Of a stretch of DNA of 64,000 nucleotides, positions 1 through 64,000 are shown one piece after another. The stretch lies in assembly GCA_963663545.1 (NCBI GenBank), contig OY760505.1, positions 224,001 to 288,000 of the forward strand. The letters run 5' to 3'. Within the stretch, counting starts at the first letter, position 1, and each line of letters begins with the position of its first letter. Under the pieces are notes generated by a model. It did no database searches. It was not told the DNA's origin and saw only the letters and a list, made by a program, of their open reading frames with translations. The DNA comes from Candidatus Delongbacteria bacterium. Lineage in GTDB: Bacteria; CAIWAD01. A program made the translations under genes and the position numbers.

Positions 1-2151
1 GGCTGCTTTCTGAACGCTTTCGTCGCTTTTCAGCATCTCGCGCAGAGTTTCAACCAGCGGCTGTCCGTTCCAATTGTAGAAGAGATCCGCCGAAGCATTG
101 CTATTGCGTGTCACAGCACTCATGCCATTCGACATCGCATTACCATTTGCGGCTTCGCGCTCGAGCAAGGTCAGTCGGCGGCGGAGCAGGTCTTTTAGTC
201 GCGCTGTATCACGCAACTCTACACTCTCCAGTGTATCACGCATGAGTCCGCAATACTCGCTGAAGTTTGAGTAGAGGCAGCGACCGCTTAACGACAGCCA
301 CGCAACAGGCTTATCATACTCCAGGATATCGAAGCCCAACAGCGCGCTTGCTCCGGGAGCAACACCAAGCCGTTGTTGTCGCTCGGCTGTAGCCAGGAAG
401 TCCTCACCTCCACAACCGAGTTTGTCCAAGGCCCGCAACAGGATCGACATGCGGGGCACATCTTCCGGCGCAAGTTCAGGAAGCGGAAACACCATTTCTA
501 TCCAGGCAATACCGTTGCTGCCACAGGGGTAGAACTGCATCTCATGCCCGGCCACGTTTTCCACGCAGGCCTGCGGATAACTAGGATCCTCGGTAACCTC
601 ACTCAAGCGCAGGCGGGGCAGCTGGTCGAGGTCTTCTTCCACCTGCTGTTTGTGACGCAACTCGGTAGCTTGTGATACAAGGTGTTCGCGCTCGCTGTCG
701 CTCAGTGCCTGCTCGCGACTCTGCAACCACTCCTGTTCCACCAGCACTTCTCGTGCGGCCATTTCGGCGTCCGGTACCAAACTGAAATTTACACGGTGAG
801 GGTTCTCCAGAAGCATGCGCTTGACTAAGGCAGGCAAATAGGCGGGATCCTTTAGTCGCTTGTGCAAGCGGTCCAACGCCGGTCCCTGATTGATGCCGTC
901 CACCGGATCGCCACCATGTAACACACGCTCCCCGGCACGCTCTAGCAACTCCAGCAGGAAGGGCATCCAGTTGCTGTCCTCGGTGTTGCGGTGATCCAGC
1001 TCCAGCTGATGTAGGGCGCGATCCACATCCTCACGTGGTAACCCTTCTGCGGCAACCTTTTCCAGCACCGACAGGATCAGCTTTTCGATCTCCGCCGCAT
1101 GCTTTTGGTCACTGCCCTGGAAGCCGGTGACAAACTGCATCTCGCTGGTATCAGTGCGCACGTAATTGCCAAACGGCGCCTTGCCCAGATCGCTGGCTTC
1201 CAGTGCGCGCATCAGCGGACTGGAGCTGCCGGTCATCAATACCTGTTGCAGGAACTCCGCGTCCATGCAGGCGTCCAGATCCGAAGCTGGCCCCAGCAGC
1301 CATGCCAGCGCGACATAGGCTTGTCCGTCTAGGGTTTCGCCGCTGAAGGGATACGTAGCCGAGCTTGTCACAGGTTTCTCGTGATACTGCTCCCGGGGAA
1401 TTGTGAATGTATCACCGACTCCTGGGAAGCGGTGCAAGACAAGCTCCTGGAAACGTTGCTGATGTTCCGCTGCGGAGATATCACCGACCGTCAAGAAGAT
1501 GGCGTTGCTCGGATGGTAATAGCGCGCGTGAAAAGCCTTGAACTCTTCGTAGCTCAAATGCGGAATACAGGCCGGATCTCCGCCAGAATTGTTGCGATAG
1601 AAGAGCGTCGGAAACAAGTATTGATCCAATCCCGCATAGAAACGGCGCACGGGCGAACTCATCGCGCCCTTCATCTCGTTGTAGACGACGCCGTGTACTA
1701 CAAGTCCGCTCTCAGGATCTACCGGATCACGAAACTCCAGGCGGTGACCCTCCTGGCGGAAATCCAGCTCGGTCAGCAGCGGGAAAAACAGGCAATCCAG
1801 ATAAACCTGCAGCAGGTTGTCAAAGTCCTTGCGGTTGCAGGAGGCAAAGGGATAGCTCGTTGCATCCGGTCCCGTCATCGCATTCATGAAAGAAGAGAAG
1901 CTGCGATTCCCCATGTGTGTAAAGACTTCGTGAACGGGAAATCTCTCGCTGCCTTGTAACACACAATGCTCAATGATGTGGGCTACGCCTGTGGAATCGG
2001 TGGGCAGGGTGCGAAAGACAACGGAAAAAGCATTGTGCGATTTACCGTTGTCCAGATGGATATGTCGTGCACCGGTAGTTGTGTGACGGTAGTCCTCGCA
2101 GACAAGTCCCAGCGCCGGGACTTCCTGGCGGGACAACAATTCAAAACTCAT
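1..2151 (-). CDS. M16C (insulinase / presequence-protease-like) zinc metallopeptidase, 3' end runs off the window
   Basis: Manual translation from ATG at 2151 (overlaps the SSS stop as ATGA, GGAGGA RBS upstream): MSFELLSRQE...TGVAHIIEHCVLQGSERFP...FMNAMTGPDATSYPF. Contains the inverted HxxEH zinc motif and the MNAMT motif. Not in the ORF track because the stop lies outside the window. Confidence 0.9.
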   Translation of the reverse strand, partial: MSFELLSRQEVPALGLVCEDYRHTTTGARHIHLDNGKSHNAFSVVFRTLPTDSTGVAHIIEHCVLQGSERFPVHEVFTHMGNRSFSSFMNAMTGPDATSYPFASCNRKDFDNLLQVYLDCLFFPLLTELDFRQEGHRLEFRDPVDPESGLVVHGVVYNEMKGAMSSPVRRFYAGLDQYLFPTLFYRNNSGGDPACIPHLSYEEFKAFHARYYHPSNAIFLTVGDISAAEHQQRFQELVLHRFPGVGDTFTIPREQYHEKPVTSSATYPFSGETLDGQAYVALAWLLGPASDLDACMDAEFLQQVLMTGSSSPLMRALEASDLGKAPFGNYVRTDTSEMQFVTGFQGSDQKHAAEIEKLILSVLEKVAAEGLPREDVDRALHQLELDHRNTEDSNWMPFLLELLERAGERVLHGGDPVDGINQGPALDRLHKRLKDPAYLPALVKRMLLENPHRVNFSLVPDAEMAAREVLVEQEWLQSREQALSDSEREHLVSQATELRHKQQVEEDLDQLPRLRLSEVTEDPSYPQACVENVAGHEMQFYPCGSNGIAWIEMVFPLPELAPEDVPRMSILLRALDKLGCGGEDFLATAERQQRLGVAPGASALLGFDILEYDKPVAWLSLSGRCLYSNFSEYCGLMRDTLESVELRDTARLKDLLRRRLTLLEREAANGNAMSNGMSAVTRNSNASADLFYNWNGQPLVETLREMLKSDESVQKAA

Positions 2152-4007
2152 CGATCCTCCCTATCAGGAACAAGCCGGGGTGCGGGTGTGGGACTCGCGC
2201 TTCCTTCCCCGGCGGGATTGGGTTTCAATTGGAAAAACCAGATCAGCACTGCACCAGCAACGGCACAGAGCGCGCAGAGGGCGGCGGGCCATGCGTGCAG
2301 CAGCAGAAGGTGTCCCAGGAAAAAGGTTACACCATAGATCAACAACGCGCCGCCGATCCATGAAGGCAGAAAGGCCCTGAGCAGCGAAGGCTGTCCCACG
2401 GCGTGCGGGTAGCGTTCTTTCAGTTCGCCCCAGGCACCTCCAGGTCGTACGCGCTCATAAAAGCGTTCCAGTGTATCACGCGGCTCGGGTTTGGTCAGCA
2501 GCGTGACACTGACCCATACTACGATGGAAAAAGGCACCACAATCAGCGCCTTTACTGCCGTACTCACGGGCTGGCCAAAGAGCTCGGGCGCTGTTGCAAA
2601 CAGGCGATACTCGCCCGGCGCACTCTGCACAAAGGCCAGAATCTCCAGCCCGAAAGTCACTAGAATGGAAGCTCCCAGCGCACTCAGCTCCGACCAGGCA
2701 TTGATACGCCACCAGAACCAGCGCAGAATGAGCACCAGGCCAATGCCGGCCCCCATCGCCCAGACGAAAATCCAGGCGCGATCGATGGAACTCATGAAGA
2801 AAGAGAGCGCCGCCGACAGGGTAATGAGCACCAGAATGGTCAGCCGACTGATAAAGACGTAATGCCGTTCATCGGCCTGCGGTTTGAGAAAGCGCCGGTA
2901 GATGTCATTGACCACGTAGCTGGCGCCCCAGTTCAGGTGCGTGTCGATGGTGCTCATGAATGCGGCAAGAAAAGTGGTGACCAGCAATCCACGCAGCCCC
3001 GGTCCCAGCACGGCCTTGAGCACCATCGGGTAAGCGAGTTTATTGCCCGAGGCCTCAGTAGTGTCGGCGATGTGCGGGAATAGCACCAGGCTGACCAGCG
3101 CCACTAGAATCCAGGGCCAGACACGCAGTGCATAGTTGGCCACATTGTACCACAGCGAAGCCTTCACCGCATCACGCTCACTGCGACAAGCCATCATGCG
3201 TTGTATCACATAACCGCCGCCGTCGGCGTTGTGGTTGCTCCACCACATCAAGGTGATGAAGATGAAGAAAGTGAAGAAGCTGCTGCCCATGAACCCATCA
3301 CCAAAACCATCGAAGGTGGGCACGAAGGAGGTCAAATGCTGCGGTGTGTCGGAGAGTCCGGCGAGCTTCTGTTGCAGCGCGCTTAGCCCACCCACCTCGG
3401 CAACGGCGAACCAGGCCAGCAGAATCGAACCCGTCATGGCCAGAATGAACTGGACCAGATCGGTGACCACCACTCCCCAGAAGCCGGAAAGCACGGTGTA
3501 GACCACGGCGATCGTTACCAAGGTCCAGGTAGTCAGTTGCGGACTGCTGCCCGTAAGCACTTGCACAACGGTGCTCATGCCGTTGATCACCCAGCCCATG
3601 ACGATGAAGTTGTAGACAGTGGCAAACCAGCCCGCCTTGAAGCCGCGCAAAAAGGCTGCGGGACGCCCGCTGTAGCGCAGTTCGATCAGCTCATTGTCCG
3701 TTAACACGCCAGCGCGTCGCCACAATCGACTGAAGAGGAAAACGCCGAGCAACCCTCCCAGGGCCAGATTCCACCACCACCAATTCCGCCAGATGCCGTG
3801 ACCACGTACCATTTCAGTAATGGCCAAAGGCGTATCGGCGGCAAAGGTTGTGGCCACCATCGAGGTCCCCAGCATCCACCAGGGCAGACTGCGTCCGGCG
3901 AGAAAGAAATCGCTCGTTGAGCGCGAACTGCGGCGGGTCAGGTAAATGCCCGTGCCCAGGGCAAACAGCAGATATGCAGCTACAATCAACCAATCCAGAA
4001 TCGTCAT
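2148..4007 (-). CDS. Sodium:solute symporter (SSS family)
   Basis: DFFLAGRSLPWW, SMVATTFAADT and AAFMSTIDT motifs; many TM segments. Confidence 0.92.
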   Translation of the reverse strand: MTILDWLIVAAYLLFALGTGIYLTRRSSRSTSDFFLAGRSLPWWMLGTSMVATTFAADTPLAITEMVRGHGIWRNWWWWNLALGGLLGVFLFSRLWRRAGVLTDNELIELRYSGRPAAFLRGFKAGWFATVYNFIVMGWVINGMSTVVQVLTGSSPQLTTWTLVTIAVVYTVLSGFWGVVVTDLVQFILAMTGSILLAWFAVAEVGGLSALQQKLAGLSDTPQHLTSFVPTFDGFGDGFMGSSFFTFFIFITLMWWSNHNADGGGYVIQRMMACRSERDAVKASLWYNVANYALRVWPWILVALVSLVLFPHIADTTEASGNKLAYPMVLKAVLGPGLRGLLVTTFLAAFMSTIDTHLNWGASYVVNDIYRRFLKPQADERHYVFISRLTILVLITLSAALSFFMSSIDRAWIFVWAMGAGIGLVLILRWFWWRINAWSELSALGASILVTFGLEILAFVQSAPGEYRLFATAPELFGQPVSTAVKALIVVPFSIVVWVSVTLLTKPEPRDTLERFYERVRPGGAWGELKERYPHAVGQPSLLRAFLPSWIGGALLIYGVTFFLGHLLLLHAWPAALCALCAVAGAVLIWFFQLKPNPAGEGSASPTPAPRLVPDREDR

Positions 4008-4136
4008 CGAGGCTCCGTGTTGAAAGGATAGAAGGTATAAAACCGCATCCAGCCCTTCATTTCATGAACAGGATCCAGCTTTCAATATATTCAATCCTAT
4101 TGCCGATATTATTGACGTTTCAGCTCTGGAGGCGCG

Positions 4137-4565
4137 ATGTCAATCGGTTTTGAGTACAACGAGACAGAGAATATCCTCTTCATCCGCAGTGGCGAGACCC
4201 TTTGCATGCAGGATTATCTCGTCTACCGCAACGCACTGCGCAATCAACCCTTTCGCGACAACCTACGCTGCCTGGCCAACTATTTAGGCACGACGGTCAG
4301 TATGAACTACGAAGAAATGCTGTATACGGTAAAGCGTACTCGGGATATCTTTGAAGGTACAAAGCGGGTACGCGTCGTGATCTGTGTTACAGGCGCACTT
4401 TCCCTTGGCCTCGCGCGTATGTACAGCCTCCTTAATGAAAGTGATGACTATCAGGTGCAAGTAGTTGACAGCGTCGAAGAGGCCTTGCGCACGCTGAACA
4501 TTGACCCGGAGCTGCTTCCTGAGCACTTCGAGATGCTGAATGCGGGTGCGCCAGACGGCGAGTGA
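4137..4565 (+). CDS. Small hypothetical protein, possibly STAS/SpoIIAA-like fold
   Basis: 142-aa ORF with GGAGG RBS; C-terminal GLARMY...VVDSVEEAL pattern resembles SpoIIAA-like proteins. Confidence 0.6.
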   Translation: MSIGFEYNETENILFIRSGETLCMQDYLVYRNALRNQPFRDNLRCLANYLGTTVSMNYEEMLYTVKRTRDIFEGTKRVRVVICVTGALSLGLARMYSLLNESDDYQVQVVDSVEEALRTLNIDPELLPEHFEMLNAGAPDGE

Positions 4566-4600
4566 GTCGGCTAACCGATTCACAGGGGCGGGTTCGTCAG

Positions 4601-5956
4601 TTAAAAGGCGTGATCCGATATCATCTGCACCGCGCCCCCCTCACTGCCCACACCCAGATCCACACGTATCACGAGCTGATTTACCAGTAAGCGCAGGCCC
4701 AACAGTCCGTTCACCTTCATGGCTTGATGCAGCGTGCTAAGGTCGTAGCCGGGCGCAACGCGACCCGCCTCCAGACCATAGACCAACTGCAGCCAGTCGA
4801 TGCGCATGCCCAACTTCTGCAGCAAAGCGATCTTCTCCAGCGGATTCCAGCGCAAGGTCTGCCGTAGCTCCGCCTGATACACCAGCGCCGAGCGATCGTT
4901 GAAACGCGCCGGCGCATAGGCGCGCATGCGGTCCATACCTCCCAGACTGGCACCAGCGTAGGTTGGTGGCCGGTGATACACTGGATCACCATCTGCAGCA
5001 TCGGCACTGTTCCATGTGAGACAGTGACTGGTCCACACACTTAACGCCAGGGTGAGTCGCCGTGTGTGTGTGCCTGATCCAAGTGGCAGGTAGCCTGTTG
5101 CACTGCCCATCGCCTGCGTCCATGAGTTACTGGAAGCGCCGCTCCCCCAATCGCGTGACACAGCGGCATAAATCCGGCTGCCGCGCGTGGGATCATCACT
5201 GAAGTCGGTGGCGTCGTACTCGACAAAGAAATCGCTGCCGATGGTGGTGGAGTTGAAATCGCCGACATGGCTCAGCGACAGGTCCTGGCTACGATAAAAG
5301 GGACGCACTCCCAGCATGGTGTAGCCGGTCTTCCAAGGCAGCGGGGGCCATGTATCACGGGCACCCTCAACCACAATGCCATCGCGTAATACAAGGCGAT
5401 GCATCTTCTCGTAACGCCCCTGCCCCAGCGGTAACAAGTAATGCAAGCGAAGCCAGGCTTCCTGATCCAGGCCGTTGCCTTCCAGGTAATTGTCCGGATC
5501 CGAATCATTGGCCCCCGCACGCGCATCCGCAAAGTCGGGATGCCCGTCGCTGAACACCTTCATTGCGTCAAAGTACCCGAGGGTCAGCCGTGAGGTGGCG
5601 TACAAGCGCCCATGTGGAAAAGGACGCAGATCGCTGGCCTTGGCGTATAGGTAGTTCGTGCCTTTGCTGCCAGCGAAAGCCGTGAGAAACAGCGAAGACT
5701 GGGGTTGAGGCCAACTGCTGGTCACAGCGGCGAGCGCCACCGCCGCGCCCATCATGTCGTTGTAGAAGGCAAAGGGAAACAGGGCCAAGCCGGGCTTGCC
5801 ACCTACTTCACCGGCGCGAACCAGTTCCTCCTGCGCGTGTGACACGGAACAGACGGACAACAGTAGAAGCAGTACCACGGCGGCGCGTCGCAAACAGGAT
5901 TCCAGATCGTGGTTGGCTGGGGCAGGCAGAAGAGCGCTAGCAGAGTGAAGGGACAT
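4601..5956 (-). CDS. Omp85/BamA-TamA-like outer-membrane barrel protein without obvious POTRA domains
   Basis: Signal-peptide-like segment ending SHA-QE, LGGMDRMRAY (VRGF-like loop 6) motif, C-terminal Phe; start at 5956 or 6013 uncertain. Confidence 0.7.
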   Translation of the reverse strand: MSLHSASALLPAPANHDLESCLRRAAVVLLLLLSVCSVSHAQEELVRAGEVGGKPGLALFPFAFYNDMMGAAVALAAVTSSWPQPQSSLFLTAFAGSKGTNYLYAKASDLRPFPHGRLYATSRLTLGYFDAMKVFSDGHPDFADARAGANDSDPDNYLEGNGLDQEAWLRLHYLLPLGQGRYEKMHRLVLRDGIVVEGARDTWPPLPWKTGYTMLGVRPFYRSQDLSLSHVGDFNSTTIGSDFFVEYDATDFSDDPTRGSRIYAAVSRDWGSGASSNSWTQAMGSATGYLPLGSGTHTRRLTLALSVWTSHCLTWNSADAADGDPVYHRPPTYAGASLGGMDRMRAYAPARFNDRSALVYQAELRQTLRWNPLEKIALLQKLGMRIDWLQLVYGLEAGRVAPGYDLSTLHQAMKVNGLLGLRLLVNQLVIRVDLGVGSEGGAVQMISDHAF

Positions 5957-6236
5957 GGGAACCTCAAACGAAACGTGGCGGCGGGCACTGCCAGCATGCA
6001 GGCACTCGCGCATATCCTGGGTCTACGTTCCCATATTCTCGTTCCCCCGGCGCACAACTTAAGATGTTACGGGCTTCGTCACGCAAGCCGGGCCATTTTT
6101 GCTTCACAGTCTTGCCGTGAAGCAGTTGGCGAAACGGTTGGAATCATCCAAGAGCAATCGGCAGTGACACAGGTGAAAAGCCACACTGCCGGTCAACCTG
6201 GCTATGCAGACTGACTGGCAGTAGTTGAGGCGAAGA

Positions 6237-7454
6237 TTAGGTCAGACCGTCGCGGCGGTGCCAGGAGAAATTCAGCAGCAGGCCCACCAGCGCCATATTG
6301 GTCCAGGTAAAACTGCCGCCGTAGGTGAGAAAGGGCAGCGGTAGGCCGGTCACCGGCGCCACGCCAATGGTCATGCCCACATTGACGAGGACATGAAAGA
6401 AGAGCAGCGAGGCGATGCCCGTCATCACCAGCCCGCAGAAGTTGTTACGGTGGCGCAGCGCAACGGTGAGCACGCGAATCAGCAGCACGGTGAACAGGCC
6501 CAGAACGAGTACGGCGCCAAGGAAGCCGAACTCCTCTCCCAGCACGCTGAAGACGAAGTCGGTGTGGCGCTCAGGCAAAAAGGCGAGCTGAGTCTGGCTA
6601 CCCTGCAGGAAGCCCTTGCCGCTAAAGCCCCCCGAACCAATAGCCACTTTCGATTGAATGATCTGATAGCCTGCGCCCAGAGGGTCGCTTTCGGGATCGA
6701 GAAAAATGCGAATGCGCTGCTGCTGGTAGGGCTTGAGCAACCCCCAGAGCATGGGCAGCGCAAAGCCGATGCCCGCGTTCACCGAGAGCACGGCCGAGGT
6801 CACCAGCATGTTGGCTTCGGCCGCGTACAGCAGCACTCCCAGGGCAATGATGAAAGGCAACAGCAGGAAGATGTTCTGACTAAGCAGTGCCGATACGATG
6901 GGCGCGACAATGTAGAGCACCCAGGGCCAGGGAAGGCCAGCACGAATCAGCATGGGAAAGAGCACAAAAGCATAGACCAAGGCGGTACCCAGATCAGGCT
7001 GCACCAGCACGAGGCCCATGGGCAGCAGTGCCACCAGCGCCGCCATGATGATATGGGCCGGTCTGCGCAGGTCGATGCGGTTGTCGGCAAGCAACCGTGC
7101 TACAGCCAGGATCAGAGCCAGCTTGCCTAATTCCGAGGGCTGAAAGCGAAAGGCGCCAATTTGCAACCAGCGTTCGGCTCCCATACCCATGGCACCAGCC
7201 ACTTTAACCGCCAACAGAAGCAGCAGGCTACTCCCGTACAGCAGCCAGGAAGTGGCAAACCAGAAGTTGGGCGGCAACAGTGCCGCTGTGAGCAGCACAG
7301 GCAATCCCAGCAAAAGCCAGATACTCTGTTTGGTAGCGTAGTCAATGGGTTGATTGGCACTGGCGCTGGTCAACACCAATAGTCCCATCAGCATTAGGGC
7401 AAAGGCACTGAAAAAGAGAACCCAATCGAAGCGTTTCAGGATCTGCGCCAACAT
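6237..7454 (-). CDS. rodA: Rod shape-determining protein RodA (SEDS)
   Basis: FQPSELGK, LPERHTDF and LPFLTYGGS motifs; follows mrdA. Confidence 0.96.
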   Translation of the reverse strand: MLAQILKRFDWVLFFSAFALMLMGLLVLTSASANQPIDYATKQSIWLLLGLPVLLTAALLPPNFWFATSWLLYGSSLLLLLAVKVAGAMGMGAERWLQIGAFRFQPSELGKLALILAVARLLADNRIDLRRPAHIIMAALVALLPMGLVLVQPDLGTALVYAFVLFPMLIRAGLPWPWVLYIVAPIVSALLSQNIFLLLPFIIALGVLLYAAEANMLVTSAVLSVNAGIGFALPMLWGLLKPYQQQRIRIFLDPESDPLGAGYQIIQSKVAIGSGGFSGKGFLQGSQTQLAFLPERHTDFVFSVLGEEFGFLGAVLVLGLFTVLLIRVLTVALRHRNNFCGLVMTGIASLLFFHVLVNVGMTIGVAPVTGLPLPFLTYGGSFTWTNMALVGLLLNFSWHRRDGLT

Positions 7455-7456
7455 GA

Positions 7457-9304
7457 TCAGTCTCCTCCACCTGCCGATGCAAGTGCCCCGCTTGTATCAA
7501 CAGCCGCCGGGCGTGGCACGTACACGCGTGAGACATGGGTGCCGGGGTGTTTGCGCTCATACCAGTAATCGGTGAGTTTGAAGGCGATGGGAGCGGCGAT
7601 TTCGCTGCCGTGGCCAGCGTTTTCCACCAGCACAAAGACGGCGATTTCCGGATCGGGCTCGGGCATCCAGGACATGAAAAGGCTATGCTCCTTGCCGTGC
7701 GGATTTTCCGCTGTGCCCGTCTTGCCACCCGCCTCGTATGCATCACGTCGCAGATAACCGGCAGTACCTCCGGCGCGGACTACGCCCTGTGTAGCACTTT
7801 GAACCATTGCCCACGTACGTGGTGAAAGCTCAACCTGCTGGCGTTCGTAGACCAGATCCTCTCGCTCGCCCGTCGCACGATCCAGCAACGCCCGTCCGTA
7901 ATGCGGCGTGATACACCAGCCGCCGTTGGCAACGATGCACGCGTAGCGCAAAAGAGAAATCGGTGTGGTCAGCACTTCGCCCTGGCCAATGGCAAGGTTG
8001 AGCATCACACCCAGGCTCCAACCTTTTTCGCCGAAGTTCAGGTCGTACCATTCCGTGTCCGGCAAGAGGTCGCGCGACTCTCCATCGATATCGATGCCCG
8101 TCGGCACTCCCAAACCGAAGCTAAGACCCGCTGCGCGAATATCATCGGGACTCATGCGCAACCCCAGTTGGTAGAACCACACATCGCAGCTGTGTATCAC
8201 AGCCTGACGCATATTCATTGGGCCGTGGCCTTCCAGCTTCCAGCAGCGCTGTACATGGCGCCCAAGGCGGAAAGCGCCCTTGCAGTCTACGGTGAAGTTC
8301 TCCTCCACCAGGTGATGTTCGAGCGCGTAACCCGACACAGCGATCTTGAACAGCGATCCTGGCGGGTAGAGGCCCTGCACCGAGCGGTTGAAAAGCGGTC
8401 GCGTCTCCTCGTTGTTGAGGCGCTCCCAGACCTCGGGTGGCATGCGTCCGCTGAAATAGCGGGGATGAAAATCCGGCTTGCTCACCGAGGCCAGGATTTC
8501 TCCCGTGCGACACTGCGCGATCAGAATAACGCCCTGGCGATCGCCCATCAGCGAATCGGCCAGCGTCTGCAATTCGTAGTCGAGGGTCAGTTCAAGATCG
8601 CGACCGTGCAAGGGCGGAGTTGTAGGCATACCAGGCATGGGCCCCTTGTCACGTCCAAGGGCGTCCACCATGATGTACTCCACGCCCTTGAGCCCGCGAA
8701 TCTGCGCATCGTAATTACGCTCCACACCCTTCTTGCCCACCAGATCGCCAGCTTCAACGCCGGGAAAACGCTCGGCGCTTAACTCCTGATCGCTCACTTC
8801 ACCCAGATAGCCCACCGTGTGAGGCGCCAGATTCTCAGGGTAGTAGCGCTTCGGCTCGATCTGCACTTTGATACCGGGATAATCGCGCAGGTTCTCTGCC
8901 AACACCACGCGCATATCAAAGGAGATATCCGAAAGCAAACGCACGGCTTTCATACTGCCCCGTCCCGCCTGATGCAGACGACGGAAGAGACGGTCGGCGG
9001 GTGCATCACACACATCCGCCAGGCGTAATACAATGCTTGAATCACGCAGCAAAGTATGTGGCACACCGTAGACGGTGTAAGAAGGTCGGTTGTCCACCAG
9101 TACGCGGCCGTTTCTATCCAGCAACAAACCACGGTGGGGAGGAATTTCCTGCGTGCGTACTTGATTGCGACGGGAGCGGTCGATCCAGTCCTGCTGGCCT
9201 ACGAGCTGCAATTGGAAGAGGCGTAACACAAGCAGCGCCATGCCCACCAGCACTAGTGTAACCAGCAGCGTGCCGCGCGCTTGAATATCAGAAAGCTCAC
9301 GCAT
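7457..9304 (-). CDS. mrdA: Penicillin-binding protein 2
   Basis: PGSLFK (SxxK), SCD (SxN-like) and KTGTAE motifs; mre operon context. Confidence 0.95.
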   Translation of the reverse strand: MRELSDIQARGTLLVTLVLVGMALLVLRLFQLQLVGQQDWIDRSRRNQVRTQEIPPHRGLLLDRNGRVLVDNRPSYTVYGVPHTLLRDSSIVLRLADVCDAPADRLFRRLHQAGRGSMKAVRLLSDISFDMRVVLAENLRDYPGIKVQIEPKRYYPENLAPHTVGYLGEVSDQELSAERFPGVEAGDLVGKKGVERNYDAQIRGLKGVEYIMVDALGRDKGPMPGMPTTPPLHGRDLELTLDYELQTLADSLMGDRQGVILIAQCRTGEILASVSKPDFHPRYFSGRMPPEVWERLNNEETRPLFNRSVQGLYPPGSLFKIAVSGYALEHHLVEENFTVDCKGAFRLGRHVQRCWKLEGHGPMNMRQAVIHSCDVWFYQLGLRMSPDDIRAAGLSFGLGVPTGIDIDGESRDLLPDTEWYDLNFGEKGWSLGVMLNLAIGQGEVLTTPISLLRYACIVANGGWCITPHYGRALLDRATGEREDLVYERQQVELSPRTWAMVQSATQGVVRAGGTAGYLRRDAYEAGGKTGTAENPHGKEHSLFMSWMPEPDPEIAVFVLVENAGHGSEIAAPIAFKLTDYWYERKHPGTHVSRVYVPRPAAVDTSGALASAGGGD

Positions 9305-9307
9305 GAA

Positions 9308-9778
9308 TCACTCCCGCCACCCCTCGCCGCGCAGTCCGGGAATGAGAAAGAGCACAAACCAGAAGAGCAGCGTATAGATGGCGGTGGGAAGCGCGTGATA
9401 CAATGTGATACTCAGTGGCGTGGCGTCCATACCGGTGAAGCGTAGATTGGCCAGGAAGATCTCCGCCGGAACAATCAGGAGGATAGCACGCCCGATCATA
9501 TGCGGCAGCGGCAGCTTGTCCGCCGGATTCAACTGCATGCTTGCCAGAAAGCCCAGTGTTGTACCTACCAGCGCCATTGCTCCCAGGGGGTCTTCGCTGA
9601 GGATGTCCGTCAGTGCGCCCAGGCAAAAGCCCAGCAGCGACGCTCGTGCGGGACTCATTCCGGCTCCCAGCAACAATACGGCCACAGTCACTAGACCAGG
9701 CGCCCAGCCGAAAACACGCAGCAGATCCCCTAACGCAAGTTGTATCACAACAAGGAAGAGTAACGGCACACGTCTCAT
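9308..9778 (-). CDS. mreD: Rod shape-determining protein MreD
   Basis: Hydrophobic 156 aa with GFCLGALTD, between mreC and mrdA. Confidence 0.85.
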   Translation of the reverse strand: MRRVPLLFLVVIQLALGDLLRVFGWAPGLVTVAVLLLGAGMSPARASLLGFCLGALTDILSEDPLGAMALVGTTLGFLASMQLNPADKLPLPHMIGRAILLIVPAEIFLANLRFTGMDATPLSITLYHALPTAIYTLLFWFVLFLIPGLRGEGWRE

Positions 9779-10602
9779 TCCTGCGCCTCCTCTGCCTCTT
9801 CGTCAAGCACGCAAGCGTCGGGCGCGGATTGTTGTACTACGTAAAGCTCCTCCAGCCGCTCCAGATGCGCCAGGGCCTGCAGACGTATCACCTTGAACAT
9901 GCCGCCGGTTTCGTGCACCGAGCTGACCACGCCCAGTGGAATGCCACCAACAAAGCGGCTGCCGTGGCCGGAAGTGATCACGGTATCACCGGGTATCACG
10001 CCGCTGGAAAGGGGAATATCCAGCAGTTCCATCTGCGGAGTTCCGTTGCCGGCCACAATTCCCTCTTCACGCGTTCGCGCCAGAAGAGCTCGCGCACGAA
10101 AGTCCCGGTGTGTCACGAGCAGCGCCCGGCTGTGATGCAGGTGAGGATCCAGCAGGCTTCCCGCCAGGCCGTCAACGGTCAGCAGAGCCTCGCCTCCGCG
10201 CACTCCGTCGGACAACCCCAGGTCGATGACCACCGTCTGCGGCTGTTGCGGATTTCCACGGGTAAGCACTCTTGTGGGAAAGTAGACCATGCCCGGCATG
10301 CGACTTATTCCTAACAGGCCCTCGAGCCGTTGGGCTTCGCGAGCCAGCTCGCGCAGACGGCAGTTCTCGGCGAAAAGCTCGATGGTGCGCTGGCGCAGAT
10401 GCTCGTTCTCTTTGCGCAACTCCAGGCCCTGGGGAATCCAGTTTACCAGCACAAGCGGATAGCGGAAGAGACGAAAGATGGTCTCACGTGATACTTGCGC
10501 GGGATAGCTTTTGCCGGAGAGGAGCAAGATCAGCGAGAGCAGGCTGAGCAGCAGCCACGTGATCCAGCCTGCCACCCGGGATTGTTGGGCGCCAGCTTTC
10601 AT
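9775..10602 (-). CDS. mreC: Rod shape-determining protein MreC
   Basis: N-terminal TM, coiled coil (LRKENEHLR), GDTVITSG...GIPLG. Confidence 0.93.
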   Translation of the reverse strand: MKAGAQQSRVAGWITWLLLSLLSLILLLSGKSYPAQVSRETIFRLFRYPLVLVNWIPQGLELRKENEHLRQRTIELFAENCRLRELAREAQRLEGLLGISRMPGMVYFPTRVLTRGNPQQPQTVVIDLGLSDGVRGGEALLTVDGLAGSLLDPHLHHSRALLVTHRDFRARALLARTREEGIVAGNGTPQMELLDIPLSSGVIPGDTVITSGHGSRFVGGIPLGVVSSVHETGGMFKVIRLQALAHLERLEELYVVQQSAPDACVLDEEAEEAQE

Positions 10603-10621
10603 AAGGGAGATCCCATTGCCG

Positions 10622-13238
<2,617 letters not shown>

Positions 13239-13254
<16 letters not shown>

Positions 13255-13871
13255 AGTGTCACCCTTTGTTCATGTATCTGGATTTCATTGGTGGCCAACA
13301 TCTGCAAAGCAGCCGGAAAGAGGCGATGCTCGATCTCCAGTACTCGCGCTGCGATTTGCTCCGGATCGTCCGTCGGCTTTAGCTCAACCGCCTGTTGCGC
13401 CAAAATGGGGCCTTCGTCGTAGCGCTCGTTGACCAGATGGACTGTCGCGCCACTGACCCGACAACCGGCGTGCCAGACGGCCTCGTGCACGCGATGGCCG
13501 TACATGCCCTTGCCACCGAAGGCGGGAAGCAAGGCTGGATGGATGTTGAGAATGCGATCCGGATAGGCCGCCAGCAGCGCCGCAGGTAGCATGCGCAAAA
13601 ATCCGCAGAGCGCGATGAGCTCAACCGAATGCTCTCGCAGGAAGGACAACAGATCCTGTACGGCTTTCGCCTCGCCGCGCCACGTGGATCGTCCGAAAAC
13701 GGCCAAGGGCAGACCGGCCCTTTCGGCGCGCGCCAAAGCTCCGATGCCATCGCGATCGCTCACCAGGCAAACCGGTGCGAGCTCCAGCTCACGTCGCTGA
13801 TGGGCGTCGAGGATGGCTTGGAAATTTGAGCCTCCGCCGGAGGCGAAGACGGCGAGCCGCCTAGGACCCAT
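13239..13871 (-). CDS. purN: Phosphoribosylglycinamide formyltransferase
   Basis: ASGGGSNFQ, LNIHPALLP and GATVHLV...YDEGPI motifs. Confidence 0.97.
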
Positions 13872-14108
13872 GTGTGAAAACCTGTCTGCTATCGATGCTA
13901 CCCGTGGCCCGTTTCACGCAGAGAATCAGTCTGCTCCACCGAAGCGGGGACCCGCGCTCCTCCTGAAATCGCCCACTGGCCGGCTTTTCGGCGTGGACGA
14001 AGCGCAAAGACATTGCAAGATAAAGAGTTAGCCCGGTACTTCCAATGTCGGCAGTGGAATGCTGGCGCAATGCCTTACATTTATTCCCAACAAAGGCAGG
14101 AAATCGGT

Positions 14109-16079
14109 ATGAACAACAGCAAGAAAACGCGCGGGCTGAGCCCCGACGCCTATCGTGTCATGGATGGACGTGGCTATCAGCCCTATGTCCCGCCCGAAAC
14201 TAGCATGCGCGAGTTCACCCTGCGAGCGCTGGTGCTGGGAGCCATTCTGGGCATCGTTTTTGGTGCCGCCAACGCTTACCTGGGCTTGAAAGTGGGCATG
14301 ACGGTCACGGCCTCCATTCCCGTCAGCGTAATCTCGATGGCGCTTCTGCGGGGCCTGTTCAAGCGTGGTACAATTCTTGAGAACAACCTGGTGCAAACCG
14401 TGGGCAGTTCGGGCGAAAGCCTGGCGGCCGGTGTGGTCTTCACCATTCCCGCGTTGATTCTCATGGGCGAGAATCCGCGCATCCTCACCGTCTTCCTCGT
14501 GGCCGCCCTGGGCGGATTGATGGGCGTCTTCATGATGATTCCCCTCCGGCGCTGGCTGATCGTGCGCGAGCACGGCGCCTTGCCCTATCCCGAGGGAACC
14601 GGTTGCGCGGAAGTGCTGGTGGCAGGCGAGGAGGGCGGAGGCAAAGCCAAGGCCGTCGCGGGTGGCGTTATTACGGGCTTCCTCTACAAACTGCTGATGG
14701 ATTCCCACGCCTTTGCGCTCTGGAGTGATGCGCCCGAGTGGACCTTGCGAAAACTGAAAACCGCCGTCGGCATGGACGCGCTGCCTTCGCTGCTGGGCGT
14801 CGGCTTCATTATCGGTCCGCGCATCGCCGGTTGGATGTTGGCGGGCGGTGCCCTGGGCTGGCTGGTGCTCATTCCTCTCTTCGGACTGATCGGCCAGGGT
14901 TTGACCACGCCGCTCTATCCGGCCAGCGTTCCCATAGCGGAAATGGGCCCCGGTTCCATCTGGAGCAGCTACATCCGTTACATCGGCGCCGGCGCCGTGA
15001 CCCTGGGCGGTTTGATCAGCCTGGCACGTAACCTGCCGGCCATGTTCAGCGGATTCGCCGCTTTTATCAAGCAGCTCAGTACTAAGACTCCGCGAGTGAA
15101 GGCGCAGACGGACTCCGCCTCTGTACAGCGCACGGACCGCGACTTGCCCCTCAAACTGGTGCTCGGTGGCTGCCTGGCAGTGGCCCTTTGCCTGTGGCTG
15201 ATTCCGGCCATGCACCTGGGATTGAGCGGTGCGCTGCTGGTGGTGCTCTTCACCTTCTTTTTCACGGTGGTCGCCAGCCGGGTTGTGGGTCTGGTGGGAG
15301 GTAGCAGCCTGCCGGTTTCCGGCATGACCATTGCCGCGCTCCTGGGCACCAGTCTGGCCTTTGCCGCAGTGGGCTTCACGGGCACACTTGCCAAGGTGGC
15401 TGCGCTGACGGTGGGTGCCGTGGTCTGTGTGGGAATTTCCACCGCCGGGGATATCAGCCAGGATCTGAAAACCGGCTTCCTGCTTGGTGCGACACCGCGC
15501 CGCCAGCAAATGGGTGAAATCGTCGGCGTGCTTTCCAGCGCCATTTTCATCGGTCTGATCATCTATCTGCTGCACGAAGCCTTCGGCATTGGTTCCCGCG
15601 AGCTCTCAGCTCCGCAGGCCACACTGATGAAGCTGGTGGTCGACGGTGTGCTGGACGGCAATCTGCCCTGGACACTGGTCTTCGTGGGGGCTGCTATTTC
15701 GCTGGTTGTCGAGCTGCTGGGCGTCAACAGTCTGCCCTTTGCGGTCGGTCTTTATCTGCCCATGAGCCTCTCGGTCCCGGTAATGCTGGGCGGTAGCATG
15801 CGTTGGCTGATGGAGCGTCACCCGAAGCGCAGTGAGGAAGACAAGCGCCAGGGACGCGAACGCGGAGTGCTATTGGCCAGCGGCCTTATCGCAGGTGAGG
15901 CGGTGTTGGGCATGTTCATTGCCGGTTTCATTGTGTTGAAGAAGCGCCTGGAATGGGATTTTGAATTGGCCATTCCACATTTTTGGGGCGCACAGGTAGA
16001 AGGCTGGCTGGGATTCCTGTTCCTGATGGGACTGGCCGCCGTGTTCTTCTACTTGGTGCAGAAACGACATGCCGAGTGA
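14109..16079 (+). CDS. OPT-family oligopeptide transporter
   Basis: NAYLGLKVG, LPYPEG, SQDLKTG and APQATLM motifs; ATG at 14109 preceded by AGGA. Confidence 0.93.
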   Translation: MNNSKKTRGLSPDAYRVMDGRGYQPYVPPETSMREFTLRALVLGAILGIVFGAANAYLGLKVGMTVTASIPVSVISMALLRGLFKRGTILENNLVQTVGSSGESLAAGVVFTIPALILMGENPRILTVFLVAALGGLMGVFMMIPLRRWLIVREHGALPYPEGTGCAEVLVAGEEGGGKAKAVAGGVITGFLYKLLMDSHAFALWSDAPEWTLRKLKTAVGMDALPSLLGVGFIIGPRIAGWMLAGGALGWLVLIPLFGLIGQGLTTPLYPASVPIAEMGPGSIWSSYIRYIGAGAVTLGGLISLARNLPAMFSGFAAFIKQLSTKTPRVKAQTDSASVQRTDRDLPLKLVLGGCLAVALCLWLIPAMHLGLSGALLVVLFTFFFTVVASRVVGLVGGSSLPVSGMTIAALLGTSLAFAAVGFTGTLAKVAALTVGAVVCVGISTAGDISQDLKTGFLLGATPRRQQMGEIVGVLSSAIFIGLIIYLLHEAFGIGSRELSAPQATLMKLVVDGVLDGNLPWTLVFVGAAISLVVELLGVNSLPFAVGLYLPMSLSVPVMLGGSMRWLMERHPKRSEEDKRQGRERGVLLASGLIAGEAVLGMFIAGFIVLKKRLEWDFELAIPHFWGAQVEGWLGFLFLMGLAAVFFYLVQKRHAE

Positions 16080-16085
16080 TACAAA

Positions 16086-16544
16086 TCAGTCGTGTGACAC
16101 GGGGAGCTTCGGCTCCCCATTTTGTGATACAGCCGCCTCTGCGGCTGTCTTTCTCCAGGTAGGCAATAAATAGATGTGAGCGCTGACAGCCAGCACAACC
16201 ACGGCCAAAAGGAGTTGCACCCACCATGCCACTGAGACGCGCCAGCATGTGAAGGCAACGCCTCCCCAGAGCAAGAACAGACTTCCCAGCTTGTGTGATA
16301 CACTCATACCCAACCCTTGTTGATAACGTCTTAGATAAGGGCCGCACAATCGGTTGTGATACAGCCAATGGCTGAAACGACGGGAGGATCGTGCAAAACA
16401 GGCAGCAGCCAGTAGCAGAAAGGGTGTAGTAGGGAGCAGCGGCAAGAAGATCCCCAGGAAACCAAGAGCGACACAGAGGCCGCCAAGGGTGATAAGCGAG
16501 ATACGCAGCAAGCGGGAGTCTGTAATACGAGGAGGGTTTTTCAT
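16086..16544 (-). CDS. YbaN / DUF454 family membrane protein
   Basis: GIFLPLLPTTPFLLLAAACFARSS signature. Confidence 0.9.
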   Translation of the reverse strand: MKNPPRITDSRLLRISLITLGGLCVALGFLGIFLPLLPTTPFLLLAAACFARSSRRFSHWLYHNRLCGPYLRRYQQGLGMSVSHKLGSLFLLWGGVAFTCWRVSVAWWVQLLLAVVVLAVSAHIYLLPTWRKTAAEAAVSQNGEPKLPVSHD

Positions 16545-16565
16545 CGGAAGTCTTTCAACACCTGT

Positions 16566-17456
16566 TCACCGATGCTGGTGCGGATACTCGGCTGCAAGCT
16601 GCTCTGTGATACGGGGAAGTTCGCCAAGCACATTGCGCAAACGATCCAGATTCAAGGGCAATTCGAGAGGTAAGGGTACGGGTAGTTGCGCAGCTGCAGT
16701 CGTGGAGGGCGCCAGGCATGCAGCATCCAATCCGAGGTGCGCGAATAACAAACGAGCAAACTCCTCACGACTAAGGTAATCGCAGCTTCCCACATTCAGC
16801 ACGCCGCTAAGAGTCTCGTTCTCGAGCAAACGTTGTATTACACGGCACACTTCGCCAACTGCGATTGTGTGCCGGCGATTGTCGTTGAACACGGGCACAC
16901 GGCCCTCGTGGTAACGCGCCAGCAGCCACTCGGAAAAACTGTTGCGTCCCGGTCGCGACGTGCCGAAAAGCAGGCTGAGGCGCATGACAAGAGCTTCCGG
17001 GCAGAGCTCGGCAATGGCCGCCTCGGCTTCCATCTTGCTGCGACCATAGTCATGCACTGGAGCCAGCGGGTCCGTCTCACACCAGGGTTTGCCACCGGAA
17101 GCAGCATCGGCATAGACAGTATCACTGGAGCAAAAAAGCAGGCGACGATCACGCCTGCGACACCAGCCAGCCATTTCGCGTGTGGCAACAACGTTCACTT
17201 GCCAGCAGGTGCGCGGATCCTCGGCAAAGGCAAGCGGCCGTGATACGGCCGCAGTATGCATGACGATGTCGGGATTCAACGCATTCAATCGATCGGTGAT
17301 CAAATGCGTGTCCGCCAAGTCGAGAGTGAGCGTTTCGCACTCCGCATCGGACTCTTCGCGATTGACGATCCCGCTCAATTCAACTTTTCCTTGCAGGCGT
17401 TGCGCCAGTCGTGCGCCAAGGAATCCGCTGATTCCACTGATGAGCACACGCTTCAT
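16566..17456 (-). CDS. Extended SDR, RmlD-like sugar-nucleotide reductase
   Basis: GISGFLG Rossmann motif, SSDTVY, YGRSK. Confidence 0.85.
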   Translation of the reverse strand: MKRVLISGISGFLGARLAQRLQGKVELSGIVNREESDAECETLTLDLADTHLITDRLNALNPDIVMHTAAVSRPLAFAEDPRTCWQVNVVATREMAGWCRRRDRRLLFCSSDTVYADAASGGKPWCETDPLAPVHDYGRSKMEAEAAIAELCPEALVMRLSLLFGTSRPGRNSFSEWLLARYHEGRVPVFNDNRRHTIAVGEVCRVIQRLLENETLSGVLNVGSCDYLSREEFARLLFAHLGLDAACLAPSTTAAAQLPVPLPLELPLNLDRLRNVLGELPRITEQLAAEYPHQHR

Positions 17457-18199
17457 CGCGGCAGCAGATTGCAGTGTATCACAAGTCCGGGACGATTATT
17501 CACCATGCCGATCTCGGCCTGGGGAAGTTTCGTTTCCGTGATCTGATCGGCGGTGCCCACTAGACGCAGCGCGTGAACCGCAGAAAAGATATGGTTGACG
17601 ACAAGGACACCCACCGTTGCCAGAGCCGCACTGTAGGCGTCCTCCGAGTAAGCGCGCGTATCACGGTACCGCACGCGCTCGTCACGACTCGTCCAACTCC
17701 ACGCCTCTGCAGGATCCAGGATCCGCCTCGCTGGCGTATTGTTCTGCAGCATGGCTTCGTTGTACTCCTCCACGGAGTCGTACTTGCCAATATTCACCCA
17801 GAAGTCGCTATTGCGCGAATGACGGCTGACACCAGCGTAGAGCTCGGCCTGGCTCATGTATTCGTGCTCTTTCATGCGCGCGAACTCGTAGAAGCCCCAT
17901 GTGGCTCCCGCCAACGCGACTTCCGCCCACAGCTGCCAGCGACCGCTGCCTTTGAGCTCCGGGTATGTCTTGGCAACGGCCCGTTGTCCCCACGTGGGAA
18001 TCAGCAGGCTGCGTGAGAAAGCGCCGAATCCTGAAACCGCACCTGCACGCCGATGGGCATGCAGCTCCTGTCTGACTTCACGGCGCTGAGCCAGCAGACT
18101 ATCGGCTTGTTGCGGATCGCCGTGGAAAATCACCGCTTGGGCTGGCAGCACACTCAGCAATATTGCAGCAAGCAGCAGTGTATGTGTGATACGTCGCAT
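17453..18199 (-). CDS. Hypothetical exported/membrane protein (paralog of 18223-19107)
   Basis: Signal peptide after GAGGAG RBS; SLLIPTWGQ, NIGKY and LVVNH motifs. Confidence 0.75.
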   Translation of the reverse strand: MRRITHTLLLAAILLSVLPAQAVIFHGDPQQADSLLAQRREVRQELHAHRRAGAVSGFGAFSRSLLIPTWGQRAVAKTYPELKGSGRWQLWAEVALAGATWGFYEFARMKEHEYMSQAELYAGVSRHSRNSDFWVNIGKYDSVEEYNEAMLQNNTPARRILDPAEAWSWTSRDERVRYRDTRAYSEDAYSAALATVGVLVVNHIFSAVHALRLVGTADQITETKLPQAEIGMVNNRPGLVIHCNLLPR

Positions 18200-18222
18200 T
18201 TTATCTCCTCTGTGCCTCGCTC

Positions 18223-19107
18223 TCACAGCCCGCGAAATGACCAGGACAGCTGCACGGTCGTCACAGGTGCAACCTCCATCGGCAATTGCCGTGTCGACAC
18301 CTGCCAGCGATCCAGATCGTACCAGGTATCCGCGCGCTGCTCGTGTCGGTTGTTACGAGCGCGGCGTATCACAACATCCATGAAGCTGACTACATGATTC
18401 ACAACCAGCAAGCCCAGCCAGTTGTCGGCAGCGATCAGTTTATCGTTCGCCTCAGTACGCATGTCCATGTAGCGGCTGCTGTTGGGCGTGAAGTAGGTCA
18501 CGGACCACTCGCTATCGAAGTCGGACCAGCCGCGCTGGAATTGCGCGTATTTGCCGATCATCTCGAAGAACTGCTGTGTCTCAGTGACGGTAAAGTGATT
18601 CCAGGATTGATAGTCGCCAATATCCCATCCCAGCTCATAGTGTCCGGGAAGCACATGGCTGCCCAGCCCGGTTCCGTCCTCTGCTTCATCGCCTGTTCCG
18701 TTGATGCCATCCTCACCGGGATTCATGTAGGCTTCTTCCAACGCATACTCGTGCCGATCTACGCGGTTGGTGATGAAGGTTTCGTAGCTCCAGTTCTCGC
18801 GGGCGTATTCCTGAAACTCGCGCTCCAGATCATGCCCCTCGTTACTGAGTTTGCTGCTGATAGCCAAAGCACCGGCCTCAACGGCGACGAAGACGGCTGT
18901 TTTCCACCATTCGCCATGCACGGCCTGATTGAAGCCGGGTAAGAACAACCCCTCCAGCAATTCCAACCCAGCGGGATGGCTGCTACCGGAGAACTCGCTC
19001 TCAGCCGCCAGAAGTTCACTGTCCAGGTGGAAGAGCTGGCTGTGCAGATCCTGAGCCATTACCGGCAGGCTACAGCTCAACAGGGTTAGCAGTAAGGACA
19101 AACGCAT
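18223..19107 (-). CDS. Hypothetical exported/membrane protein (paralog of 17453-18199)
   Basis: Signal peptide (MA-QD); FLPGFNQ, MIGKY and LVVNH motifs. Confidence 0.75.
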   Translation of the reverse strand: MRLSLLLTLLSCSLPVMAQDLHSQLFHLDSELLAAESEFSGSSHPAGLELLEGLFLPGFNQAVHGEWWKTAVFVAVEAGALAISSKLSNEGHDLEREFQEYARENWSYETFITNRVDRHEYALEEAYMNPGEDGINGTGDEAEDGTGLGSHVLPGHYELGWDIGDYQSWNHFTVTETQQFFEMIGKYAQFQRGWSDFDSEWSVTYFTPNSSRYMDMRTEANDKLIAADNWLGLLVVNHVVSFMDVVIRRARNNRHEQRADTWYDLDRWQVSTRQLPMEVAPVTTVQLSWSFRGL

Positions 19108-19116
19108 GATCTTCCC

Positions 19117-22100
19117 CTAGAAAGTATTGAAGTCGAAGAGCACCGTCAGATACCAACGCCACTCCCGACCGTACATGTCGTTTTCATTCAACTCGTTGAC
19201 ACGGAACTCATCGAATCCGTAGGCCGCTGTGAAGGTGATGGCGGTGGGCATGCTGTTCCATGAATCCAGCGCAAGCTTCAGATCAACGCCCGCCTCGCTC
19301 TTCAGATCAAAGCCCGTATTGATGAAGGCACCGTCGCTGTCGATGCGGTCTTCGTCACACCATGCCTCACCCGCACCAGCAAATAGATTCAGATAGGCGC
19401 GCTTGAAGTACAGTGTCCCCAGGCGGACTCCCGTGCGCTGAATCAGCGGGAAGCCAAGATTCGTGTGCAATACGGCACTGCGCGTTCCACCCAGGCTGTA
19501 ATACGAATAGCCCTTCATTCCTGTCAGACCACCCGCATAGGTGTAGAAGAAATCGTCGACATCGTCCTGTGTTACATAGGAACCGCGGAAATCCACACCC
19601 ACAGCGGCGCTGTGCCACCAGGGAACGGACCAGTTACGTCCCAGACGCAGATCGAGTTGGCCGAAATTGTATTTGTCATACACTTCCGCCAGCAGACCGG
19701 AGGGTGTTACCTCAAACTCGGTCATGAACTCGTCCATGCGTTGTTGATAGTCCAGGTCCAGCCAACTGCGATTGTGAGGATTGATGTAATCATCAACGCG
19801 CGTGCTGTGATCCATCTCCCAGTGATAACGCATAAACAGACCGAAGCCGCGTAAATAGTCGTAGTTGACCGTGAGATGGCTTTTACCCTTGTAGCGTGCC
19901 GAGTAGTTCGACCAGCGCACTCCCACTTCGCCCGTGGAGGTATCATTCAAGCGACGACGAAAACCGCTCTCCGCCTCATAGAGATAGAAGCGGTAATCCA
20001 CACTGTAGGTATCGAAAATGGGATCGCCCTCTTCGTCCTCGTCAAGGATCACGTAAGTGTCGTCAAAGCTGTTGATGGCATCACGGTGCATCACGTAGAG
20101 ATCGCCAAACCAGGTAAACTGTCCCAGCGCCCAGGTGGCACCCGTGTAGATGTCGAGATTTGTAACACGCGCGACCGCAAGTGCGGCACTGTAACTGACC
20201 CGTTCCATCAGATCGGTGTTCAGGACGTACAAGCCCGGCTTGACGACGCCATCATCGATCATCACACGCGGCATGATAAAGGGTTTCTCGAAAACAAGGC
20301 CCATTGGCCGGTAATCGCGTTGCGTCGGCGCGCTGTCGTTTTTCCTGGGCGGAATAATCTCAAGTACATCCTGCCGGTAGCTGGTCTTCTCAGCTGGAAT
20401 CGCCGCGAAATCAGCCAACTCGTTCAAACGGAATCCGCCCGCACGGAACTCGGCAAAGTAGAGCGTGTCACGATAGCAGGCAGGTGTAAAGGCTCCGCCA
20501 GGAACGTTGGTGATACACTCGGCATCTGAAAGCGTGCTCCCTGTAATGCGGGCGCGATAAATGTTATAGATACCGGTGAGATCCTGACTGTAATACAGCC
20601 AACCGTCGACCACCTGCGGCGTGCGTTCGTCATAGTCGGTGGCCAACAACTCGCGCACTTCACCGCTAACGGCATCGACCATCACGAGATCACGTCCATG
20701 AAAGGCGTTGCGGGCAACAACAACCGTCTCGCCGTCGGGCATCCAATCCGGCTGATAAAACTGAGTGCCGAAGGAGGAATGCGTGAGGGCTCGCGGTTCC
20801 AGAAAGGAAAGGTTCTTACGCTGACGCTTGCTCATGGCTTTGTACTCTTCGCCACTCAGGTCATCCAGAGTCAGCAGCACGAGTTCACTACTGCCGCCGC
20901 CATTCTTCACGCAGACCAGACTGTGTCCATCGGCGGCCAATGCCGGCTGGCTCAGTCGCTGATGCTCTGTCAATTGGCGAGACAGCTTCTGCTCGATGTA
21001 GTACACGAAAATATCACGCAGATGACTGCCGTACTTGTCCGGACTGGAGAGCTTCGAGTAGATCAGCGCCTTTCCGTCCGAGCTCAAGCAGAATGCGCCG
21101 CGAGCTGTTGAAACGACTTTCTCGCGCGTGTGCTGCTCGCGATCGTAGCGCCAGATACCGGTTTGTCCCAGCCAATCGGCATCGCCGTTACTGAGGTAAT
21201 AGACATAGCGGCCATCGGGTGATACAACGGGATACATGTTGTTGCCAGGACCGTATTCATCGCTGGGACCGCGCTGATCACCGCTCCAATCGGCAATAAA
21301 ACTACCCGGCAGAAGGCTCTCTTCTGTGATACCACCACGCGGTGAAGTCAGCTGATCCCCGCGTCCTTCGGGACCGCTGGCCCCCTGTGATACAGGCACA
21401 CTTGCGCTGATGCGTACACCGGAGACTTCGTTCTGTAGGACATTCGCCAGATGCGAATCGTAATACTCGCTCCGTTCGCGCTTCCAGTTTTCGTAGAGCT
21501 CACGTCCTCCAATGCCCACGGCGTCGCGAATCGCTTTATCCATGGAGATACGCAGGGGCTTGGAAAGTTCATTCATGATACGGCGCAGGGCGTCAGGGCC
21601 ATAGGTGGCGTTGATGTAACTCACCAGGTGAAAGCCCGTATTGTACACACTCTCGCTACCCACCGTATTCTTGTCGAAAGCGTTAATCTCGTTCCACGGA
21701 AAGAAATGGTCGTGTATCACGCGGTCGCGCAGCAGCATATCACGCTGACTGTCCAGGTAGTCATAGTGCGCACCTTCGGCCTGAAACTGCGCCGTACCCT
21801 CGGCGAACCACATGGGGACTACGGTTCCCAGGTAGGGATAGCTGGCTACCACATTGGGAAAGCCCTGCAGTACGTCGTTACGCTTTTCCTTCTCGTAATC
21901 CATGACCTGCAGATAGAGCCCCGGCATCAGCCTACTGAACTTGCGCGCGGCACCCAGCGAGATAATATGTGTGAACTCGTGTGTCACCACATTGCGCAGC
22001 CAGTTGTGCTGACCGCGTAGGTCGAAGTCCAGACTCGTCGCCCAGATAATCAGCTTATTGTTGTAGAAGTAGGCGCCGCCGTTGCTGTAATCGTCCGTGT

Positions 22101-22362
22101 CGTAGAAGACGACCTGTAGCTTGGTATCGGGCTCGTAGTGATACAATTCCGTTACCGGCCCCCAGATATCCTCGACGATGTCTGCCACGACCAGACCCAG
22201 TTCATCCAGACCTTGGTGAACGTGTACTTCGCAGTGCTCTGTGCTTAGCGATTGCCAGTCAAGCTCGGGATGATTCCAGGGAACAGGCTGAGCCTGCAGC
22301 AGCGGGGGGGCACAAGCCAGCACAAGCGCGATGAGGATTGGAAGGGATATCGTGTACTTCAT
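19117..22362 (-). CDS. Large exported protein: gluzincin-type peptidase domain, TolB-like beta-propeller, putative C-terminal OM barrel
   Basis: Signal peptide; VTHEFTH plus WFAEGTAQ; SPDG/SSDG/MPDG repeats; GGLTGMKGY loop; terminal Phe. Confidence 0.8.
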   Translation of the reverse strand: MKYTISLPILIALVLACAPPLLQAQPVPWNHPELDWQSLSTEHCEVHVHQGLDELGLVVADIVEDIWGPVTELYHYEPDTKLQVVFYDTDDYSNGGAYFYNNKLIIWATSLDFDLRGQHNWLRNVVTHEFTHIISLGAARKFSRLMPGLYLQVMDYEKEKRNDVLQGFPNVVASYPYLGTVVPMWFAEGTAQFQAEGAHYDYLDSQRDMLLRDRVIHDHFFPWNEINAFDKNTVGSESVYNTGFHLVSYINATYGPDALRRIMNELSKPLRISMDKAIRDAVGIGGRELYENWKRERSEYYDSHLANVLQNEVSGVRISASVPVSQGASGPEGRGDQLTSPRGGITEESLLPGSFIADWSGDQRGPSDEYGPGNNMYPVVSPDGRYVYYLSNGDADWLGQTGIWRYDREQHTREKVVSTARGAFCLSSDGKALIYSKLSSPDKYGSHLRDIFVYYIEQKLSRQLTEHQRLSQPALAADGHSLVCVKNGGGSSELVLLTLDDLSGEEYKAMSKRQRKNLSFLEPRALTHSSFGTQFYQPDWMPDGETVVVARNAFHGRDLVMVDAVSGEVRELLATDYDERTPQVVDGWLYYSQDLTGIYNIYRARITGSTLSDAECITNVPGGAFTPACYRDTLYFAEFRAGGFRLNELADFAAIPAEKTSYRQDVLEIIPPRKNDSAPTQRDYRPMGLVFEKPFIMPRVMIDDGVVKPGLYVLNTDLMERVSYSAALAVARVTNLDIYTGATWALGQFTWFGDLYVMHRDAINSFDDTYVILDEDEEGDPIFDTYSVDYRFYLYEAESGFRRRLNDTSTGEVGVRWSNYSARYKGKSHLTVNYDYLRGFGLFMRYHWEMDHSTRVDDYINPHNRSWLDLDYQQRMDEFMTEFEVTPSGLLAEVYDKYNFGQLDLRLGRNWSVPWWHSAAVGVDFRGSYVTQDDVDDFFYTYAGGLTGMKGYSYYSLGGTRSAVLHTNLGFPLIQRTGVRLGTLYFKRAYLNLFAGAGEAWCDEDRIDSDGAFINTGFDLKSEAGVDLKLALDSWNSMPTAITFTAAYGFDEFRVNELNENDMYGREWRWYLTVLFDFNTF

Positions 22363-22363
22363 C

Positions 22364-25300
22364 TCAGCGTACCACCGCGCATTTTTTCATTTCCTTGAAA
22401 CTCCCCTCAGGACCGTTCACTTCCAGCTGGAAGTAATACGCACCGGGCGCGAGTTGTGTCACAGGCACATCCCATTCACTCCACGGGCCTGTGCCGGAAG
22501 CGATTGTGGTACTGTGTTCCATGCGTAACACACCGGCAGTGTCGTACACACGCAGCGAAACTACGAGCGGACCTGGCACCTGAAAGCGCAAGTGTGCGAG
22601 TGTGGACATGGGATTTGGCCACAGCACCACCTTGCGCAGACTGGCGGCGTCATTGACGCCCTCGCTGACCACGCCAGTGCCTGATGGACACTGTGATTCA
22701 TTACCCTCGGCACCTTGTTGTGTGTACACCAATCCGCCCAGATCCTGGACCAACCATCCCTCCAGGTGTCCATCGTCACCAACCGCACCCCAGGCGCCTG
22801 CACCGTCCGAGTCGATTGTATAAGCGAAAGCATTGGCGCTCCCGGTTGAGTGTATCACACGTGGCCAGGTACTACGCTGGTTCTGCTCATCGTAAACACT
22901 CAAACCACTGATACCAGAAGCCAGCAGCATGGCCATGTTGGCGCTTCCCGTCAAGAGCTGCAGCGGAGTCTCACTCAGCAGAAGTTCATCCAGCAGAATG
23001 CCATTCTGATCGTAGACGCGCACCTCTTCCCCTTCGCAGATCAGCAACTCAAGAGCCGCATCACCGCCGTACTGCACAGGCAGCGGATCGGCTCCAAGAT
23101 CCAGTTCCCGCAGAAGCTGATTGTTGCGGAAGAGCCAGAGGTGCCCTTGATCCGCCAAAACAACCGTCGCGGCGTCCTCGGTGTCCGAGGCAGAATTCCA
23201 TCCCAGGAGCTGGGCGTTACGGCTCAGGTTGCGTCCCAGATCCAGCGACTGGTTGCGACCACCAATCAATAGCAGCGGCGGCGTTGCATGTACCAATAAG
23301 GCCGGCTGACCACTTGTATCACGCGCGCCACAAAGCTGCACATCGGCTTCATCGGGAATCCCGCTCCAGCCCAGGCTGAATTGCTCGTCGAAGTCGAGGG
23401 CATCCAGCAACAGGAATTCACCATCGGCAATCAGGTAAAGCGCCGCCCCCGAATTGGTGATGGTTATCTGGGTTGTCTCCAGGAGGGGCAACAACGCGCG
23501 GATATCGGCCCCCAGGTCAATGGCATCCTCAAGCACAAAGAGCAGGCTGTCGCCCTGGGAATCCAATCGCCAGCGTCCCAGTTCGCCGTTGTGTGCGCTG
23601 AAGAGGTAATCGACACTCGCAAGCTGCAGATGGCGCAAGAACTCCACGCTCATTGCAGCACCCGGCAGAACACAGCGGTAGCCATCGCTGCGGGAGTACA
23701 TTCTAAGGCCACTTCCCCCAAGTTGAGCAGAATAGAGCTGATTGTTTTCGTCAGTGACACACAACAGCCGCAGACTGTCCGCCAGGCTGAACAGCTGACT
23801 GCGAACTTCACCTGAAGGACAAATAGGCTGTTGATTCCAGTCCGGGCGCAGATCATAGCTGACCTGGAAGCTCATTGTATCACCGGCCACCGTTAGCGGC
23901 GTGATACGAACTCCCGTCAGAGCCCCGTCGTTACTGTCGGAATCCGGCCAGGTGTCATAACCGTAACTGACCGCCGACAGATGTGAGTTGACAAAGCGCC
24001 AGTCGCGATTCCCCAGGTACCACGGGTCATTGCTGCTGCCCAGCGCCAGACCGTTTCGCGAATTCAGGAGTGTATACTCGACGCCGATGTCCTGAACCCC
24101 GTCACCTTCTTCCAGCCGGACGCCGGGGCGGTCGGGATTGTCATTCACGCGATTCTGCTGGATCAACTCGGCGCTGGTTGAGCGTGTATCCACGTGCCAG
24201 ATCAGCAAACCGGATCCGGGTAGATCATAATCCAGATCGCCCACTTCCACCAGCACACCCGTGCTATCACCGGAGAAGCTCATGTGATACAAGGAATCCA
24301 GATCGGCCTCGCGACCTTCGCGGTCCTTGCCCCAGGTCATGTTGTCGCCGTCGCGATCCCGCAGGCGACACTCAAGCAGCAGATACTCATTCTGGTTCAA
24401 CGGCACCTGATACACACGGGGCAAGGTGGATTCACTGCCCAGACTGGCGATGCTGACGGTTGTATCACGCTCCAGGCTGACCACATCATCCCAACCCAGC
24501 TGCATGCGGCTCCAGGCGCAAGGCAAGGCGGGAAGCAGGCCACGCCAATTGGCGCTTCCCTGATCCATCAAACCCCAGCTTCCGATGACCGTGCTTCCGT
24601 CTTCGCTATTGTACAGGTTGGGCAGGCCGATTACATGGCCGAACTGCAACGCCAGCAGTCCCCCCAGACCGTGCATGAAGTCTTCGTGGTTTTCGCTTTC
24701 GGGCGCGATGATGCAATTGGGCAACGCAAACAGCCCCGCCTCATCGTGAAGCTGCACCGCCATGGTGTCCAGTTCCAGAGAGGTAAAGTAGGCCGAAGGA
24801 ATATCGTGCGGCGTCGCGTCGTCGCCAAAATCCTGCCCCACACCCGCGTGGAAAATCACAAAGGCGTCAAAGCGCGGTGTACCCGTATCATCCAGGAAAC
24901 TCAGCTGCGGATCCGCATCTGCGGCCTCCCAACTGTCGCGCAGCAGATCGCCCAGCTGCTCGCCGCTGCGCTCGCTACTCATGTTCCAGTTGTAGTGCCA
25001 CATCGGGTGATCCAGCTGGTAACTGGCCGTGCTGCCGTGTGGCCAGACTTCCCACTCTAGTGCGAGGCGCCCCTCTGAGGCGCGGTCATAATAATGGGCG
25101 AGAAAGCGCAGCTGATCATCGAAGTAGAGCGAGTCGTGGGGCAGCGGATCGATGGCCCAAGGCTCTTCGAACTGAAAAGCGCTTTCAAAACTGCCATCGC
25201 CGGTCGTCGTATCCAGTGTATCACGGGAAAAAGCAACACGGATGGCAAGCAAACGCAGCGTGCCTGACACCGGACCCTCTCGCAGAGGAAGCTGGCCCGA

Positions 25301-25384
25301 ATGCGCAAGCGACTGTCCCGCGATCAACATTGATCCCAGGACAGTCGCCGGCAGTGCGCTCTTGCAGCTATGCAGGAGACGCAT
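22364..25384 (-). CDS. M6 (immune inhibitor A-like) protease-like protein with degenerate zinc motif and T9SS-type C-terminal domain
   Basis: IFHAGVG, LQFGHVIGLPNLY, WGLMDQGS, AWSRMQLGW and GLLIWHVD; CTD WPNP...VYDTAG...LAPGAYYFQL. Confidence 0.8.
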   Translation of the reverse strand: MRLLHSCKSALPATVLGSMLIAGQSLAHSGQLPLREGPVSGTLRLLAIRVAFSRDTLDTTTGDGSFESAFQFEEPWAIDPLPHDSLYFDDQLRFLAHYYDRASEGRLALEWEVWPHGSTASYQLDHPMWHYNWNMSSERSGEQLGDLLRDSWEAADADPQLSFLDDTGTPRFDAFVIFHAGVGQDFGDDATPHDIPSAYFTSLELDTMAVQLHDEAGLFALPNCIIAPESENHEDFMHGLGGLLALQFGHVIGLPNLYNSEDGSTVIGSWGLMDQGSANWRGLLPALPCAWSRMQLGWDDVVSLERDTTVSIASLGSESTLPRVYQVPLNQNEYLLLECRLRDRDGDNMTWGKDREGREADLDSLYHMSFSGDSTGVLVEVGDLDYDLPGSGLLIWHVDTRSTSAELIQQNRVNDNPDRPGVRLEEGDGVQDIGVEYTLLNSRNGLALGSSNDPWYLGNRDWRFVNSHLSAVSYGYDTWPDSDSNDGALTGVRITPLTVAGDTMSFQVSYDLRPDWNQQPICPSGEVRSQLFSLADSLRLLCVTDENNQLYSAQLGGSGLRMYSRSDGYRCVLPGAAMSVEFLRHLQLASVDYLFSAHNGELGRWRLDSQGDSLLFVLEDAIDLGADIRALLPLLETTQITITNSGAALYLIADGEFLLLDALDFDEQFSLGWSGIPDEADVQLCGARDTSGQPALLVHATPPLLLIGGRNQSLDLGRNLSRNAQLLGWNSASDTEDAATVVLADQGHLWLFRNNQLLRELDLGADPLPVQYGGDAALELLICEGEEVRVYDQNGILLDELLLSETPLQLLTGSANMAMLLASGISGLSVYDEQNQRSTWPRVIHSTGSANAFAYTIDSDGAGAWGAVGDDGHLEGWLVQDLGGLVYTQQGAEGNESQCPSGTGVVSEGVNDAASLRKVVLWPNPMSTLAHLRFQVPGPLVVSLRVYDTAGVLRMEHSTTIASGTGPWSEWDVPVTQLAPGAYYFQLEVNGPEGSFKEMKKCAVVR

Positions 25385-25392
25385 GAAGGCTC

Positions 25393-26625
25393 CTAGAAGG
25401 TGATACCCAACGAGTACCGCATGGTGCGGTCGCGCGGGGACTTATTGTCGGAGTTGACGCTGGCTTCGTAGCTGAAATCGAAGGCGAACATGTTCACCAG
25501 AATGGAAAAGCCGCTGGTGTACGATTTGATGGAACCTTCCATGTCGTTCAGATAACCCGCACGAACACCAAAGGCCATGTTGCCCAGGTTACCGGCCGAC
25601 TGGCTGCGATACCAATACTCGGCACCCATATTGTACAACCAGCTCTGGAACTCTTCCTTGGTACCATTGGGGAACCATGAAGTGAACATCGCCTTCATCA
25701 CGTTGTCCGTGGTGTAGTACTCGTCGTCCGGATCATCCAGCGTATGATCGTCGGCCATACCGTCACCATTTCCGTCGTAGTCATATCCGCCGGGCTCGTA
25801 ATCCCAGTAGTCACCCTGCTTGACCACGTAGTCCAGGCTGCGGTGGGTAAGCTCTTTGTTGATATCGAAAACGACGGTAACCTGATTGTTGGCATCGGCG
25901 TAGGGTGTCATCGCAAAACCAAACTTCAGGTTGGTGGGTAGCGGATCCGCCTGCGCCTCGTCCACATAACTGATTTCCGGACCGATGTTGGAGATATTGG
26001 CGCCCAGGTTCAAGGGAATATCCTTCAAGCCGAGGTACTCGGTCAAGGGAAGGCGCGCCTTCCACAGAATACCCAGATCAAGTCCGACGCTCCTGCCCAC
26101 GCCCGCTTCCTGATTACCCACCATGTGGCCCGATGCCAGATCGCTGTGGATGTACTTGAAACCGACACCGAAGGCCAGATCGGGATTGATCAGCGTACCG
26201 TAGGAAACACCAATCGAGAACTCACGGCTCTTGATCGTGCCCAGGTCCGAACCCGTCTCATCCGTGTAGGCCTGCTCACCCTCGTTCATGTAGACGATAT
26301 TGCCACCCACCGTACCCCCCAGGCTGGGCACGTAGGCGGAATAGGCCAGGAAATCGTAGAACAGATCATCCAGATTGAAGGCCGGTAGCCAGTCGGTGTG
26401 CATGAAGCGCAGGTCGCTGTTCTGCTGCCAGGCCAGACCGGCAGGATTCCACCAAGTCGCGCTGGCGTCGTCGGCAACGGCGACAAAGGCCTCTCCCATA
26501 CCGGCGGGACGTGATCCGGGGCTGATCAACAACCAAAGACAGGCTGCCTCGGATAACGCCGCGTGCGCCGTGTACGGCAGGGCCAGGGTCAGAGCCGCCA
26601 GTGCGGCCAGGCTTGTCTTCCTCAT
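25393..26625 (-). CDS. PorV/PorQ-family (FadL-like) T9SS outer-membrane barrel
   Basis: LLISPGSRPAGMGEAFVAVADDASATWWNPAG, NIGPEISY...DPLPTNLKFG, terminal YSLGITF. Confidence 0.85.
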   Translation of the reverse strand: MRKTSLAALAALTLALPYTAHAALSEAACLWLLISPGSRPAGMGEAFVAVADDASATWWNPAGLAWQQNSDLRFMHTDWLPAFNLDDLFYDFLAYSAYVPSLGGTVGGNIVYMNEGEQAYTDETGSDLGTIKSREFSIGVSYGTLINPDLAFGVGFKYIHSDLASGHMVGNQEAGVGRSVGLDLGILWKARLPLTEYLGLKDIPLNLGANISNIGPEISYVDEAQADPLPTNLKFGFAMTPYADANNQVTVVFDINKELTHRSLDYVVKQGDYWDYEPGGYDYDGNGDGMADDHTLDDPDDEYYTTDNVMKAMFTSWFPNGTKEEFQSWLYNMGAEYWYRSQSAGNLGNMAFGVRAGYLNDMEGSIKSYTSGFSILVNMFAFDFSYEASVNSDNKSPRDRTMRYSLGITF

Positions 26626-26965
26626 GTCACTCTCCTAAAAAGACCGATTGCTCAAAAATGCACAACACCCGAGCTTCGCCGGACATGCCGGACAGCGGAA
26701 GAGTCATAGTAGGATCCGGGTCCAAGACCACCGTGGCGTGCGCCTGCAAAATCATCGTATCCTGACAGAACAACTTCTGCTGATCGAAACAACAATTTAG
26801 CAAGCGTCGATAGCGGTCTCCATTGTGCGGGCGGTTTGCCGTACATAATTCGTCAGAACCGCCGTAACATAGCGCCCGGATACCTGCATGTCAAGCATTT
26901 AGGTGCAAATTCCTTACGCACCCGGGTATTGCCTACGTGACACAGTATCGGCAAAAACGGAATTC

Positions 26966-28450
26966 CTATTCGCCAGCCGCCTGATAAAGCGTGTCTACAG
27001 CACGCAATCTCCCAATGCTGCGCTCACGGCCAATCAGCTCGATCATCTCAAAAGCGCCCGGTCCTGCCGCCTGTCCTGAAAGCACCGTGCGACAACCATT
27101 GATCAGCAGACCATCCTTGACCTCGTGCTCACTGGCGAAGGCGCGCACGCATTCTTCGATGGCATCGGCCTCCCACGCGGGCAACTCGGCCAGTACACCG
27201 GCCAGCTGCGGCAGCAACTCGCGCAGCACGGGTTGCTTCAGCAGGTTCTTCTCCATCGGCTTGGTCTCAACGGGATACTCGTCGACGAAATAGGCGCGCA
27301 GACGCTCGGCGAAATCCAACAGGGTGAACATGCGCGTGCGGTGCGCGTTGAGCACCCGCAGAATGAAGGGCCGGTTCGCCTCCGCCCAGGCGGGTGTGAA
27401 CAGATCCGCGTCCAGCAGATAAGGAAGTGCGAGCTGCCAGAGCTCGTCGTCGGGCAGTTCGTTGATGTACTCGCTGTTCAGATGCAGCGCCTTTTTATCA
27501 GTCCACTCAAGCGGATTGCTCTCGCTGAAATTGAAGACCGCGTTGCTGCGGTTGATACGCGAGGGATCGAAGAGCTCGATCAGCTCCTCGGTGCGCAGGA
27601 ACTCGCGATCATCGCCGGGACTCCAGCCCAGGAGCGCCAGGTAATTGCGCATGGCCTCGGGCACAAAGCCCCGGTGCTGGTACGTGGTCAGGCTGACGAC
27701 TTCACCGTGAATGCGCTTGGACAGCTTTTTGCGCCCGGGCGCCATGATCAGCGGCAGGTGGCCGAACTTCGGCACGGCCCAGCCCATGGCCTGGTAAAGC
27801 AGAATCTGCTTGGGAGTATTGGACAGGTGGTCCTGACCGCGCACAATCGTTGTGACGCCCATGGTGTGGTCGTCGCAGGTAACACTGAGGTTGTAGAGCG
27901 GGCTGCCGTCGCTGCGTAGAATCACGAAATCCTCGATGGTGCTGCACTGAATGGTCTGCACGCCGTAGACCAAATCGGTCCAGCTCACACTCTGGCTGCG
28001 GTCTACGTTGAAGCGTAGTACGTATTCTTCGCCAGCGTCCAGCTTGGCCTGTATCTCTTCTTCGCTTAGTTCCAGGCAGGTCTTGTCGTAGAGCCAGTCT
28101 TCCTTGGCTTCTTCGTAAGCCTTGCGCTTTTCGGCAATGGTCTCGCGGCTGCAAAAGCAGCGGTAGGCGTGGCCCTTCTTCAGCAGGTCCTCAGCCACTT
28201 CGCGATGGTGGTCCGCATTCAGGCCTTGAAAGACCAGCTCGCCGTCGTGATCCAGGCCGAGCCAGTTCAGGCCGTCAATGATGCCCTGCACCATCTGGTC
28301 ACTGCCGCGGGCCTTGTCCGTGTCTTCGATACGCAGCACAAAACGACCGCCGGTCTTGCGCGCCAGCAGCCAGTTGAAGAGCGCCGTGCGAGCGCCGCCG
28401 ATGTGCAGGTAGCCGGTGGGGCTGGGGGCAAAGCGATAAGTCTCGCTCAT
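26966..28450 (-). CDS. gltX: Glutamyl-tRNA synthetase
   Basis: RFAPSPTGYLHIGG (HIGH) and KLSKR (KMSKS) motifs; full length with anticodon domain. Confidence 0.95.
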   Translation of the reverse strand: MSETYRFAPSPTGYLHIGGARTALFNWLLARKTGGRFVLRIEDTDKARGSDQMVQGIIDGLNWLGLDHDGELVFQGLNADHHREVAEDLLKKGHAYRCFCSRETIAEKRKAYEEAKEDWLYDKTCLELSEEEIQAKLDAGEEYVLRFNVDRSQSVSWTDLVYGVQTIQCSTIEDFVILRSDGSPLYNLSVTCDDHTMGVTTIVRGQDHLSNTPKQILLYQAMGWAVPKFGHLPLIMAPGRKKLSKRIHGEVVSLTTYQHRGFVPEAMRNYLALLGWSPGDDREFLRTEELIELFDPSRINRSNAVFNFSESNPLEWTDKKALHLNSEYINELPDDELWQLALPYLLDADLFTPAWAEANRPFILRVLNAHRTRMFTLLDFAERLRAYFVDEYPVETKPMEKNLLKQPVLRELLPQLAGVLAELPAWEADAIEECVRAFASEHEVKDGLLINGCRTVLSGQAAGPGAFEMIELIGRERSIGRLRAVDTLYQAAGE

Positions 28451-28558
28451 GAATTCCTCTTGGGTAGTCGTACATCACAAACTGTAAAGCCGAATAAGGT
28501 AGGATTCTACAGGCAAACTCGATGTGAAGCCCGCCGTGTATCACGCGGTGGAAAAAGT

Positions 28559-28590
28559 AAAAAGCCCGGTGCCCCGCAGGACACCGGACT
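28559..28590 (-). terminator. Intrinsic terminator after GDSL lipase
   Basis: Minus strand CCGGTGTC-CTGC-GGGGCACCGG hairpin followed by CTTTTT. Confidence 0.7.
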
Positions 28591-28614
28591 GAAAATGGCA
28601 AAGGGGAATCGGGA

Positions 28615-29937
28615 TCAGAGACCGCCGACAACACCCAACAGCTGGTTCACGTCATAGGGCTCGATGTTGAGGTTCCAGCCCTCGTTCATCTGCTCGACGA
28701 TGAAGGCCGTGATGCAGCCGTAACCAAGACTGGTGGGATGTACGCCATCCAGACTGAAGACGCCACCGGTAACAAACTCGGTCGTCAGGTTATGCGTGCC
28801 CACGGTGTAGCCGTCCGTCAGGATCTCATCGAAGAAAGTGGCCACATCCGCCAGAAGGATCGGTGCCAGGCCAAGTTCTACGCGCGCAAGATTGGCGTCA
28901 TCCACCGCAGCAGCCAGCGCCGCGTTGAAAGTTGCCTGGGCGCTTTCGGCAGCGGCCAACTCAGCGCTATCCAGTAACAGATATTCTGGCAGAGGATTCG
29001 CAGGATGAAGACCGAATGTACCCGTTGTGTCCGCACTCAACAAGGACTGGGCGGGAAGCAGGATGTAGTTGTCCGCGCCCTCGGCAATGGAGTATTGCGT
29101 GGGTATCATGGCGTCATCGTAAGCATAGACGAAAGGCTCTGTAATGCCCGCCGCAAGCTCCTTCGCGCGCATGATGGGCGTCACGTAGGTCACAAAGGGA
29201 ATGGCGGTGACAGCGGGGATATTGAGCACGACGACGTGTTCAACGCCCGCGAGACCAGCTGTCATGCTCTGTGCCAGAGCCGAGAACACGCCTTCATTGG
29301 TGATCTCAGCGTTGCCACCGGAGGTCACGAAGCCCAGTACGTCATTGTTGCCCAGCCAGACGGTCATGAAATCAGCACCGGAAGCCAGCGCCATCTCGAA
29401 CTGCGTCATGGTATCGGTCGCGGCAGTCCGGTAGCAGTTGGCGTAGGGGTTGCCAGCTCCGTAGGCCGAAAGCGACGCGCCCATGGCGAACTGCAACGTG
29501 ATGCCCGGAATGCCGAAGTTGCGCGGCGCGGCGAAACTCATGCCCTCTTGCGCACCGGTCAGATAAAGCAGATTGGCCTGATTCAGCGCACTATTGCTTA
29601 GCACAGGACTTCCCTCGGCATCGAAGCTCAGCACCATGTTGCCGCCGGTACCACTGCTGTTGACGCCGGTGTCCAGCATGCTCACCTGATCGAAATCGGT
29701 GATGCCCAGATGGCGCGCCAGCTGCGCGGGAAAGCTGTACTCGATGTGATCGGGGTTGCCCCAAGCGCCGCTCTGGTAGCCGGCGGTCAGGCTGTTGCCC
29801 AGTGATGCGTAATTCTGGAATGCAGCCAGGACACTGCTGCCGTCGTAACTCGGGCTGGACGGAATATCATCCTCGCTGCAGGCGCCAAGCAGCATCAGAC
29901 CGGCTGCCAGCGCGCTCATGGTGATGTATCGTTTCAT
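28615..29937 (-). CDS. SGNH/GDSL hydrolase lipoprotein
   Basis: Lipobox LLGAC; blocks LGNSLTAG, WLGNND and SLDGVHP. Confidence 0.88.
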   Translation of the reverse strand: MKRYITMSALAAGLMLLGACSEDDIPSSPSYDGSSVLAAFQNYASLGNSLTAGYQSGAWGNPDHIEYSFPAQLARHLGITDFDQVSMLDTGVNSSGTGGNMVLSFDAEGSPVLSNSALNQANLLYLTGAQEGMSFAAPRNFGIPGITLQFAMGASLSAYGAGNPYANCYRTAATDTMTQFEMALASGADFMTVWLGNNDVLGFVTSGGNAEITNEGVFSALAQSMTAGLAGVEHVVVLNIPAVTAIPFVTYVTPIMRAKELAAGITEPFVYAYDDAMIPTQYSIAEGADNYILLPAQSLLSADTTGTFGLHPANPLPEYLLLDSAELAAAESAQATFNAALAAAVDDANLARVELGLAPILLADVATFFDEILTDGYTVGTHNLTTEFVTGGVFSLDGVHPTSLGYGCITAFIVEQMNEGWNLNIEPYDVNQLLGVVGGL

Positions 29938-29948
29938 GCTTTACTCTC

Positions 29949-31214
29949 CTAGAAGCTCTTGCGCACACTGATGCCGAAAATGGGAATCGAGGCCTCGTAG
30001 GCGGCCGGCAGGTCTTCGAACGTGGACTGGCGATCCTGCTCCGTGATGTAGAGCGCAAATGCGTCCAGCCACAGACCCTCGGTGGCCTGCCAGGAAGCGC
30101 CCACGCTGAAGGAGTTGCGCACGGCGTCGGGCAGGCTGGGCTCGAGCTGCTCTTCGGGAACTGCCGCTGTCTCGTAGTAATAGCCAGCGCGCAGCTGCCA
30201 CTTGTCGGAAAGGTGATACTCAAGGCCTGTGCGGAAGGCGTAGGTGTCGTCGTAATTCTTGGGCAGAACCGTATCCTGCAGGTTGTCCGTGTTCTGCGCA
30301 AAGTCGAAGGCCAGCTCTTCGTAGTCGCTCCACTGCATGTAAACCACGTCGAAGCGCCAGATCAGCGGCTTGTACTTGATCTCGGTGCGGTACTCCAGCC
30401 CCACGATGACCACATCGGGAATGGCCACATCCACCTCTGCGGTAGTTTTGGGCAGCTGGCTGTTCAACACGGCCACGTGAGTGGGCTCGGTGACTTCGGA
30501 ATAATCGAAAGAGACATCGCCCTCGGCGGCCAGCGTGATCCCCGAACGGTAGCTGAGGCCAACGGTCAGCTTCTCGGTGGCATCCATCTGCAGACCCAGC
30601 GTGTAACCCAGTCCGCTGCCGTCGCCCTCGAGCTTCATATCCGCGTAGCTGTTGAAGGGCATCCCAAGGTAAACGTCCTTCGAAAGGTCCATGGTGCCAA
30701 ACATGTAGCTCAGACCCACGGCCAGACGAATGCGCTCGTTCACGCGATAGCCATACACGGGGTTCAGCGTGAAGGTGGTCAGCGTAATCTCTTCGCTGAC
30801 CTCACGGCCAACCCAATTCTCCTCGTACTTGGTGCCCAGACCCGCGTAGGAGAAAAAGCCCAGACCGACGGAGTGTTGCTCGTTCAAGCGCCAGGTCAAA
30901 TAGGCGTTGACCGGAGGAAAGATCTGCTCCTCGGCATCGACAGTCTGATACTCGGGACGGTCGGTGGGACCGGTAAACGTAGCCTTGGGGGCAATGACGC
31001 TGACGCCAAGCTCAAGGTTGACACCTTCCAGATCCGCAATGCCGGCCGGATTGTAAAAGATCGAAGCCGCCGACTGCGCGGCTCCATAGGCGCCCGCCGT
31101 ACCCATGGCGACACCGGACTGTTCGTGCAGTGCGAAAGCGGCCGCATGCGCATGCTGCGGAGCAAGGCTGGCTGCCAGTGCACAGAGCAAAATCGATTGA
31201 ATCCGTCGTTTCAT
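29949..31214 (-). CDS. FadL/OmpP1-family outer-membrane transporter
   Basis: Signal peptide, AAFALHEQS...SIFYNPAG hatch motif, PSLPDA, terminal Phe. Confidence 0.9.
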   Translation of the reverse strand: MKRRIQSILLCALAASLAPQHAHAAAFALHEQSGVAMGTAGAYGAAQSAASIFYNPAGIADLEGVNLELGVSVIAPKATFTGPTDRPEYQTVDAEEQIFPPVNAYLTWRLNEQHSVGLGFFSYAGLGTKYEENWVGREVSEEITLTTFTLNPVYGYRVNERIRLAVGLSYMFGTMDLSKDVYLGMPFNSYADMKLEGDGSGLGYTLGLQMDATEKLTVGLSYRSGITLAAEGDVSFDYSEVTEPTHVAVLNSQLPKTTAEVDVAIPDVVIVGLEYRTEIKYKPLIWRFDVVYMQWSDYEELAFDFAQNTDNLQDTVLPKNYDDTYAFRTGLEYHLSDKWQLRAGYYYETAAVPEEQLEPSLPDAVRNSFSVGASWQATEGLWLDAFALYITEQDRQSTFEDLPAAYEASIPIFGISVRKSF

Positions 31215-31297
31215 CCTAGTCCTCGCATTTCGGTCCGTGGGGACCGGACCATGAGACGTTCTATACGTGTGTAACTGTTTCTGGATTGTGCCCGGGG

Positions 31298-32350
31298 CTA
31301 TTCTTCCTGGAAGCGTTGCTGCTGGGCCTGCAGATGCGCGTCGTCCGGCTCCAGCTCCAATGCGCGCGCAATGGTCTGTTGTGCAGCGCTCCGTTTTCCG
31401 CTACGAAACTGCACCTCGGCCAGAGTATCCAGCACATTTGCGTCGTCGGGCGCAAGGCTGACCGCCTTCTCCGCCATTTGCAGGGCCTGCTGCAGATCCC
31501 AGCCCAAATCCGCCGCTGTCCAAGCAAAGCTGTTCAGCAGATCCGCATTCTCGGGATAATCCTTGACGGCACGCTCAAAGAGCACGCGCATTCGCTCATG
31601 CTCCTGCTCCCGCGCAGCCGTCCCAATTAGCATCAGATAAAGCTGCGGTCCAGCCTCAAGCCCCGGATAGCGGAGCAGCACTTCTTCGATACTGGTGGTG
31701 CTACCCTGCAAACGGAATTCCGCCATCGCCAATGCGGTCGCAGCCTCGGCTGCTGCACCGGTCTCATTCAACGGGTCCTGGTCGATAATTTCCGTCAGTA
31801 GCGCATGCGCATCGCGCGCCCGACCCCGCTCATCCAGCTTCTGTGCCACTTGCAGTTTCAGTGGCAGATCGTGGGGCGCCAGAGCCAGTGCTTCCTGCAT
31901 TGCGTCCAGAGTACCGATGCCGTTGCCGTAGTCGGTGAAGCGCTTGACGAATTCATCGCGCGGTAGGTATCCCACCAGTCGATCGATCTCGCTTCCGTCG
32001 GCGGCGACCAGAATCAGCGTAGGAAAAGCGCTGACATGAAAACGCTGCGCCAACTCCACACCTGCACCTTTTTCGGCGTCCACACTCAAGAGTAGGCGTT
32101 CTGCGGCAAAGGTCTGAAAGGCATCACTCGGAAAGACATCGGCTTCGATGCGACGACACCAACCGCACCATTCGGTACTAAAGTCGACAAGCATCTGTTT
32201 GTCCTCGCTGCGAGCGCGTTCAAAGGCTTGCTGCGGATCGGACATGAAGCCAAGCGGACTAAGATCCGTGGCAACGGCACTGAGGATACTGCCAAAGAAA
32301 ACAACCGCCAGTAGCGGCAAGGTGCGGATGCTGATCATGATGAACCTCAT
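31298..32350 (-). CDS. Exported thioredoxin-like (CxxC) protein with C-terminal TPR repeats
   Basis: WCGWC, AFPT cis-Pro loop, LNSFAW...LDTLAEV TPR motifs; exact start uncertain. Confidence 0.85.
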   Translation of the reverse strand: MRFIMISIRTLPLLAVVFFGSILSAVATDLSPLGFMSDPQQAFERARSEDKQMLVDFSTEWCGWCRRIEADVFPSDAFQTFAAERLLLSVDAEKGAGVELAQRFHVSAFPTLILVAADGSEIDRLVGYLPRDEFVKRFTDYGNGIGTLDAMQEALALAPHDLPLKLQVAQKLDERGRARDAHALLTEIIDQDPLNETGAAAEAATALAMAEFRLQGSTTSIEEVLLRYPGLEAGPQLYLMLIGTAAREQEHERMRVLFERAVKDYPENADLLNSFAWTAADLGWDLQQALQMAEKAVSLAPDDANVLDTLAEVQFRSGKRSAAQQTIARALELEPDDAHLQAQQQRFQEE

Positions 32351-32406
32351 TCAATAGAGACGGAAAAGGTAAGAAATCAGGAACGCGCAGCAAGTGAGGG
32401 CGTGTT

Positions 32407-32667
32407 AAAACTGAATCGAATGCTAATAAACGACGCAGCGATTCGTGGGATCAGGCTTGAGTGACCCGCGCAACCCTCGACCGGGCAGGAGGTAGCCAAT
32501 GCCAGAAGAACCTACCGTCAGTGAAGTTGGGCTGGATTCCGCTGAGAGCAGAACAGCGGCCCTCAGGCCGCCGCTCTCATCCCCCTCACTCCCCTTGCTG
32601 GGAGGCCCCTCCCCCAGAAACCAATACGGTGTTGCAAGTGGAGCCAGCTTATAGGTCACAATCTTGA
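32407..32667 (-). ncRNA. Candidate sigma54-dependent structured sRNA or long 5' leader (no family recognised)
   Basis: Lies just downstream of a perfect -24/-12 box; several hairpins; ends in a GAATCG/CGATTC stem followed by TTTT; no convincing ORF. Confidence 0.4.
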
Positions 32668-32677
32668 TTCAGAATAC

Positions 32678-32693
32678 GGCAAGAGTTGTGCCA
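32678..32693 (-). promoter_or_regulatory. Sigma54 -24/-12 promoter
   Basis: Minus strand TGGCAC-AACTC-TTGCC, exact TGGCAC-N5-TTGC consensus in an intergenic region. Confidence 0.8.
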
Positions 32694-32880
32694 CTATTTG
32701 TCCATTTGGCCAACAGGTTGGGAGAAAAGCTGAATTGAACTTAAACAGCTTTGAATGAACCTCATTCGCAGGCCAAATAGCAGGTGTAAGCCAGAACTTG
32801 TTGAGGGTTTTGAGCGAGCGAGGTACTACGATTTGTTTGCAAAAATAGACATCCCGAACAATCAATCATCAGGGATACAG

Positions 32881-32928
32881 ACTTGAAGACGATTCAATGC
32901 ACTTGAATTCTTTTCAAGTCGAATTCAA
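32881..32928. promoter_or_regulatory. Tandem TTGAA-N5-TTCAA dyads, putative enhancer/operator
   Basis: Dyads at 32883-32897 and 32903-32917 (20-bp period), extra half-site TTCAA at 32924-32928. Confidence 0.6.
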
Positions 32929-32947
32929 CACAACAAAGCTAGTGTCG

Positions 32948-34327
32948 TTAAGACTCCTGCTTTTTCCGCAGCTCATCCAGGTCAATACCGTATGATTTAA
33001 CCTTGTGACATAGATTATCAAGGCCAATCTCAAGTGTTGCCGCCGTCTTCTTCATATTGTATTGATTACGCGCCAGGGCGTCGATGACAAGATTTCGCTT
33101 GAACAGCTCAACCTGCTCCCTAAATCCATGTCCCGGTGCCATGGGTGCAAGATCATCGGTGTCGACAACCACAGCAAGATGTAGATCCTGTTCATCCAAC
33201 TCCCGCTTGGCTGTACTGAAGGGTGTCAGCGCAACAGCGCGCTGGATCAGTCCTTGCAGACTGCGCAGATTACCAGGGAAGCTCAAGGTGGTCAGATAGA
33301 GTTCCCCCTGAGCCGTGATGCCTGTAAAGGGTTTTTGCAGTTGCTTGCCCGCCTGTCGCAGGAAACTGTTTGCAATCAATGTCAGGTCTTCACGCCGGTC
33401 TGCGAGCGCGGGTAGAGAAATCGAAAAAGTGTGCAGCTTCATGTTCAGCTCTCGCTGAAACCGCCCCTCGTTAACGGCCTGCTTCAACTCATTGCTCGCC
33501 GAGGCAATGATACGCGTATCCGCGTGCTGCTCTTCGCACTCCCCTATCTTGCTGAACAAGCCTGTCTCCAGATAGCGGCGCAGTCGCGCCTGAATGTGTT
33601 GTCCAATTCGATGCAGGCCATCCAGGTACAGGCTCCCACCCGAAGCCAGCTCCAACAGACCAGGTTGCACCGAGTCTCCGCATTTTCCAAAGATCTCCTG
33701 AGCCAGCTCTTCTTCTTGAAAGCGCGAGCAATCCACCGTAATGTAGGGGCCGTCTTTGCGGTGGCTAAGGGCATGCAGTGTTTCGGCAAGTACACTGCAG
33801 CCGGTGCCTGTTTCTCCTTGTATCAGAACCGGCTGATCCAGCCCGACATAGTGCTGCACCAGGAAGTACACCTTGCGCATCGCCTCGCTCTGCCCGACCA
33901 GGCCACGGCTCTGCATGGTCAGATTCATCAGATACTCACGGTCCAGGCGAAGTGTAATGGTCTCAAGACCGTTTCGCAGGCTTTGCACAAGCTGGTGCTG
34001 GCTGATCGGCTTGCTGAAGAAGTTGGTCGCCCCGGCTTTGGTGGCTATGATCGCATTCTCAACGTTGTAGTTGTCGCCTGTTAGAATAAACAGCGGCGCC
34101 AAGGGGAACTGTGTCCGCATAAGGCGCAGCACCTCCAGGCCACTCAGGTCGGGCAGTGTGATATCAATCAGCGCGCAATCAAAAGGATCATCGCGTACGG
34201 CTTCCAACGCGCGAGCGCCGGTCGTGTAGCAGCGGGCAATCCAACCTTGCGCTTCGATGATCTCTTCAATCTCTGTCAGCAGTTTTGTGTCATCGTCCAA
34301 AACCAGAATGACCGGTGTGCGCGCCAT
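32948..34327 (-). CDS. NtrC-like response regulator (REC-AAA+-Fis HTH) with degenerate AAA+ motifs
   Basis: LDDD...DITLP...SKP receiver; GETGTGCS, LYLDGL, FPGNLRSL; no GAFTGA; C-terminal HTH. Confidence 0.88.
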   Translation of the reverse strand: MARTPVILVLDDDTKLLTEIEEIIEAQGWIARCYTTGARALEAVRDDPFDCALIDITLPDLSGLEVLRLMRTQFPLAPLFILTGDNYNVENAIIATKAGATNFFSKPISQHQLVQSLRNGLETITLRLDREYLMNLTMQSRGLVGQSEAMRKVYFLVQHYVGLDQPVLIQGETGTGCSVLAETLHALSHRKDGPYITVDCSRFQEEELAQEIFGKCGDSVQPGLLELASGGSLYLDGLHRIGQHIQARLRRYLETGLFSKIGECEEQHADTRIIASASNELKQAVNEGRFQRELNMKLHTFSISLPALADRREDLTLIANSFLRQAGKQLQKPFTGITAQGELYLTTLSFPGNLRSLQGLIQRAVALTPFSTAKRELDEQDLHLAVVVDTDDLAPMAPGHGFREQVELFKRNLVIDALARNQYNMKKTAATLEIGLDNLCHKVKSYGIDLDELRKKQES

Positions 34328-34392
34328 GTCTTCGCCCCTTCCCTCGGTTGATTCCTTAGCCACAGCTGCCCTAAGACCGCTTTGGCTGACGA

Positions 34393-37017
34393 TCAGGCCC
34401 TAGGCGCCTGTGGAATATCGATGATGAACTCGGCCCCTTCGCCTGACTCAGAACGAACCTGAAGCCTTCCATTGTGGCTTTCGATCACGCTTTGCACTAC
34501 AGCGAGACCGATACCATGTCCCTCGCTGAAAAAGCTTTGGTGCTGGTGCAGAATCAACGGAAGTTGGTCCTTCTCGATGCCGATGCCGTTGTCGCGTACT
34601 ATCATGCGTACCCAGCGGTGATCCCCCTCGACAAACTCGAAAAGCTCCACTTCAATCCTACCATCTCCCTGGACAGCCTTCAGAGCATTGTCCAGCAAGT
34701 TCGTCAGCAAGGTCAGGAAGTGGTATTCATCTACCAGCGCGTAAGGCAGTTCTTCGGGGAAGCGCACGTGAAGATCCACGTGCACCTCACGCAGAAAACG
34801 GTCGCGATAGGTCTCTGAGAAGCGCGAAACGAGCTTGCCCAAATCCAAAGGCTGGGGGTGTACGACTCGCTCGCTGATCTCAAAGAACTCTTGAATGATC
34901 TGATCGATATCGCGGGCCGTATCGAGGATGCGCTGCTGCTTGTCGCGGACATACTCACACTGCGGCGGTGCCTTCTCCAGCAGAAAAATCAGACTCCCTT
35001 CGGCCATCAGTCGCAACCGCTGCAAGGGCGTCTTGAGCTTGTGAGCTACGCTCTGCGACATCACACGCCAAACATGGCGTTTGGTCCCATCCAGCTGTAG
35101 CGTGATGTCTTGAACGATCAGGATGACGCCTCCGCCCAGAGCACGACGGCGAATGGGAACCACGCGATAGAACCAGATGCGCGGTCCATCCTCGGTCACC
35201 AGCTCGACCATGCCTTCGTCTGGCTGGTCCTTGAAGAGACTGAAGCGCAACTCTTCCAGCACCGTGCCTGCAAACAGAGCATCTGCGCCACAGCGTTTAT
35301 CGAGCAGGCCAGGAACCTGACTGACAGGCGTGTTCAGCATGCGCCAGAACCTCTGATTGGCTGAATGCAGGCGTCGACGATCATCGAAGACAACGACGCC
35401 ATCGGGAGCCATGCTGAAGAGCACATCGCTGAGGGTGTGAAAAAAGCGCCAGCGCAAGGTCAAAATGAGGATGTACTGCAGAAGCAGCAGAAGTGGCAGA
35501 CTGATAAGCAGTACAGATAACCAGACGGGCAGATTCCAGGCTCGGGAAACCCGCAGGTTGAGCACTTCGTCCGTGAGATTGAGCATCCAGGCTGGCCCCT
35601 GTTCATCCTCGTAAAAGGGTAGCACCGCCTGTCCATCACTCGGACGACGAAACTGATTCTGCAACAGATGATTCGTGAGATGACTCAGCGCCAGCAATCG
35701 CAGTTTGCAATCCGCCAACACCAGATTACCCGAAGAGGTAGCCATTAGCAGGGCATCCTGCGAGCAGCGCTGGCTCTTCAGAAGCCCATGACGGTGCGGC
35801 AAACAGCCCAGCAGACGAATGGGCTCCTGCATGCTGACTTCACGTGTTACAGCGAAGTTCTCATCCAGCTGTAGGAGTCGTTGGCCATCCTCAACGGTGT
35901 AGTACCAATACTGGCCGTTGCTGGAACCGCAGCTCAACCAGTCCCAGCTTGCAGGCACATCCGCACTGCGCTCTACGCGGAGGCTGTCTGTGTTCAGCAG
36001 GTGCGCCACTGTCCAGACGCTATCGCCCTTCTGACTTGTCTGCAGCAGCAGGACCGTCTCCGGAACAGGTAATTCCATCGCCCGTGTGATACAGCCGTCA
36101 CTGTTTGTATCACCGCTCGCGATGATCTGTACTTGACCGTTATGATCAAGTTGTGTCACACTGGCATCCAGGCAGGAAGAACTCCACTTGCGCTGTTGAT
36201 GCGACTGCGTGCAGATCCATCCCTTTTCACCTATCGGAACAAGTGCCGTTAACGCTCCGGCCAGATCAACGTGCCACAATTCCTTCCAATCGCTGGCTGC
36301 CATCATGAAGAGCTTGTACTCGTTGCGATCAGAATCAAGGTTGGTCAGTTCGATGCTGTACAACAACTCCAATCCTGGACGCTCGGGGACAAGATCACCG
36401 AAATCGTGTAACACGGCATCGTAGCGCATAATGCCCGAAGTATCAGCGGGAGTGTAGAGGGTGCGCTTCGCGGAGTAATCGTAACACAGCTTGCCTCCGG
36501 CTTCCTCGCTGATGCCCACACACATGTACCCATACTCACGTCCGCCACCGTATTGCTCCGGCAGTGTGTAGCGTTTGTGATACAAGAGATAGGGAGTTTC
36601 GTGCGTGCAGTGGATCACGGTTGCGATATCCGGCCAACCGGATCCATCGCGAGAAATCACCGGAGTTGAAACGCGCTCAACAGCTTCAACCACGCGATGA
36701 AAGGGCTGTGTCAGGATCAACGAACCCATTTCTGTGAAGTGAAAGGCAATGTTGCCCCGCGAGGGACCCATCATCAGTCGCATGTAAGCGTCCACACCAT
36801 TGCTGGTGCGATGTGGAATGGCAATCAGACGACAATCGACATCACTGCGTTCACGATCGACTTCCAGCTTCCAGCGCGTCTTCCCAACCGCTTCACGCCA
36901 GGTGGAAAGCGAGTCCATAGTGTAATGGGAGACCGCGTACAGCAATACCAGGCCCAGTGCTGCCAGGCTTGCGACAATCACGAATACTGTCTTTGACCGG
37001 TATCTCAGTCCGTACAT
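34393..37017 (-). CDS. Membrane sensor histidine kinase (large extracytoplasmic region, PAS-like, HisKA, HATPase)
   Basis: Two TM segments; VAHKLKTPL H-box; NLLDNA, DNGIG and GHGIGL boxes. Confidence 0.88.
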   Translation of the reverse strand: MYGLRYRSKTVFVIVASLAALGLVLLYAVSHYTMDSLSTWREAVGKTRWKLEVDRERSDVDCRLIAIPHRTSNGVDAYMRLMMGPSRGNIAFHFTEMGSLILTQPFHRVVEAVERVSTPVISRDGSGWPDIATVIHCTHETPYLLYHKRYTLPEQYGGGREYGYMCVGISEEAGGKLCYDYSAKRTLYTPADTSGIMRYDAVLHDFGDLVPERPGLELLYSIELTNLDSDRNEYKLFMMAASDWKELWHVDLAGALTALVPIGEKGWICTQSHQQRKWSSSCLDASVTQLDHNGQVQIIASGDTNSDGCITRAMELPVPETVLLLQTSQKGDSVWTVAHLLNTDSLRVERSADVPASWDWLSCGSSNGQYWYYTVEDGQRLLQLDENFAVTREVSMQEPIRLLGCLPHRHGLLKSQRCSQDALLMATSSGNLVLADCKLRLLALSHLTNHLLQNQFRRPSDGQAVLPFYEDEQGPAWMLNLTDEVLNLRVSRAWNLPVWLSVLLISLPLLLLLQYILILTLRWRFFHTLSDVLFSMAPDGVVVFDDRRRLHSANQRFWRMLNTPVSQVPGLLDKRCGADALFAGTVLEELRFSLFKDQPDEGMVELVTEDGPRIWFYRVVPIRRRALGGGVILIVQDITLQLDGTKRHVWRVMSQSVAHKLKTPLQRLRLMAEGSLIFLLEKAPPQCEYVRDKQQRILDTARDIDQIIQEFFEISERVVHPQPLDLGKLVSRFSETYRDRFLREVHVDLHVRFPEELPYALVDEYHFLTLLTNLLDNALKAVQGDGRIEVELFEFVEGDHRWVRMIVRDNGIGIEKDQLPLILHQHQSFFSEGHGIGLAVVQSVIESHNGRLQVRSESGEGAEFIIDIPQAPRA

Positions 37018-37040
37018 ACTCTTGCCGTGGACCCCTCAGA

Positions 37041-37538
37041 CTACAGCCGCGCGAAGCCCTCCCGCATGCGGCGCCAGGAATCCAGCAGCCCCTCAGATAT
37101 GACTTTTGTCGCCGCGAGTGCAGGCATGAAATTCGTATCCCCATTCCAACGCGGAACCAGATGCCAATGCAAGTGCTGATCGATGCCAGCTCCGGCTGGA
37201 CGACCAATGTTCATGCCGATGTTGAAGCCCTGGGGGGTTATTGCGTCACGCATGATCCGCTGGGCATCCTGCAAGGTCTGCTGACATTCCAACAACTCCC
37301 CAGGAGTGAGCTGAAGAAAATCCCCTGTGTGACGGTAGGGGACAACCATCAGATGTCCGTTGTTGTACGGGTAGAGATTCATCAGCACAAAGCAATGCTC
37401 ACGGCGTGTTACAATCAGGTTCTCCTGATCCTGGCTTTCATCCTCAAGCGGCTTCCAGCAGAAAATACAGCCCTCGCGCTTGGGTTTGTCAACCTGAGTG
37501 ATGTACTGGCTGCGCCATGGCGCCCACAGGTGATCCAT
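37041..37538 (-). CDS. HIT-family hydrolase (Ap4A phosphorylase-like)
   Basis: LWAPWR, CIFC, NLYPYNNGH and HLHWHLVPRW motifs. Confidence 0.92.
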   Translation of the reverse strand: MDHLWAPWRSQYITQVDKPKREGCIFCWKPLEDESQDQENLIVTRREHCFVLMNLYPYNNGHLMVVPYRHTGDFLQLTPGELLECQQTLQDAQRIMRDAITPQGFNIGMNIGRPAGAGIDQHLHWHLVPRWNGDTNFMPALAATKVISEGLLDSWRRMREGFARL

Positions 37539-37729
37539 TCCATATCCTCGGCATCTGGTGTTGAGCGCGTCCAATGTAACAAAGCCCGTGACATCGAATC
37601 GGTCTCAATGCAAGGGGCGACCCGCGGGCCGCCCCAAAACCTTCTCCTGTTCAGGTTCATAAGCAGGAAAGGGTCTCCGCACCCGGCAGCACTGTCCGCC
37701 GGGAGTTTATCTTCTTCACGTCTATCGAA

Positions 37730-38140
37730 TCAGCCTTTGCATTCCTCTGAGAGCTCCAGCAGAACGCCGGAGGTCGATTTGGGATGCACGAAGGCAATAC
37801 GCTTTCCGCCAGCGCCCATGCGCGGGGTCTCGTCAATCAGCTTGACACCCTGCTCTTTCAAACGGGCTAATGCGTCGTCGATGTTATCTACGGTGATGGC
37901 AATGTGATGAATACCGGGGCGGTTCTTCTCGAGGTAGCGCGCGATCGGGCTGGCCGGATCGGTGGGCTCGAGCAACTCGATGTGCGTACGATCCACTTCA
38001 CCCATGGCGACATTCACCTTCTGATCGTCGACATATTCACGCTCAAGAAAAAGCAGTCCCAGCGCCTGTTCCCAGAAGGGCTGCGCCTCGTCCAGACTGT
38101 TCACCGCGATACCGATATGGTCAATCTTGTCAATCTTCAT
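37730..38140 (-). CDS. mce: Methylmalonyl-CoA epimerase
   Basis: IDHIGIAV, GIHHIA and AFVHPKSTSGVLLEL motifs. Confidence 0.93.
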   Translation of the reverse strand: MKIDKIDHIGIAVNSLDEAQPFWEQALGLLFLEREYVDDQKVNVAMGEVDRTHIELLEPTDPASPIARYLEKNRPGIHHIAITVDNIDDALARLKEQGVKLIDETPRMGAGGKRIAFVHPKSTSGVLLELSEECKG

Positions 38141-38259
38141 CGGATTCTCCTTTGCTGGCGCCACTGTTTCAGGCGCCCACGAAGCACAATGTACAAAGCC
38201 AGGCGAAGGCTGTCACGTCTATAACAGGTTGAATTTCGCCCGGCGGCGATATCACCGTG

Positions 38260-41136
38260 TTATTTCCGCCAGAAATTATCACAGGCGCGCAGAAGCTCGC
38301 GTTCCTGGTAAAAGACCTTCGACGGCGCGCCAATACTGCCTGTAAACTGCTCGCCGTAGCGTTTTTGTATGACGCGTTTGTCCAGCAGTAGAAAGATGCC
38401 GCGATCTTGCTCGTGGCGAATCAGTCGGCCGCTGCCCTGACGAAAACGTATCACGGCTTCAGGCACACTGTACTCCATGAAGCTGTTGCGACCGCTGCGA
38501 TCCAGCGCCTCCATGCGCGCGGCTACCATCGGCTCGCTGGGGACGGCGAAAGGCAACTTGGTCATGACCAGTAGCTGAAGCGCATCACCGGGCACATCCA
38601 CGCCTTCCCAGAAGGAATCGGTACCCAGCAGAATCGCGTTGCCCGCCTCGCGGAAGCGGCGCAGGATCTCATGACGCGGACCGTCCATGCCTTGCGCCAA
38701 CAGAGGCGTCTGCCGGTAATCCAGCCGCGCAAGGAGCTCCTCGTAGGTGCGGTTGAGCAAGCCGTAGCTGGTAAACAGCACCAGAGTTCCCTTTTGGAAA
38801 GAGGTCGCCAGCTCACCCAGCAGCTCCGCCAGCTGAGCCGCGTAGGCCCAGGCATTTTTGCCACTGGGCTCAGGCAGCCAGTTGGGAATGAAAAAGCGCA
38901 GTTGCCGCTCCAGGTCAAAGGGGCTGCCGTAGACGCGACACTCTACGGGACGCTCCTGCTGATTCAGACCGGTGCTGCCCAGGAAATAGTCGAAGCTGCC
39001 GTCCACGGCGAGGGTGGCGCTCACCAGCAGAAGCGAGCTGAGACGCGAATAAAGCTTGGCGGCGAGTTGACGCCCCAGGTCCAGCGGACAACGGAAGAAG
39101 GTAGTCTCGTAGCTGACCGGGTGCACCTCGTACCAGCAAACCTCGTCAGCGCCTTCGTAGGCAGCCAACTCGTTTTCGAGAGTGCAAGCCTCCAGCACCT
39201 GACCGCCCAGACTGTGGAACTCGCCCTCGACCTCCGGATGCGCATCGCGGAAATCGGCAGGCAACTCCTCCAGCAGACGCGTGGTTTGCTCTATGGCGCG
39301 CTTGAGCCGCGGCAGGTACTGGTCCAGTTCCTGTTGCAGCGCGTAATACATGCGCAGCGGGTTTTCCTCGGGCGTGTAGCGTTGCTTCTGGGTGAAGCGC
39401 GTGCGTGCAATCTGCTCAGCCCAGCGCTCACGTTGTCCCTCAATCAATTGCTCGCGCAGGCTGCTTAGCGGCTCATCGTAGGCGGCCAGCGCTTCGGCGC
39501 ACTCCTCCAGGCTGTGTATCACCGTATCACGCGTTGCGCCTTCCGGCAAGCCCGTCAGCAGACGACTGCGCAGTTGACGAAGCAGACCACGTCCGTCACC
39601 AGGACTGTAGAGCGCGCGAGTGCGGTTCTGCAGCATGCCGAAACTGAAGCCCTTGCGCAGATGCCTCTCGGCGCAAGCCTGCAGATTGTGCGCCTCGTCC
39701 AGCACCAGGCACGAATACTCGCCCAGCACACGGCCTTCGACCTCCAGATCCGAAAGCACCAGGCTGTGATTCACCACCAGCAGGTGCGCATCGGCTGCCT
39801 GGCGGCGTGCGCGATTGACAAAACAACGCTCGCTGGCCCGGCATCGCGGGTTGGCGCAATGTTGGCTCTCGCTGCGCAGCTGCGCCCACAGAGCGGGCGC
39901 GTTGCGATAATGGAAGCCGACACACTCTTCCACATCACCCGTGCGTGTCTGCGCCAGCCAGACCACTAGCGGTAGCAGTTTCAGCCGATCCTTGACGCTC
40001 AGACGGTCCTGGGCCTCCTCCAGCAGACGTTGCCAGCGCTGGCCGCAGATGTAATTGCCGCGCCCCTTCAGCAATACCGCCTTCAGCGGACCGCGTAACA
40101 GGCGTCCCAGGCGTGGAATGTCCTCGCGAAAGAGCTGATCCTGCAAATTGCGTGTGTGTGTGGAAATCACAACTCCGCGCTCGCCCTGTGATACAAGCTC
40201 GCGTCCGCGCAGAATGGCGGGCACCAGATACGCAAAGGATTTGCCAGTACCCGTAGCGGCTTCGGCAGCCAGGAATCCCGGCGTTGCCTGCCAGCCCAGC
40301 GTGCGCGCCGCCTCCCGGGCCAACTCGACTTGAGCCGGGCGCAGCGTGAAACCGGGAAGAGCTTCCTGCAACAGGCCTGTATCACCGAACCAGTCGTCCA
40401 TTGAAGCGGAGTCTTCTCCCTCCAAGTCCGCCTTGTGATACACGTTACCCGTCGTCTCGGGCAGAAAGCGGGCAAAGTCCTCCGGACCGCCGTGCTGACG
40501 ATAGACTTCGTAAGCGCCAGCGCAAAGAGTCTCGAGCACATCGCCTGTAGCACGCGTCAGAATCACCAGCTCGCGCAATTGCACCAGCGGAAGTCCGCGT
40601 AACACGCGCAGCAAATGCAGAAGCAGCTCGGCAGTGGCGGCTGCATCGTCGCCAGCGCGATGCGCCTTGTCCAGGTTGATATCAAACCAACCGGCCAGTT
40701 CCGACAGACGATGATTGCTTACCGTCGGCAATAGTGTCTGCGCCAGCGGAACCGTGTCGACGGCCAGCAGCGGCGCTTCATAGGCCAACCCTAGCCGCTT
40801 GCACCAGCGCGTCAGCATGCCCAGGTCAAAGGCGATGTTGTGGGCCACAACTGGCGCTTCACCCAGGAAATCCAGAAAGTCGGGCAGGACTTCTTCGATG
40901 CGTCGTGCATCACGCACCATGCCAGGCTTGATACCCGTTAGTTTCGTGATACGCGGCGGAATGGCCGTCTGCGGATGAACCAGCTGATTGAAGCGCGCCT
41001 CTTCTTCGCCGTTGCGGTAACGCACCGCGCCGATCTCGATGATTTCGCAGTCGTCATCAAGCCCGGTGGTCTCCAGGTCGAAGCAGACAAAGGTGGACAG
41101 TCCAGTGGCGGCCAGCAGCTCGCGCAGTTCCCTCAT
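38260..41136 (-). CDS. DnaQ-like 3'-5' exonuclease fused to DinG-family helicase
   Basis: FDLETTG, HNIAFD and HRAGDD exonuclease motifs; ATGTGKS, LDEAH and QGSGRLIR helicase motifs; Cys cluster. Confidence 0.92.
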   Translation of the reverse strand: MRELRELLAATGLSTFVCFDLETTGLDDDCEIIEIGAVRYRNGEEEARFNQLVHPQTAIPPRITKLTGIKPGMVRDARRIEEVLPDFLDFLGEAPVVAHNIAFDLGMLTRWCKRLGLAYEAPLLAVDTVPLAQTLLPTVSNHRLSELAGWFDINLDKAHRAGDDAAATAELLLHLLRVLRGLPLVQLRELVILTRATGDVLETLCAGAYEVYRQHGGPEDFARFLPETTGNVYHKADLEGEDSASMDDWFGDTGLLQEALPGFTLRPAQVELAREAARTLGWQATPGFLAAEAATGTGKSFAYLVPAILRGRELVSQGERGVVISTHTRNLQDQLFREDIPRLGRLLRGPLKAVLLKGRGNYICGQRWQRLLEEAQDRLSVKDRLKLLPLVVWLAQTRTGDVEECVGFHYRNAPALWAQLRSESQHCANPRCRASERCFVNRARRQAADAHLLVVNHSLVLSDLEVEGRVLGEYSCLVLDEAHNLQACAERHLRKGFSFGMLQNRTRALYSPGDGRGLLRQLRSRLLTGLPEGATRDTVIHSLEECAEALAAYDEPLSSLREQLIEGQRERWAEQIARTRFTQKQRYTPEENPLRMYYALQQELDQYLPRLKRAIEQTTRLLEELPADFRDAHPEVEGEFHSLGGQVLEACTLENELAAYEGADEVCWYEVHPVSYETTFFRCPLDLGRQLAAKLYSRLSSLLLVSATLAVDGSFDYFLGSTGLNQQERPVECRVYGSPFDLERQLRFFIPNWLPEPSGKNAWAYAAQLAELLGELATSFQKGTLVLFTSYGLLNRTYEELLARLDYRQTPLLAQGMDGPRHEILRRFREAGNAILLGTDSFWEGVDVPGDALQLLVMTKLPFAVPSEPMVAARMEALDRSGRNSFMEYSVPEAVIRFRQGSGRLIRHEQDRGIFLLLDKRVIQKRYGEQFTGSIGAPSKVFYQERELLRACDNFWRK

Positions 41137-41164
41137 GGTTCACATCCTTGGTTCGGCAGGCAGC

Positions 41165-41214
41165 AAAGAAAACGGGCGGCGCGAACGCCGTCATGGCGCG
41201 AACGCCGCCCGTTT
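41165..41214 (-). terminator. Intrinsic terminator after gcvPB
   Basis: AAACGGGCGGCG / CGCCGCCCGTTT 12-bp inverted repeat with T-rich flanks. Confidence 0.7.
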
Positions 41215-41237
41215 GTATTTACAAATACAGGCCGTGC

Positions 41238-42692
41238 TTACATGCAGCAGCCGGGAGTCCAGGTGAGCTGGGCGCGTTTGACGGCCATTACGTCGTCCAG
41301 CTTGCGCACCGGCGCGTTATTGGGAGCCGATTCCAACTCGGGCGCCTTGCGCTCCGCCTCGTCGGCGATTTGCAGCATGGCGGCGATGAAACGGTCCAGT
41401 GTATCACGGCTTTCGGTTTCCGTGGGTTCGATCATCAACGCTTCAGGCACGATCATCGGGAAGTAGGTGGTCGGCGCATGCACACCGAAATCAAGCAATC
41501 GCTTGGCCACATGGCTGGCCTTGTAGCCCAGCTTCTTCTGCTCGACGGCGCTGAAGACCACCTCGTGCATCGGCATCAAGTCGTAGAAGAGACGGAAACG
41601 ATCCTGCAGCTTGACGCGAATGTAATTGGCGTTGAGCACGGCGTTCTCGGCCACGCGTTTCAGTCCGGCGGCGCCCAGACGGCGCAGATAAACATAGGCG
41701 CGCAACATCACGGAGAAATTGCCGTGGAAGGCGTGCACCTTGCCCACCGACAGATCACCCACTTCCTGCCAGACAACGCCTGTATCACGGCGCACCGTCA
41801 CCGGCGTGGGCAGGAAGGGCGCCAGGCAGTCCTTGACCACCAGCGGACCGGCACCAGGTCCACCTCCACCGTGCGGTGTCGAGAAGGTCTTGTGCAGATT
41901 GATGTGCATCACGTCAAAGCCCAGGTCGCCGGGGCGCACAATGCCCAGCAGCGCGTTCAGATTGGCACCGTCCATGTAAGACAGCGCTCCGGCCTCGTGC
42001 ACCAGGCGATTGGCCTCGACAATCTGACGCTCGAAGATGCCCAAGGTATTAGGGTTCGTCACCATGAGCGCGGCAACATCGTCATCGAGCGCGGCCTTCA
42101 GGCTCTCCAGATCGATGCAGCCGTCGGCGCCCGACTTCAGCAGCTTGGGCGTGAAGCCGGCCATGGCGATGGAGGCGGGATTCGTACCATGGGCGCTATC
42201 GGGAATCAGCACGTACTTGCGCGCTTTGCCCCAGTGCTCGTGATACTTGCGAATCATGAAGAGCGCAGTCAACTCGCCGTGGGCACCGGCCACCGGCTGC
42301 AGCGTCACGGCGTCCATGCCGCTGATGCATACCAGCTGCTCGCCCAGGCTGTGCAAGAGTTCCAGCGCACCGGGCACTTGCTCGTCGGGCTGACACGGAT
42401 GCAGATTGGCAAAACCGGGCAGGCTGGCCAGGGCATCGTTCACCTTGGGATTGTATTTCATGGTGCAGGAACCCAGCGGATAGAAATCCTTGTCCAGGTG
42501 GTGATTCAGCACCGAAAGGCCAATGTAGTGGCGCACCACTTCGGGCTCCGCCAGCTCCGGCAGGGCGATCTCGCTCGCGCGCAACCCCGTTGCCGGCGTG
42601 CGGGGCTGAAGGCCGCCAAAGGAGACACCGCCGCGCTTGGCGGTAAAGCTGCTGCTACCGGGGCGGCTCTTCTCAAAGATCAGCTTGCTCAT
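41238..42692 (-). CDS. gcvPB: Glycine decarboxylase subunit 2
   Basis: PLGSCTMKYNP, NLHKTFSTPHGGGGPG and LMIEPTETES motifs. Confidence 0.97.
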   Translation of the reverse strand: MSKLIFEKSRPGSSSFTAKRGGVSFGGLQPRTPATGLRASEIALPELAEPEVVRHYIGLSVLNHHLDKDFYPLGSCTMKYNPKVNDALASLPGFANLHPCQPDEQVPGALELLHSLGEQLVCISGMDAVTLQPVAGAHGELTALFMIRKYHEHWGKARKYVLIPDSAHGTNPASIAMAGFTPKLLKSGADGCIDLESLKAALDDDVAALMVTNPNTLGIFERQIVEANRLVHEAGALSYMDGANLNALLGIVRPGDLGFDVMHINLHKTFSTPHGGGGPGAGPLVVKDCLAPFLPTPVTVRRDTGVVWQEVGDLSVGKVHAFHGNFSVMLRAYVYLRRLGAAGLKRVAENAVLNANYIRVKLQDRFRLFYDLMPMHEVVFSAVEQKKLGYKASHVAKRLLDFGVHAPTTYFPMIVPEALMIEPTETESRDTLDRFIAAMLQIADEAERKAPELESAPNNAPVRKLDDVMAVKRAQLTWTPGCCM

Positions 42693-44029
42693 TTCGCACC
42701 CCCTTCCAGCACCTTGCGCACAAGGGCCAGATAGCCTTCGTAGTCCTGCTGGTTCTGGACTTCGTTGACCGTTACCAGCAGGCCGCCATCGATGCCTTCC
42801 ACCGGCAGACCGACCAGAATGCCCGTTTCGCGACCGGCCGCCAGTAGCGCCTCGCGATCGGGTACGCTTACAACGAATTCGCGGAAGAATTCGCGGCCAG
42901 CACGATGCACGCTCACACCGGGCAGCGCTTCAAGCTGCTCCGCCAGCCAACTGGCGCGGGTGTAGAGCGCCTGCGCTTTGTCGCGCAGCCCTTCGGGTCC
43001 AAGGAGCGCCATGTGGATGGTGGCAAAAGTGCCCACCAGCGCTTGGTTGGTGCAGATGTTAGAGGTGGCCTTTTCGCGGCGAATGTGCTGCTCGCGGGTC
43101 TGGAACGTCAGTACGTAGCCAGTGTTGCCCGCGGCGTCTTCGGTGGCACCGATCAGACGACCGGGCATGAAGCGCGTGAACTCAGCCTTGGCGGTAAAGA
43201 AGCCAATGTAAGGGCCGCCGTACTGCAGAGGCTGACAGAGGCTCTGCCCCTCGGCCACTGCGATATCAGCGCCCAGCTCACCCGGCGAAGCAAAGAGGCC
43301 GATGGAGAGCGGGTCGAAAACGTGAACCAGCGCAGCACCCACACCGTGCGTCAGCTCGGCCACCGCAGCCACGTCTTCCATCAGACCGTGGCAATTGGGG
43401 CTCTGCACGACAACGCACGCGGTCTGCTCATTCAGCTCGGCCTTGAGCGCGTCGATGGAGAGCGCTTCGCCCAGCGGCAGACGCACCAGCTCGATGCCCT
43501 GATCCAGCAGATACGTATTGATGACCTGATTGGTGTGCGACCAAAGTTCGCCCGCCAGCACAACGCGCGTGCGCTTGCGTACCAGCACCGCCATGCGGAT
43601 GGCCTCGACCACGGCGGTGGAGCCATCGTACATGGAAGCATTGGCCACATCCATGCCCGTCAGTCCGGTGAGCATGGTCTGGAATTCAAAAATGGTCTGC
43701 AGCGTACCCTGGCTGACTTCGGCCTGATAGGGCGTGTACGCGGTGTAGTACTCGCTGCGCATGGCAACCGCCTTCACCGCTTCGGGAACCATGGTCACAT
43801 AGGCACCGCCCCCCAGATAGCAATTCTGCGGCAGGGGACAGCAGTTGCGCGCGGCCAGTTCCTGTACGTGGCGTACCAGGTCGGGCTCCGCCAAAGGCGC
43901 AGGCAAGGGCAATTCACCCTGAACCCGCAACTCACCGGGAATGTAGCTGAACAGCTCATCAAGGCTGTTCACACCGATGGCGGCCAGCATTTCGCGCCGG
44001 TCCGCATCGGTATTGCTGATATAGGGCAT
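42689..44029 (-). CDS. gcvPA: Glycine decarboxylase subunit 1
   Basis: YTAYTPYQAEVSQG and REQHIRREKATSNICTNQ; ATG at 44029 with GGAGG RBS. Confidence 0.97.
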   Translation of the reverse strand: MPYISNTDADRREMLAAIGVNSLDELFSYIPGELRVQGELPLPAPLAEPDLVRHVQELAARNCCPLPQNCYLGGGAYVTMVPEAVKAVAMRSEYYTAYTPYQAEVSQGTLQTIFEFQTMLTGLTGMDVANASMYDGSTAVVEAIRMAVLVRKRTRVVLAGELWSHTNQVINTYLLDQGIELVRLPLGEALSIDALKAELNEQTACVVVQSPNCHGLMEDVAAVAELTHGVGAALVHVFDPLSIGLFASPGELGADIAVAEGQSLCQPLQYGGPYIGFFTAKAEFTRFMPGRLIGATEDAAGNTGYVLTFQTREQHIRREKATSNICTNQALVGTFATIHMALLGPEGLRDKAQALYTRASWLAEQLEALPGVSVHRAGREFFREFVVSVPDREALLAAGRETGILVGLPVEGIDGGLLVTVNEVQNQQDYEGYLALVRKVLEGGAK

Positions 44030-44082
44030 GACACCTCCATGGTCGGCATGGCCGACAACCCGCTCTTTGCAGGCGGGGGACA

Positions 44083-44119
44083 AACAAGGACGGCGGAGCC
44101 CGTCAAGGGTCCGCCGTTA
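44083..44119 (-). terminator. Hairpin / possible terminator after gcvH
   Basis: Minus strand ACGGCGGA...TCCGCCGT stem followed by CCTTGTTT. Confidence 0.5.
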
Positions 44120-44143
44120 CCAATTGAAAGCCGCCCGGGATCC

Positions 44144-44530
44144 TTAGATCTCGATGTGCTTCTCGTACTCGTCCGGACCCATCAGGTCTTCCAGCTCCTT
44201 GACATCGCGCAGCTTGATGCGATAGAGCCAGCCGCCGTGATAAGGATCGCCGTTGATGGCATCGGGAGTGTCGGCCAGCGCCTCGTTGACTTCGGTAATC
44301 TCGCCGCTGACGGGAGCGTAGATGTCGGCCATGGCCTTGACGGCCTCGATGGTGCCGATACTGTCGCCCTTCTCGAACTCTTCGCCTGCGCCGACGAGCT
44401 CGAGCATCACGATGTCGCCCAACTCACTCTGGGCAAAATCGGTGATACCAACAACGACCTCGTCGCCTTCAACCAGCACCCATTCGTGGTCGTCGGTGTA
44501 GAGCAGGTTGCCCGGTACGCTCATGATCAT
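44144..44530 (-). CDS. gcvH: Glycine cleavage system H protein
   Basis: YTDDHEWV, GITDFAQ and EAVKA lipoyl-Lys motifs. Confidence 0.96.
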   Translation of the reverse strand: MIMSVPGNLLYTDDHEWVLVEGDEVVVGITDFAQSELGDIVMLELVGAGEEFEKGDSIGTIEAVKAMADIYAPVSGEITEVNEALADTPDAINGDPYHGGWLYRIKLRDVKELEDLMGPDEYEKHIEI

Positions 44531-44566
44531 CTCCGAATAATATTGGCGGATGCGATTCCGCTTGTC

Positions 44567-45910
44567 CTATGGTTTGTATTCATGCTGCTCCAAAAAGCGA
44601 ATGTCGTATTCGCCGGAGCGGAAGGTTTCGTTCTGCATCAGCCATTTGTGGAAGGGAACCGTGCTACGCACGCCCTCGACCACGTACTCCTCCAGCGCAC
44701 GGGCCATGCGAATGATCGCGCGCTGGCGATCCGGCGCGTGAACAATGAGCTTGCCCATCAGGCTGTCGTAGTGCGGAGGAATGGTGTAGCCCTGGTACAC
44801 GTGGCTGTCGACGCGCACACCGGGGCCGCCAGGCAGATTCAGCGCCTGGATGGTGCCCGCAAAGGGCATGAAGTTCTTTGCCGGATCCTCGGCGTTGATC
44901 CGGCACTCAATGGCGTGACCGTTCAGCTGGATCTGCTGTTGACTCAGGGCCAGCGGCTCACCCACGGCGCACAGGATCATCTGACGAATCAGATCGACGC
45001 CGGTCACCATCTCGGTCACCGGATGTTCCACCTGAATGCGCGTGTTCATTTCCATGAAATAGAACTCGCCGTCCTGCAGCAGAAACTCAACCGTACCCGC
45101 GCTGGAATAACCCACGGCGTGACCGGCGGCGACTGCGGCCGCACCCATACGTTCGCGCAATTCAGGTGATACAGCCGGGCTGGGACACTCCTCCACCAGC
45201 TTCTGATGTCGGCGTTGAACGGTGCAGTCGCGCTCGCCCAGGTGTAACACGTTGCCGTGGCGATCGGCGATGATCTGCAGCTCGACGTGGCGCGGCCGCT
45301 CGAGATACTTCTCGAGATAGAGCCCCGCGTTGCCGAAGCCTGCCTGTGCTTCCGCGCTGGCGGTCTTGAAGGCGTGCTCGACATCCGCCGCGCTACGAGC
45401 GACACGCATGCCGCGTCCGCCTCCACCGGCGGTGGCTTTCAAAATGACAGGATAGCCCACGTCCTCGGCCAGACGGCTGGCTTCCTCGGCGGACTCCAGC
45501 AGGCCCTCGCTTCCGGGCACCACCGGTACACCGGCAGCACGCATGGTGCGCTTGGCTTCGGCCTTGTCGCCCATGCGACGGATGGCTTCGGGCGTCGGTC
45601 CCACAAAGGTAAGTCCGTGCTCTTCGCACATTTCGGCAAAGGCCGCGTTCTCGGCGAGAAAGCCGTAACCCGGATGAAGGGAGTCGCAATCGTGAGTATC
45701 GGCGGCAGCCAGCAAGCTGCGCACGTTCAGATAGCTCTGCGCAGAAGGCGGCGGTCCGATACAGACAGCCTCGTCTGCGAAGCGCACGTGCAGGCTGTCG
45801 GCGTCGGCGGTGGAATACACAGCCACGCTCTCAATGCCCAGCTCCCGGCAGGCGCGCACCACCCGCAGGGCGATCTCTCCGCGGTTGGCAATCAGCATGC
45901 GTCGGAACAA
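44567..45910 (-). CDS. accC: Acetyl-CoA carboxylase biotin carboxylase
   Basis: [25 protein letters not shown] and [10 protein letters not shown] motifs. Confidence 0.96.
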
Positions 45911-45919
45911 GACGACCTC

Positions 45920-46393
45920 CTAGTGCGGATCGATACGGAACAGAATCTGATCGAACTGGACCGGGCTGGAATTGTCCACCAAAATCTCAGCGATGGTGCC
46001 GGAGATCTCAGCCTCGATCTCGTTCATGATCTTCATGGCTTCGATGATGCAAAGCGTCTGGCCCGCCTTGATGCTGTCGCCCACTTCAACGAAGGGCTTG
46101 GCGTCGGGGCTGGGGCTGCGATAGAAATTGCCCACCATCGGTGATTTGACATCCTCCAGTGTGCTGTCGACCACGGCCGGAGCGGCGGCTGCGACAACAG
46201 GCTGGGCGGGCGCTGCGGGCCCCGCACTCAGGGAAGCCGGCGCGGCAAACACGCTCTCGACCACCTGCGGCACGGCGACTCCGCGACTCTCCTTGCGGAT
46301 GCGGATCTGCAGTTCGCCTTCTTCGATCTCGAGGGAAGAAATGTTGGCTCCCTCTACGAGGCGCACCAGTTTGCGAATCTCATTGAAATCCAT
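45920..46393 (-). CDS. accB: Biotin carboxyl carrier protein
   Basis: Ala/Pro linker, [15 protein letters not shown]. Confidence 0.96.
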
Positions 46394-46426
46394 CGGCTGT
46401 CCTTTTTCTGCTCGCTCGAGTTGAGC

Positions 46427-46987
46427 TTACTTGACGCGCTCGACGTACTCACGCTTGCGGGTGTCCACCTTGATTACCTCGCCCTCTCCAATGAAGAAGG
46501 GGACCATCACCGTGCAGCCTGTCTCCAGCTTGGCCGGCTTCTTGCCGCCCTGCGCGGTGTCGCCCTTGTCGTTGGGCTCGGTCTCGACAATCTGCAGCAC
46601 GACGTGAATCGGCAGCTCGATGCCAAGCGCTTCGGTGCCATGGAATAGCACGTCCACTTCGGTGGTTTCCTTCATCAGATCGATGACCTCGTCCACCAGG
46701 TAATCGGGCAGAATCAACTGCTCGTAGGTCTCATTGTCCATAAAGGTGTAGCCGGTTGCGTCCCTGTACAGGTACTGCATCTGGCGACTCTCCAGGCGGA
46801 CGATTTCGATCTTTTCGCCTGAGCGGAAGGTGGGGTCCAGGACCTTTCCGGTACGCACGTTCTTGATCTTGGTGCGCACGAAGGCACCGCCCTTGCCGGG
46901 CTTGACGTGCTGGAATTCGATGATGCGAAAAAGGTCGTTGTCGATTTTGATGGTCAGTCCGTTTCGGAAATCTGCAGTCGATGCCAT
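46427..46987 (-). CDS. efp: Elongation factor P
   Basis: HVKPGKGGAFVR and KPAKLETG motifs. Confidence 0.97.
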   Translation of the reverse strand: MASTADFRNGLTIKIDNDLFRIIEFQHVKPGKGGAFVRTKIKNVRTGKVLDPTFRSGEKIEIVRLESRQMQYLYRDATGYTFMDNETYEQLILPDYLVDEVIDLMKETTEVDVLFHGTEALGIELPIHVVLQIVETEPNDKGDTAQGGKKPAKLETGCTVMVPFFIGEGEVIKVDTRKREYVERVK

Positions 46988-47085
46988 AACGCGGGAGTTC
47001 TCCTGGTTCTTTTGCCAAGTCGCTTCCGGTGGGCCAAACAGGGGCAGTCAGCCGGGCGAATGCGGAATTTATTAATCGAGCCCTA

Positions 47086-49699
<2,614 letters not shown>

Positions 49700-49812
49700 G
49701 CTTCCTCCTTTGCGCTTTGAAGGAGAAGATAAATCATCCCACCCTTCTACATCGCGATCGGAATCGCCAGACAGCGCCGCTCAACAGGTTCTTACTCCCC
49801 CCCCCCACTCTT

Positions 49813-49860
49813 ATCGCTACCGGTATCGGTATCGGGATCGACTCCAAGGGTGTCGGACCG
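49813..49860. repeat. (ATCGGT)n hexamer tract plus short dispersed repeat
   Basis: 49825-49860 matches 61601-61636 at 28/36 positions by manual alignment. Confidence 0.65.
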
Positions 49861-50008
49861 TGATTCCAAGCTAGCGCAGCCTCAGACAGTGAAATCAGGA
49901 GTGGGATGTATCACAGCATGATCGTGATACACGACAAATGGGACGTGCAATGAAGAGCTGGAAAGTAGGTGCGGCGTGATTCCTGCACCCAGTCCAAATC
50001 TGTAATAC

Positions 50009-50037
50009 GAAAACGAGGCCCAAGCGGGCCTCGTTTC
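50009..50037 (-). terminator. Intrinsic (possibly bidirectional) terminator
   Basis: AAACGAGGCCC-AAGC-GGGCCTCGTTT perfect stem. Confidence 0.8.
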
Positions 50038-50069
50038 TTCTACACAGAAAAGGTGAATGAAAGTCAGGG

Positions 50070-50972
50070 CTAACGCACCAGCACCATCTTGCGGGTCTCC
50101 GTCAGCCGACCCGACTGCAGGCGGTAGAAATAGGTACCGCTGGGCAGGTTGGCCGCGTCGAAGGACACCGTGTGCTGCCCGCTCTCCATCAAACCGTTCG
50201 CCAGCGTGCTCACCAACGAACCATTCAGGTTGTAGACCTTCAGCTGAGTCATCTCGGTCTCGGGCAAGCTGAAGCTGATGGCGGTAGTGGGGTTGAAGGG
50301 GTTCGGATAGTTCTGGCTCAGGCCAAAGCTACCAGCGACCGGATCGGCGGAGGCTACTGGAGGTGCAGCAGGTAGGCCCTCGAGGGTGACGCTGTAGGCG
50401 ATCTCGTCGGGGAAATCGGTACCGTAGCCGAAGAGACCCAGCAGCAGCCAGTACTGACCGGCATTCAGGGTGATATCGTAGCTAACGATGCCGTCGATTG
50501 ACTCGTACTCAGAGCTCAAGTCGTAGCCCGGAACTGAACAGTCCAAAGTACCCACGCTGTTGCCATAAACGGTAGCGTAGAATGGGATCACGGTTTCCGT
50601 CTCGGCGTAGACGGTCAGCGTGGTGGTTTCGGTCAAAGTGATCTCGTACCAGTCCAGGTCGCGGAAGTTGTTGCCACTACTGGTAACGTAGGTGAACAAG
50701 GTGCCACAGATGTGGGCGTATGCCGGCTGTGCCATGTAAGGAATGGAGTTGCATGCGCCGTTTTGATCCGCGACTGGATCACTGTGCGGAGGCAGGTTTT
50801 CCAGGAAGGCGCCGTCGCAGCTCAGATCACGCGGTCCAGGAATGCAAGCCGCCGTCGGGGCGGGCGTGTAACCAGCCGGAGCCTGTACAGCGGAGGTTGA
50901 AGAAGCGAGGTTGGCGTTGGCGTTTAGTGAGAGGGCACAGGCCAGACAAGTGACGATGAGCATACGGTTCAT
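50070..50972 (-). CDS. Secreted protein with T9SS type A C-terminal sorting domain
   Basis: Signal peptide MNRMLIVTCLACALSLNANA; DLDWYEI (PPC-like) segment; QNYPNPFNPTT...LPSGTYFYRL...KMVLVR. Confidence 0.85.
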   Translation of the reverse strand: MNRMLIVTCLACALSLNANANLASSTSAVQAPAGYTPAPTAACIPGPRDLSCDGAFLENLPPHSDPVADQNGACNSIPYMAQPAYAHICGTLFTYVTSSGNNFRDLDWYEITLTETTTLTVYAETETVIPFYATVYGNSVGTLDCSVPGYDLSSEYESIDGIVSYDITLNAGQYWLLLGLFGYGTDFPDEIAYSVTLEGLPAAPPVASADPVAGSFGLSQNYPNPFNPTTAISFSLPETEMTQLKVYNLNGSLVSTLANGLMESGQHTVSFDAANLPSGTYFYRLQSGRLTETRKMVLVR

Positions 50973-51047
50973 TCTAAATCCTTCCTTCTCCCCCAGGGGC
51001 CGCCTGAGGTATGTTTGATGTTGCATTGCCAATTCGCCAGCCGCAGT

Positions 51048-51063
51048 GGCAAAGGGTGTGCCA
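51048..51063 (-). promoter_or_regulatory. Sigma54 -24/-12 promoter for the T9SS cargo gene
   Basis: Minus strand TGGCAC-ACCCT-TTGCC about 75 bp upstream of ATG 50972. Confidence 0.75.
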
Positions 51064-51174
51064 CGAATTTCAATCACCGGATATTACACTATTTAGGCCC
51101 ATTCTTTACTCGTGCCGAGTCGCAATTTTGCCCGATTTTGAACACTTCCAAGCATACTGACAGATTTCCTGTAT

Positions 51175-51198
51175 AAAACCCCGCCGTTGGGCGGGGGC
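51175..51198 (-). terminator. Intrinsic terminator
   Basis: Minus strand CCCCGCC-CAAC-GGCGGGG-TTTT. Confidence 0.7.
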
Positions 51199-51249
51199 TC
51201 TGGAAGCTTAATTGATTGGCTAGTGGACCGATTCGCGTTGAGGGCGAGC

Positions 51250-52014
51250 TTATTTAAGTAGCATCACCTTCTGGATTGCACTTTCATGCGGCGTGCTCAC
51301 TTTGATCAAGTATAAACCGCTGGCAAGATCTGCGGCTGAGAAAGCGTACTGGTTCTCGCCGGCAGTGCACTCCTCGTCCAGCAGCAGCCGTACACGCTGT
51401 CCGCACAGATTAAAGACCTCAAGACGCGTGCGGGCCGATGCGGGCTGCGCCCAGCGCACAAGGGTCGTTGGATTGAAAGGATTAGGATAGTTGTCGTGTA
51501 ACACCAGCGACCCGGGTATCACGGCCTGTTCCTTCACTCCCGAGGAAGTCAGGCCCAGCGCGGTCGATAAATAGTCGACGGCGCTCTCCGGCGTGTACTA
51601 GTGCAGCGAGAGAGCCGTGATACGACACTCGAAGGGCTCGTCGACCCACACTCCGGCAACGCGGCCATTGTTGTCGTCGCTGGTCTGCCAGACGCAGGCC
51701 TCGTAGCCCTCTTGCAGATAGTCCTCAGCCATGGGAGCTAAAGCGATGACCAGTGAATCGGGATTCTGGGCAGCCACCAGCTCTTCGTCTATCACCAGAT
51801 TCGTTCCAGAGGGTGAGTGTGTCCCACCCGCGCGGATGCCTCTCAGAAGCTCCGTGAGGAGACCATACTCGGTGGGAGTCTCGTACACGAGCATTACCGG
51901 CTCCCCGGCTCCCAACTCCAAGTAGTCCATCCCAGGAATGCTGCCGGGCAAACACCCCTGTCCCGTCACCAGCACGCGTCCGCCAATGCGTGTGATGGGA
52001 TTGAGCTGCAGCAC
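51250..52014 (-). pseudogene. 5'-truncated T9SS-CTD protein gene with in-frame TAG
   Basis: ORFs 51598-52014 and 51250-51537 share a frame across one TAG (51598-51600); NYPNPFNP CTD; no signal peptide; 5' end abuts the repeat array. Confidence 0.75.
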
Positions 52015-52960
52015 AGCTGGTCAGCAAGCGATTTCACTCAGCTTTCTGCAACCATCTCTTGCAGGCAACTGCAATAGCCTGTACATCGCGGCCTCTTCGC
52101 GAGCATGGCTCAATTGGTAGAGTGCCAGCTTCCCAGTTCCTCTGCTGCACGCGGACGCGTAGCGTCTGAGGTGCAGCATAGCTGGTCAGCAAGCGATTTC
52201 ACTCAGCTTTCTGCAACCATCTCTTGCAGGCAACTGCAATAGCCTGTACATCGCGGCCTCTTCGCGAGCATGGCTCAATTGGTAGAGTGCCAGCTTCCCA
52301 GTTCCTCTGCTGCACGCGGACGCGTAGCGTCTGAGGTGCAGCACAGCTGGTCAGCAAGCGATTTCACTCAGCTTTCTGCAACCATCTCTTGCAGGCAACT
52401 GCAATAGCCTGTACATCGCGGCCTCTTCGCGAGCATGGCTCAATTGGTAGAGTGCCAGCTTCCCAGTTCCTCTGCTGCACGCGGACGCGTAGCGTCTGAG
52501 GTGCAGCACAGCTGGTCAGCAAGCGATTTCACTCAGCTTTCTGCAACCATCTCTTGCAGGCAACTGCAATAGCCTGTACATTGTGACCCACTTGCGAGCG
52601 TAACTCAGTTGGTAGAGTGCCAGCTTCCCAGTTCCTCTGCTGCACGCGGACGCGTAGCGTCTGAGGTGCAGCACAGCTGGTCAGCAAGCGATTTCACCCG
52701 GCTTTCTGCAACTATCTCTTGCAGGCAACTGCAATAGCCTGTACATCGCGGCCTCTTCGCGAGCATGGCTCAATTGGTAGAGTGCCAGCTTCCCAGTTCC
52801 TCTGCTGCACGCGGACGCGTAGCGTCTGAGGTGCAGCACAGCTGGTCAGCAAGCGATTTCACTCAGCTTTCTGCAACCATCTCTTGCAGGCAACTGCAAT
52901 AGCCTGTACATTGTGACCCACTTGCGAGCGTAACTCAGTTGGTAGAGTGCCAGCTTCCCA
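52007..52960 (+). repeat. 165-bp tandem array of promoter-like sequence + tRNA-Gly 5' half + 44-nt hairpin (5 interrupted copies plus the intact terminal gene)
   Basis: TCAGCAAGCG recurs at 52021, 52186, 52351, 52516, 52681 and 52846; tRNA 5' ends at 52099, 52264, 52429, 52594, 52759 and 52924. Confidence 0.95.
52884..52912 (+). promoter_or_regulatory. Sigma70-like promoter of tRNA-Gly (repeated in each array unit)
   Basis: TTGCAG-17 nt-TACATT ending 11 nt before the tRNA. Confidence 0.6.
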
Positions 52961-52996
52961 AGCTGGTCGTCGCGGGTTCGAGCCCCGTCGCTCGCT
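52924..52996 (+). tRNA. tRNA-Gly (anticodon CCC), CCA not encoded
   Basis: Cloverleaf: GCGAGCG/CGCTCGC acceptor, ACTC/GAGT D stem, CCAGC-TTCCCAA-GCTGG anticodon arm, GGTTCGAGCC T loop, U73. Confidence 0.95.
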
Positions 52997-53004
52997 GTTT
53001 GTCA

Positions 53005-53183
53005 GCTTCGCTGACAACTCGCCGAAGACACCCGAGGGCGTCTTCGCCACAAAAGCAGCTGCCGTTCTCCGCTACGCGGAGAACAAACTCATCAGGGAAC
53101 ATGCTTCGCTGACAACTCGCCGAAGACACCCGAGGGCGTCTTCGCCACAAAAGCAGCTGCCGTTCTCCGCTACGCGGAGAACA
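53005..53183. repeat. Two 81-bp direct repeats made of short hairpins
   Basis: 53005-53085 equals 53103-53183; contains CGAAGACACCCGAGGGCGTCTTCG and GTTCTCCGCTACGCGGAGAAC. Confidence 0.9.
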
Positions 53184-53217
53184 GATCCATCGAAGTATGT
53201 GAACCGTGTCTGGGTTT

Positions 53218-53275
53218 GTGCCAGCTTCCCTGTTCCTCTGCTGCACGCGGACGCGCAGCGTCTGAGGTGCAGCAC
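53218..53275 (+). repeat. Orphan copy of anticodon-arm fragment plus the 44-nt hairpin
   Basis: GTGCCAGCTTCCC-T-GTTCCTCTGCTGCACGCGGACGCGCAGCGTCTGAGGTGCAGCAC. Confidence 0.9.
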
Positions 53276-53281
53276 GGCTCT

Positions 53282-53315
53282 CCGATACCGATACCGATAC
53301 CGATACCGATATCGA
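53282..53315. repeat. (CCGATA)5 hexamer microsatellite
   Basis: Direct reading. Confidence 0.9.
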
Positions 53316-53321
53316 TGGGAG

Positions 53322-54320
53322 CTACTCCGCGCTGTGTTTTCTCAGGCTGCCGGCGACATCGCCTTTCCATTCTGCGCTCGTCTCAAGCGGACAGATCTCG
53401 GGAGGAGTTTCGTACCAGCGCTGCATGCCTTTGCGCCAATGACACCAGCTGGTTTCCGGGCCAAAATCGTGGGTGCTGAGCACGCAGGTTTCGCCCTGCG
53501 GGCTGAGGGCGTGTATCACGACTGATCCCAGAAAGCCCTCGCGCAGCCGGGCCATATCGGCCATCGCTTCGTGACAGGCCTCCTCCACACTCAGGCCGAA
53601 ACGCATGGCGGCCACCACTGCGCGCGCCGTGCCCGCTCGAATCGTCATCTCGCCGGTGTGGGTGCAGGCACAGGCTCCGTAGCGCTGATCGACGTAGAGG
53701 CCCGCGCCAATGACCGGCGAATCCCCCAGACGGCCAGGATACTTGTGCGCCCAACCGCTGGTGCTGGTGCCTCCTGCCAGCTGGCCTTGCTTGTTAATGC
53801 AGAGCAGAACCGTGGTGCCCTTGGCCATGTGCAGGCTCTCGCGCGGCCAGCAATAGGGCGCTAGCGGCTCACGACCAGAAAGCGCATTGCTCAGTCGTGC
53901 GCTCTGACGCTGTCGATGCCAGACTTCGCTTTCGTCGCTAAGCATCTCCGCTTCGGCAGCACCCACTTCACGGGCAAATCGTGCAGCACCTTCACCCACC
54001 AGCATCACGTGAGGCAATTTCTCCATGACACGGCGTGCTACACTGACCGCATGCAGGTAGCCGGAAAGCGCTCCCACACTGCCGCAGCAGCGTGTTACGC
54101 CATCCATGATGGCCGCATCGCACTCCACCACTCCTGCCAGATTGGGGTAACCGCCATAACCGACGGTACGCACAGCAGGATCGGCCTCCACGGGATGAAT
54201 GCCCGCCTCAACAACGTCCAAGGCGCTCTTGCCAGCCTCCAGGGCCAGTACAGCGGCATCCATGCCCACGCGTCCTTCGCCATTCATCAGTACCAGCACA
54301 ACAAGCTCCCTTGCCTGCAA
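53322..54320 (-). CDS. Ntn-hydrolase: isoaspartyl peptidase / glycosylasparaginase family
   Basis: VGYGGYP, CDAAIMDG, KG|TT autocleavage site, TSTSGWAHKYPGRLGDSPVIGAG; start uncertain. Confidence 0.9.
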   Translation of the reverse strand: MQARELVVLVLMNGEGRVGMDAAVLALEAGKSALDVVEAGIHPVEADPAVRTVGYGGYPNLAGVVECDAAIMDGVTRCCGSVGALSGYLHAVSVARRVMEKLPHVMLVGEGAARFAREVGAAEAEMLSDESEVWHRQRQSARLSNALSGREPLAPYCWPRESLHMAKGTTVLLCINKQGQLAGGTSTSGWAHKYPGRLGDSPVIGAGLYVDQRYGACACTHTGEMTIRAGTARAVVAAMRFGLSVEEACHEAMADMARLREGFLGSVVIHALSPQGETCVLSTHDFGPETSWCHWRKGMQRWYETPPEICPLETSAEWKGDVAGSLRKHSAE

Positions 54321-54334
54321 GCGTCACTTATGTA

Positions 54335-55303
54335 TCACACCCGCCCACGAATCAGCAGAAAGAGAAAGAAAGGGCCACCCAACAGCGCCGTTAGAATACC
54401 CACCGGCATTTCCGCAGGAGCCAGCAGACTACGGGCCAGTGTATCACAGGCCACCAGAAACAGGCCACCGGCAGGAAACACCCAAGCACCAAGGCGCGCG
54501 TGCGTCGGCCCCAGCAGAAGACGCAGAATATGCGGCACCATCATGCCCACAAAGGCGATGGGACCGCAGACGGCCACCACCGCGCCCACAATCAGCGCAC
54601 TGGTTCCCAGCACAACGCGTCTCACACGGCGCAGATTCACGCCACGACTGGCGGCCAGCTCCTCGCCCGTGCACAACAAATCCAGCTCTCGGTGATGCAG
54701 TAGTAGCACAACGGATCCGCCAAGCACCAGCAAGGCCGTGAAGATCAGCTGCACCGTACCCGGAGCCGTGATACTCCCCATCAGCCAGCGCAGCAGACGA
54801 AAGGTCTGGGTGTAATCCGCCAGATATTGGGCCAGCATGACCAGGCTGCCGCAAATGAAATTGAGCGCCACACCCGCTAGAAGCAGACTGTGCTGCGTCA
54901 GTCCACCGGCAGCGCGTCCCACCAGCAGCACCAGGCCCATGGTGGCAAGCGCTCCCCCCATTGCGCCCGCAACACTCAAGCCTCCTGCCAGGCCGACTCC
55001 CAGGCCGAAAAGCGTCACCATCGCTGCGCCCAGCGACGCACCGGAAGCCAGTCCCAGTGTGTAGGGTGTGGCGAGCGGGTTGCGAAACAGCGCCTGGTAG
55101 ACCATGCCCGCGACCGCCAGGCCGCCTCCAGCCAGAAAGGCCAACAACACGCGCGGCAAACGCAGGTGCAAGAGGATCATCTGCTCATAGCCCGTGCTCT
55201 GCCAGAATGCGGGGGAAATCCAGGGCACACCGGCACTCACCGCCAGCAGCAGAAGAAAGGGCAACAGCACGTAGAGCAGAACCAGAGGCAGTCGCTGACT
55301 CAC
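54335..55303 (-). CDS. FecCD/BtuC-family ABC permease
   Basis: LRLPRVLL, FRNPLATPYTLG, GPIAFVGMMVPH and PVGILTALLGGPFF motifs. Confidence 0.93.
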   Translation of the reverse strand: MSQRLPLVLLYVLLPFLLLLAVSAGVPWISPAFWQSTGYEQMILLHLRLPRVLLAFLAGGGLAVAGMVYQALFRNPLATPYTLGLASGASLGAAMVTLFGLGVGLAGGLSVAGAMGGALATMGLVLLVGRAAGGLTQHSLLLAGVALNFICGSLVMLAQYLADYTQTFRLLRWLMGSITAPGTVQLIFTALLVLGGSVVLLLHHRELDLLCTGEELAASRGVNLRRVRRVVLGTSALIVGAVVAVCGPIAFVGMMVPHILRLLLGPTHARLGAWVFPAGGLFLVACDTLARSLLAPAEMPVGILTALLGGPFFLFLLIRGRV

Positions 55304-56052
55304 GCCGGACCTCCTTCTCTGAAGCCCTCCGGCAGACGCCCGTAGAGCTCTTGCAGCATCTGTGGCTGCAGCAGCCCCTGCACTTGGCCGAAGTATACCC
55401 TCTCACCCTGCTTCAGTGCGATGGCTGTATCACAAAGCGCGCTCATCGCACGCAAATCGTGACTCACCAGCAGATAAGAGCAGGCACGCTCGGCATGGAT
55501 GCGTCGCAAGACCTCGGCAAACTCGACACACTGACCAGGGTCGAGAAACGCGGTCGGCTCGTCCAGGAGCAGCCACTCGGCTTCCTGCGCCAGTGCTGCG
55601 GCCAGCATCACGCGCTGCTTCTCGCCACCGGATAATGTGGACATCCGACGCTTGCGCCACTCCACACATGACGTCAGTTCAAGGGCGTGACACACCGCCG
55701 GGTGATCGGTGGCCGGCGAGCTGAAACGCGGCTCGCGAGCGTAGCGTGCCAGGGCAACGAAATCTTCTACAAGGAAGTCGCTGCCCTGACGATCAGCTTG
55801 AGGAACCCAGGCCATGAGCCCTGCGCGTTCACGAGCCGTGATCCGTGGCAACGCACGCCCCGCGAACTGAATCCCGCCGTGATACGGAAGCAGTCCCAGC
55901 AGGCAACGCAGCAGCGTGCTTTTTCCTGCTCCGTTGGGCCCTGCCAGCAGACAGCGCGAACCCGCAGGCAACTTCAGGCTGAGATCCTTCAGCAGGAAAC
56001 GCCCACCGCGCTGCACACTTAGATGCTCGAATTGCAGCTCGCTCAAGGACAC
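55300..56052 (-). CDS. ABC ATPase (BtuD/FecE type)
   Basis: GPNGAGKS, LSGGEKQR, LLLDEPT and SHD motifs. Confidence 0.93.
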   Translation of the reverse strand: MSLSELQFEHLSVQRGGRFLLKDLSLKLPAGSRCLLAGPNGAGKSTLLRCLLGLLPYHGGIQFAGRALPRITARERAGLMAWVPQADRQGSDFLVEDFVALARYAREPRFSSPATDHPAVCHALELTSCVEWRKRRMSTLSGGEKQRVMLAAALAQEAEWLLLDEPTAFLDPGQCVEFAEVLRRIHAERACSYLLVSHDLRAMSALCDTAIALKQGERVYFGQVQGLLQPQMLQELYGRLPEGFREGGPA

Positions 56053-56984
56053 AGCGTCTCCCGCTTCAATTCAGGATGCAGACAAAGTGCCAGTTCACAC
56101 AGAGCTTGCCCCAGCCGCGGGCCCGGAATCGTCAAGACAGGATCGCTGAGCACAAAGACGTGCCCCTGTGTCACGGCAACAATGCCCTGCAACAGCAGCC
56201 AATCCTCGCGCAGGCTCTCCTCTGAGCGTGCACCGTTCTCTGGAACCAGCTCGAATATCACCTCCGGTTGCAGGTGATACAAACTCTCGCGATCAACCTG
56301 TGGCACGGCAGGAAGACTGCCAGCATAAACGTTCTCGCCACCCGCCAGTGTAAGTAGCTCGCTCAAATAACTACCGCCACCGGTCATGTAGAGGTCGCGG
56401 GGTAGTCCGGGAGCCGGGTCTCGACCAACGCAAAGTGCCGTGCGTATCACAGGGAAAGGTGCACAGAGCTGCTGTACGTGATCCAGCTGTGTCTGCAACG
56501 CCTGTTTCAGTGAGTCGGCGCGGGTTTCCCCGCCCAAGTAGAGTTGCAGGCTATCGAGGGAGGACAACAAACCGGCCAGTGTGTCGTGTTGCAGCAGCAG
56601 ACAGCGAATGCCCATCGCCCGCAGACTCTGGGCGGCATCGGCGCCCTCGCGCAGCAGTAACACCAGATCGGGTTGCAGTCGTACAACGGATTCGATGCTC
56701 AGATCCAGGTAGCCGCCCACACGTGGCAGCTCCTGTGTTTCCGTGGGCCAATTGCAGTAGCGTGTCACGCCCACCACACGATCCCCTGCTCCGCAGGCGA
56801 AAAGGCACTCGGTGATACTTGGTGCCAGGCTGACCAGCCTCTGCGGGGATGTCGATACTGGAACAGAACCTAGCGCGTTCACCGGCTGTGGCAGCAGGCA
56901 AAGCAGCGCGAAAAGCAGGCTGAAAAGGGTGATACGCACGCGGCTACCTCGAGAATGACTCCTGCAAGGTAACAATCGCGGCAA
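56043..56984 (-). CDS. BtuF-like helical-backbone substrate-binding protein (cobalamin / iron chelate)
   Basis: RLVSLAPSITE, VGVTRYCNWP, RVGGY and IPGPRL motifs; true start may be slightly downstream. Confidence 0.88.
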   Translation of the reverse strand: MPRLLPCRSHSRGSRVRITLFSLLFALLCLLPQPVNALGSVPVSTSPQRLVSLAPSITECLFACGAGDRVVGVTRYCNWPTETQELPRVGGYLDLSIESVVRLQPDLVLLLREGADAAQSLRAMGIRCLLLQHDTLAGLLSSLDSLQLYLGGETRADSLKQALQTQLDHVQQLCAPFPVIRTALCVGRDPAPGLPRDLYMTGGGSYLSELLTLAGGENVYAGSLPAVPQVDRESLYHLQPEVIFELVPENGARSEESLREDWLLLQGIVAVTQGHVFVLSDPVLTIPGPRLGQALCELALCLHPELKRETLCP

Positions 56985-56988
56985 GGCT

Positions 56989-57771
56989 TCAGAGGAAGCG
57001 CGTGAGTAGGGTGTCGATCTGGCCAGCCCAATAGGGAATCTGGTCGCCGACGAAGATAGCGAAGGGCGCCATCAGCAGGCCGAGCATCACAATGCCCACG
57101 CCGATTTTCAGTGGAAAGCCGACGATAAAGATGTTCATCTGCGGCACGACGCGCGCCACCACCCCCAGCCCGACTTCGGCCAGCAACAGAGCCGCCAGCA
57201 CCGGTGCCCCCATGCGCAGCCCAAGAATGAGCACCTCGCCCGAGATGCGAATGGCGTCGTCGCGCAGAAGCCCGCTCAGCTCCACACCGCCTATGGGCAG
57301 ACGCTGAAAGCTCTCGAAGAGCGCACTCAGGATCATGTGATGCCCGTCCAGAACCAGGAAGATTAGTAGTAGCCCCCAGCGCAAGAGTTGGCTGATCAGA
57401 CTCTCCTGCGAGCCCGACTCGGGATCCAGCACCGCAACTACGCCGAAGCCCATCTGCACCCCGACGAGCTGTCCCGCAAACTGGGCCGCCCAGAAGAGGG
57501 CCTGTATCACAGCGCCCAGGAACACTCCCAGAAAGACTTCGTGAAAGGCCATGCCCAGCCAGGAATAAATAGAATGCGGCCCCGGCGGCAGGTGATCCAC
57601 CGGCAGTAGCGGTATCACAATCAGGGTCAGAATGATACCGAAGGAGATCTTCCATCTTGTATTGGTGGCGCGCGAGCCAAAGAAAGGTGCCGCAATCAGC
57701 AGCCCCAGAATGCGCATCAGGACCAGCAAAAAAAGCTCGACCAGCGCCAGGGGAAACTCGAAGAAGGGCAT
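56989..57771 (-). CDS. fliR: Flagellar export protein FliR
   Basis: AGQLVGVQMGF, DGHH and RVVPQMNIFIVGFPLK motifs. Confidence 0.95.
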   Translation of the reverse strand: MPFFEFPLALVELFLLVLMRILGLLIAAPFFGSRATNTRWKISFGIILTLIVIPLLPVDHLPPGPHSIYSWLGMAFHEVFLGVFLGAVIQALFWAAQFAGQLVGVQMGFGVVAVLDPESGSQESLISQLLRWGLLLIFLVLDGHHMILSALFESFQRLPIGGVELSGLLRDDAIRISGEVLILGLRMGAPVLAALLLAEVGLGVVARVVPQMNIFIVGFPLKIGVGIVMLGLLMAPFAIFVGDQIPYWAGQIDTLLTRFL

Positions 57772-58037
57772 CAGCTAAGTCCCGTGATCAGCGAAAATAG
57801 GTTGGTGGTGTACGCCAGCAGGGATTGCATCATCCAGGGCATCAGAAACAGAAGCGTAAGTGCAACGGCGACGATCTTGGGGATGAAGGTCAGCGTCATC
57901 TCGTGTACCTGTGTCACGCTCTGCAGGATGCCGATGACCAGACCCACCACCAGACCGACAATCAGAATCGGTCCGGCAATCAGGAAGGAAATCCACAAGG
58001 TTTCCTTGATCAGGTGTACGACGAGTTCCTGTGACAC
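57771..58037 (-). CDS. fliQ: Flagellar export protein FliQ
   Basis: QSVTQVHEMTLTFIPK. Confidence 0.95.
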   Translation of the reverse strand: MSQELVVHLIKETLWISFLIAGPILIVGLVVGLVIGILQSVTQVHEMTLTFIPKIVAVALTLLFLMPWMMQSLLAYTTNLFSLITGLS

Positions 58038-58052
58038 AAGACAGGTCCTTCT

Positions 58053-58808
58053 TTAGAATCGGAAGCCTTCCACAACCGAACGTATCAGCAGATTCCAGCC
58101 GTCCACCAGCACAAAGAGCAGCACTTTGAAGGGCAGACTGATCATCACCGGCGGCAGCATCATCATACCCATGCTCATCAGCACACTGGCGACCACCATG
58201 TCGATGACCAGGAAGGGCAGGTAGATCATGAAGCCGATTTGAAAACCAATGCGTAGTTCGCTGATGACGAAGCCCGGTATCACAACGGTAATGGGCAGCT
58301 CTTCAGGCGTGCTGGGACGGTCGATGTGCGCCAGTCGCACGAAGAGCGCCAGGTCCTCCTGCCGCGTCTGCCGCAGCATAAAATCCTTGAAAGGCTGCTG
58401 GCCAATGACAAAGGCCTCTTTTTGCGTGATGTCCCCGTTCAGATAGGGCTGCAGCGCCTCCTGATTCATCTGATCGAAGGCTGGTCGCATCACAAAGAAA
58501 GTCAGAAAGAGCGCGAGGCCCACCAGCAGCTGGTTGGGCGGCAATTGCTGCGTTCCCAGCGCCTGGCGAATGAAATGCAAGACAACGATGATGCGCGTGA
58601 AGCTGGTGGTCATGATGAGCAAGGCGGGCGCCAAGGCCAGCAGCGTCATCAGCAGCAGGATTTCCAGCGCGACGACAAAATCCGGCGAAGCGCCTTGTCC
58701 TCCCGCACCAAAACTGATGCTCAGACCGCCCGGAGCGGCCGCAGGCGCTTGGGCAATAGCGGGCAGCGCCAGCAGAAAGAGCGGCAGGAGTTTCAGCAGG
58801 CCTTTCAT
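58053..58808 (-). CDS. fliP: Flagellar export protein FliP
   Basis: TSFTRII, PPNQ and GMMMLPPVMISLPFKVLLFVLVDGW motifs. Confidence 0.97.
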   Translation of the reverse strand: MKGLLKLLPLFLLALPAIAQAPAAAPGGLSISFGAGGQGASPDFVVALEILLLMTLLALAPALLIMTTSFTRIIVVLHFIRQALGTQQLPPNQLLVGLALFLTFFVMRPAFDQMNQEALQPYLNGDITQKEAFVIGQQPFKDFMLRQTRQEDLALFVRLAHIDRPSTPEELPITVVIPGFVISELRIGFQIGFMIYLPFLVIDMVVASVLMSMGMMMLPPVMISLPFKVLLFVLVDGWNLLIRSVVEGFRF

Positions 58809-59248
58809 TTTGCGCCGCCCCCGGCCGATTCAGCCTGGCTCAGAAAACCGCTGAAGGGGCCGCCTCCGCGGCAGTCGCGTATCACGGCTTCCGCCTCCTC
58901 GCCCTTCCAGGTTTGCAGCGAGCGAATGCCGCCGTCGCTGATTCCCAGCAGAAGCACACGATCGGCGGCGCGTACCAGCAGCAGTTGCCGACGCGGTCCA
59001 AGCCCCAGTGCCTGCAGGCTTTCCAGCGGTCGTCGCGGTGATCCCGGTTTGACGCGCGTGTGCAGATAATCGCGCCCCAGGCGTAGCACCCAGTAGAAGA
59101 CGAAGAAGAGCAGAAAGACCAGCGCGGCCTTGATTCCCAGCATCCACAGGCTTTCGCTGGCGCCTGACAGATGCCGGAAGGCGCCCAGACTGTCGGCGAA
59201 TTGTGTCACGGGGGAAGCTTGTCCCAAGCTGTCGGCGGCGGGTATCAT
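58805..59248 (-). CDS. fliO: Flagellar protein FliO
   Basis: Single TM then LGPRRQLLLV...LLLGIS; between fliN and fliP. Confidence 0.8.
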   Translation of the reverse strand: MIPAADSLGQASPVTQFADSLGAFRHLSGASESLWMLGIKAALVFLLFFVFYWVLRLGRDYLHTRVKPGSPRRPLESLQALGLGPRRQLLLVRAADRVLLLGISDGGIRSLQTWKGEEAEAVIRDCRGGGPFSGFLSQAESAGGGAK

Positions 59249-60244
59249 TTACTGCGTAGCCTGTCGCATGCGCTCTTCCATCTTGACCAGATCCGTGATA
59301 CGCACGCCGAAATTCTCGTCGATGACCACGACCTCGCCCAGCGCGAACTTCTTGCCGTTGACAAAGAGATCCACCGGCTCGCCCACCAACTTGTTCAGCT
59401 CGACGATGGAGCCCGGGTTCAGCTCGACGATATCTTTGATCAGCATGCGCGTGCGGCCCAGCTCGATGGTCACCGGCAGATCCAGATCCAGCACCTTGCC
59501 CAGACTGTGGGTCATGGTCCCATCAAAGGCATTGCTCGCAGGCTGAGGCGCAGAGCCGAAATCGGTGAACTCGGCGCGCTTGACCTCCCGCTGGGGCTCC
59601 TCGTCGGGAATAGTGTCGGGCATGGGGATCTCGATCTCGCGCGGTGCGTCCTCCTGCGGTTCAGACGCACTTGCTCCGTCAGCTCCATGCAGCAGCACCT
59701 TGCCCAAGGATTCAAAGGCTTCGGGGCTGTAGGCCTTGAGCAGTGTGGCAGGCGCCTGGCCTTCGATGATGACTTCAAAGCGCACCAGCACCCAGTCGGC
59801 GTATTCGGCAGCCAATTCGGCCATGGTCATCAGCCGCGCGGCCTGCACCTCGTTACGCAGACTCAGCCCCAGGCGCAGCGACATGTCGGTCATCTCCGCG
59901 CCCATGAGCTGATTGATGGCTTCGACGATGCCGTCCAGATGCTCGTCGGGCATGAACTCCACTTCGCCGTCGCCCATGATCATGAAGTCGACGACCTTGG
60001 CGGTGAGGATCTTGCTGAGCAGGAAAAGAATGCTGCCCGAAAGCCCCTTCACAAAGGTGGATTCCACCTGGACCAGCTCGTCCTCGCCCAGACCGTTCAG
60101 GTAATCCGCGTCCACCTTGACCAGCTCGAGCAGATTGACCTTGGTCTCCAGGTTGATCACCGTGCGGAAGATCTCACCCGCGCGCTCGGCGAAGCCCGTC
60201 TCCAGCGTCTGATAGGCTTCCAGATTGGGAATGCTCTCTGCCAT
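59249..60244 (-). CDS. fliN: C-ring protein FliN with N-terminal CheC-like region (FliY-like)
   Basis: C-terminal IELGRT...GEVVVIDENFGVRIT; N-terminal EAINQ (ExxN) CheC-like motif. Confidence 0.85.
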   Translation of the reverse strand: MAESIPNLEAYQTLETGFAERAGEIFRTVINLETKVNLLELVKVDADYLNGLGEDELVQVESTFVKGLSGSILFLLSKILTAKVVDFMIMGDGEVEFMPDEHLDGIVEAINQLMGAEMTDMSLRLGLSLRNEVQAARLMTMAELAAEYADWVLVRFEVIIEGQAPATLLKAYSPEAFESLGKVLLHGADGASASEPQEDAPREIEIPMPDTIPDEEPQREVKRAEFTDFGSAPQPASNAFDGTMTHSLGKVLDLDLPVTIELGRTRMLIKDIVELNPGSIVELNKLVGEPVDLFVNGKKFALGEVVVIDENFGVRITDLVKMEERMRQATQ

Positions 60245-60291
60245 AATCCTGCCTTGCTCCTGCCTATATCAGGCCTGTGCCAGCCGCCTGG

Positions 60292-61296
60292 CTAGCCAGC
60301 GTGAAACTCATTCCAGATCGGATCGTGCAGACGATCCACTTCCTGTGTGATACGAAAACCACGGCGCAGGCCCAGCTTTCCGGGGCGCCCGAGGAATTTC
60401 ACTTTGTTGCCGACGTACATCGGCAGCTCATCCTGCTCGCGTACGTCGAGAGTCAGCACGTCGCCCTTCTTCAGATGGAAGAACTCCGCCAGACTGACGT
60501 GCGCCTCGCCCAGCACTGCGCGCAGATCCAGTTCGCCGCAGAGAATGCGGTGCGCCACCGGCTGCCGCGCCTCGTCGTCCATGCGGCGGCCTTTGAGGTT
60601 CATGCGGCGGCCCATCACCAGATTGGGCACGGCGGGCTCGAGGACGAAATAGGGCATGCACACGTTCATCGGGAAGGTGAAATTGCGCACGCGGATCTCG
60701 AAGAAGACCACGGCCACCGTTTCGCTGGCGGGCGCGATCTGCACGAACTGCGGATTACTTTCGTAGGATTCGATGCGGAAGTCCATGGGAAACATGATCG
60801 ACCAGGCCTCATTGAGGGTGTCAATGAGCGTGTTGACGGTGCGCTCGATGACGTTCTGCTCGATGATGGTGATTTCGCGCGGGTCGCTGAGCTTCTCGCC
60901 ATGACCACCCAGCAGACGGTCGACCATGTAGAGCACGAACTGCGGTGAGAGCTCGACGATGATGGCGCCCTCGACGCGCTGGCTGCCCAGTACGTACATG
61001 CAGCTCAGTTCCGGCAGACTCATGGTGTATTCGGCGTAGGTCACCTGGTCCATGGAGAGCAGGTTGATTTCGGCCATAATGCGCATGGTGCTGGAAAGGT
61101 GCGTGCCCATCGCGCGCGCCAGCCCCTCGTGGATCGTGCGCAGGCTGCGCATCATATCCTTGCTGATGCGCTCGGGATGTTTGAAATCGTAGGGAGTGAC
61201 CTCTTTCAGGTCCTCCGGGACGATTTCTTTGGCGCTGGTGCCTTTGTAGCTGGCCAGCAGACTGTTGATCTCATTCTGGGAGAGGATCTTGTTCAT
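60292..61296 (-). CDS. fliM: Flagellar motor switch protein FliM
   Basis: ILSQNEINSLL CheY-binding peptide, YDFKHP, DRLLGG and ESNPQF; ATG at 61296. Confidence 0.95.
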   Translation of the reverse strand: MNKILSQNEINSLLASYKGTSAKEIVPEDLKEVTPYDFKHPERISKDMMRSLRTIHEGLARAMGTHLSSTMRIMAEINLLSMDQVTYAEYTMSLPELSCMYVLGSQRVEGAIIVELSPQFVLYMVDRLLGGHGEKLSDPREITIIEQNVIERTVNTLIDTLNEAWSIMFPMDFRIESYESNPQFVQIAPASETVAVVFFEIRVRNFTFPMNVCMPYFVLEPAVPNLVMGRRMNLKGRRMDDEARQPVAHRILCGELDLRAVLGEAHVSLAEFFHLKKGDVLTLDVREQDELPMYVGNKVKFLGRPGKLGLRRGFRITQEVDRLHDPIWNEFHAG

Positions 61297-61393
61297 GCCA
61301 CGCCTGTCCTCGCGCTCTCGCTCCCGGGAACCCTGCCGGACTCCCGCCCTGGCTCGCGAAGCGTTTCTTCGCAGAGCAATGCCCACTGTTCAT

Positions 61394-61409
61394 GGCAAAG
61401 CGCGTGCCG
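61394..61409 (-). promoter_or_regulatory. Sigma54 promoter upstream of fliM
   Basis: Minus strand CGGCAC-GCGCT-TTGCC about 100 bp upstream of the fliM ATG. Confidence 0.7.
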
Positions 61410-61597
61410 ACTTGCGAAATCCTGAACTTCGGCACTTCAGTCTAGCGGCAGATGGCTTCAACAGCGGGTTTGCAGAATCAGGCGCAATCAACGGGCCGGT
61501 TCGCGCGAAGCTGAGAAAGAAGCTCGGGGGGCAAGGTCTGCAGGGTGAGCTGGGCATCGCTTGCCTACAGCCAAGCAACCATGAGCAGCACGCGCTC

Positions 61598-61950
61598 TTA
61601 ATCGGTATCGGTGCCGACTCCTTTGGAGTCGGATCGAGTCTTCTCTTCTCCCTTCGTCCTTCTGTCACTACCAGCACCAACGAATGCTTCGCCAGCCTCT
61701 CTGATCGGACGGTGATACAACCGATTGTCGGAGAGAGTGGAAGGGAAGAAGACAAAGACTAAGACTAAGAACGATACCGATACCGATACCGATAGCGATA
61801 CCGATAAAGTGTATGAGGGATCGTAACATGGGCTTCACGAATGCCTATGGACGAAGCCATGCCGCTTCGTAGAGTGACGTGTTGAGCCAGGTCCTGAAGC
61901 ATGGCTTCGTCGAGGTGTCGCGCACGAAGTGCTCGACACACCGATAGCGA
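61598..61950. repeat. Intergenic repeat cluster: opposed (ATCGGT)n/(ACCGAT)n tracts, AAGACT repeats and hairpins
   Basis: ATCGGTATCGGT at 61601; (CGATAC)n at 61772-61806; 13-bp inverted repeat 61850-61862/61899-61911; hairpin 61915-61939. Confidence 0.75.
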
Positions 61951-61970
61951 TTAAAAGATGTGCTGGGGGG

Positions 61971-62657
61971 TTACTTCTGCTTGAGAATGTAGATTTCCAC
62001 GCGCCGGTTGCGGCCACGGTTCTCTACGCTGTCGTTGGGCACATCGGGACGATATTCGCCAAAACCGACGGCGGCCAACTTGCGGGGCTCAAGCACATTG
62101 GTGGCTTCGATGTAGCGCAGCACGCTTGTGGCGCGCGCAACGGAGAGTTCCCAGTTGCTGGGAAAGCGGATAGTGCTGATGGGCACGTCGTCGGTGTAGC
62201 CTTCCACCCGCACTTCGGCAACCTGCATCGAGCTGATCATGCCGATGACGCCGTCAAGAATCGGGTAGAACTGCGCTTTGATTTCACTGCGACCGGGGTT
62301 GAATAGGATGGCGTCCTGCATCACGATGCGCACGCCCTCGGTGTCCCAGTAGACATTAAGCTTGTCGGCCATTTCCGACTGCTCGAGCTGCTCAATCAGC
62401 TGTTCCAGCGCCTCTTCGAAAGCCTCGCTCTCAATGGGATCCGTCTCGATCGCCGAGGAACCCGCGTCCGGCTCCATGAATCCGGTGCCGCCCTTCATGG
62501 AACCCATCGCCTTGCGGAACTTGACGATCTCCATGGTGGAAAAACTCACCAGCAAAATGAAAAAGACCAGCAGCAGGCTCATCAGGTCACCGTAGGTGGC
62601 CATCCAGCCTGGCGCGGTCGGCGCTTCCATTTTTGGCGGTTCTTTTTTCTTCCCCAT
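61971..62657 (-). CDS. motB: Flagellar stator MotB/PomB
   Basis: WMATYGDLMSLLLVFF, EGYTDD, NWELSVARA and NRRVEI motifs. Confidence 0.95.
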   Translation of the reverse strand: MGKKKEPPKMEAPTAPGWMATYGDLMSLLLVFFILLVSFSTMEIVKFRKAMGSMKGGTGFMEPDAGSSAIETDPIESEAFEEALEQLIEQLEQSEMADKLNVYWDTEGVRIVMQDAILFNPGRSEIKAQFYPILDGVIGMISSMQVAEVRVEGYTDDVPISTIRFPSNWELSVARATSVLRYIEATNVLEPRKLAAVGFGEYRPDVPNDSVENRGRNRRVEIYILKQK

Positions 62658-63424
62658 TATCCTGCTTCGCCGCTATTGCGCTGTGCGGGCGGCAGGAAGG
62701 TATGCAGCTTCTCCGCCACCAGACGCGGATTGTCACCGTTCTGAATGGCCAGAATGCCCTCGACGATCAGCGTCTTGCGGGCAATCTCTTGTTTGGAACG
62801 CATCGCCAGTTTGGCGTTGAGGGGCAAAGCCAGCAGGTTGGCGATAAAGGCGCCATAGAAGGTGGTAAGCAGGGCGACGGCCATACCGCCACCAATCTTG
62901 GATGGATCGTCCAGGGCCTGAAGCATCTGGATCAAACCGATCAGTGTACCGATCATGCCGAAGGCCGGTGCATAGGTGGCCATCTGCATCCAGAAACTGC
63001 CTCCGTCCGCATGGCGATCCATCAGGCTGGACAGCTCGATATCCATGATCTGCTGAATGGTGTCGGGCTCGGTGCCGTCCACGGCCAGGCGCAAACCGCC
63101 TTTCATAAACTCGTCATCGACGGCTTCCAGACCCTGCTCAATAGCCAGAATACCCTCGCGCCGCGCCTTCTCCGCGATGGCTACGAGGGTCTCGATGGTT
63201 TCCTGCATCGTGGGGTCTTTGTACAGGATGGCCTTCATCAGCGAGCCGTGAATGCCAAGTACCTGGCTGAGGGGAAAGGACATGAAGAGAGCGCCTAAGG
63301 TTCCGCCCACCACAATCATGAAGGAGCCAATATCGATGAAGAATACGGCTCCCGGCTTGGACGCGATGGCAAAGATCACGAAGCCGTAGCCGAGTACCAT
63401 GCCGATGACGGTTGCCAGATCCAT
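62657..63424 (-). CDS. motA: Flagellar stator MotA/PomA
   Basis: ARREGILA, APAFGMIGTLIGL and MAVALLTTFYG motifs. Confidence 0.95.
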   Translation of the reverse strand: MDLATVIGMVLGYGFVIFAIASKPGAVFFIDIGSFMIVVGGTLGALFMSFPLSQVLGIHGSLMKAILYKDPTMQETIETLVAIAEKARREGILAIEQGLEAVDDEFMKGGLRLAVDGTEPDTIQQIMDIELSSLMDRHADGGSFWMQMATYAPAFGMIGTLIGLIQMLQALDDPSKIGGGMAVALLTTFYGAFIANLLALPLNAKLAMRSKQEIARKTLIVEGILAIQNGDNPRLVAEKLHTFLPPAQRNSGEAG

Positions 63425-63484
63425 AGTGTCCTAAGCGACCGCGCGCTGCGGCCAGGTAGATTGACGGTTTTCGGGACCCTCACT

Positions 63485-63511
63485 TTATCGGCAAGCGCTA
63501 CGCTTCCTTGA
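63485..63511 (-). promoter_or_regulatory. Sigma28 (FliA) promoter upstream of motA
   Basis: Minus strand TCAA-N15-GCCGATAA. Confidence 0.75.
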
Positions 63512-63544
63512 TAGTATGGAAGCAGAAAAGGCCGCTCCAGGCCG

Positions 63545-63588
63545 AAAAAAGGGCAACGACCCGCGGATTCAGGCCGCGAGCCGTCGCC
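63545..63588 (-). terminator. Intrinsic terminator after flgE
   Basis: Minus strand GGGCGACG...CGTTGCCC stem followed by TTTTTT. Confidence 0.7.
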
Positions 63589-63619
63589 CGGACAGCATCA
63601 ATTTGCGTTCACCGAAGAC

Positions 63620-64000
63620 TTATCGCTTCAGGTTGATGACGTCGCTCAACATCTCGTCGGAGGTGGTGATCACCTTACCCGAGGCCTGGAAGCCGCGCTG
63701 GGCAATGATCATGTTGGTGAACTCCTCGGAGAGGTCGGTGTTGGACATTTCCAGATAACCGGACTGCACCGTCGAGCCGAAGGTGTTACCCGGCAGACCG
63801 ATCACCGGCGAGCCGGCGCTACCGTTGGCCTGGTAGCTCGAAGTGCCGACGGCGTCCAGACCCTGCGGGTTGGTGAACTGCGCCAACAGAATTTGAGCCA
63901 GCGTCTTGAGCTTGCCGTTGGAATAGACGCCCTGAATGGATCCATCGTCGAGGAAGTCGAGGGATTCCAGCACGCCCATCGGGCTGCCGTCCTGGTCGAT
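63620..64000 (-). CDS. flgE: Flagellar hook protein FlgE, 3' end (5' part outside the window)
   Basis: LEMSNTDLSEEFTNMIIAQRGFQASGKVITTSDEML. Confidence 0.9.
   Translation of the reverse strand: MDQDGSPMGVLESLDFLDDGSIQGVYSNGKLKTLAQILLAQFTNPQGLDAVGTSSYQANGSAGSPVIGLPGNTFGSTVQSGYLEMSNTDLSEEFTNMIIAQRGFQASGKVITTSDEMLSDVINLKR

Follow-up and report, generated by a model that had tools for sequence, protein, structure and literature searches.

The closest described counterparts of the word reported here are the uptake sequences DUS (Neisseriaceae) and USS (Pasteurellaceae) and the cyanobacterial word HIP1 (GCGATCGC). DUS and USS are short, non-palindromic words that occur equally in both orientations, about once per kb on general figures for genome size, and their one-off variants are enriched too. 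Uptake sequences are reported at 1,471, 765 and 1,892 copies per genome, lie within genes in several frames, with frame use depending on codon preference, and favor poorly conserved amino acids (PMC2817400). HIP1, by our reckoning the only other word in the abundance class of TGTATCAC, the word studied here, reaches a reported excess of 15 to 300-fold (PMC5861425). Its copies are described as arising by substitution, whether in genes or outside them, with single-mismatch variants favored and an uneven chromosomal density, and uptake, methylation and nucleoid roles have all been proposed for it (PMC5861425, PMC13756078); transformation is now reported to be more efficient with it (PMC13756078).

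We compared these systems with a window of 64,000 nucleotides (the whole stretch of DNA analyzed; Candidatus Delongbacteria bacterium, GCA_963663545.1 OY760505.1:224001-288000). Judging by its proteins, whose nearest named relatives are those of Candidatus Delongbacteria at ~50% identity, the host appears to be a deep, largely uncultivated lineage of the FCB group. We know of no description of uptake specificity from this group, and a literature search found none there, a point against an uptake role for the word. As a sequence, the word of this window resembles DUS and USS in the properties listed above, with no more than a marginal lean toward poorly conserved residues. The hosts of DUS and USS, however, are Proteobacteria, and the word measures 7 to 8 bp as against roughly 10 bp (PMC5861425), a difference that counts against an uptake reading. 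It resembles HIP1 in its excess, its spread by substitution, its favored variants and its uneven density; unlike HIP1, which is palindromic and belongs to a different phylum, TGTATCAC has neither a palindrome nor a GATC or CGATCG methylation core.

Abundance of the word

Counted exactly, GTATCAC/GTGATAC occurs 90 times in the window (46 '+', 44 '-'; 1.41 per kb), spanning 206..61718 on both strands, and is the most frequent of all 7-mers. The first-pass annotation had put the number at ~85, and each position that it quoted (206, 233, 1381, 9983/9993, 39516/39524, 41401 and 57504) does hold a copy. In the '+' orientation, copies start at 206, 233, 1409, 2473, 3203, 4666, 5352, 8194, 9742, 9885, 9983, 9993, 11760, 12077, 12356, 12797, 17119, 17476, 17658, 18366, 21714, 22852, 23316, 23877, 24462, 25218, 28538, 36107, 38448, 39516, 39524, 40379, 41401, 41782, 48305, 49908, 51516, 53513, 54332, 54441, 55427, 56444, 57504, 57612, 58277 and 58879. 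In the '-' orientation, they start at 672, 1381, 4973, 7908, 9395, 9405, 10488, 16076, 16124, 16295, 16356, 16606, 17240, 18186, 20510, 21219, 21326, 21387, 22138, 23901, 24284, 25400, 30213, 36086, 36577, 40188, 40435, 40946, 42240, 44442, 45166, 47787, 48057, 48549, 49924, 51617, 54768, 55879, 56274, 56812, 56929, 59295, 60347 and 61712. In 56 of the copies GTATCAC forms part of the full, 8-base word TGTATCAC (reverse complement GTGATACA, hence no palindrome).

A zero-order model predicts 5.9 copies of GTATCAC, as the earlier estimate of ~6 had it, and Markov models of orders 1 to 3 predict 3.7, 7.3 and 12.8. In 100 dinucleotide shuffles the mean was 3.78 (sd 2.09, largest 11) and none reached 90; for TGTATCAC the expectation was 1.01. 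The over-representation is thus real and stronger than first stated, at 24-fold for the 7-mer and 55-fold for the 8-mer. By comparison, nine unrelated loci (141,961 bp in total, GC 0.44 to 0.65) contained 4 copies of GTATCAC, or 0.03 per kb. A literature search for the 7-, 8- and 9-mer forms found none described as a separate word, matching the initial failure to recognize any known motif.

Composition explains a small part of this count, since a codon-preserving null lifts the expectation from ~4 to 19. Shuffling synonymous codons within genes, which leaves all proteins and the codon usage of each gene unchanged, yielded a mean of 19.1 copies (n = 200, sd 3.1, largest 29), and again 19.1 in a repeat of 120 shuffles; pooling codons over genes yielded a mean of 15.3 (largest 26). 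These expectations are inflated because the pool includes the rare codons of the copies themselves. The observed 90 copies exceed the null 4.7 times, by ~19 to 22 sd, so that the enrichment survives the very kind of null that the first-pass annotation had named as able to overturn it.

Frames, codons and architecture of the copies

Of the 90 copies, 85 lie inside genes that stay open and 5 in non-coding DNA, which makes up 7.5% of the window. The genic copies divide into 42 sense and 43 antisense, in frame counts of 12/18/12 and 20/23/0, respectively; the empty antisense frame is the one in which the word would contain a TGA stop, and all five stop-free frames are used. Together with the codon-preserving null, these counts bear out the initial description of a highly iterated motif lying in different frames, and they support an action on DNA rather than on protein or RNA.

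Within coding DNA the word is near saturation. It fills 85 of 136 peptide-compatible sites (62%) as against 11.2 expected from codon usage, and 11 of the 51 empty sites could be filled only by changing from one serine codon family to the other (4 mismatches). This occupancy is balanced with codon and protein constraint: by frame, it falls with codon rarity, at 79% and 75% with common codons and 38% where GTA and TCA are needed. Copies of the word contain 20 of the window's 50 ATA, 12 of its 82 TCA and 12 of its 149 GTA codons, as expected from the earlier remark that copies force these codons. The genes then listed as poor in the word hold no copy (OPT, gltX, gcvPA, accB, efp, motA, motB) or one (gcvH). 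Conservation was 0.465 for the 33 residues that copies encode in PurH and the DinG-like protein, and 0.570 for the other 1,453, a marginal difference from 11 sites in 2 proteins (p = 0.055); at 8 of the 11 sites, relatives lack the tripeptide in question.

Locally, the copies behave as single sites. Two direct copies lie 10 bp apart inside mreC (9983..9999, '+'), and other close direct pairs start at 9395/9405 (10 bp), 39516/39524 (8 bp) and 206/233 (27 bp); gaps of 30 bp or less number 8 vs ~3.8 expected from an exponential with a mean of 691. Four inverted pairs fall within 30 bp, three of them inside genes (1381/1409, 23877/23901 and 36086/36107). The fourth, at 49908..49930, with 7-bp arms and a 9-nt spacer downstream of a T9SS cargo gene, is the sole intergenic inverted pair in the window, and the transcribed strand has no T-run after it. 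The word differs from DUES, about half of which are reported to lie in predicted terminators (bioRxiv 10.1101/2025.10.24.684340): here 5 of 90 copies are intergenic, with just this one inverted pair among them, which again counts against an uptake reading. No distance between neighboring copies was favored (60 partners lay within 60 bp vs 49 expected), and their spacing did not differ from an exponential (Kolmogorov-Smirnov (KS) p = 0.20). There was no conserved flank outside positions -1 to +1, and a repeat search around the copies returned no longer family, just chance extensions of 18 to 19 nt. The word is therefore a single site: it is not part of a longer element, has no partner site and keeps no fixed spacing.

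These features also bear on an origin of the count in amino-acid or codon bias, chance, or dispersed remnants of mobile elements (REP or MITE). The rise of the expectation under the codon-preserving null speaks for such an artefact. REP and MITE elements, however, consist of a conserved unit that extends beyond the core and are mostly intergenic, while our word is bare and predominantly genic, and bias or chance fails to account for a count above the largest of 200 shuffles or for the use of both strands and all stop-free frames. With the codon null, frame use and bare flanks refuting it, this explanation retains virtually no probability.

Orientation is balanced too (46/44, p = 0.92, no strand bias), in a window that probably lies within one replichore, as 51 of its 53 genes share a strand and its GC skew declines steadily. 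This matters for another rival explanation, a polar signal used in recombination or segregation, like Chi or the FtsK-orienting, architecture-imparting (AIMS) octamers. The over-representation of Chi is far below the 24 to 55-fold seen here. Signals of this class do consist of non-palindromic 7 to 8-mers scattered through genes, as our word does, and the genes for the DinG-like helicase and LigA hold 7 and 4 copies; yet they are described as strand-biased by definition (PMC5861425), and the balanced orientation contradicts such a role within the window, making it very improbable.

Variant words and a word-poor stretch

It is the DNA, not the encoded protein, that determines the base preceding the 7-mer. 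T stands at -1 in 34 of the 40 copies where coding leaves this base free (5/5 intergenic copies and 29/35 with -1 at a third codon position), and in 4 of the 18 copies where T would force a Cys codon.

A second word, GTAACAC/GTGTTAC, a strongly enriched neighbor absent from the list of the first-pass annotation, occurs 21 times across the window (1..64000) vs 2.6 to 5.9 predicted by Markov models of orders 0 to 3. Its codon-preserving null has a mean of 4.0 and a largest value of 9 (z = 9.1; excess 5.3 times), and it fills 21 of 106 compatible sites vs 2.6 expected; the control word GTACCAC fills 9 of 107 vs 9.1 expected. GTATCAC and GTAACAC together form GTAWCAC, with 111 copies. Among other neighbors, GTAGCAC exceeds the codon null 2.3 times and the palindromic GTGTCAC and GTATTAC just 1.6 and 1.7 times. 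The recurrence of GTGTCAC/GTGACAC noted previously therefore holds as a count (23 copies), but as enrichment it is slight (null 14.3). One-base changes at positions 1, 6 and 7 of GTATCAC gave no enrichment over the codon null. Enriched neighbors keep the flank preferences of GTATCAC (for GTAACAC, T at -1 in 12/21 and at +1 in 1/21), and this pattern of tolerance is recognition-like.

Coverage is interrupted by an almost word-free stretch of 10.7 kb (25407..36085), which holds 2 copies (28538, 30213) vs 88 in the other 53.3 kb. It carries porV, gltX, a GDSL hydrolase gene, fadL, a thioredoxin-TPR gene, a sigma-54 response regulator gene and the 3' part of a histidine kinase gene. Between 28,001 and 36,000, 1 of 14 peptide-compatible sites is filled vs 84 of 122 elsewhere (Fisher p = 1e-5). 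The stretch looks native: its tetranucleotide signature is typical (r = 0.90 to 0.91), and homologues of the GDSL gene and purH appear on contigs of the same four lengths, which points to synteny conserved in relatives. A contig search for related loci gave matches of just 28 to 40% identity. A native word-free stretch is not predicted by a simple genome-wide drive, and counts against the uptake reading.

It counts likewise against a mutational origin. Asymmetric targets of 6 to 7 bp are typical of Type IIS, IIG, III and BREX-like methyltransferases, and the word might be a functionless by-product, the target of such an enzyme or of an orphan one, multiplied by a ratchet of biased methyl-directed repair. 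Elhai proposed a ratchet of this kind, fixing site-creating substitutions, for HIP1, which has been linked to two methyltransferases (PMC13756078; PMC5861425), and near-cognate words are somewhat enriched here. However, the ratchet as proposed concerned palindromic, doubly methylated sites, no DNA methyltransferase or mismatch-repair gene was found in the window, and a repair bias should act everywhere, yet the native stretch is empty; we consider this explanation improbable. Its simple version, the 5mC deamination of GTGACAC to GTGATAC suggested at first, fails: the precursor is 1.6 to 3 times enriched, not depleted; a word expected ~8 times presumably cannot feed 90 copies; the best-supported second word, GTAACAC, differs by a T-to-A transversion at position 4, not a transition; and a genome-wide mutational process would not leave the native stretch empty. 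Deamination alone cannot explain the word.

The same stretch, nearly empty despite 14 compatible sites, fits selection on placement, as for a binding site of an abundant chromosome-organizing or nucleoid-associated protein. Counts per 2-kb bin show over-dispersion (index 1.89, p = 0.002), the position-dependent tolerance resembles a protein's recognition matrix, and periodicities of 10 to 90 kb are reported for HIP1 (PMC5861425), 64 kb being too short for such a period. On the other hand, the sites are neither dimeric nor phased, their spacing does not differ from an exponential, there is no known candidate protein, and filling 62% of the permissible sites would seem more than a spacing function needs. 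We consider a nucleoid role rather unlikely.

A word possibly read during DNA uptake

Taken together, strand symmetry, the use of all stop-free frames, near-saturation and the near-empty native stretch indicate a signal that acts on double-stranded DNA; it is almost certainly real at the DNA level and maintained by drive or selection. As to the process, the analogy with DUS, USS and HIP1 makes uptake or transformation-linked self-recognition our best guess, to which we assign a probability of roughly 40%. No uptake, competence, pilin or DNA-receptor gene was found among the 57 scanned open reading frames, and the lack of any uptake or competence gene, pilin or methyltransferase in the window counts against this reading.

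If uptake or self-recognition is the process, TGTATCAC followed by A, C or G would be a genome-wide iterated word, with GTAACAC as a weaker accepted variant, and a sequence-specific protein would recognize it in duplex DNA, one site at a time and in either orientation. Copies would arise by point substitution, with nothing else inserted and no flanking element. The transformation machinery would prefer fragments carrying the word, as known for DNA uptake sequences, and through this proposed preference alleles that create the word would be imported and recombined at a higher rate than alleles that destroy it (molecular drive). Copies would then spread until about two thirds of the places tolerated by proteins were filled, where needed at the cost of rare codons or of amino-acid changes that are specific to the lineage and fall on poorly conserved residues, and the word would double as a tag for 'self' or 'kin' DNA.

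We tentatively raise the possibility, itself doubtful, that this is the first sequence-specific word for DNA uptake or kin recognition outside the Proteobacteria and Cyanobacteria, an FCB-group word of 8 bp with a second 'dialect', GTAACAC. If so, no shorter word of this kind would be known, and native stretches free of it would represent DNA shielded from exchange or recently replaced. It would also mean that this lineage undergoes natural transformation with self-preference, with a new receptor to find.

Excess of the heptamer under null models

The 64-kb window contains 90 copies of the heptamer GTATCAC/GTGATAC, 46 on the '+' strand and 44 on the '-' strand, and every position quoted for it in the first-pass annotation was found in this exact count. 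It is the most frequent heptamer of the window, the next being CCAGCAG with 70 copies. Shuffles that preserved dinucleotides yielded a mean of 3.78 copies (sd 2.09, largest 11), none of the 100 reaching 90, and Markov models predicted 5.9, 3.7, 7.3 and 12.8 copies at orders 0, 1, 2 and 3. As control DNA we used nine unrelated bacterial loci (141,961 bp, GC 0.44 to 0.65), which were obtained from a PBP2 query of genome contigs (28 to 40% identity; Gammaproteobacteria, Pseudomonadota and Chloroflexota MAGs) and held four copies in total.

The excess also survived the refutation test that the first-pass annotation had named, i.e., a codon-preserving null, in which synonymous codons are shuffled within each gene such that all proteins and the codon usage of each gene are retained. 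Compared with the observed 90 copies, 200 such shuffles gave a mean of 19.1 (sd 3.1, largest 29), a repeat with 120 shuffles again gave 19.1, and pooling codons over genes gave 15.3 (largest 26), placing the observed count about 19 to 22 sd above the codon-preserving null. This null is generous, since its pool includes the rare codons that the heptamer itself supplies: 20/50 ATA, 12/82 TCA and 25/182 ACA codons lie within heptamer copies.

Anatomy of the word and its placement in genes

When the 90 copies were aligned, information was present solely at the two flanking positions, -1 (T in 56/90) and +1 (T in 3/90), and no further information was detected beyond them. The 8-mer that carries T at -1, TGTATCAC, was observed 56 times against 1.01 expected (largest 3). 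T at -1 is part of the DNA signal: it is present in all five intergenic copies and in 29 of the 35 copies whose -1 position is a third codon position, but in only 4 of the 18 in which it would force a Cys codon. A search for a partner site or dimer revealed no favored distance or orientation (60 exact or one-off sites within 60 bp vs 49 expected). Of the eight heptamer pairs spaced no more than 30 bp apart, four are direct and four inverted, and the sole intergenic inverted pair (49908/49924) lacks a T-run. The 8-mer is one base off one half of the parS palindrome, but the change needed for a match (A3 to T) gives a word that shows no enrichment under the codon-preserving null (3 copies vs 7.1).

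Among the one-base neighbors of the heptamer, GTAACAC stood out under the codon-preserving null (21 copies vs 4.0, largest 9, z = 9.1), GTAGCAC was mildly enriched (11 vs 4.8), and neighbors changed at positions 1, 6 and 7 were not enriched. The variant GTGTCAC, said in the first-pass annotation to recur as well, is indeed enriched, but just mildly (23 vs 14.3). GTAACAC fills 21 of its 106 compatible places, i.e., sites where the encoded peptide permits the word without an amino-acid change, vs 2.6 expected, and 9 of the window's 46 TTA codons lie within it, whereas the control word GTACCAC fills 9/107 such places vs 9.1 expected. The enriched neighbors share the flank preferences of the heptamer, with T favored at -1 and avoided at +1. 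This position-specific pattern, with a transversion as its strongest variant, resembles what a reader protein would tolerate more than it does random decay. In the literature searched, GTAACAC/GTGTTAC turn up as separate words in four papers, of which one deals with delta-proteobacterial regulons (PMC545781) and the other three are unrelated.

The gene content of the window is ordinary housekeeping. Pfam and NCBIfam models identified an M16 peptidase and a sodium:solute symporter; rodA, pbp2, mreD, mreC and mreB; purH, purN and an OPT transporter; a type IX secretion cluster with PorV and an M6-like protein; gltX and fadL; a sigma-54 two-component pair; a DnaQ-DinG helicase; gcvPB, gcvPA and gcvH; accC, accB and efp; ligA and an iron-type ABC transporter; and fliR, fliP, fliO, fliN and fliM, followed by motB and motA. 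Genes make up 92.5% of the window, 51 of the 53 lying on the '-' strand, and contain 85 of the 90 heptamer copies, at a density of 1.44 per kb of coding sequence vs 1.04 per kb of intergenic sequence. Relative to the gene strand, 42 of these copies are sense and 43 antisense; they occupy all five stop-free frames (sense 12/18/12, antisense 20/23), the sixth being the one that would read TGA, and are located uniformly along genes (KS p = 0.39). This distribution over genes, the equal use of sense and antisense and the occupation of every stop-free frame exclude a peptide, RNA or transcription-linked signal.

Within genes the word approaches saturation, filling 85 of its 136 compatible places (62%) vs 11.2 predicted from codon usage. 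Occupancy per frame ranges over 79%, 75%, 67%, 62% and 38%, and is lower where rarer codons are required; 11 of the 51 empty compatible places carry AGY serine codons, which are four changes off the word. The word is short enough for most proteins to accommodate and has thereby come close to saturating its permissible sites, which makes this a clean case in which the codon and amino-acid cost is directly measurable.

For a comparison at the protein level, PurH was aligned to 20 homologues (identity 61 to 85%) and the DinG-like protein to 19 (45 to 88%). In these two proteins, the 33 residues encoded by 11 heptamer copies had a conservation of 0.465 vs 0.570 for the other 1,453 residues (p = 0.055). 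Three of the 11 copies lie in conserved tripeptides, where the word is made by synonymous codons alone (e.g., a conserved Val-Ile-Gln with ATA), and at the other eight the relatives differ in residues. Since residues at 8/11 copies are not shared by relatives, many copies would be younger than the divergence from relatives that share 50 to 70% identity, and an amino-acid change would have been the price of some.

The nearest relatives of PurH have 85% (partial) and then about 70% identity, and its named matches start at 53 to 56% ('Rhod', 'Grac' and 'Baln' as tabulated). For the DinG-like protein, named matches start at 48 to 52% with Candidatus Delongbacteria MAGs, more distant ones coming from Caldithrix, Calditrichaeota, Ignavibacteria, Latescibacterota and Zixibacteria. 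Together with the type IX secretion genes, these protein matches place the organism in a deep lineage of the FCB group. PurH and the GDSL hydrolase have protein-database matches at 100%; the DnaQ-DinG protein (38260-41136) has none at 100%, its best match showing 88% identity over 60% of the length, and the gene may have been called with other ends in the source annotation.

The type IX secretion neighborhood (19117-26625) includes a PorV-family outer-membrane protein, a 1006-aa protein whose match to the 'T9SS-dependent M6-like inactivated metalloprotease' model scores 341 bits and so falls short of the cut-off of 600, and a 1081-aa MA-clan peptidase/PD40 protein. The same region of the genome also carries a complete set of flagellar export and motor genes (56989-64000). 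A 335-aa protein with a type IX secretion C-terminal sorting domain is encoded at 50070-51077, and the adjoining 95-aa ORF (51250-51537), which consists of such a sorting domain alone, may be what is left of another cargo gene.

Uneven distribution and other repeats of the window

Gaps between heptamer copies did not depart from an exponential distribution (KS p = 0.20), yet counts in 2-kb bins were over-dispersed (index 1.89, p = 0.002). The stretch at 25,407-36,085 holds only two copies vs 88 in the other 53.3 kb, and between 28,001 and 36,000 the word occupies only 1 of 14 compatible places vs 84/122 elsewhere (Fisher p = 1e-5). A foreign origin of this stretch was rejected: with heptamer copies masked, its tetranucleotide profile is typical (r = 0.90 to 0.91 vs the rest), a correlation equal to the highest anywhere in the window. 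Moreover, the best homologues of PurH and of the GDSL hydrolase, which lies in the empty stretch, are on same-sized contigs in four relatives (38,667; 47,096; 99,084; 78,363 bp), which makes the gene order an old one. An alternative word, or 'dialect', was sought in the empty stretch and not found. Across genes, heptamer density declines with rising GC3 (rho = -0.34, p = 0.012), in line with the observation in the first-pass annotation that copies are sparse in the OPT gene, gltX, gcvPA-gcvH, accB-efp and motAB, which are probably highly expressed. Codon bias is nevertheless not the cause of the gap, as GC3 is low (0.62 to 0.64) in three genes of the empty stretch.

Several other repeats were observed. 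Three intergenic arrays of the hexamer GGTATC/GATACC (49809-49842, 53282-53316 and 61772-61806), of ~5 to 6 units each and in both orientations, supply the commonest 10-mers of the window (11 copies). The hexamer has GTATC in common with the heptamer; its mismatches fall on positions 6 and 7, the two at which no change to the heptamer is tolerated. At 52002-52996, a tandem repeat of a 165-bp unit (5.8 copies, 95% matches), devoid of heptamer copies, runs straight into tRNA-Gly(CCC) (52924-52996), the window's only tRNA gene and the only hit of Rfam and tRNA scans. Each unit comprises a look-alike of the tRNA 5' half up to the anticodon loop, ~45 added bases and the 3' side of the anticodon stem, with no T-arm, and Rfam and ARAGORN restricted their call to the last, intact tRNA copy. 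Just downstream of the tRNA are a 98-bp unit repeated 1.8 times (53005-53183, 100% matches) and, standing alone, a sixth occurrence of a 62-nt segment from the 165-bp repeat (53218-53279), rendering 52.0-53.3 kb repeat-rich and nearly gene-free. A 103-aa ORF that overlaps the tRNA (52935-53246) is probably not real.

Candidate drivers of the word

All results on the heptamer pertain to this one 64-kb window. Within it, the null models, the use of frames and strands, the flank alignment and a repeat search, which found no longer repeat family around heptamer copies, exclude chance, codon usage or mobile elements as the origin of the word. What remains is a signal in double-stranded DNA that is read singly, whichever its orientation, and is kept by drive or selection. 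The 46/44 orientation contradicts a polar word of the Chi or FtsK type, as the window probably falls inside one replichore.

The first-pass annotation had pointed out that the change from GTGACAC to GTGATAC is the one expected from 5mC deamination. As a source of the heptamer, this route fails on several counts: the proposed precursor is enriched and not depleted, a single precursor word would be unable to feed a ten-fold commoner product, and a genome-wide mutational bias would not leave a native stretch poor in the word, whereas here such a stretch is spared.

The sole known processes yielding such words are DNA-uptake bias (DUS and USS) and whatever maintains HIP1. Uptake sequences are described as linking codon preference to frame use, preferring poorly conserved residues, building up after transfer and roughly doubling the compatible tripeptides relative to amino-acid composition (Findlay and Redfield; PMC2817400), and HIP1 as showing a 15 to 300-fold excess, conservation, favored one-off variants and periodicity (Xu et al.; PMC5861425). 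The evidence summarized in a 2026 paper is that HIP1 raises transformation in a way that depends on methylation and may be an uptake word (PMC13756078). By analogy with these systems, we rank first the reading that the heptamer serves in DNA uptake or kin recognition, to which we assign a probability of roughly 0.4. Against it stand the shortness of the word, the lack of a competence gene within the window, and the native empty stretch, for which this reading does not account. In addition, the heptamer is not in terminators, unlike DUES, about half of which lie within terminators according to a preprint (bioRxiv 10.1101/2025.10.24.684340). A chromosome-structuring binding site ranks second and seems rather unlikely; a methylation-linked repair ratchet ranks third and is less probable still.

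Within the library searched, of roughly 8.4 million papers and preprints, neither the 7-, 8- and 9-mers as separate words nor IUPAC degenerate forms were present, a search for the word anywhere in the text returned primers only, and concept searches returned only work on DUS, USS and HIP1. The heptamer is non-palindromic and belongs to an unrelated phylum.

Very few short words are this abundant in bacterial genomes. Sequence-specific DNA uptake is defined by DUS and USS, whose counterpart HIP1 has puzzled the field for three decades (PMC5861425; PMC13756078). Another example offers an independent case on what drives such words, be it uptake bias, methylation-linked repair or chromosome structure. 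As a DNA marker of its lineage, the heptamer could aid the binning of metagenomes and help to spot recent imports, and it points to a putative sequence-specific DNA-binding protein.

Follow-up and report, generated by a model that had tools for sequence, protein, structure and literature searches.

The 64-kb stretch of DNA analyzed here (the window) carries an array of 165-bp units, each of which joins the upstream region and the 5' part of a tRNA-Gly(CCC) gene to a hairpin, and of which the final copy alone runs on into a complete tRNA gene (52924-52996). On balance, we favor reading this array as a local tandem duplication of a 3'-truncated, hairpin-disrupted tRNA copy that unequal recombination then multiplied, so that a single working gene stands at the end of the array. 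We regard it as a structural by-product, probably devoid of function, rather than as a selected device.

Anatomy of the array and its intact tRNA gene

Tandem Repeats Finder delimited the array at 52002-52960, with a period of 165 bp, 5.8 copies, 95% matches, 0% indels and a score of 1739, and nhmmer with a profile of units 1-5 recovered five full units, the sixth, a fragment at the left edge and one relic downstream, in agreement with the unit length and the roughly 5.8 repeats claimed in an earlier note on this DNA. The sixth unit matches the profile up to position 114, which corresponds to window position 52960 and to tRNA nt 37. As read from the sequence, a unit consists of 76 nt of upstream region, tRNA-Gly(CCC) nt 1-37, a 44-nt hairpin and tRNA nt 38-45 (AGCTGGTC), after which the next unit starts, exactly the order that the note had given; its further claim, that the 5' flank and the 5' half are what has been amplified and that the array ends in an intact tRNA-Gly(CCC), is borne out by the sequence and by the tRNA calls.

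At the left edge of the array (52002-52022; this fragment and all units lie on the plus strand), the last 13 nt of a hairpin, with one mismatch, and tRNA nt 38-45 are fused to a pseudogene, and protein homology and unit homology overlap there by about 4 nt (TGAG). Unit 1 (52023-52187) comprises a 5' half at 52099-52135, a hairpin at 52136-52179 and tRNA nt 38-45 at 52180-52187, and its one private substitution is in the final hairpin base. Units 2 (52188-52352; 5' half 52264-52300, hairpin 52301-52344) and 3 (52353-52517; 5' half 52429-52465, hairpin 52466-52509) show no difference from each other. Unit 4 (52518-52682; 5' half 52594-52630, hairpin 52631-52674) has the upstream region and 5' half of the intact gene and yet contains the hairpin, and unit 5 (52683-52847; 5' half 52759-52795, hairpin 52796-52839) has three private substitutions in its upstream region, at unit positions 16, 18 and 31. 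Compared pairwise, units 1-5 differ at no more than 14 of 165 positions. There is no ORF of at least 80 aa inside the array, and its repeated ORFs of 30-53 aa are without support.

A consensus promoter scan of 51900-53400 returned no promoter-like sites; by eye, we found a candidate of the form TTGCAG-17 nt-TACAT(C/T), below the threshold of that scan, which ends 11 nt before the tRNA start. In the region upstream of the intact gene (52848-52923, plus strand), the candidate -35 and -10 elements lie at 52884-52889 (TTGCAG) and 52907-52912 (TACATT), and in unit 2 at 52224-52229 and 52247-52252 (TACATC); among the five truncated units, four have C in place of T as the last base of the -10 candidate. 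The upstream region is complete in every unit, this best promoter candidate included; that and the few differences between units fit recent amplification or selection alike. Any RNA started at the candidate promoter copies would most probably be degraded or extend into the real tRNA.

The gene at 52924-52996 (plus strand) is a canonical bacterial tRNA-Gly: it matches Rfam RF00005 over model positions 1-71 of 71 with 65.2 bits (E 4e-13), against a gathering score of 29, and its cloverleaf folds at -32.7 kcal/mol. It has no encoded CCA and its discriminator base is U73. The glycine identity elements listed in an excerpt of PMC9976931 (G1-C72, C2-G71, U73, C35 and C36) are all present, and position 10 is A, versus the G of the G10-Y25 consensus quoted in the same excerpt. 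This gene was the sole call made by ARAGORN, also when intron options were used as the earlier note had proposed: neither ARAGORN, with or without those options (up to 1200 nt), nor Rfam (E up to 1) called units 1-5 as tRNA. These units end at tRNA nt 45, with no T arm and no 3' acceptor strand, and thus cannot be aminoacylated; judging from the way RNase P recognizes its substrates, they should not be taken by that enzyme for pre-tRNAs.

In Rfam, nothing but the tRNA matched, whether 50500-54500 was scanned at E up to 1 or the whole window at gathering scores. An insert followed by 8 nt of tRNA, in a predicted structure that contains no bulge-helix-bulge, does not correspond to a protein-spliced intron, which has a full 3' exon behind it and, at its splice sites, two 3-nt bulges with a 4-bp helix between them, and at 44 nt, with no Rfam intron family at E up to 1 in 50500-54500, it does not correspond to a group I intron either. 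A split tRNA would need a 3'-half gene of its own, with a leader that pairs with the trailer of the 5' half; none was found in the 64-kb window, which gives one tRNA match only and contains a relic that has no 3' half. The trailer of the 5' half is self-paired in the predicted fold.

Two unit types and a hairpin at 37/38

The units fall into two types, in the order A A A B A B from unit 1 to unit 6. Unit 4 differs from unit 2 at 11 sites, all of them at unit positions 65-91, and is identical to unit 6 over the first 113 nt, while elsewhere it equals the A units. The 11 sites that separate A from B (10 of them transitions) lie within 27 nt, from tRNA position -12 to +15, a clustering that was not equaled in any of 2,000,000 random placements. 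Three combinations occur: the A patch with the hairpin (units 1, 2, 3 and 5), the B patch with the hairpin (unit 4) and the B patch with the tRNA 3' half (unit 6). This mosaic, and the identity of units 4 and 6 over 113 nt, require recombination between units, which supports the duplication that the earlier note had inferred. In the first 64 nt of the upstream region, A and B units are the same save for the three private changes of unit 5. The A-type 5' half has A7 and A15 opposite C66 and C48 of the only 3' half present, where type B has G7 and G15; the A units can therefore not be seen as partners co-adapted to the intact gene. A deaminase-type signature in the A/B patch was considered and rejected because the changes run in both directions.

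The hairpin is inserted precisely between tRNA nt 37 and 38, with no tRNA bases lost, and no target-site duplication can be read around it. Its 37-nt core occurs five times exactly and once with one mismatch in the window, compared with no match in 100 shuffles. Alone, the hairpin folds at -24.7 kcal/mol (z = -3.46; 2 of 200 shuffles fold as well), and together with the anticodon stem the predicted fold, in which the 5' side has a loop of 12 nt and the 3' side a bulge of 1 nt, reaches -33.1 kcal/mol (z = -3.11). Just left of the array (51974-51983), a 10-nt piece of the 5' arm of the hairpin is found again in inverted orientation; at least 10 nt are shared with that part of the hairpin by 36 of 4867 random 100-nt pieces of the window (p ~0.007, post hoc), and a local template may have supplied part of the hairpin. 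The five array hairpins, identical but for the last base of that in unit 1, should be counted as a single event that was passed on. The hairpin was rejected as an intrinsic terminator of the canonical kind, because no T run follows it and terminators with T runs exist nearby in the genome. Integron attC sites have the core GTTRRRY, which the start of the hairpin, GTTCCTC, does not fit, and this class was set aside.

Beyond the array and the relic, neither a search that allowed up to 3 mismatches nor a profile search found a copy of the hairpin in the 64-kb window, and an inverted-repeat scan of the window gave unrelated palindromes only and no REP-like hairpin family. A stem-constrained pattern with wildcard loops had no match in a collection of one genome for each of 185,579 species; the scan did not match the window itself either, and the source genome may lie outside that collection. 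With hairpins identical, none elsewhere in the window or in the genome collection and no transposase or integrase at hand, repeated insertion by a small tRNA-targeting element, as the earlier note had suggested, found no support.

Flanks and genomic setting

To the left, the array abuts the remnant of a type IX secretion cargo gene (51253-52005, minus strand). Residues 500-747 of its 747-aa homologue P0002 match 52005-51253 in a single tblastn hit (45.7% identity, E 3.7e-55), whereas residues 1-499 have no tblastn match, so that about 499 N-terminal codons are missing. An in-frame TAG interrupts the remnant at 51598-51600, where P0002 has W, and the last 95 aa hold a Por_Secre_tail domain (Pfam); the 138-aa ORF of the remnant was matched by three library proteins and no more. 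Homology to P0002 stops at 52005, which is the array edge, and from its sequence we take this flank to be a dead secreted-protein gene cut at that edge.

To the right, directly after the tRNA, there is a 98-bp tandem duplication (53005-53183, plus strand; 1.8 copies, 100% matches) that is rich in G+C hairpins (fold z = -3.80). It is followed by the relic (53218-53279, plus strand), which consists of tRNA nt 24-36, the hairpin and 3 nt of the 3' anticodon stem, was recovered as a repeat at 95% identity and matches the unit profile at positions 100-162 with an nhmmer E of 1.9e-16. This seventh hairpin copy differs by one change (1 mismatch), located in the apical loop, and has the same 13-nt left flank as the array hairpins; it has no D arm, upstream region or 3' half. 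A (CCGATA) microsatellite of 5.8 copies (53282-53316, plus strand) is the third tandem repeat of the same spacer, and in all three of the five tandem repeats found in 64 kb fall in these 1.3 kb. The next gene downstream encodes a member of the asparaginase family (53322-54320) and is on the minus strand, opposite to the array.

The window is bacterial by its host markers (NAD-dependent ligase, MreB, PBP2 and flagellar genes). All of its Pfam-supported genes lie on the minus strand but one, an OPT transporter (14013-16079, plus strand), and the tRNA-Gly(CCC) thus runs opposite to almost all other genes. The plus-strand GC skew is negative in 27 of 32 bins (-0.034 overall), and from this skew and the gene bias transcription of the tRNA is probably head-on to replication. 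Head-on conflicts have been linked to indels near the collision site and to promoter substitutions (PMC7451550, in the excerpt available).

No integrase, transposase or recombinase was found by Pfam among the 62 distinct ORF translations that cover the window, and the statement of the earlier note that none is visible holds to that extent. There are no island genes in the 52 kb upstream or the 11 kb downstream of the array, and with no integrase and with repeats only 165 bp apart the locus does not resemble a genomic-island or prophage attachment site. PADLOC found no defense or anticodon-nuclease gene among 14 proteins scanned; its only sizeable match was a DinG-exonuclease fusion (38260-41136), 11 kb away and hit by generic DinG models, and there were no cas genes. 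A CRISPR array is likewise not indicated, given the period of 165, a variable part that comes in two homologous versions and the lack of Cas proteins. Nor does the locus fit the ToxI-like RNAs of type III toxin-antitoxin systems, short tandem repeats that immediately precede a toxin gene of the same orientation; here, the downstream gene is on the opposite strand and the flanking proteins have no PADLOC match.

With the adjacent asparaginase as query, 80 loci were obtained, the first ten of which (L001-L010; 38-59% identity) come from candidate phyla and uncultured MAGs, and ARAGORN found no tRNA near the homologue in the nine loci scanned (L001-L008 and L010), the best relatives of the flanking gene, 52-59% identical, included. 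One unit searched by blastn against phage and plasmid collections had no match. In the excerpted literature on tRNA-half decoys, tandem duplications of pseudo-tRNAs and bacterial split tRNAs, no matching case was found.

Origin of the array, related systems and implications

The events that we envisage would have taken place in a spacer prone to instability, around a tRNA gene whose transcription opposes the direction of most genes nearby. An ancestral copy of the upstream region and tRNA nt 1-45 would have gained the 44-bp quasi-palindrome exactly between nt 37 and 38, either as a small insertion or as filler from a template-switch rearrangement. The resulting 165-bp segment, head-to-tail with the intact gene, could then have been expanded and partially homogenized by unequal homologous recombination and gene conversion, and the array may have come to be fused, at its left end, with an internal part of the neighboring secreted-protein gene by a further illegitimate event. 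Because 8 nt of tRNA follow the hairpin, the insert lies inside the tRNA sequence and not at a duplication junction, and a separate, unexplained event is therefore needed. The position of the hairpin exactly at 37/38 and its recurrence downstream with anticodon-arm flanks would not be expected of random junction filler, and the sole substitution in the relic hairpin is in the apical loop and preserves the stem (n = 1); both observations run against duplication debris.

Several other explanations have to be weighed against a duplication origin. A footprint of site-specific integration, in our opinion rather improbable, would have an element that carried an A-type promoter and 5' part enter at the anticodon loop, after which its body was deleted and the displaced 5' halves were amplified. 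The anticodon loops of tRNAs are integration sites of tyrosine integrases, and the break found here lies in such a loop, between stem arms that form inverted repeats of the kind these enzymes use. The 3' part of the tRNA is what integration usually duplicates, and here it is the 5' side. No integrase or island gene occurs in the 52 kb upstream and 11 kb downstream, the repeats are spaced by 165 bp and not by kilobases, the 64 nt upstream are identical in A and B save for the three changes of unit 5, which is unexpected of a foreign copy, and the intact gene is B throughout (B + B) and not a hybrid. In favor of integration, partial tRNA copies that result from it are well documented (PMC9897764, in excerpt), and the A-type 5' half resembles part of a different, once-functional tRNA-Gly, since its G10 fits the G10-Y25 pair (PMC9976931, in excerpt) and its A7 and A15 are unmatched by the 3' half of the intact gene. 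The units could also be functional small-RNA genes, along the lines of the tRNA-half decoys or processing substrates of the earlier note, with each promoter copy driving a fusion of the tRNA-Gly 5' half to the hairpin that would act as decoy, sponge or regulator, or else tandem promoters that boost the terminal tRNA; this we consider unlikely. It is consistent with the retention of the whole upstream region in all units, with the long stable arm predicted for the hairpin and anticodon stem (-33.1 kcal/mol), with the location of the single hairpin change of the relic in a loop and with the annotated small RNA RttR from the E. coli tyrTV array, by which tRNA-linked repeats can be expressed. Such expression is harder to reconcile with a hairpin that has no T run in a genome with canonical terminators, with a -10 candidate that ends in C for T in four of five truncated units, with a consensus scan that gave no promoter, with the absence of any Rfam family on the units at E up to 1 and of any defense or nuclease partner among the 14 PADLOC-scanned proteins, and with the location of the array beside a pseudogene, in a patch of other duplications. 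In a more specific model, which seems to us quite unlikely, the RNA product of each unit, about 85-90 nt long, would expose the CCC anticodon in the internal loop of the lengthened arm and serve as a decoy or sponge whose target is an anticodon-directed nuclease, GlyRS or a tRNA-modifying enzyme. If the units were small-RNA genes, the highest activity would be expected of the type B unit, whose -10 candidate is intact.

It is decidedly doubtful that the 44-bp hairpin is itself a miniature palindromic mobile element (REP- or MITE-like) that is mobilized in trans and prefers the anticodon loop of tRNA-Gly(CCC), with the relic as a second insertion. Its presence both in the array and in the relic, behind an identical left flank of 13 nt, the precise insertion point with no tRNA bases lost and the strong imperfect palindrome would suit such an element, but neither the mismatch-tolerant (3 or fewer) nor the profile search found another copy in 64 kb, the pattern had no match in one genome per 185,579 species, no transposase was found among the window ORFs and there is no target-site duplication. 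In addition, the relic has unit flanks on both sides and may simply be a fragment of a unit. Finally, we find it very improbable that the array is an assembly artefact or has an inflated copy number, with one or two true units and a repeat loop traversed several times or strain variants merged. The identity of units 2 and 3, whose number could be mis-assembled, that of units 4 and 6 over 113 nt and the lack of a match to the hairpin pattern in the genome collection, the window itself included, point in that direction. However, private substitutions mark units 1 and 5, types A and B follow each other irregularly (A A A B A B), the left edge and the relic are unique junctions, and at the very least the junction that links the hairpin and tRNA nt 38-45 to the upstream region has to exist, or it would not be seen.

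The closest precedent for the array is the E. coli tyrT-tyrV locus, where a tandem array of comparable period and copy number also abuts a tRNA gene and each repeat contains a tRNA fragment, although the likeness is architectural only. That array, which is a product of unequal recombination, has a period of 178 and 3.1 copies with 95% matches in Tandem Repeats Finder and overlaps the last 19 nt of tyrV; likewise, the array described here is contiguous with its tRNA gene and has a piece of the tRNA in each unit. The 178-bp tyrT-tyrV repeats harbor the small RNA RttR and the tpr ORF. In E. coli, the repeats are on the 3' side of the tRNA-Tyr gene and here on the 5' side of tRNA-Gly, as a mirror image, with a different tRNA piece and a different sequence; the tyrTV repeats have neither a promoter copy nor a hairpin insert in the anticodon loop, and no sequence relation to them is seen, as the Rfam scan of the array region matched tRNA only. 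Tandem duplications with pseudo-tRNAs in organelles, in the excerpts available, are similar in that head-to-tail duplication leaves truncated tRNA copies beside a working gene. To our knowledge, a hairpin insert at 37/38 is not a feature of those duplications.

In islands and prophages, too, a complete tRNA gene is accompanied by displaced partial copies that share an identity block (PMC9897764, in excerpt), but in those cases the repeats flank kilobases of DNA with an integrase, in contrast to the five copies of a 5' part and upstream region, 165 bp apart and with no integrase, of this locus. Archaeal split and intron-containing tRNA genes share with the units the interruption at 37/38, which an excerpt of PMC4033280 gives as the position of most tRNA introns, and the encoding of 5' halves apart from the 3' half. 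The table of that review, as excerpted, has no entry for split tRNAs under Bacteria, and the tRNA introns of bacteria are group I ribozymes, whose core measures about 100 nt (PMC4033280). The present locus differs from them in its bacterial host, its 44-nt insert, the 8 nt of 3' exon and the 12-nt and 1-nt loops in place of a bulge-helix-bulge.

With this array, tRNA-linked repeats of the classical tyrT type are seen on the 5' side as well, with the promoter region included; no report of such a case was found in the excerpted literature. It also calls for caution in annotation and assembly wherever, as here, 1 kb of near-identical 165-bp units lies beside a tRNA. If the neutral reading is true, the locus would be a clean natural case of a tRNA gene on the "wrong" strand that sheds truncated copies of itself through duplication, template switching and unequal exchange. 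We know of no other genomically encoded tRNA 5'-half genes in bacteria; if the units were expressed as stable RNAs, they would be the first such genes known to us, and would make tRNA-half mimics genetically testable.

Structure of the array and its two unit types

The array at 52002-52960 has a period of 165 bp, 5.8 copies, 95% matches and no indels according to Tandem Repeats Finder, which, together with direct reading of the sequence, bore out the earlier note's description of repeated upstream regions and tRNA-Gly 5' halves ahead of an intact tRNA-Gly(CCC) gene. It is a real feature, unusual in form. Each unit runs from 76 nt of upstream DNA through nt 1-37 of tRNA-Gly(CCC) to a 44-nt insert (GTTCC...GCAGCAC) and AGCTGGTC, which corresponds to tRNA nt 38-45, before the next unit begins; unit 6 is without the insert and runs on through the T arm and 3' acceptor strand, and the left end (52002-52022) is a truncated unit made of 13 nt of the hairpin and tRNA nt 38-45. 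The sole tRNA found in the 64-kb window by ARAGORN and Rfam is Gly CCC at 52924-52996 (65.2 bits), and running ARAGORN with intron options, as had been proposed, left this outcome unchanged. Because the T arm and 3' acceptor strand are missing from units 1-5, these cannot yield a tRNA.

Type A (units 1, 2, 3 and 5) and type B (unit 4 and the intact unit 6) are told apart by 11 positions, of which 10 are transitions. All fall in a 27-nt patch that begins 12 nt ahead of the tRNA and reaches tRNA position 15, and none of 2,000,000 random placements was as compact as this patch. Outside it the units are identical but for private changes, of which unit 1 has one and unit 5 three; no difference separates units 2 and 3, and the first 113 nt of unit 4 are those of unit 6. 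Since A with the hairpin, B with the hairpin and B with the 3' half are all present, unit 4 is explained economically by exchange between units, whether as conversion or as unequal crossing-over. The A-type 5' half, in which A7 and A15 face C66 and C48 of the intact gene (G7 and G15 in type B), does not fit that gene's 3' half, and its G10 conforms to the G10-Y25 feature that the available text of PMC9976931 gives for tRNA-Gly.

Hairpin and predicted expression

The insert is predicted to fold into a strong imperfect hairpin (-24.7 kcal/mol, z = -3.46), extended to a longer predicted arm when the anticodon stem is included (-33.1 kcal/mol). Its 37-nt core has five exact occurrences and one with a single mismatch, compared with none in 100 shuffles. 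A relic at 53218-53279 is a seventh hairpin, 3' of the intact tRNA gene, with tRNA nt 24-36 to its left and 3 nt from the 3' anticodon stem to its right; the D arm, upstream region and 3' half are all missing, and the hairpin itself has one internal change only, in the apical loop.

The best promoter candidate, TTGCAG-17 nt-TACAT(T/C), ends 11 nt ahead of the tRNA and is below the promoter-scan threshold. Its last -10 position is C in the A units and T in the B units and intact gene; a C here should weaken a sigma-70 promoter, by which the A-unit candidates would be the weaker ones. As the array hairpin is not followed by a T run, although real T-run terminators occur in this genome, read-through into the real tRNA seems more likely than the production of discrete small RNAs. 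The upstream region of every unit (52210-52239 in unit 2) also contains CTGCAA, TTGCAG and CTGCAA, of which the middle motif (the -35 candidate) has two alternative pairing partners, its neighbours on the two sides, the second pairing closing on a GCAA loop; the trio could be an operator, an alternative RNA structure or chance.

Genomic neighbourhood

The window is core chromosome, with mreBC, pbp2, rodA, purH, purN, PorV, gltX, ligA, efp, accBC and hpt, besides an iron-type ABC transporter and flagellar genes. Among its 62 distinct ORF translations none has an integrase, transposase or recombinase domain, and no defence system turned up among 14 proteins scanned against PADLOC, bar generic DinG-model matches. 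These concern a 958-aa protein (38260-41136, minus strand), 11 kb from the array, in which an RNase T-type exonuclease is fused to a DinG helicase; it matches the type IV CRISPR DinG models, and because no cas genes lie near it, a housekeeping DinG is the probable identity.

The DNA that adjoins the array on the left is, judged by homology, a dead gene, the last third of a type IX secretion cargo gene (51253-52005, minus strand): residues 500-747 of P0002, its 747-aa homologue, align to 52005-51253 in a single tblastn match (45.7% identity, E 3.7e-55), residues 1-499 match nothing within the window, and an in-frame TAG stands where the homologue has a conserved tryptophan. An intact-looking T-run terminator follows at 51196-51179. 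The point where homology to P0002 stops and that where homology to the unit starts coincide to about 4 nt.

Of the five tandem repeats detected in the 64 kb, three lie in the array's 1.3-kb spacer, the other two there being 98 bp x 1.8 and CCGATA x 5.8. The 98-bp repeat is a perfect tandem duplication directly 3' of the tRNA (53005-53183), with three G+C-rich hairpins, none followed by a T run. Hexamer microsatellites, (CGATAC)n, occur in three separate intergenic regions (49809-49842, 53282-53316 and 61772-61806), and a two-unit (CGATAC) pattern has 14 matches in the window against 0.08 expected. The tRNA is on the plus strand and the Pfam-supported genes are all on the minus strand but one; from this bias and the negative plus-strand GC skew of the window we infer that transcription of the tRNA meets replication head-on. 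In the available text of a review, the signatures of such conflict include indels close to the site of collision and a hotspot for promoter substitutions (PMC7451550). Everything around the array speaks of local instability and decay, and no observation so far points to a function.

The window's commonest 8-mer, GTGATACA, is present 56 times in the 64 kb (24 plus, 32 minus) against 0.89 expected from shuffles, in coding and non-coding DNA alike (for example 205-212, 16076-16363, 47787-48556 and 49907-49931), with no extended consensus except a scarcity of A just ahead of it, and with no copy in the array. It has GATAC in common with the CGATAC hexamer, and at 49907-49931, in the spacer upstream of hpt, it forms an inverted pair (TGTATCAC-9 nt-GTGATACA). 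It resembles a genome-wide, highly iterated word, comparable to uptake sequences or HIP1.

Known systems and proposed origin

The closest architecture is the E. coli tyrTV locus, where a 178-bp unit (3.1 copies, 95% matches) overlaps the last 19 nt of tyrV and the annotated small RNA RttR lies inside the repeats. The present array is its mirror image, being on the 5' side of the tRNA with the 5' half and upstream region; unlike tyrTV it has a hairpin in the anticodon loop, and the two have no sequence in common. An island att relic is ruled out by the absence of an integrase and the 165-bp spacing, and an intron-containing tRNA by a 3' exon of only 8 nt after the insert and the lack of a bulge-helix-bulge motif. 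On the same features a split tRNA is improbable, and no separate 3' half was found in the 64-kb window; the accessible part of a review (PMC4033280) lists split tRNAs for archaea alone and gives group I ribozymes as the tRNA introns of bacteria. The array is not a CRISPR array nor, judged by the 64-kb window and the genomes searched, a dispersed REP-type family. One unit had no blastn match in phage and plasmid collections. The neighbouring asparaginase retrieved 80 loci, the first ten of which (38-59% identity) are from uncultured MAGs, Fermentibacteria, WOR-3 and Eisenbacteria, with no tRNA in the nine scanned. No bacterial array of tRNA 5' halves was found in the literature searched, as far as its text was available.

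We commit to an origin at the DNA level. A gene copy truncated to the upstream region and nt 1-45, bearing a 44-bp quasi-palindrome at 37/38, would have come to lie next to the intact gene, head to tail; the array would then have been expanded and partly homogenised as its 165-bp units underwent unequal homologous exchange, and its left end would have been fused, through an illegitimate junction, into the interior of the gene beside it. This explanation is weakest on where the hairpin came from, given that the hairpin stands inside the tRNA sequence, off the duplication junction, and recurs in the relic. The hairpin is possibly a small mobile palindrome; a stem-constrained pattern for it gave no match in a collection of 185,579 species with one genome apiece. 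Within the hairpin's 5' arm, a 10-nt stretch recurs inverted at 51974-51983 (minus strand; p ~0.007, post hoc), 22 nt inside the left flank and within the coding remnant adjoining the array, which hints that part of the hairpin may have been templated or copied locally. The array is rated as belonging with tRNA-linked tandem repeats and pseudo-tRNA copies, a known kind in altered form. That the units are genomically encoded tRNA-half mimics is quite improbable, although it would be of high interest if true.

Follow-up and report, generated by a model that had tools for sequence, protein, structure and literature searches.

Background

The single ingredients of the locus described here are all known already: fragments of tRNA genes displaced from the gene, tandem duplication, and palindromic repeats that lie inside other palindromes or inside genes. 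Elements of the IS200/IS605 type carry two different subterminal end hairpins, one on the left and one on the right, and are longer than the 44-nt hairpin that concerns us. In the parts of the Islander account drawn on here, attachment sites centred on the anticodon make up the commonest class, with 2083 of 3919 islands, and 159 of the 3919 leave a 5' fragment, which lies upstream of the gene (PMC4383910). REPs, according to excerpts of two papers, measure 20-40 bp; their copies are numerous and dispersed, often alternate in orientation, and have one end tagged by GTAG or CGTC (PMC2817692, PMC3733652); some REP families lie within small target palindromes (PMC3733652).

The locus analysed here combines a tandem array of 5' fragments of a tRNA gene, the same palindrome between nt 37 and 38 of the tRNA sequence, a clean working gene, and a solitary fragment that is also occupied. 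This combination was not found in a limited literature search. The collection searched, itself limited, describes neither a short palindrome at 37/38 in bacterial tRNA DNA nor tandem arrays of 5' tRNA-gene fragments.

A tandem array of tRNA-gene fronts

Within the window, by which we mean the whole 64-kb stretch of DNA analysed, Tandem Repeats Finder placed 5.8 copies of a 165-bp tandem repeat (95% matches) at 52002-52960. Unit-by-unit comparison showed each unit to consist of a 44-nt hairpin, AGCTGGTC, which equals tRNA nt 38-45, a 64-nt stretch that also stands upstream of the real gene, a leader of 12 nt, and the first 37 nt of the tRNA. We write H for the hairpin and K for the block formed by the other 121 nt. 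In this notation the locus is h'-K-H-K-H-K-H-K-H-K-H-K-(tRNA nt 38-76), h' being the left end of the array (Table 1). Nucleotides 38-76 are joined to the final K alone, and that copy is the working gene. On the 3' side of every array hairpin the tRNA match runs for the 8 nt of AGCTGGTC and is followed by DNA from upstream of the tRNA gene, the array junctions being tRNA nt 24-37, H and nt 38-45, which puts 14 nt of tRNA sequence on the 5' side of the hairpin and 8 nt on its 3' side. No H-bearing array copy goes on after nt 45 into the variable loop, T arm and acceptor strand. The preliminary description of this DNA had spoken of a hairpin inserted in a tRNA; that wording does not hold, with nt 46-76 missing from every H-bearing copy.

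Table 1. Positions of the array, the hairpin copies and the adjoining features in the window
Feature	Positions	Strand	Remarks
Truncated pseudogene, T9SS-secreted protein	51250-52014	-	In-frame stop 51598-51600; N-terminus and signal peptide missing
Left array end h'	52002-52014	+	Last 13 nt of a hairpin copy, 1 mismatch
K block copy 0, variant A	52015-52135	+	tRNA nt 38-45 at 52015-52022; tRNA nt 1-37 at 52099-52135
Hairpin copy 1	52136-52179	+	Copy of the preliminary description; last base T; 1 mismatch to consensus
K block copy 1, variant A	52180-52300	+	Unit comparison
Hairpin copy 2	52301-52344	+	Copy search, fold
K block copy 2, variant A	52345-52465	+	Unit comparison
Hairpin copy 3	52466-52509	+	Copy search
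K block copy 3, variant B	52510-52630	+	Leader and 5' half as in real gene
Hairpin copy 4	52631-52674	+	Copy search
K block copy 4, variant A	52675-52795	+	3 substitutions in upstream part
Hairpin copy 5	52796-52839	+	Copy search
tRNA nt 38-45, 64-nt upstream DNA, leader B	52840-52923	+	Immediately before real gene
Complete tRNA-Gly(CCC), no hairpin, 5' half variant B	52924-52996	+	ARAGORN; Rfam tRNA 65.2 bits; cloverleaf fold
98-bp tandem repeat, 1.8 copies, hairpin-rich	53005-53183	+	Between tRNA and solo hairpin copy
Solo copy	53218-53279	+	tRNA nt 24-36 (53218-53230), T, hairpin copy 6 (53232-53275, loop T>C), GGCT

Because five of the six hairpin copies lie in one 165-bp tandem repeat, the six represent two independent contexts at most. 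Outside the patch that distinguishes variants A and B, the array units differ from one another by 0-3 nt. Only 116 nt separate a tRNA fragment from the next 5' half, and with the hairpin in place the arms of the anticodon stem stand 51 nt apart. Exact periodicity and near-identical units are also what repeat mis-assembly would produce if it had created or inflated the array. We consider such an artefact very unlikely, given that the units do differ (two variants of the 5' half follow one another in irregular order, one unit has three private substitutions, and the first hairpin has a C>T change) and that the solo copy, with its junctions to unique DNA, is independent of the array. A CRISPR array was considered and rejected, the 121-nt 'spacers' being copies of one another and no cas family being present in the window.

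The hairpin and its insertion point

Reading of the sequence bore out the preliminary description both on the 44-mer at 52136-52179 and on its final T, where the remaining copies have C. The position it gave, between tRNA nt 37 and 38 with neither duplication nor loss of target sequence, is likewise correct: the site reads TTCCCA-H-AGCTGG, to be compared with the intact TTCCCAAGCTGG at 52955-52966. The 5' side of this first hairpin ends in GCCAGCTTCCCA, and its 3' side is AGCTGG. Measured against TTCCCAAGCTGG, H is inserted after a fixed sequence and without target duplication, as are elements of the IS200/IS605 type.

The proposed fold also stands, with an outer stem of 8 bp, an inner stem of 7 bp that includes one G-U pair, and a loop of 3 nt. 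Folded as RNA, H reaches -25.3 kcal/mol (z = -4.27), a value equalled by 1 of 200 shuffles. The strand opposite to the tRNA folds more weakly, at -20.0 kcal/mol; the tRNA strand has the advantage because of the G-U pair in the inner stem. A single nested hairpin occupies 37 of the 44 nt, and the unpaired ends are GTTCCTC on the 5' side and C on the 3' side. GTAG and CGTC do occur within H, confined to the loop and inner stem, and the unpaired GTAG or CGTC that tags the end of a REP is absent. The anticodon stem can close around H through CCAGCT/AGCTGG pairs, as the preliminary description had it, whether the region is folded as RNA or as DNA.

Allowing up to three mismatches, a search of the 64-kb window found six copies of H, against 0.00 expected from 100 shuffles. 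Four of the five array units carry an identical hairpin. All six copies have the same orientation and belong to the same locus, 52002-53279, with none of the six elsewhere in the window. When 12-mers from the hairpin and from the 98-bp repeat were sought in the rest of the 64 kb, none turned up, which argues that H was not templated from neighbouring DNA.

The working gene and two versions of its front

The array is closed on its right by the complete tRNA gene at 52924-52996, the only tRNA that ARAGORN reports in the whole window. Run over 51801-53500 with introns of up to 300 nt allowed and thresholds lowered, the same program returned this uninterrupted tRNA alone, and it is also the sole Rfam match at E<=1 over 45000-60000. 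Exact copies of GTGCCAGCTTCCC number seven in the window, namely the six H-bearing copies and the real gene. The hairpin is present in all six non-functional copies of the anticodon arm and absent from the functional one.

Along the array the K blocks follow the order A, A, A, B, A, B, variant B being the version of the real gene. The two variants differ at 11 positions, 10 of them transitions, and all within 27 nt: seven lie in the leader and the rest at tRNA nt 7, 9, 10 and 15. The remaining 138 nt of the unit are identical between them, as are the 72 nt preceding the two variants, and the probability of such clustering by chance has an upper bound of about 4e-8. In the cloverleaf fold nt 7 pairs with nt 66, and in the tertiary fold of a tRNA nt 15 pairs with nt 48. 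Variant B (G7, G15) matches the resident 3' half (C66, C48), whereas variant A (A7, A15) is mismatched to it. Because of this misfit, variant A looks, from its bases, like the 5' part of a different working allele rather than the result of random decay. One variant A unit has three private substitutions, and these, together with the order of the variants, suggest a higher-order duplication in which an A-B pair of 330 bp may have been copied at some stage.

No support for splicing

The preliminary description had allowed that H might be a mini-intron-like insert, removed from RNA by some nuclease and ligase. Its site is that of an intron at 37/38, and the anticodon stem is able to close around it. 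Against this, no complete tRNA gene with both exons around H was found: none of the six copies extends past nt 45 in the array or nt 41 at the solo site, and the 3' exon amounts at most to 8 nt and 4 nt, respectively. The working gene is uninterrupted. In a bulge-helix-bulge, the four intron bases before the last two pair with bases of the anticodon loop. Here the bases due to pair with the loop TTCC read CAGC, and hand reading against this geometry, like the attempt in the preliminary description, yielded no bulge-helix-bulge at the junctions. Neither a ribozyme, a group I catalytic core among them, nor any other Rfam family was matched by the 44-nt hairpin at E<=1 over 45000-60000, and the RtcB, EndA and GIY-YIG families are missing from the 64-kb window. 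The lack of a 3' exon, of a bulge-helix-bulge and of a ribozyme match, along with the clean working gene, leaves the mini-intron-like insert unsupported. We regard splicing of H as highly improbable; at this locus it is nearly refuted.

The solo copy

The sixth hairpin is found 272 nt downstream from the anticodon loop, in the interval on which the tRNA gene and the asparaginase gene converge. Without its hairpin the site is an 18-nt fragment of an anticodon arm, in which nt 24-36 and one further base stand before H, and one further base and nt 39-41 stand after it, the tRNA sequence thereby resuming in part. Over 62 nt the solo copy differs from the array at three positions, two of which are the bases touching H (A37>T and A38>G); the probability that two of three differences fall on these contact bases is about 0.0016. 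Beyond the 62 nt, its flanks show no similarity to the array or the tRNA, with 989, 333, 328 and 56 of 1000 shuffles scoring as well or better, and these scores rule out the flanks as a degenerate tRNA or array unit. The value of 56 in 1000, from the comparison of a flank with the 3' part of the tRNA, is borderline, and the stretch of flank concerned lies within the end of the asparaginase coding sequence. Two origins come into question for the solo copy at 53232: H may have been inserted a second time, into a different fragment of the anticodon arm, or a piece may have been copied and its junctions altered.

If H were mobile and, by recognising the tRNA-Gly(CCC) anticodon arm, homed to each copy separately, one would expect what is seen at all six non-functional copies, which are occupied at the same position and in two flank contexts, array and solo. 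The five array copies, however, sit in near-identical units of 165 bp, for which one insertion followed by duplication needs far fewer events, and the 64-kb window holds no candidate for the enzyme. Separate insertion into every copy therefore strikes us as quite unlikely.

The left edge and the gene neighbourhood

To the left of the array lies the remnant of a gene for a T9SS-secreted protein. Its Por_Secre_tail (T9SS sorting) domain is encoded in 51250-51537, and a 138-aa ORF at 51598-52014 lies in the same frame, with one in-frame stop between the two; further upstream the frame closes after three more codons, inside the array. No homologue of the 138-aa part was found at E<=0.001 among 710 candidates. 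The DNA left of h' was tried as a degenerate hairpin and rejected, 617 of 2000 shuffles scoring equally. The missing start of this gene is not present to the right of the locus. The left edge would be explained most simply by a deletion that ended within a hairpin copy. We rejected a model in which the whole segment 52015-53275 was inserted between hairpin-like ends: nothing on the right side supplies the missing start of the left-hand gene, a deletion would be required anyway, and the model therefore fails.

All 133 ORFs of at least 110 aa in the window, and some shorter ones, were scanned with Pfam at thresholds from 0.01 to 1e-5. The genes recognised are of the housekeeping kind and include those for NAD-dependent DNA ligase, EF-P, accB/accC and glycine cleavage, as well as asparaginase, an iron-type ABC transporter, flagellar and motor proteins, T9SS PorV and T9SS cargo proteins. 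Judged by this gene content, the host would be a bacterium from the broad Fibrobacterota-Chlorobiota-Bacteroidota assemblage. The scan found no integrase, transposase, reverse transcriptase or cas family in the 64 kb. RAYT, GIY-YIG and RtcB genes, which the preliminary description had suggested seeking near the hairpin copies, were looked for and none was present in the window; EndA and TnpA are absent from it too. Integron attC and Xer/dif-type readings were also considered and dropped, no matching enzyme genes being present in the window.

The shape of the locus recalls the scar of an integration, in which an element with a tyrosine integrase crossed over in the anticodon loop and brought its own leader and 5' half. 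H would be the arm of the element at the crossover and the upstream 5' fragments would be displaced, and either the interior was later lost and the remnant amplified, or tiny remnants came to lie in tandem. Such a scar would account for the break in the anticodon loop, for 5' fragments upstream of the gene, and for two alleles of leader and 5' half, with variant A like part of another working allele. The layout of the solo site, from non-tRNA DNA through the anticodon arm to H, is that expected of an element-to-element junction, and the deletion at the left edge could have taken the element away. On the other side, no integrase is encoded by any of the 133 ORFs or the shorter ones scanned, and from each fragment to the next 5' half there are the 116 nt only. 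The tRNA sequence resumes after H (nt 38-45), which is not expected of an element arm; the DNA before A and B is identical for 72 nt, which is not expected if one is host and the other element DNA; and stem arms 51 nt apart with H inside should fail as a core site. We rate an integration scar as improbable, though worth keeping in mind.

Searches beyond the window

A 21-base core motif of H was scanned against 185,579 reference genomes, a set in which the host's own genome is not present in unmasked form, the window itself not being among the results. It returned 11 loci, all 11 with near-identical flanks. The 3' arm of H was found in none of the 11 and a tRNA in none, and these loci thus hold no true copy of the hairpin. 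At the one locus checked with Pfam (L002) the match falls in scpA. The 11 loci appear to represent this one orthologous gene, and we treat the motif there as a single chance partial match recurring in orthologues. What the window shares with the scpA loci is accC-gcvH alone, where the proteins are about 50% identical. Plasmids and phages, compared by blastn in distant mode with 234 nt of the array, gave no match. Three reading frames are open through H. Two word-indexed protein searches with these H-spanning frames returned no candidate, and the three matches at E<=0.001 from a full HMMER search, all to long low-complexity repeat proteins, were dismissed by eye.

A terminator scan showed no terminator-like site at the hairpin copies, and a scan limited to promoters of the sigma-70 type gave no match in the array. 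No T-run comes after H on either strand, as one would at an intrinsic terminator. These results bear on the idea that the array is functional, its repeated upstream DNA and 5' halves driving or tuning expression of the tRNA or yielding small RNAs, with H as a hairpin for processing, pausing or stabilisation. Every unit does repeat the stretch upstream of the real gene, the fold of H is the more stable on the tRNA strand (-25.3 kcal/mol, and -20.0 kcal/mol on the other), and the solo copy lies between convergent genes, where 3'-end hairpins are common. The missing T-run and promoter match weigh against such a function, as does the failure of the reference-genome, plasmid and phage searches to find any relative that would show conservation, and of Rfam to match any family. 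We attach a low probability to it.

How the locus may have arisen

H looks like a small piece of palindromic DNA that dead, partial tRNA-Gly(CCC) copies carry passively in their anticodon loop, unspliced. As to its origin, we lean towards a small palindrome that entered the loop of a non-functional copy of the anticodon arm once or twice and was then multiplied by unequal crossing-over. A partial duplicate covering at least nt 1-45 would have arisen upstream of the tRNA-Gly gene. The palindrome would then have entered this duplicate between nt 37 and 38, in the loop of the palindrome that its anticodon arm forms, with no duplication of the target and most likely by a single-strand route of the REP/HUH type, in which hairpin loops serve as targets. 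Unequal crossing-over or slippage may next have multiplied the unit of K and H, and a deletion would later have truncated the left edge within a hairpin, taking the start of the adjacent gene with it.

Several observations fit this course of events. The junctions favour a true insertion, because tRNA sequence resumes after H in the array and partly at the solo site. The exact 165-bp period and the near-identity of the units indicate that the five array hairpins were multiplied with the unit rather than inserted singly. The absence of target duplication, the palindromic target and the existence of REP families inside palindromes favour a hairpin-directed, single-strand route; the anticodon arm alone forms a DNA hairpin of -6.6 kcal/mol, a value reached by 0 of 200 shuffles. 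If exchange took place anywhere left of the loop, the last copy would stay attached to an H-free 3' half, and the working gene would therefore remain clean. We also count in favour of a passively carried palindrome that the left edge lies inside H, beside a gene without a start.

Other observations count against it. There is no copy of H elsewhere in the window and no transposase in it, and the reference genomes, plasmids and phages searched gave no true copy either. H is one hairpin only and has no GTAG or CGTC end tag, which counts against insertion of the REP/HUH type. Simple copying predicts no change at the bases in contact with H, yet these differ between the solo site and the array (P about 0.0016). 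The mosaic of A and B, with 11 differences in 27 nt, has no account in a passively carried palindrome.

The preliminary description had proposed a REP-like palindrome with specificity for the anticodon loop. Insertion as such fits the junctions in both contexts, and that part of the proposal can be retained; the repetition, on the other hand, reflects tandem duplication and not repeated targeting. A REP-like targeted element is nevertheless possible. In its fuller form, H would be a palindrome acting as a mobile element of minimal size, homing at 37/38 to the single-stranded loop that the anticodon-arm DNA of tRNA-Gly(CCC) forms, and would have struck at least twice, in the founder of the array and in the solo fragment. 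It would persist in dead copies alone, since insertion into the working gene would be counter-selected or precisely removed. We think this unlikely, but not so unlikely as to be set aside.

Should H truly target the 37/38 loop, it would be a bacterial counterpart, at the level of DNA, of the canonical site of tRNA introns, and would bear on how tRNA genes first became interrupted at 37/38. The locus is also a caution: the seeming bacterial tRNA with an intron consists of truncated gene fronts arrayed in tandem, and such fragments can be mistaken for interrupted genes by gene finders and readers alike. It offers a natural example in which the functional gene, standing last in the repeat, is kept free of an insert that every dead copy carries.

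Comparison with known systems

The hairpin resembles elements of the IS200/IS605 type in being inserted after a fixed sequence, without target duplication, and in the part that hairpin recognition plays. It differs from them in consisting of one 44-nt hairpin, with no TnpA in the window.

For the systems that follow, the comparison draws on excerpts of the cited sources. Fragments of tRNA genes displaced by integrases (Islander; PMC4383910, PMC9897764) are, as here, partial copies in the same orientation as an intact gene alongside. They too may break at the anticodon loop and lie as 5' fragments upstream of the gene, and the fragments at this locus, like theirs, reach an end of the gene. Islander islands, however, place at least 2 kb and an integrase between fragment and gene, whereas here there are 116 nt and no integrase in the window. 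Also unlike Islander fragments, those described here recur every 165 bp, resume the tRNA for 8 nt after H, and are each preceded by the gene's own upstream DNA.

With REPs and REPINs (PMC2817692, PMC3733652) the hairpin shares its shortness, a GC-rich and imperfectly palindromic sequence and a G-T pair in the stem, and it lies within the palindrome of the anticodon arm much as some REP families lie within target palindromes (PMC3733652). Unlike REPs as these excerpts describe them, it is 44 nt long, in one orientation and at one locus in the 64-kb window, has no end tag, and is accompanied by no RAYT in the window.

Introns of archaeal and eukaryal tRNA genes (PMC4090602, PMC3978253) occupy the same 37/38 position in the anticodon loop. 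To split and permuted tRNA genes the likeness is superficial, in that several 5' halves lie beside one 3' half. What separates the present locus from archaeal and eukaryal introns is a bacterial gene set (NAD-dependent LigA, MreB, flagellar and T9SS genes), the absence of a bulge-helix-bulge, copies without a 3' exon, and an uninterrupted working gene. Bacterial group I introns (bioRxiv 10.1101/2020.01.27.920355) also interrupt the anticodon loops of tRNA genes; they possess a catalytic core and are several times longer than H, which has 44 nt and no Rfam match.

The Rickettsia palindromic elements (PMC1779305, PMC3733652) are, like H, palindromic repeats that land inside genes and not solely between them. 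In the excerpts used here they are 100-150 bp long, abundant, dispersed, and tolerated in working genes, whereas at this locus the sole copy free of the insert is the working gene.

Short sequences shared with the hairpin

The 98-bp tandem repeat beside the tRNA-Gly(CCC) gene carries a perfect 9-bp hairpin in every unit. The centre of this hairpin, read on the minus strand, is the 9-mer CGCGTAGCG, which is also the centre of the 44-nt hairpin in the partial tRNA copies. Counted independently, this 9-mer turns up three times in the window, where 0.84 would be expected, and its presence in both hairpins may be due to chance. A second perfect hairpin, immediately past the tRNA 3' end, has an 8-bp stem and a 3-nt loop and partly overlaps the first 98-bp unit.

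At the 11 loci recovered with the 21-base core motif of the 44-nt hairpin (L001-L011), 27 of about 30 bases of its 5' arm and loop region were matched inside scpA (assigned by Pfam in L002, with near-identical flanks in all 11), and the 3' arm was absent. These loci belong to a set of Latescibacterota/Gemmatimonadota MAGs; L002 has a gene for an HNH endonuclease between scpA and gcvH.

Neighboring genes and repeats

The T9SS-cargo gene lacks its N-terminal part at the edge of the tandem array, and a homologue search with a 138-aa part of it detected none. Hexamer microsatellites of the GATACC/GGTATC type occupy three intergenic sites in the window. The two long plus-strand ORFs are antisense shadows of the genuine minus-strand genes gcvPB, gcvPA, gcvH and accC.

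Positions of the features discussed (window coordinates, except L002)
Feature	Position	Strand	Remarks
Two long ORFs	41148-45169	+	No Pfam matches
GATACC/GGTATC-type microsatellite	49809-49842		Intergenic
T9SS-cargo gene, broken	51250-52014	-	In-frame stop at 51598-51600
8-bp hairpin	52999-53017		
98-bp tandem repeat	53005-53183		1.8 copies, 100% matches; directly 3' of tRNA
GATACC/GGTATC-type microsatellite	53282-53316		Intergenic; immediately past solo hairpin copy
GATACC/GGTATC-type microsatellite	61760-61817		Intergenic
scpA around match, example	L002 1937-2698	-
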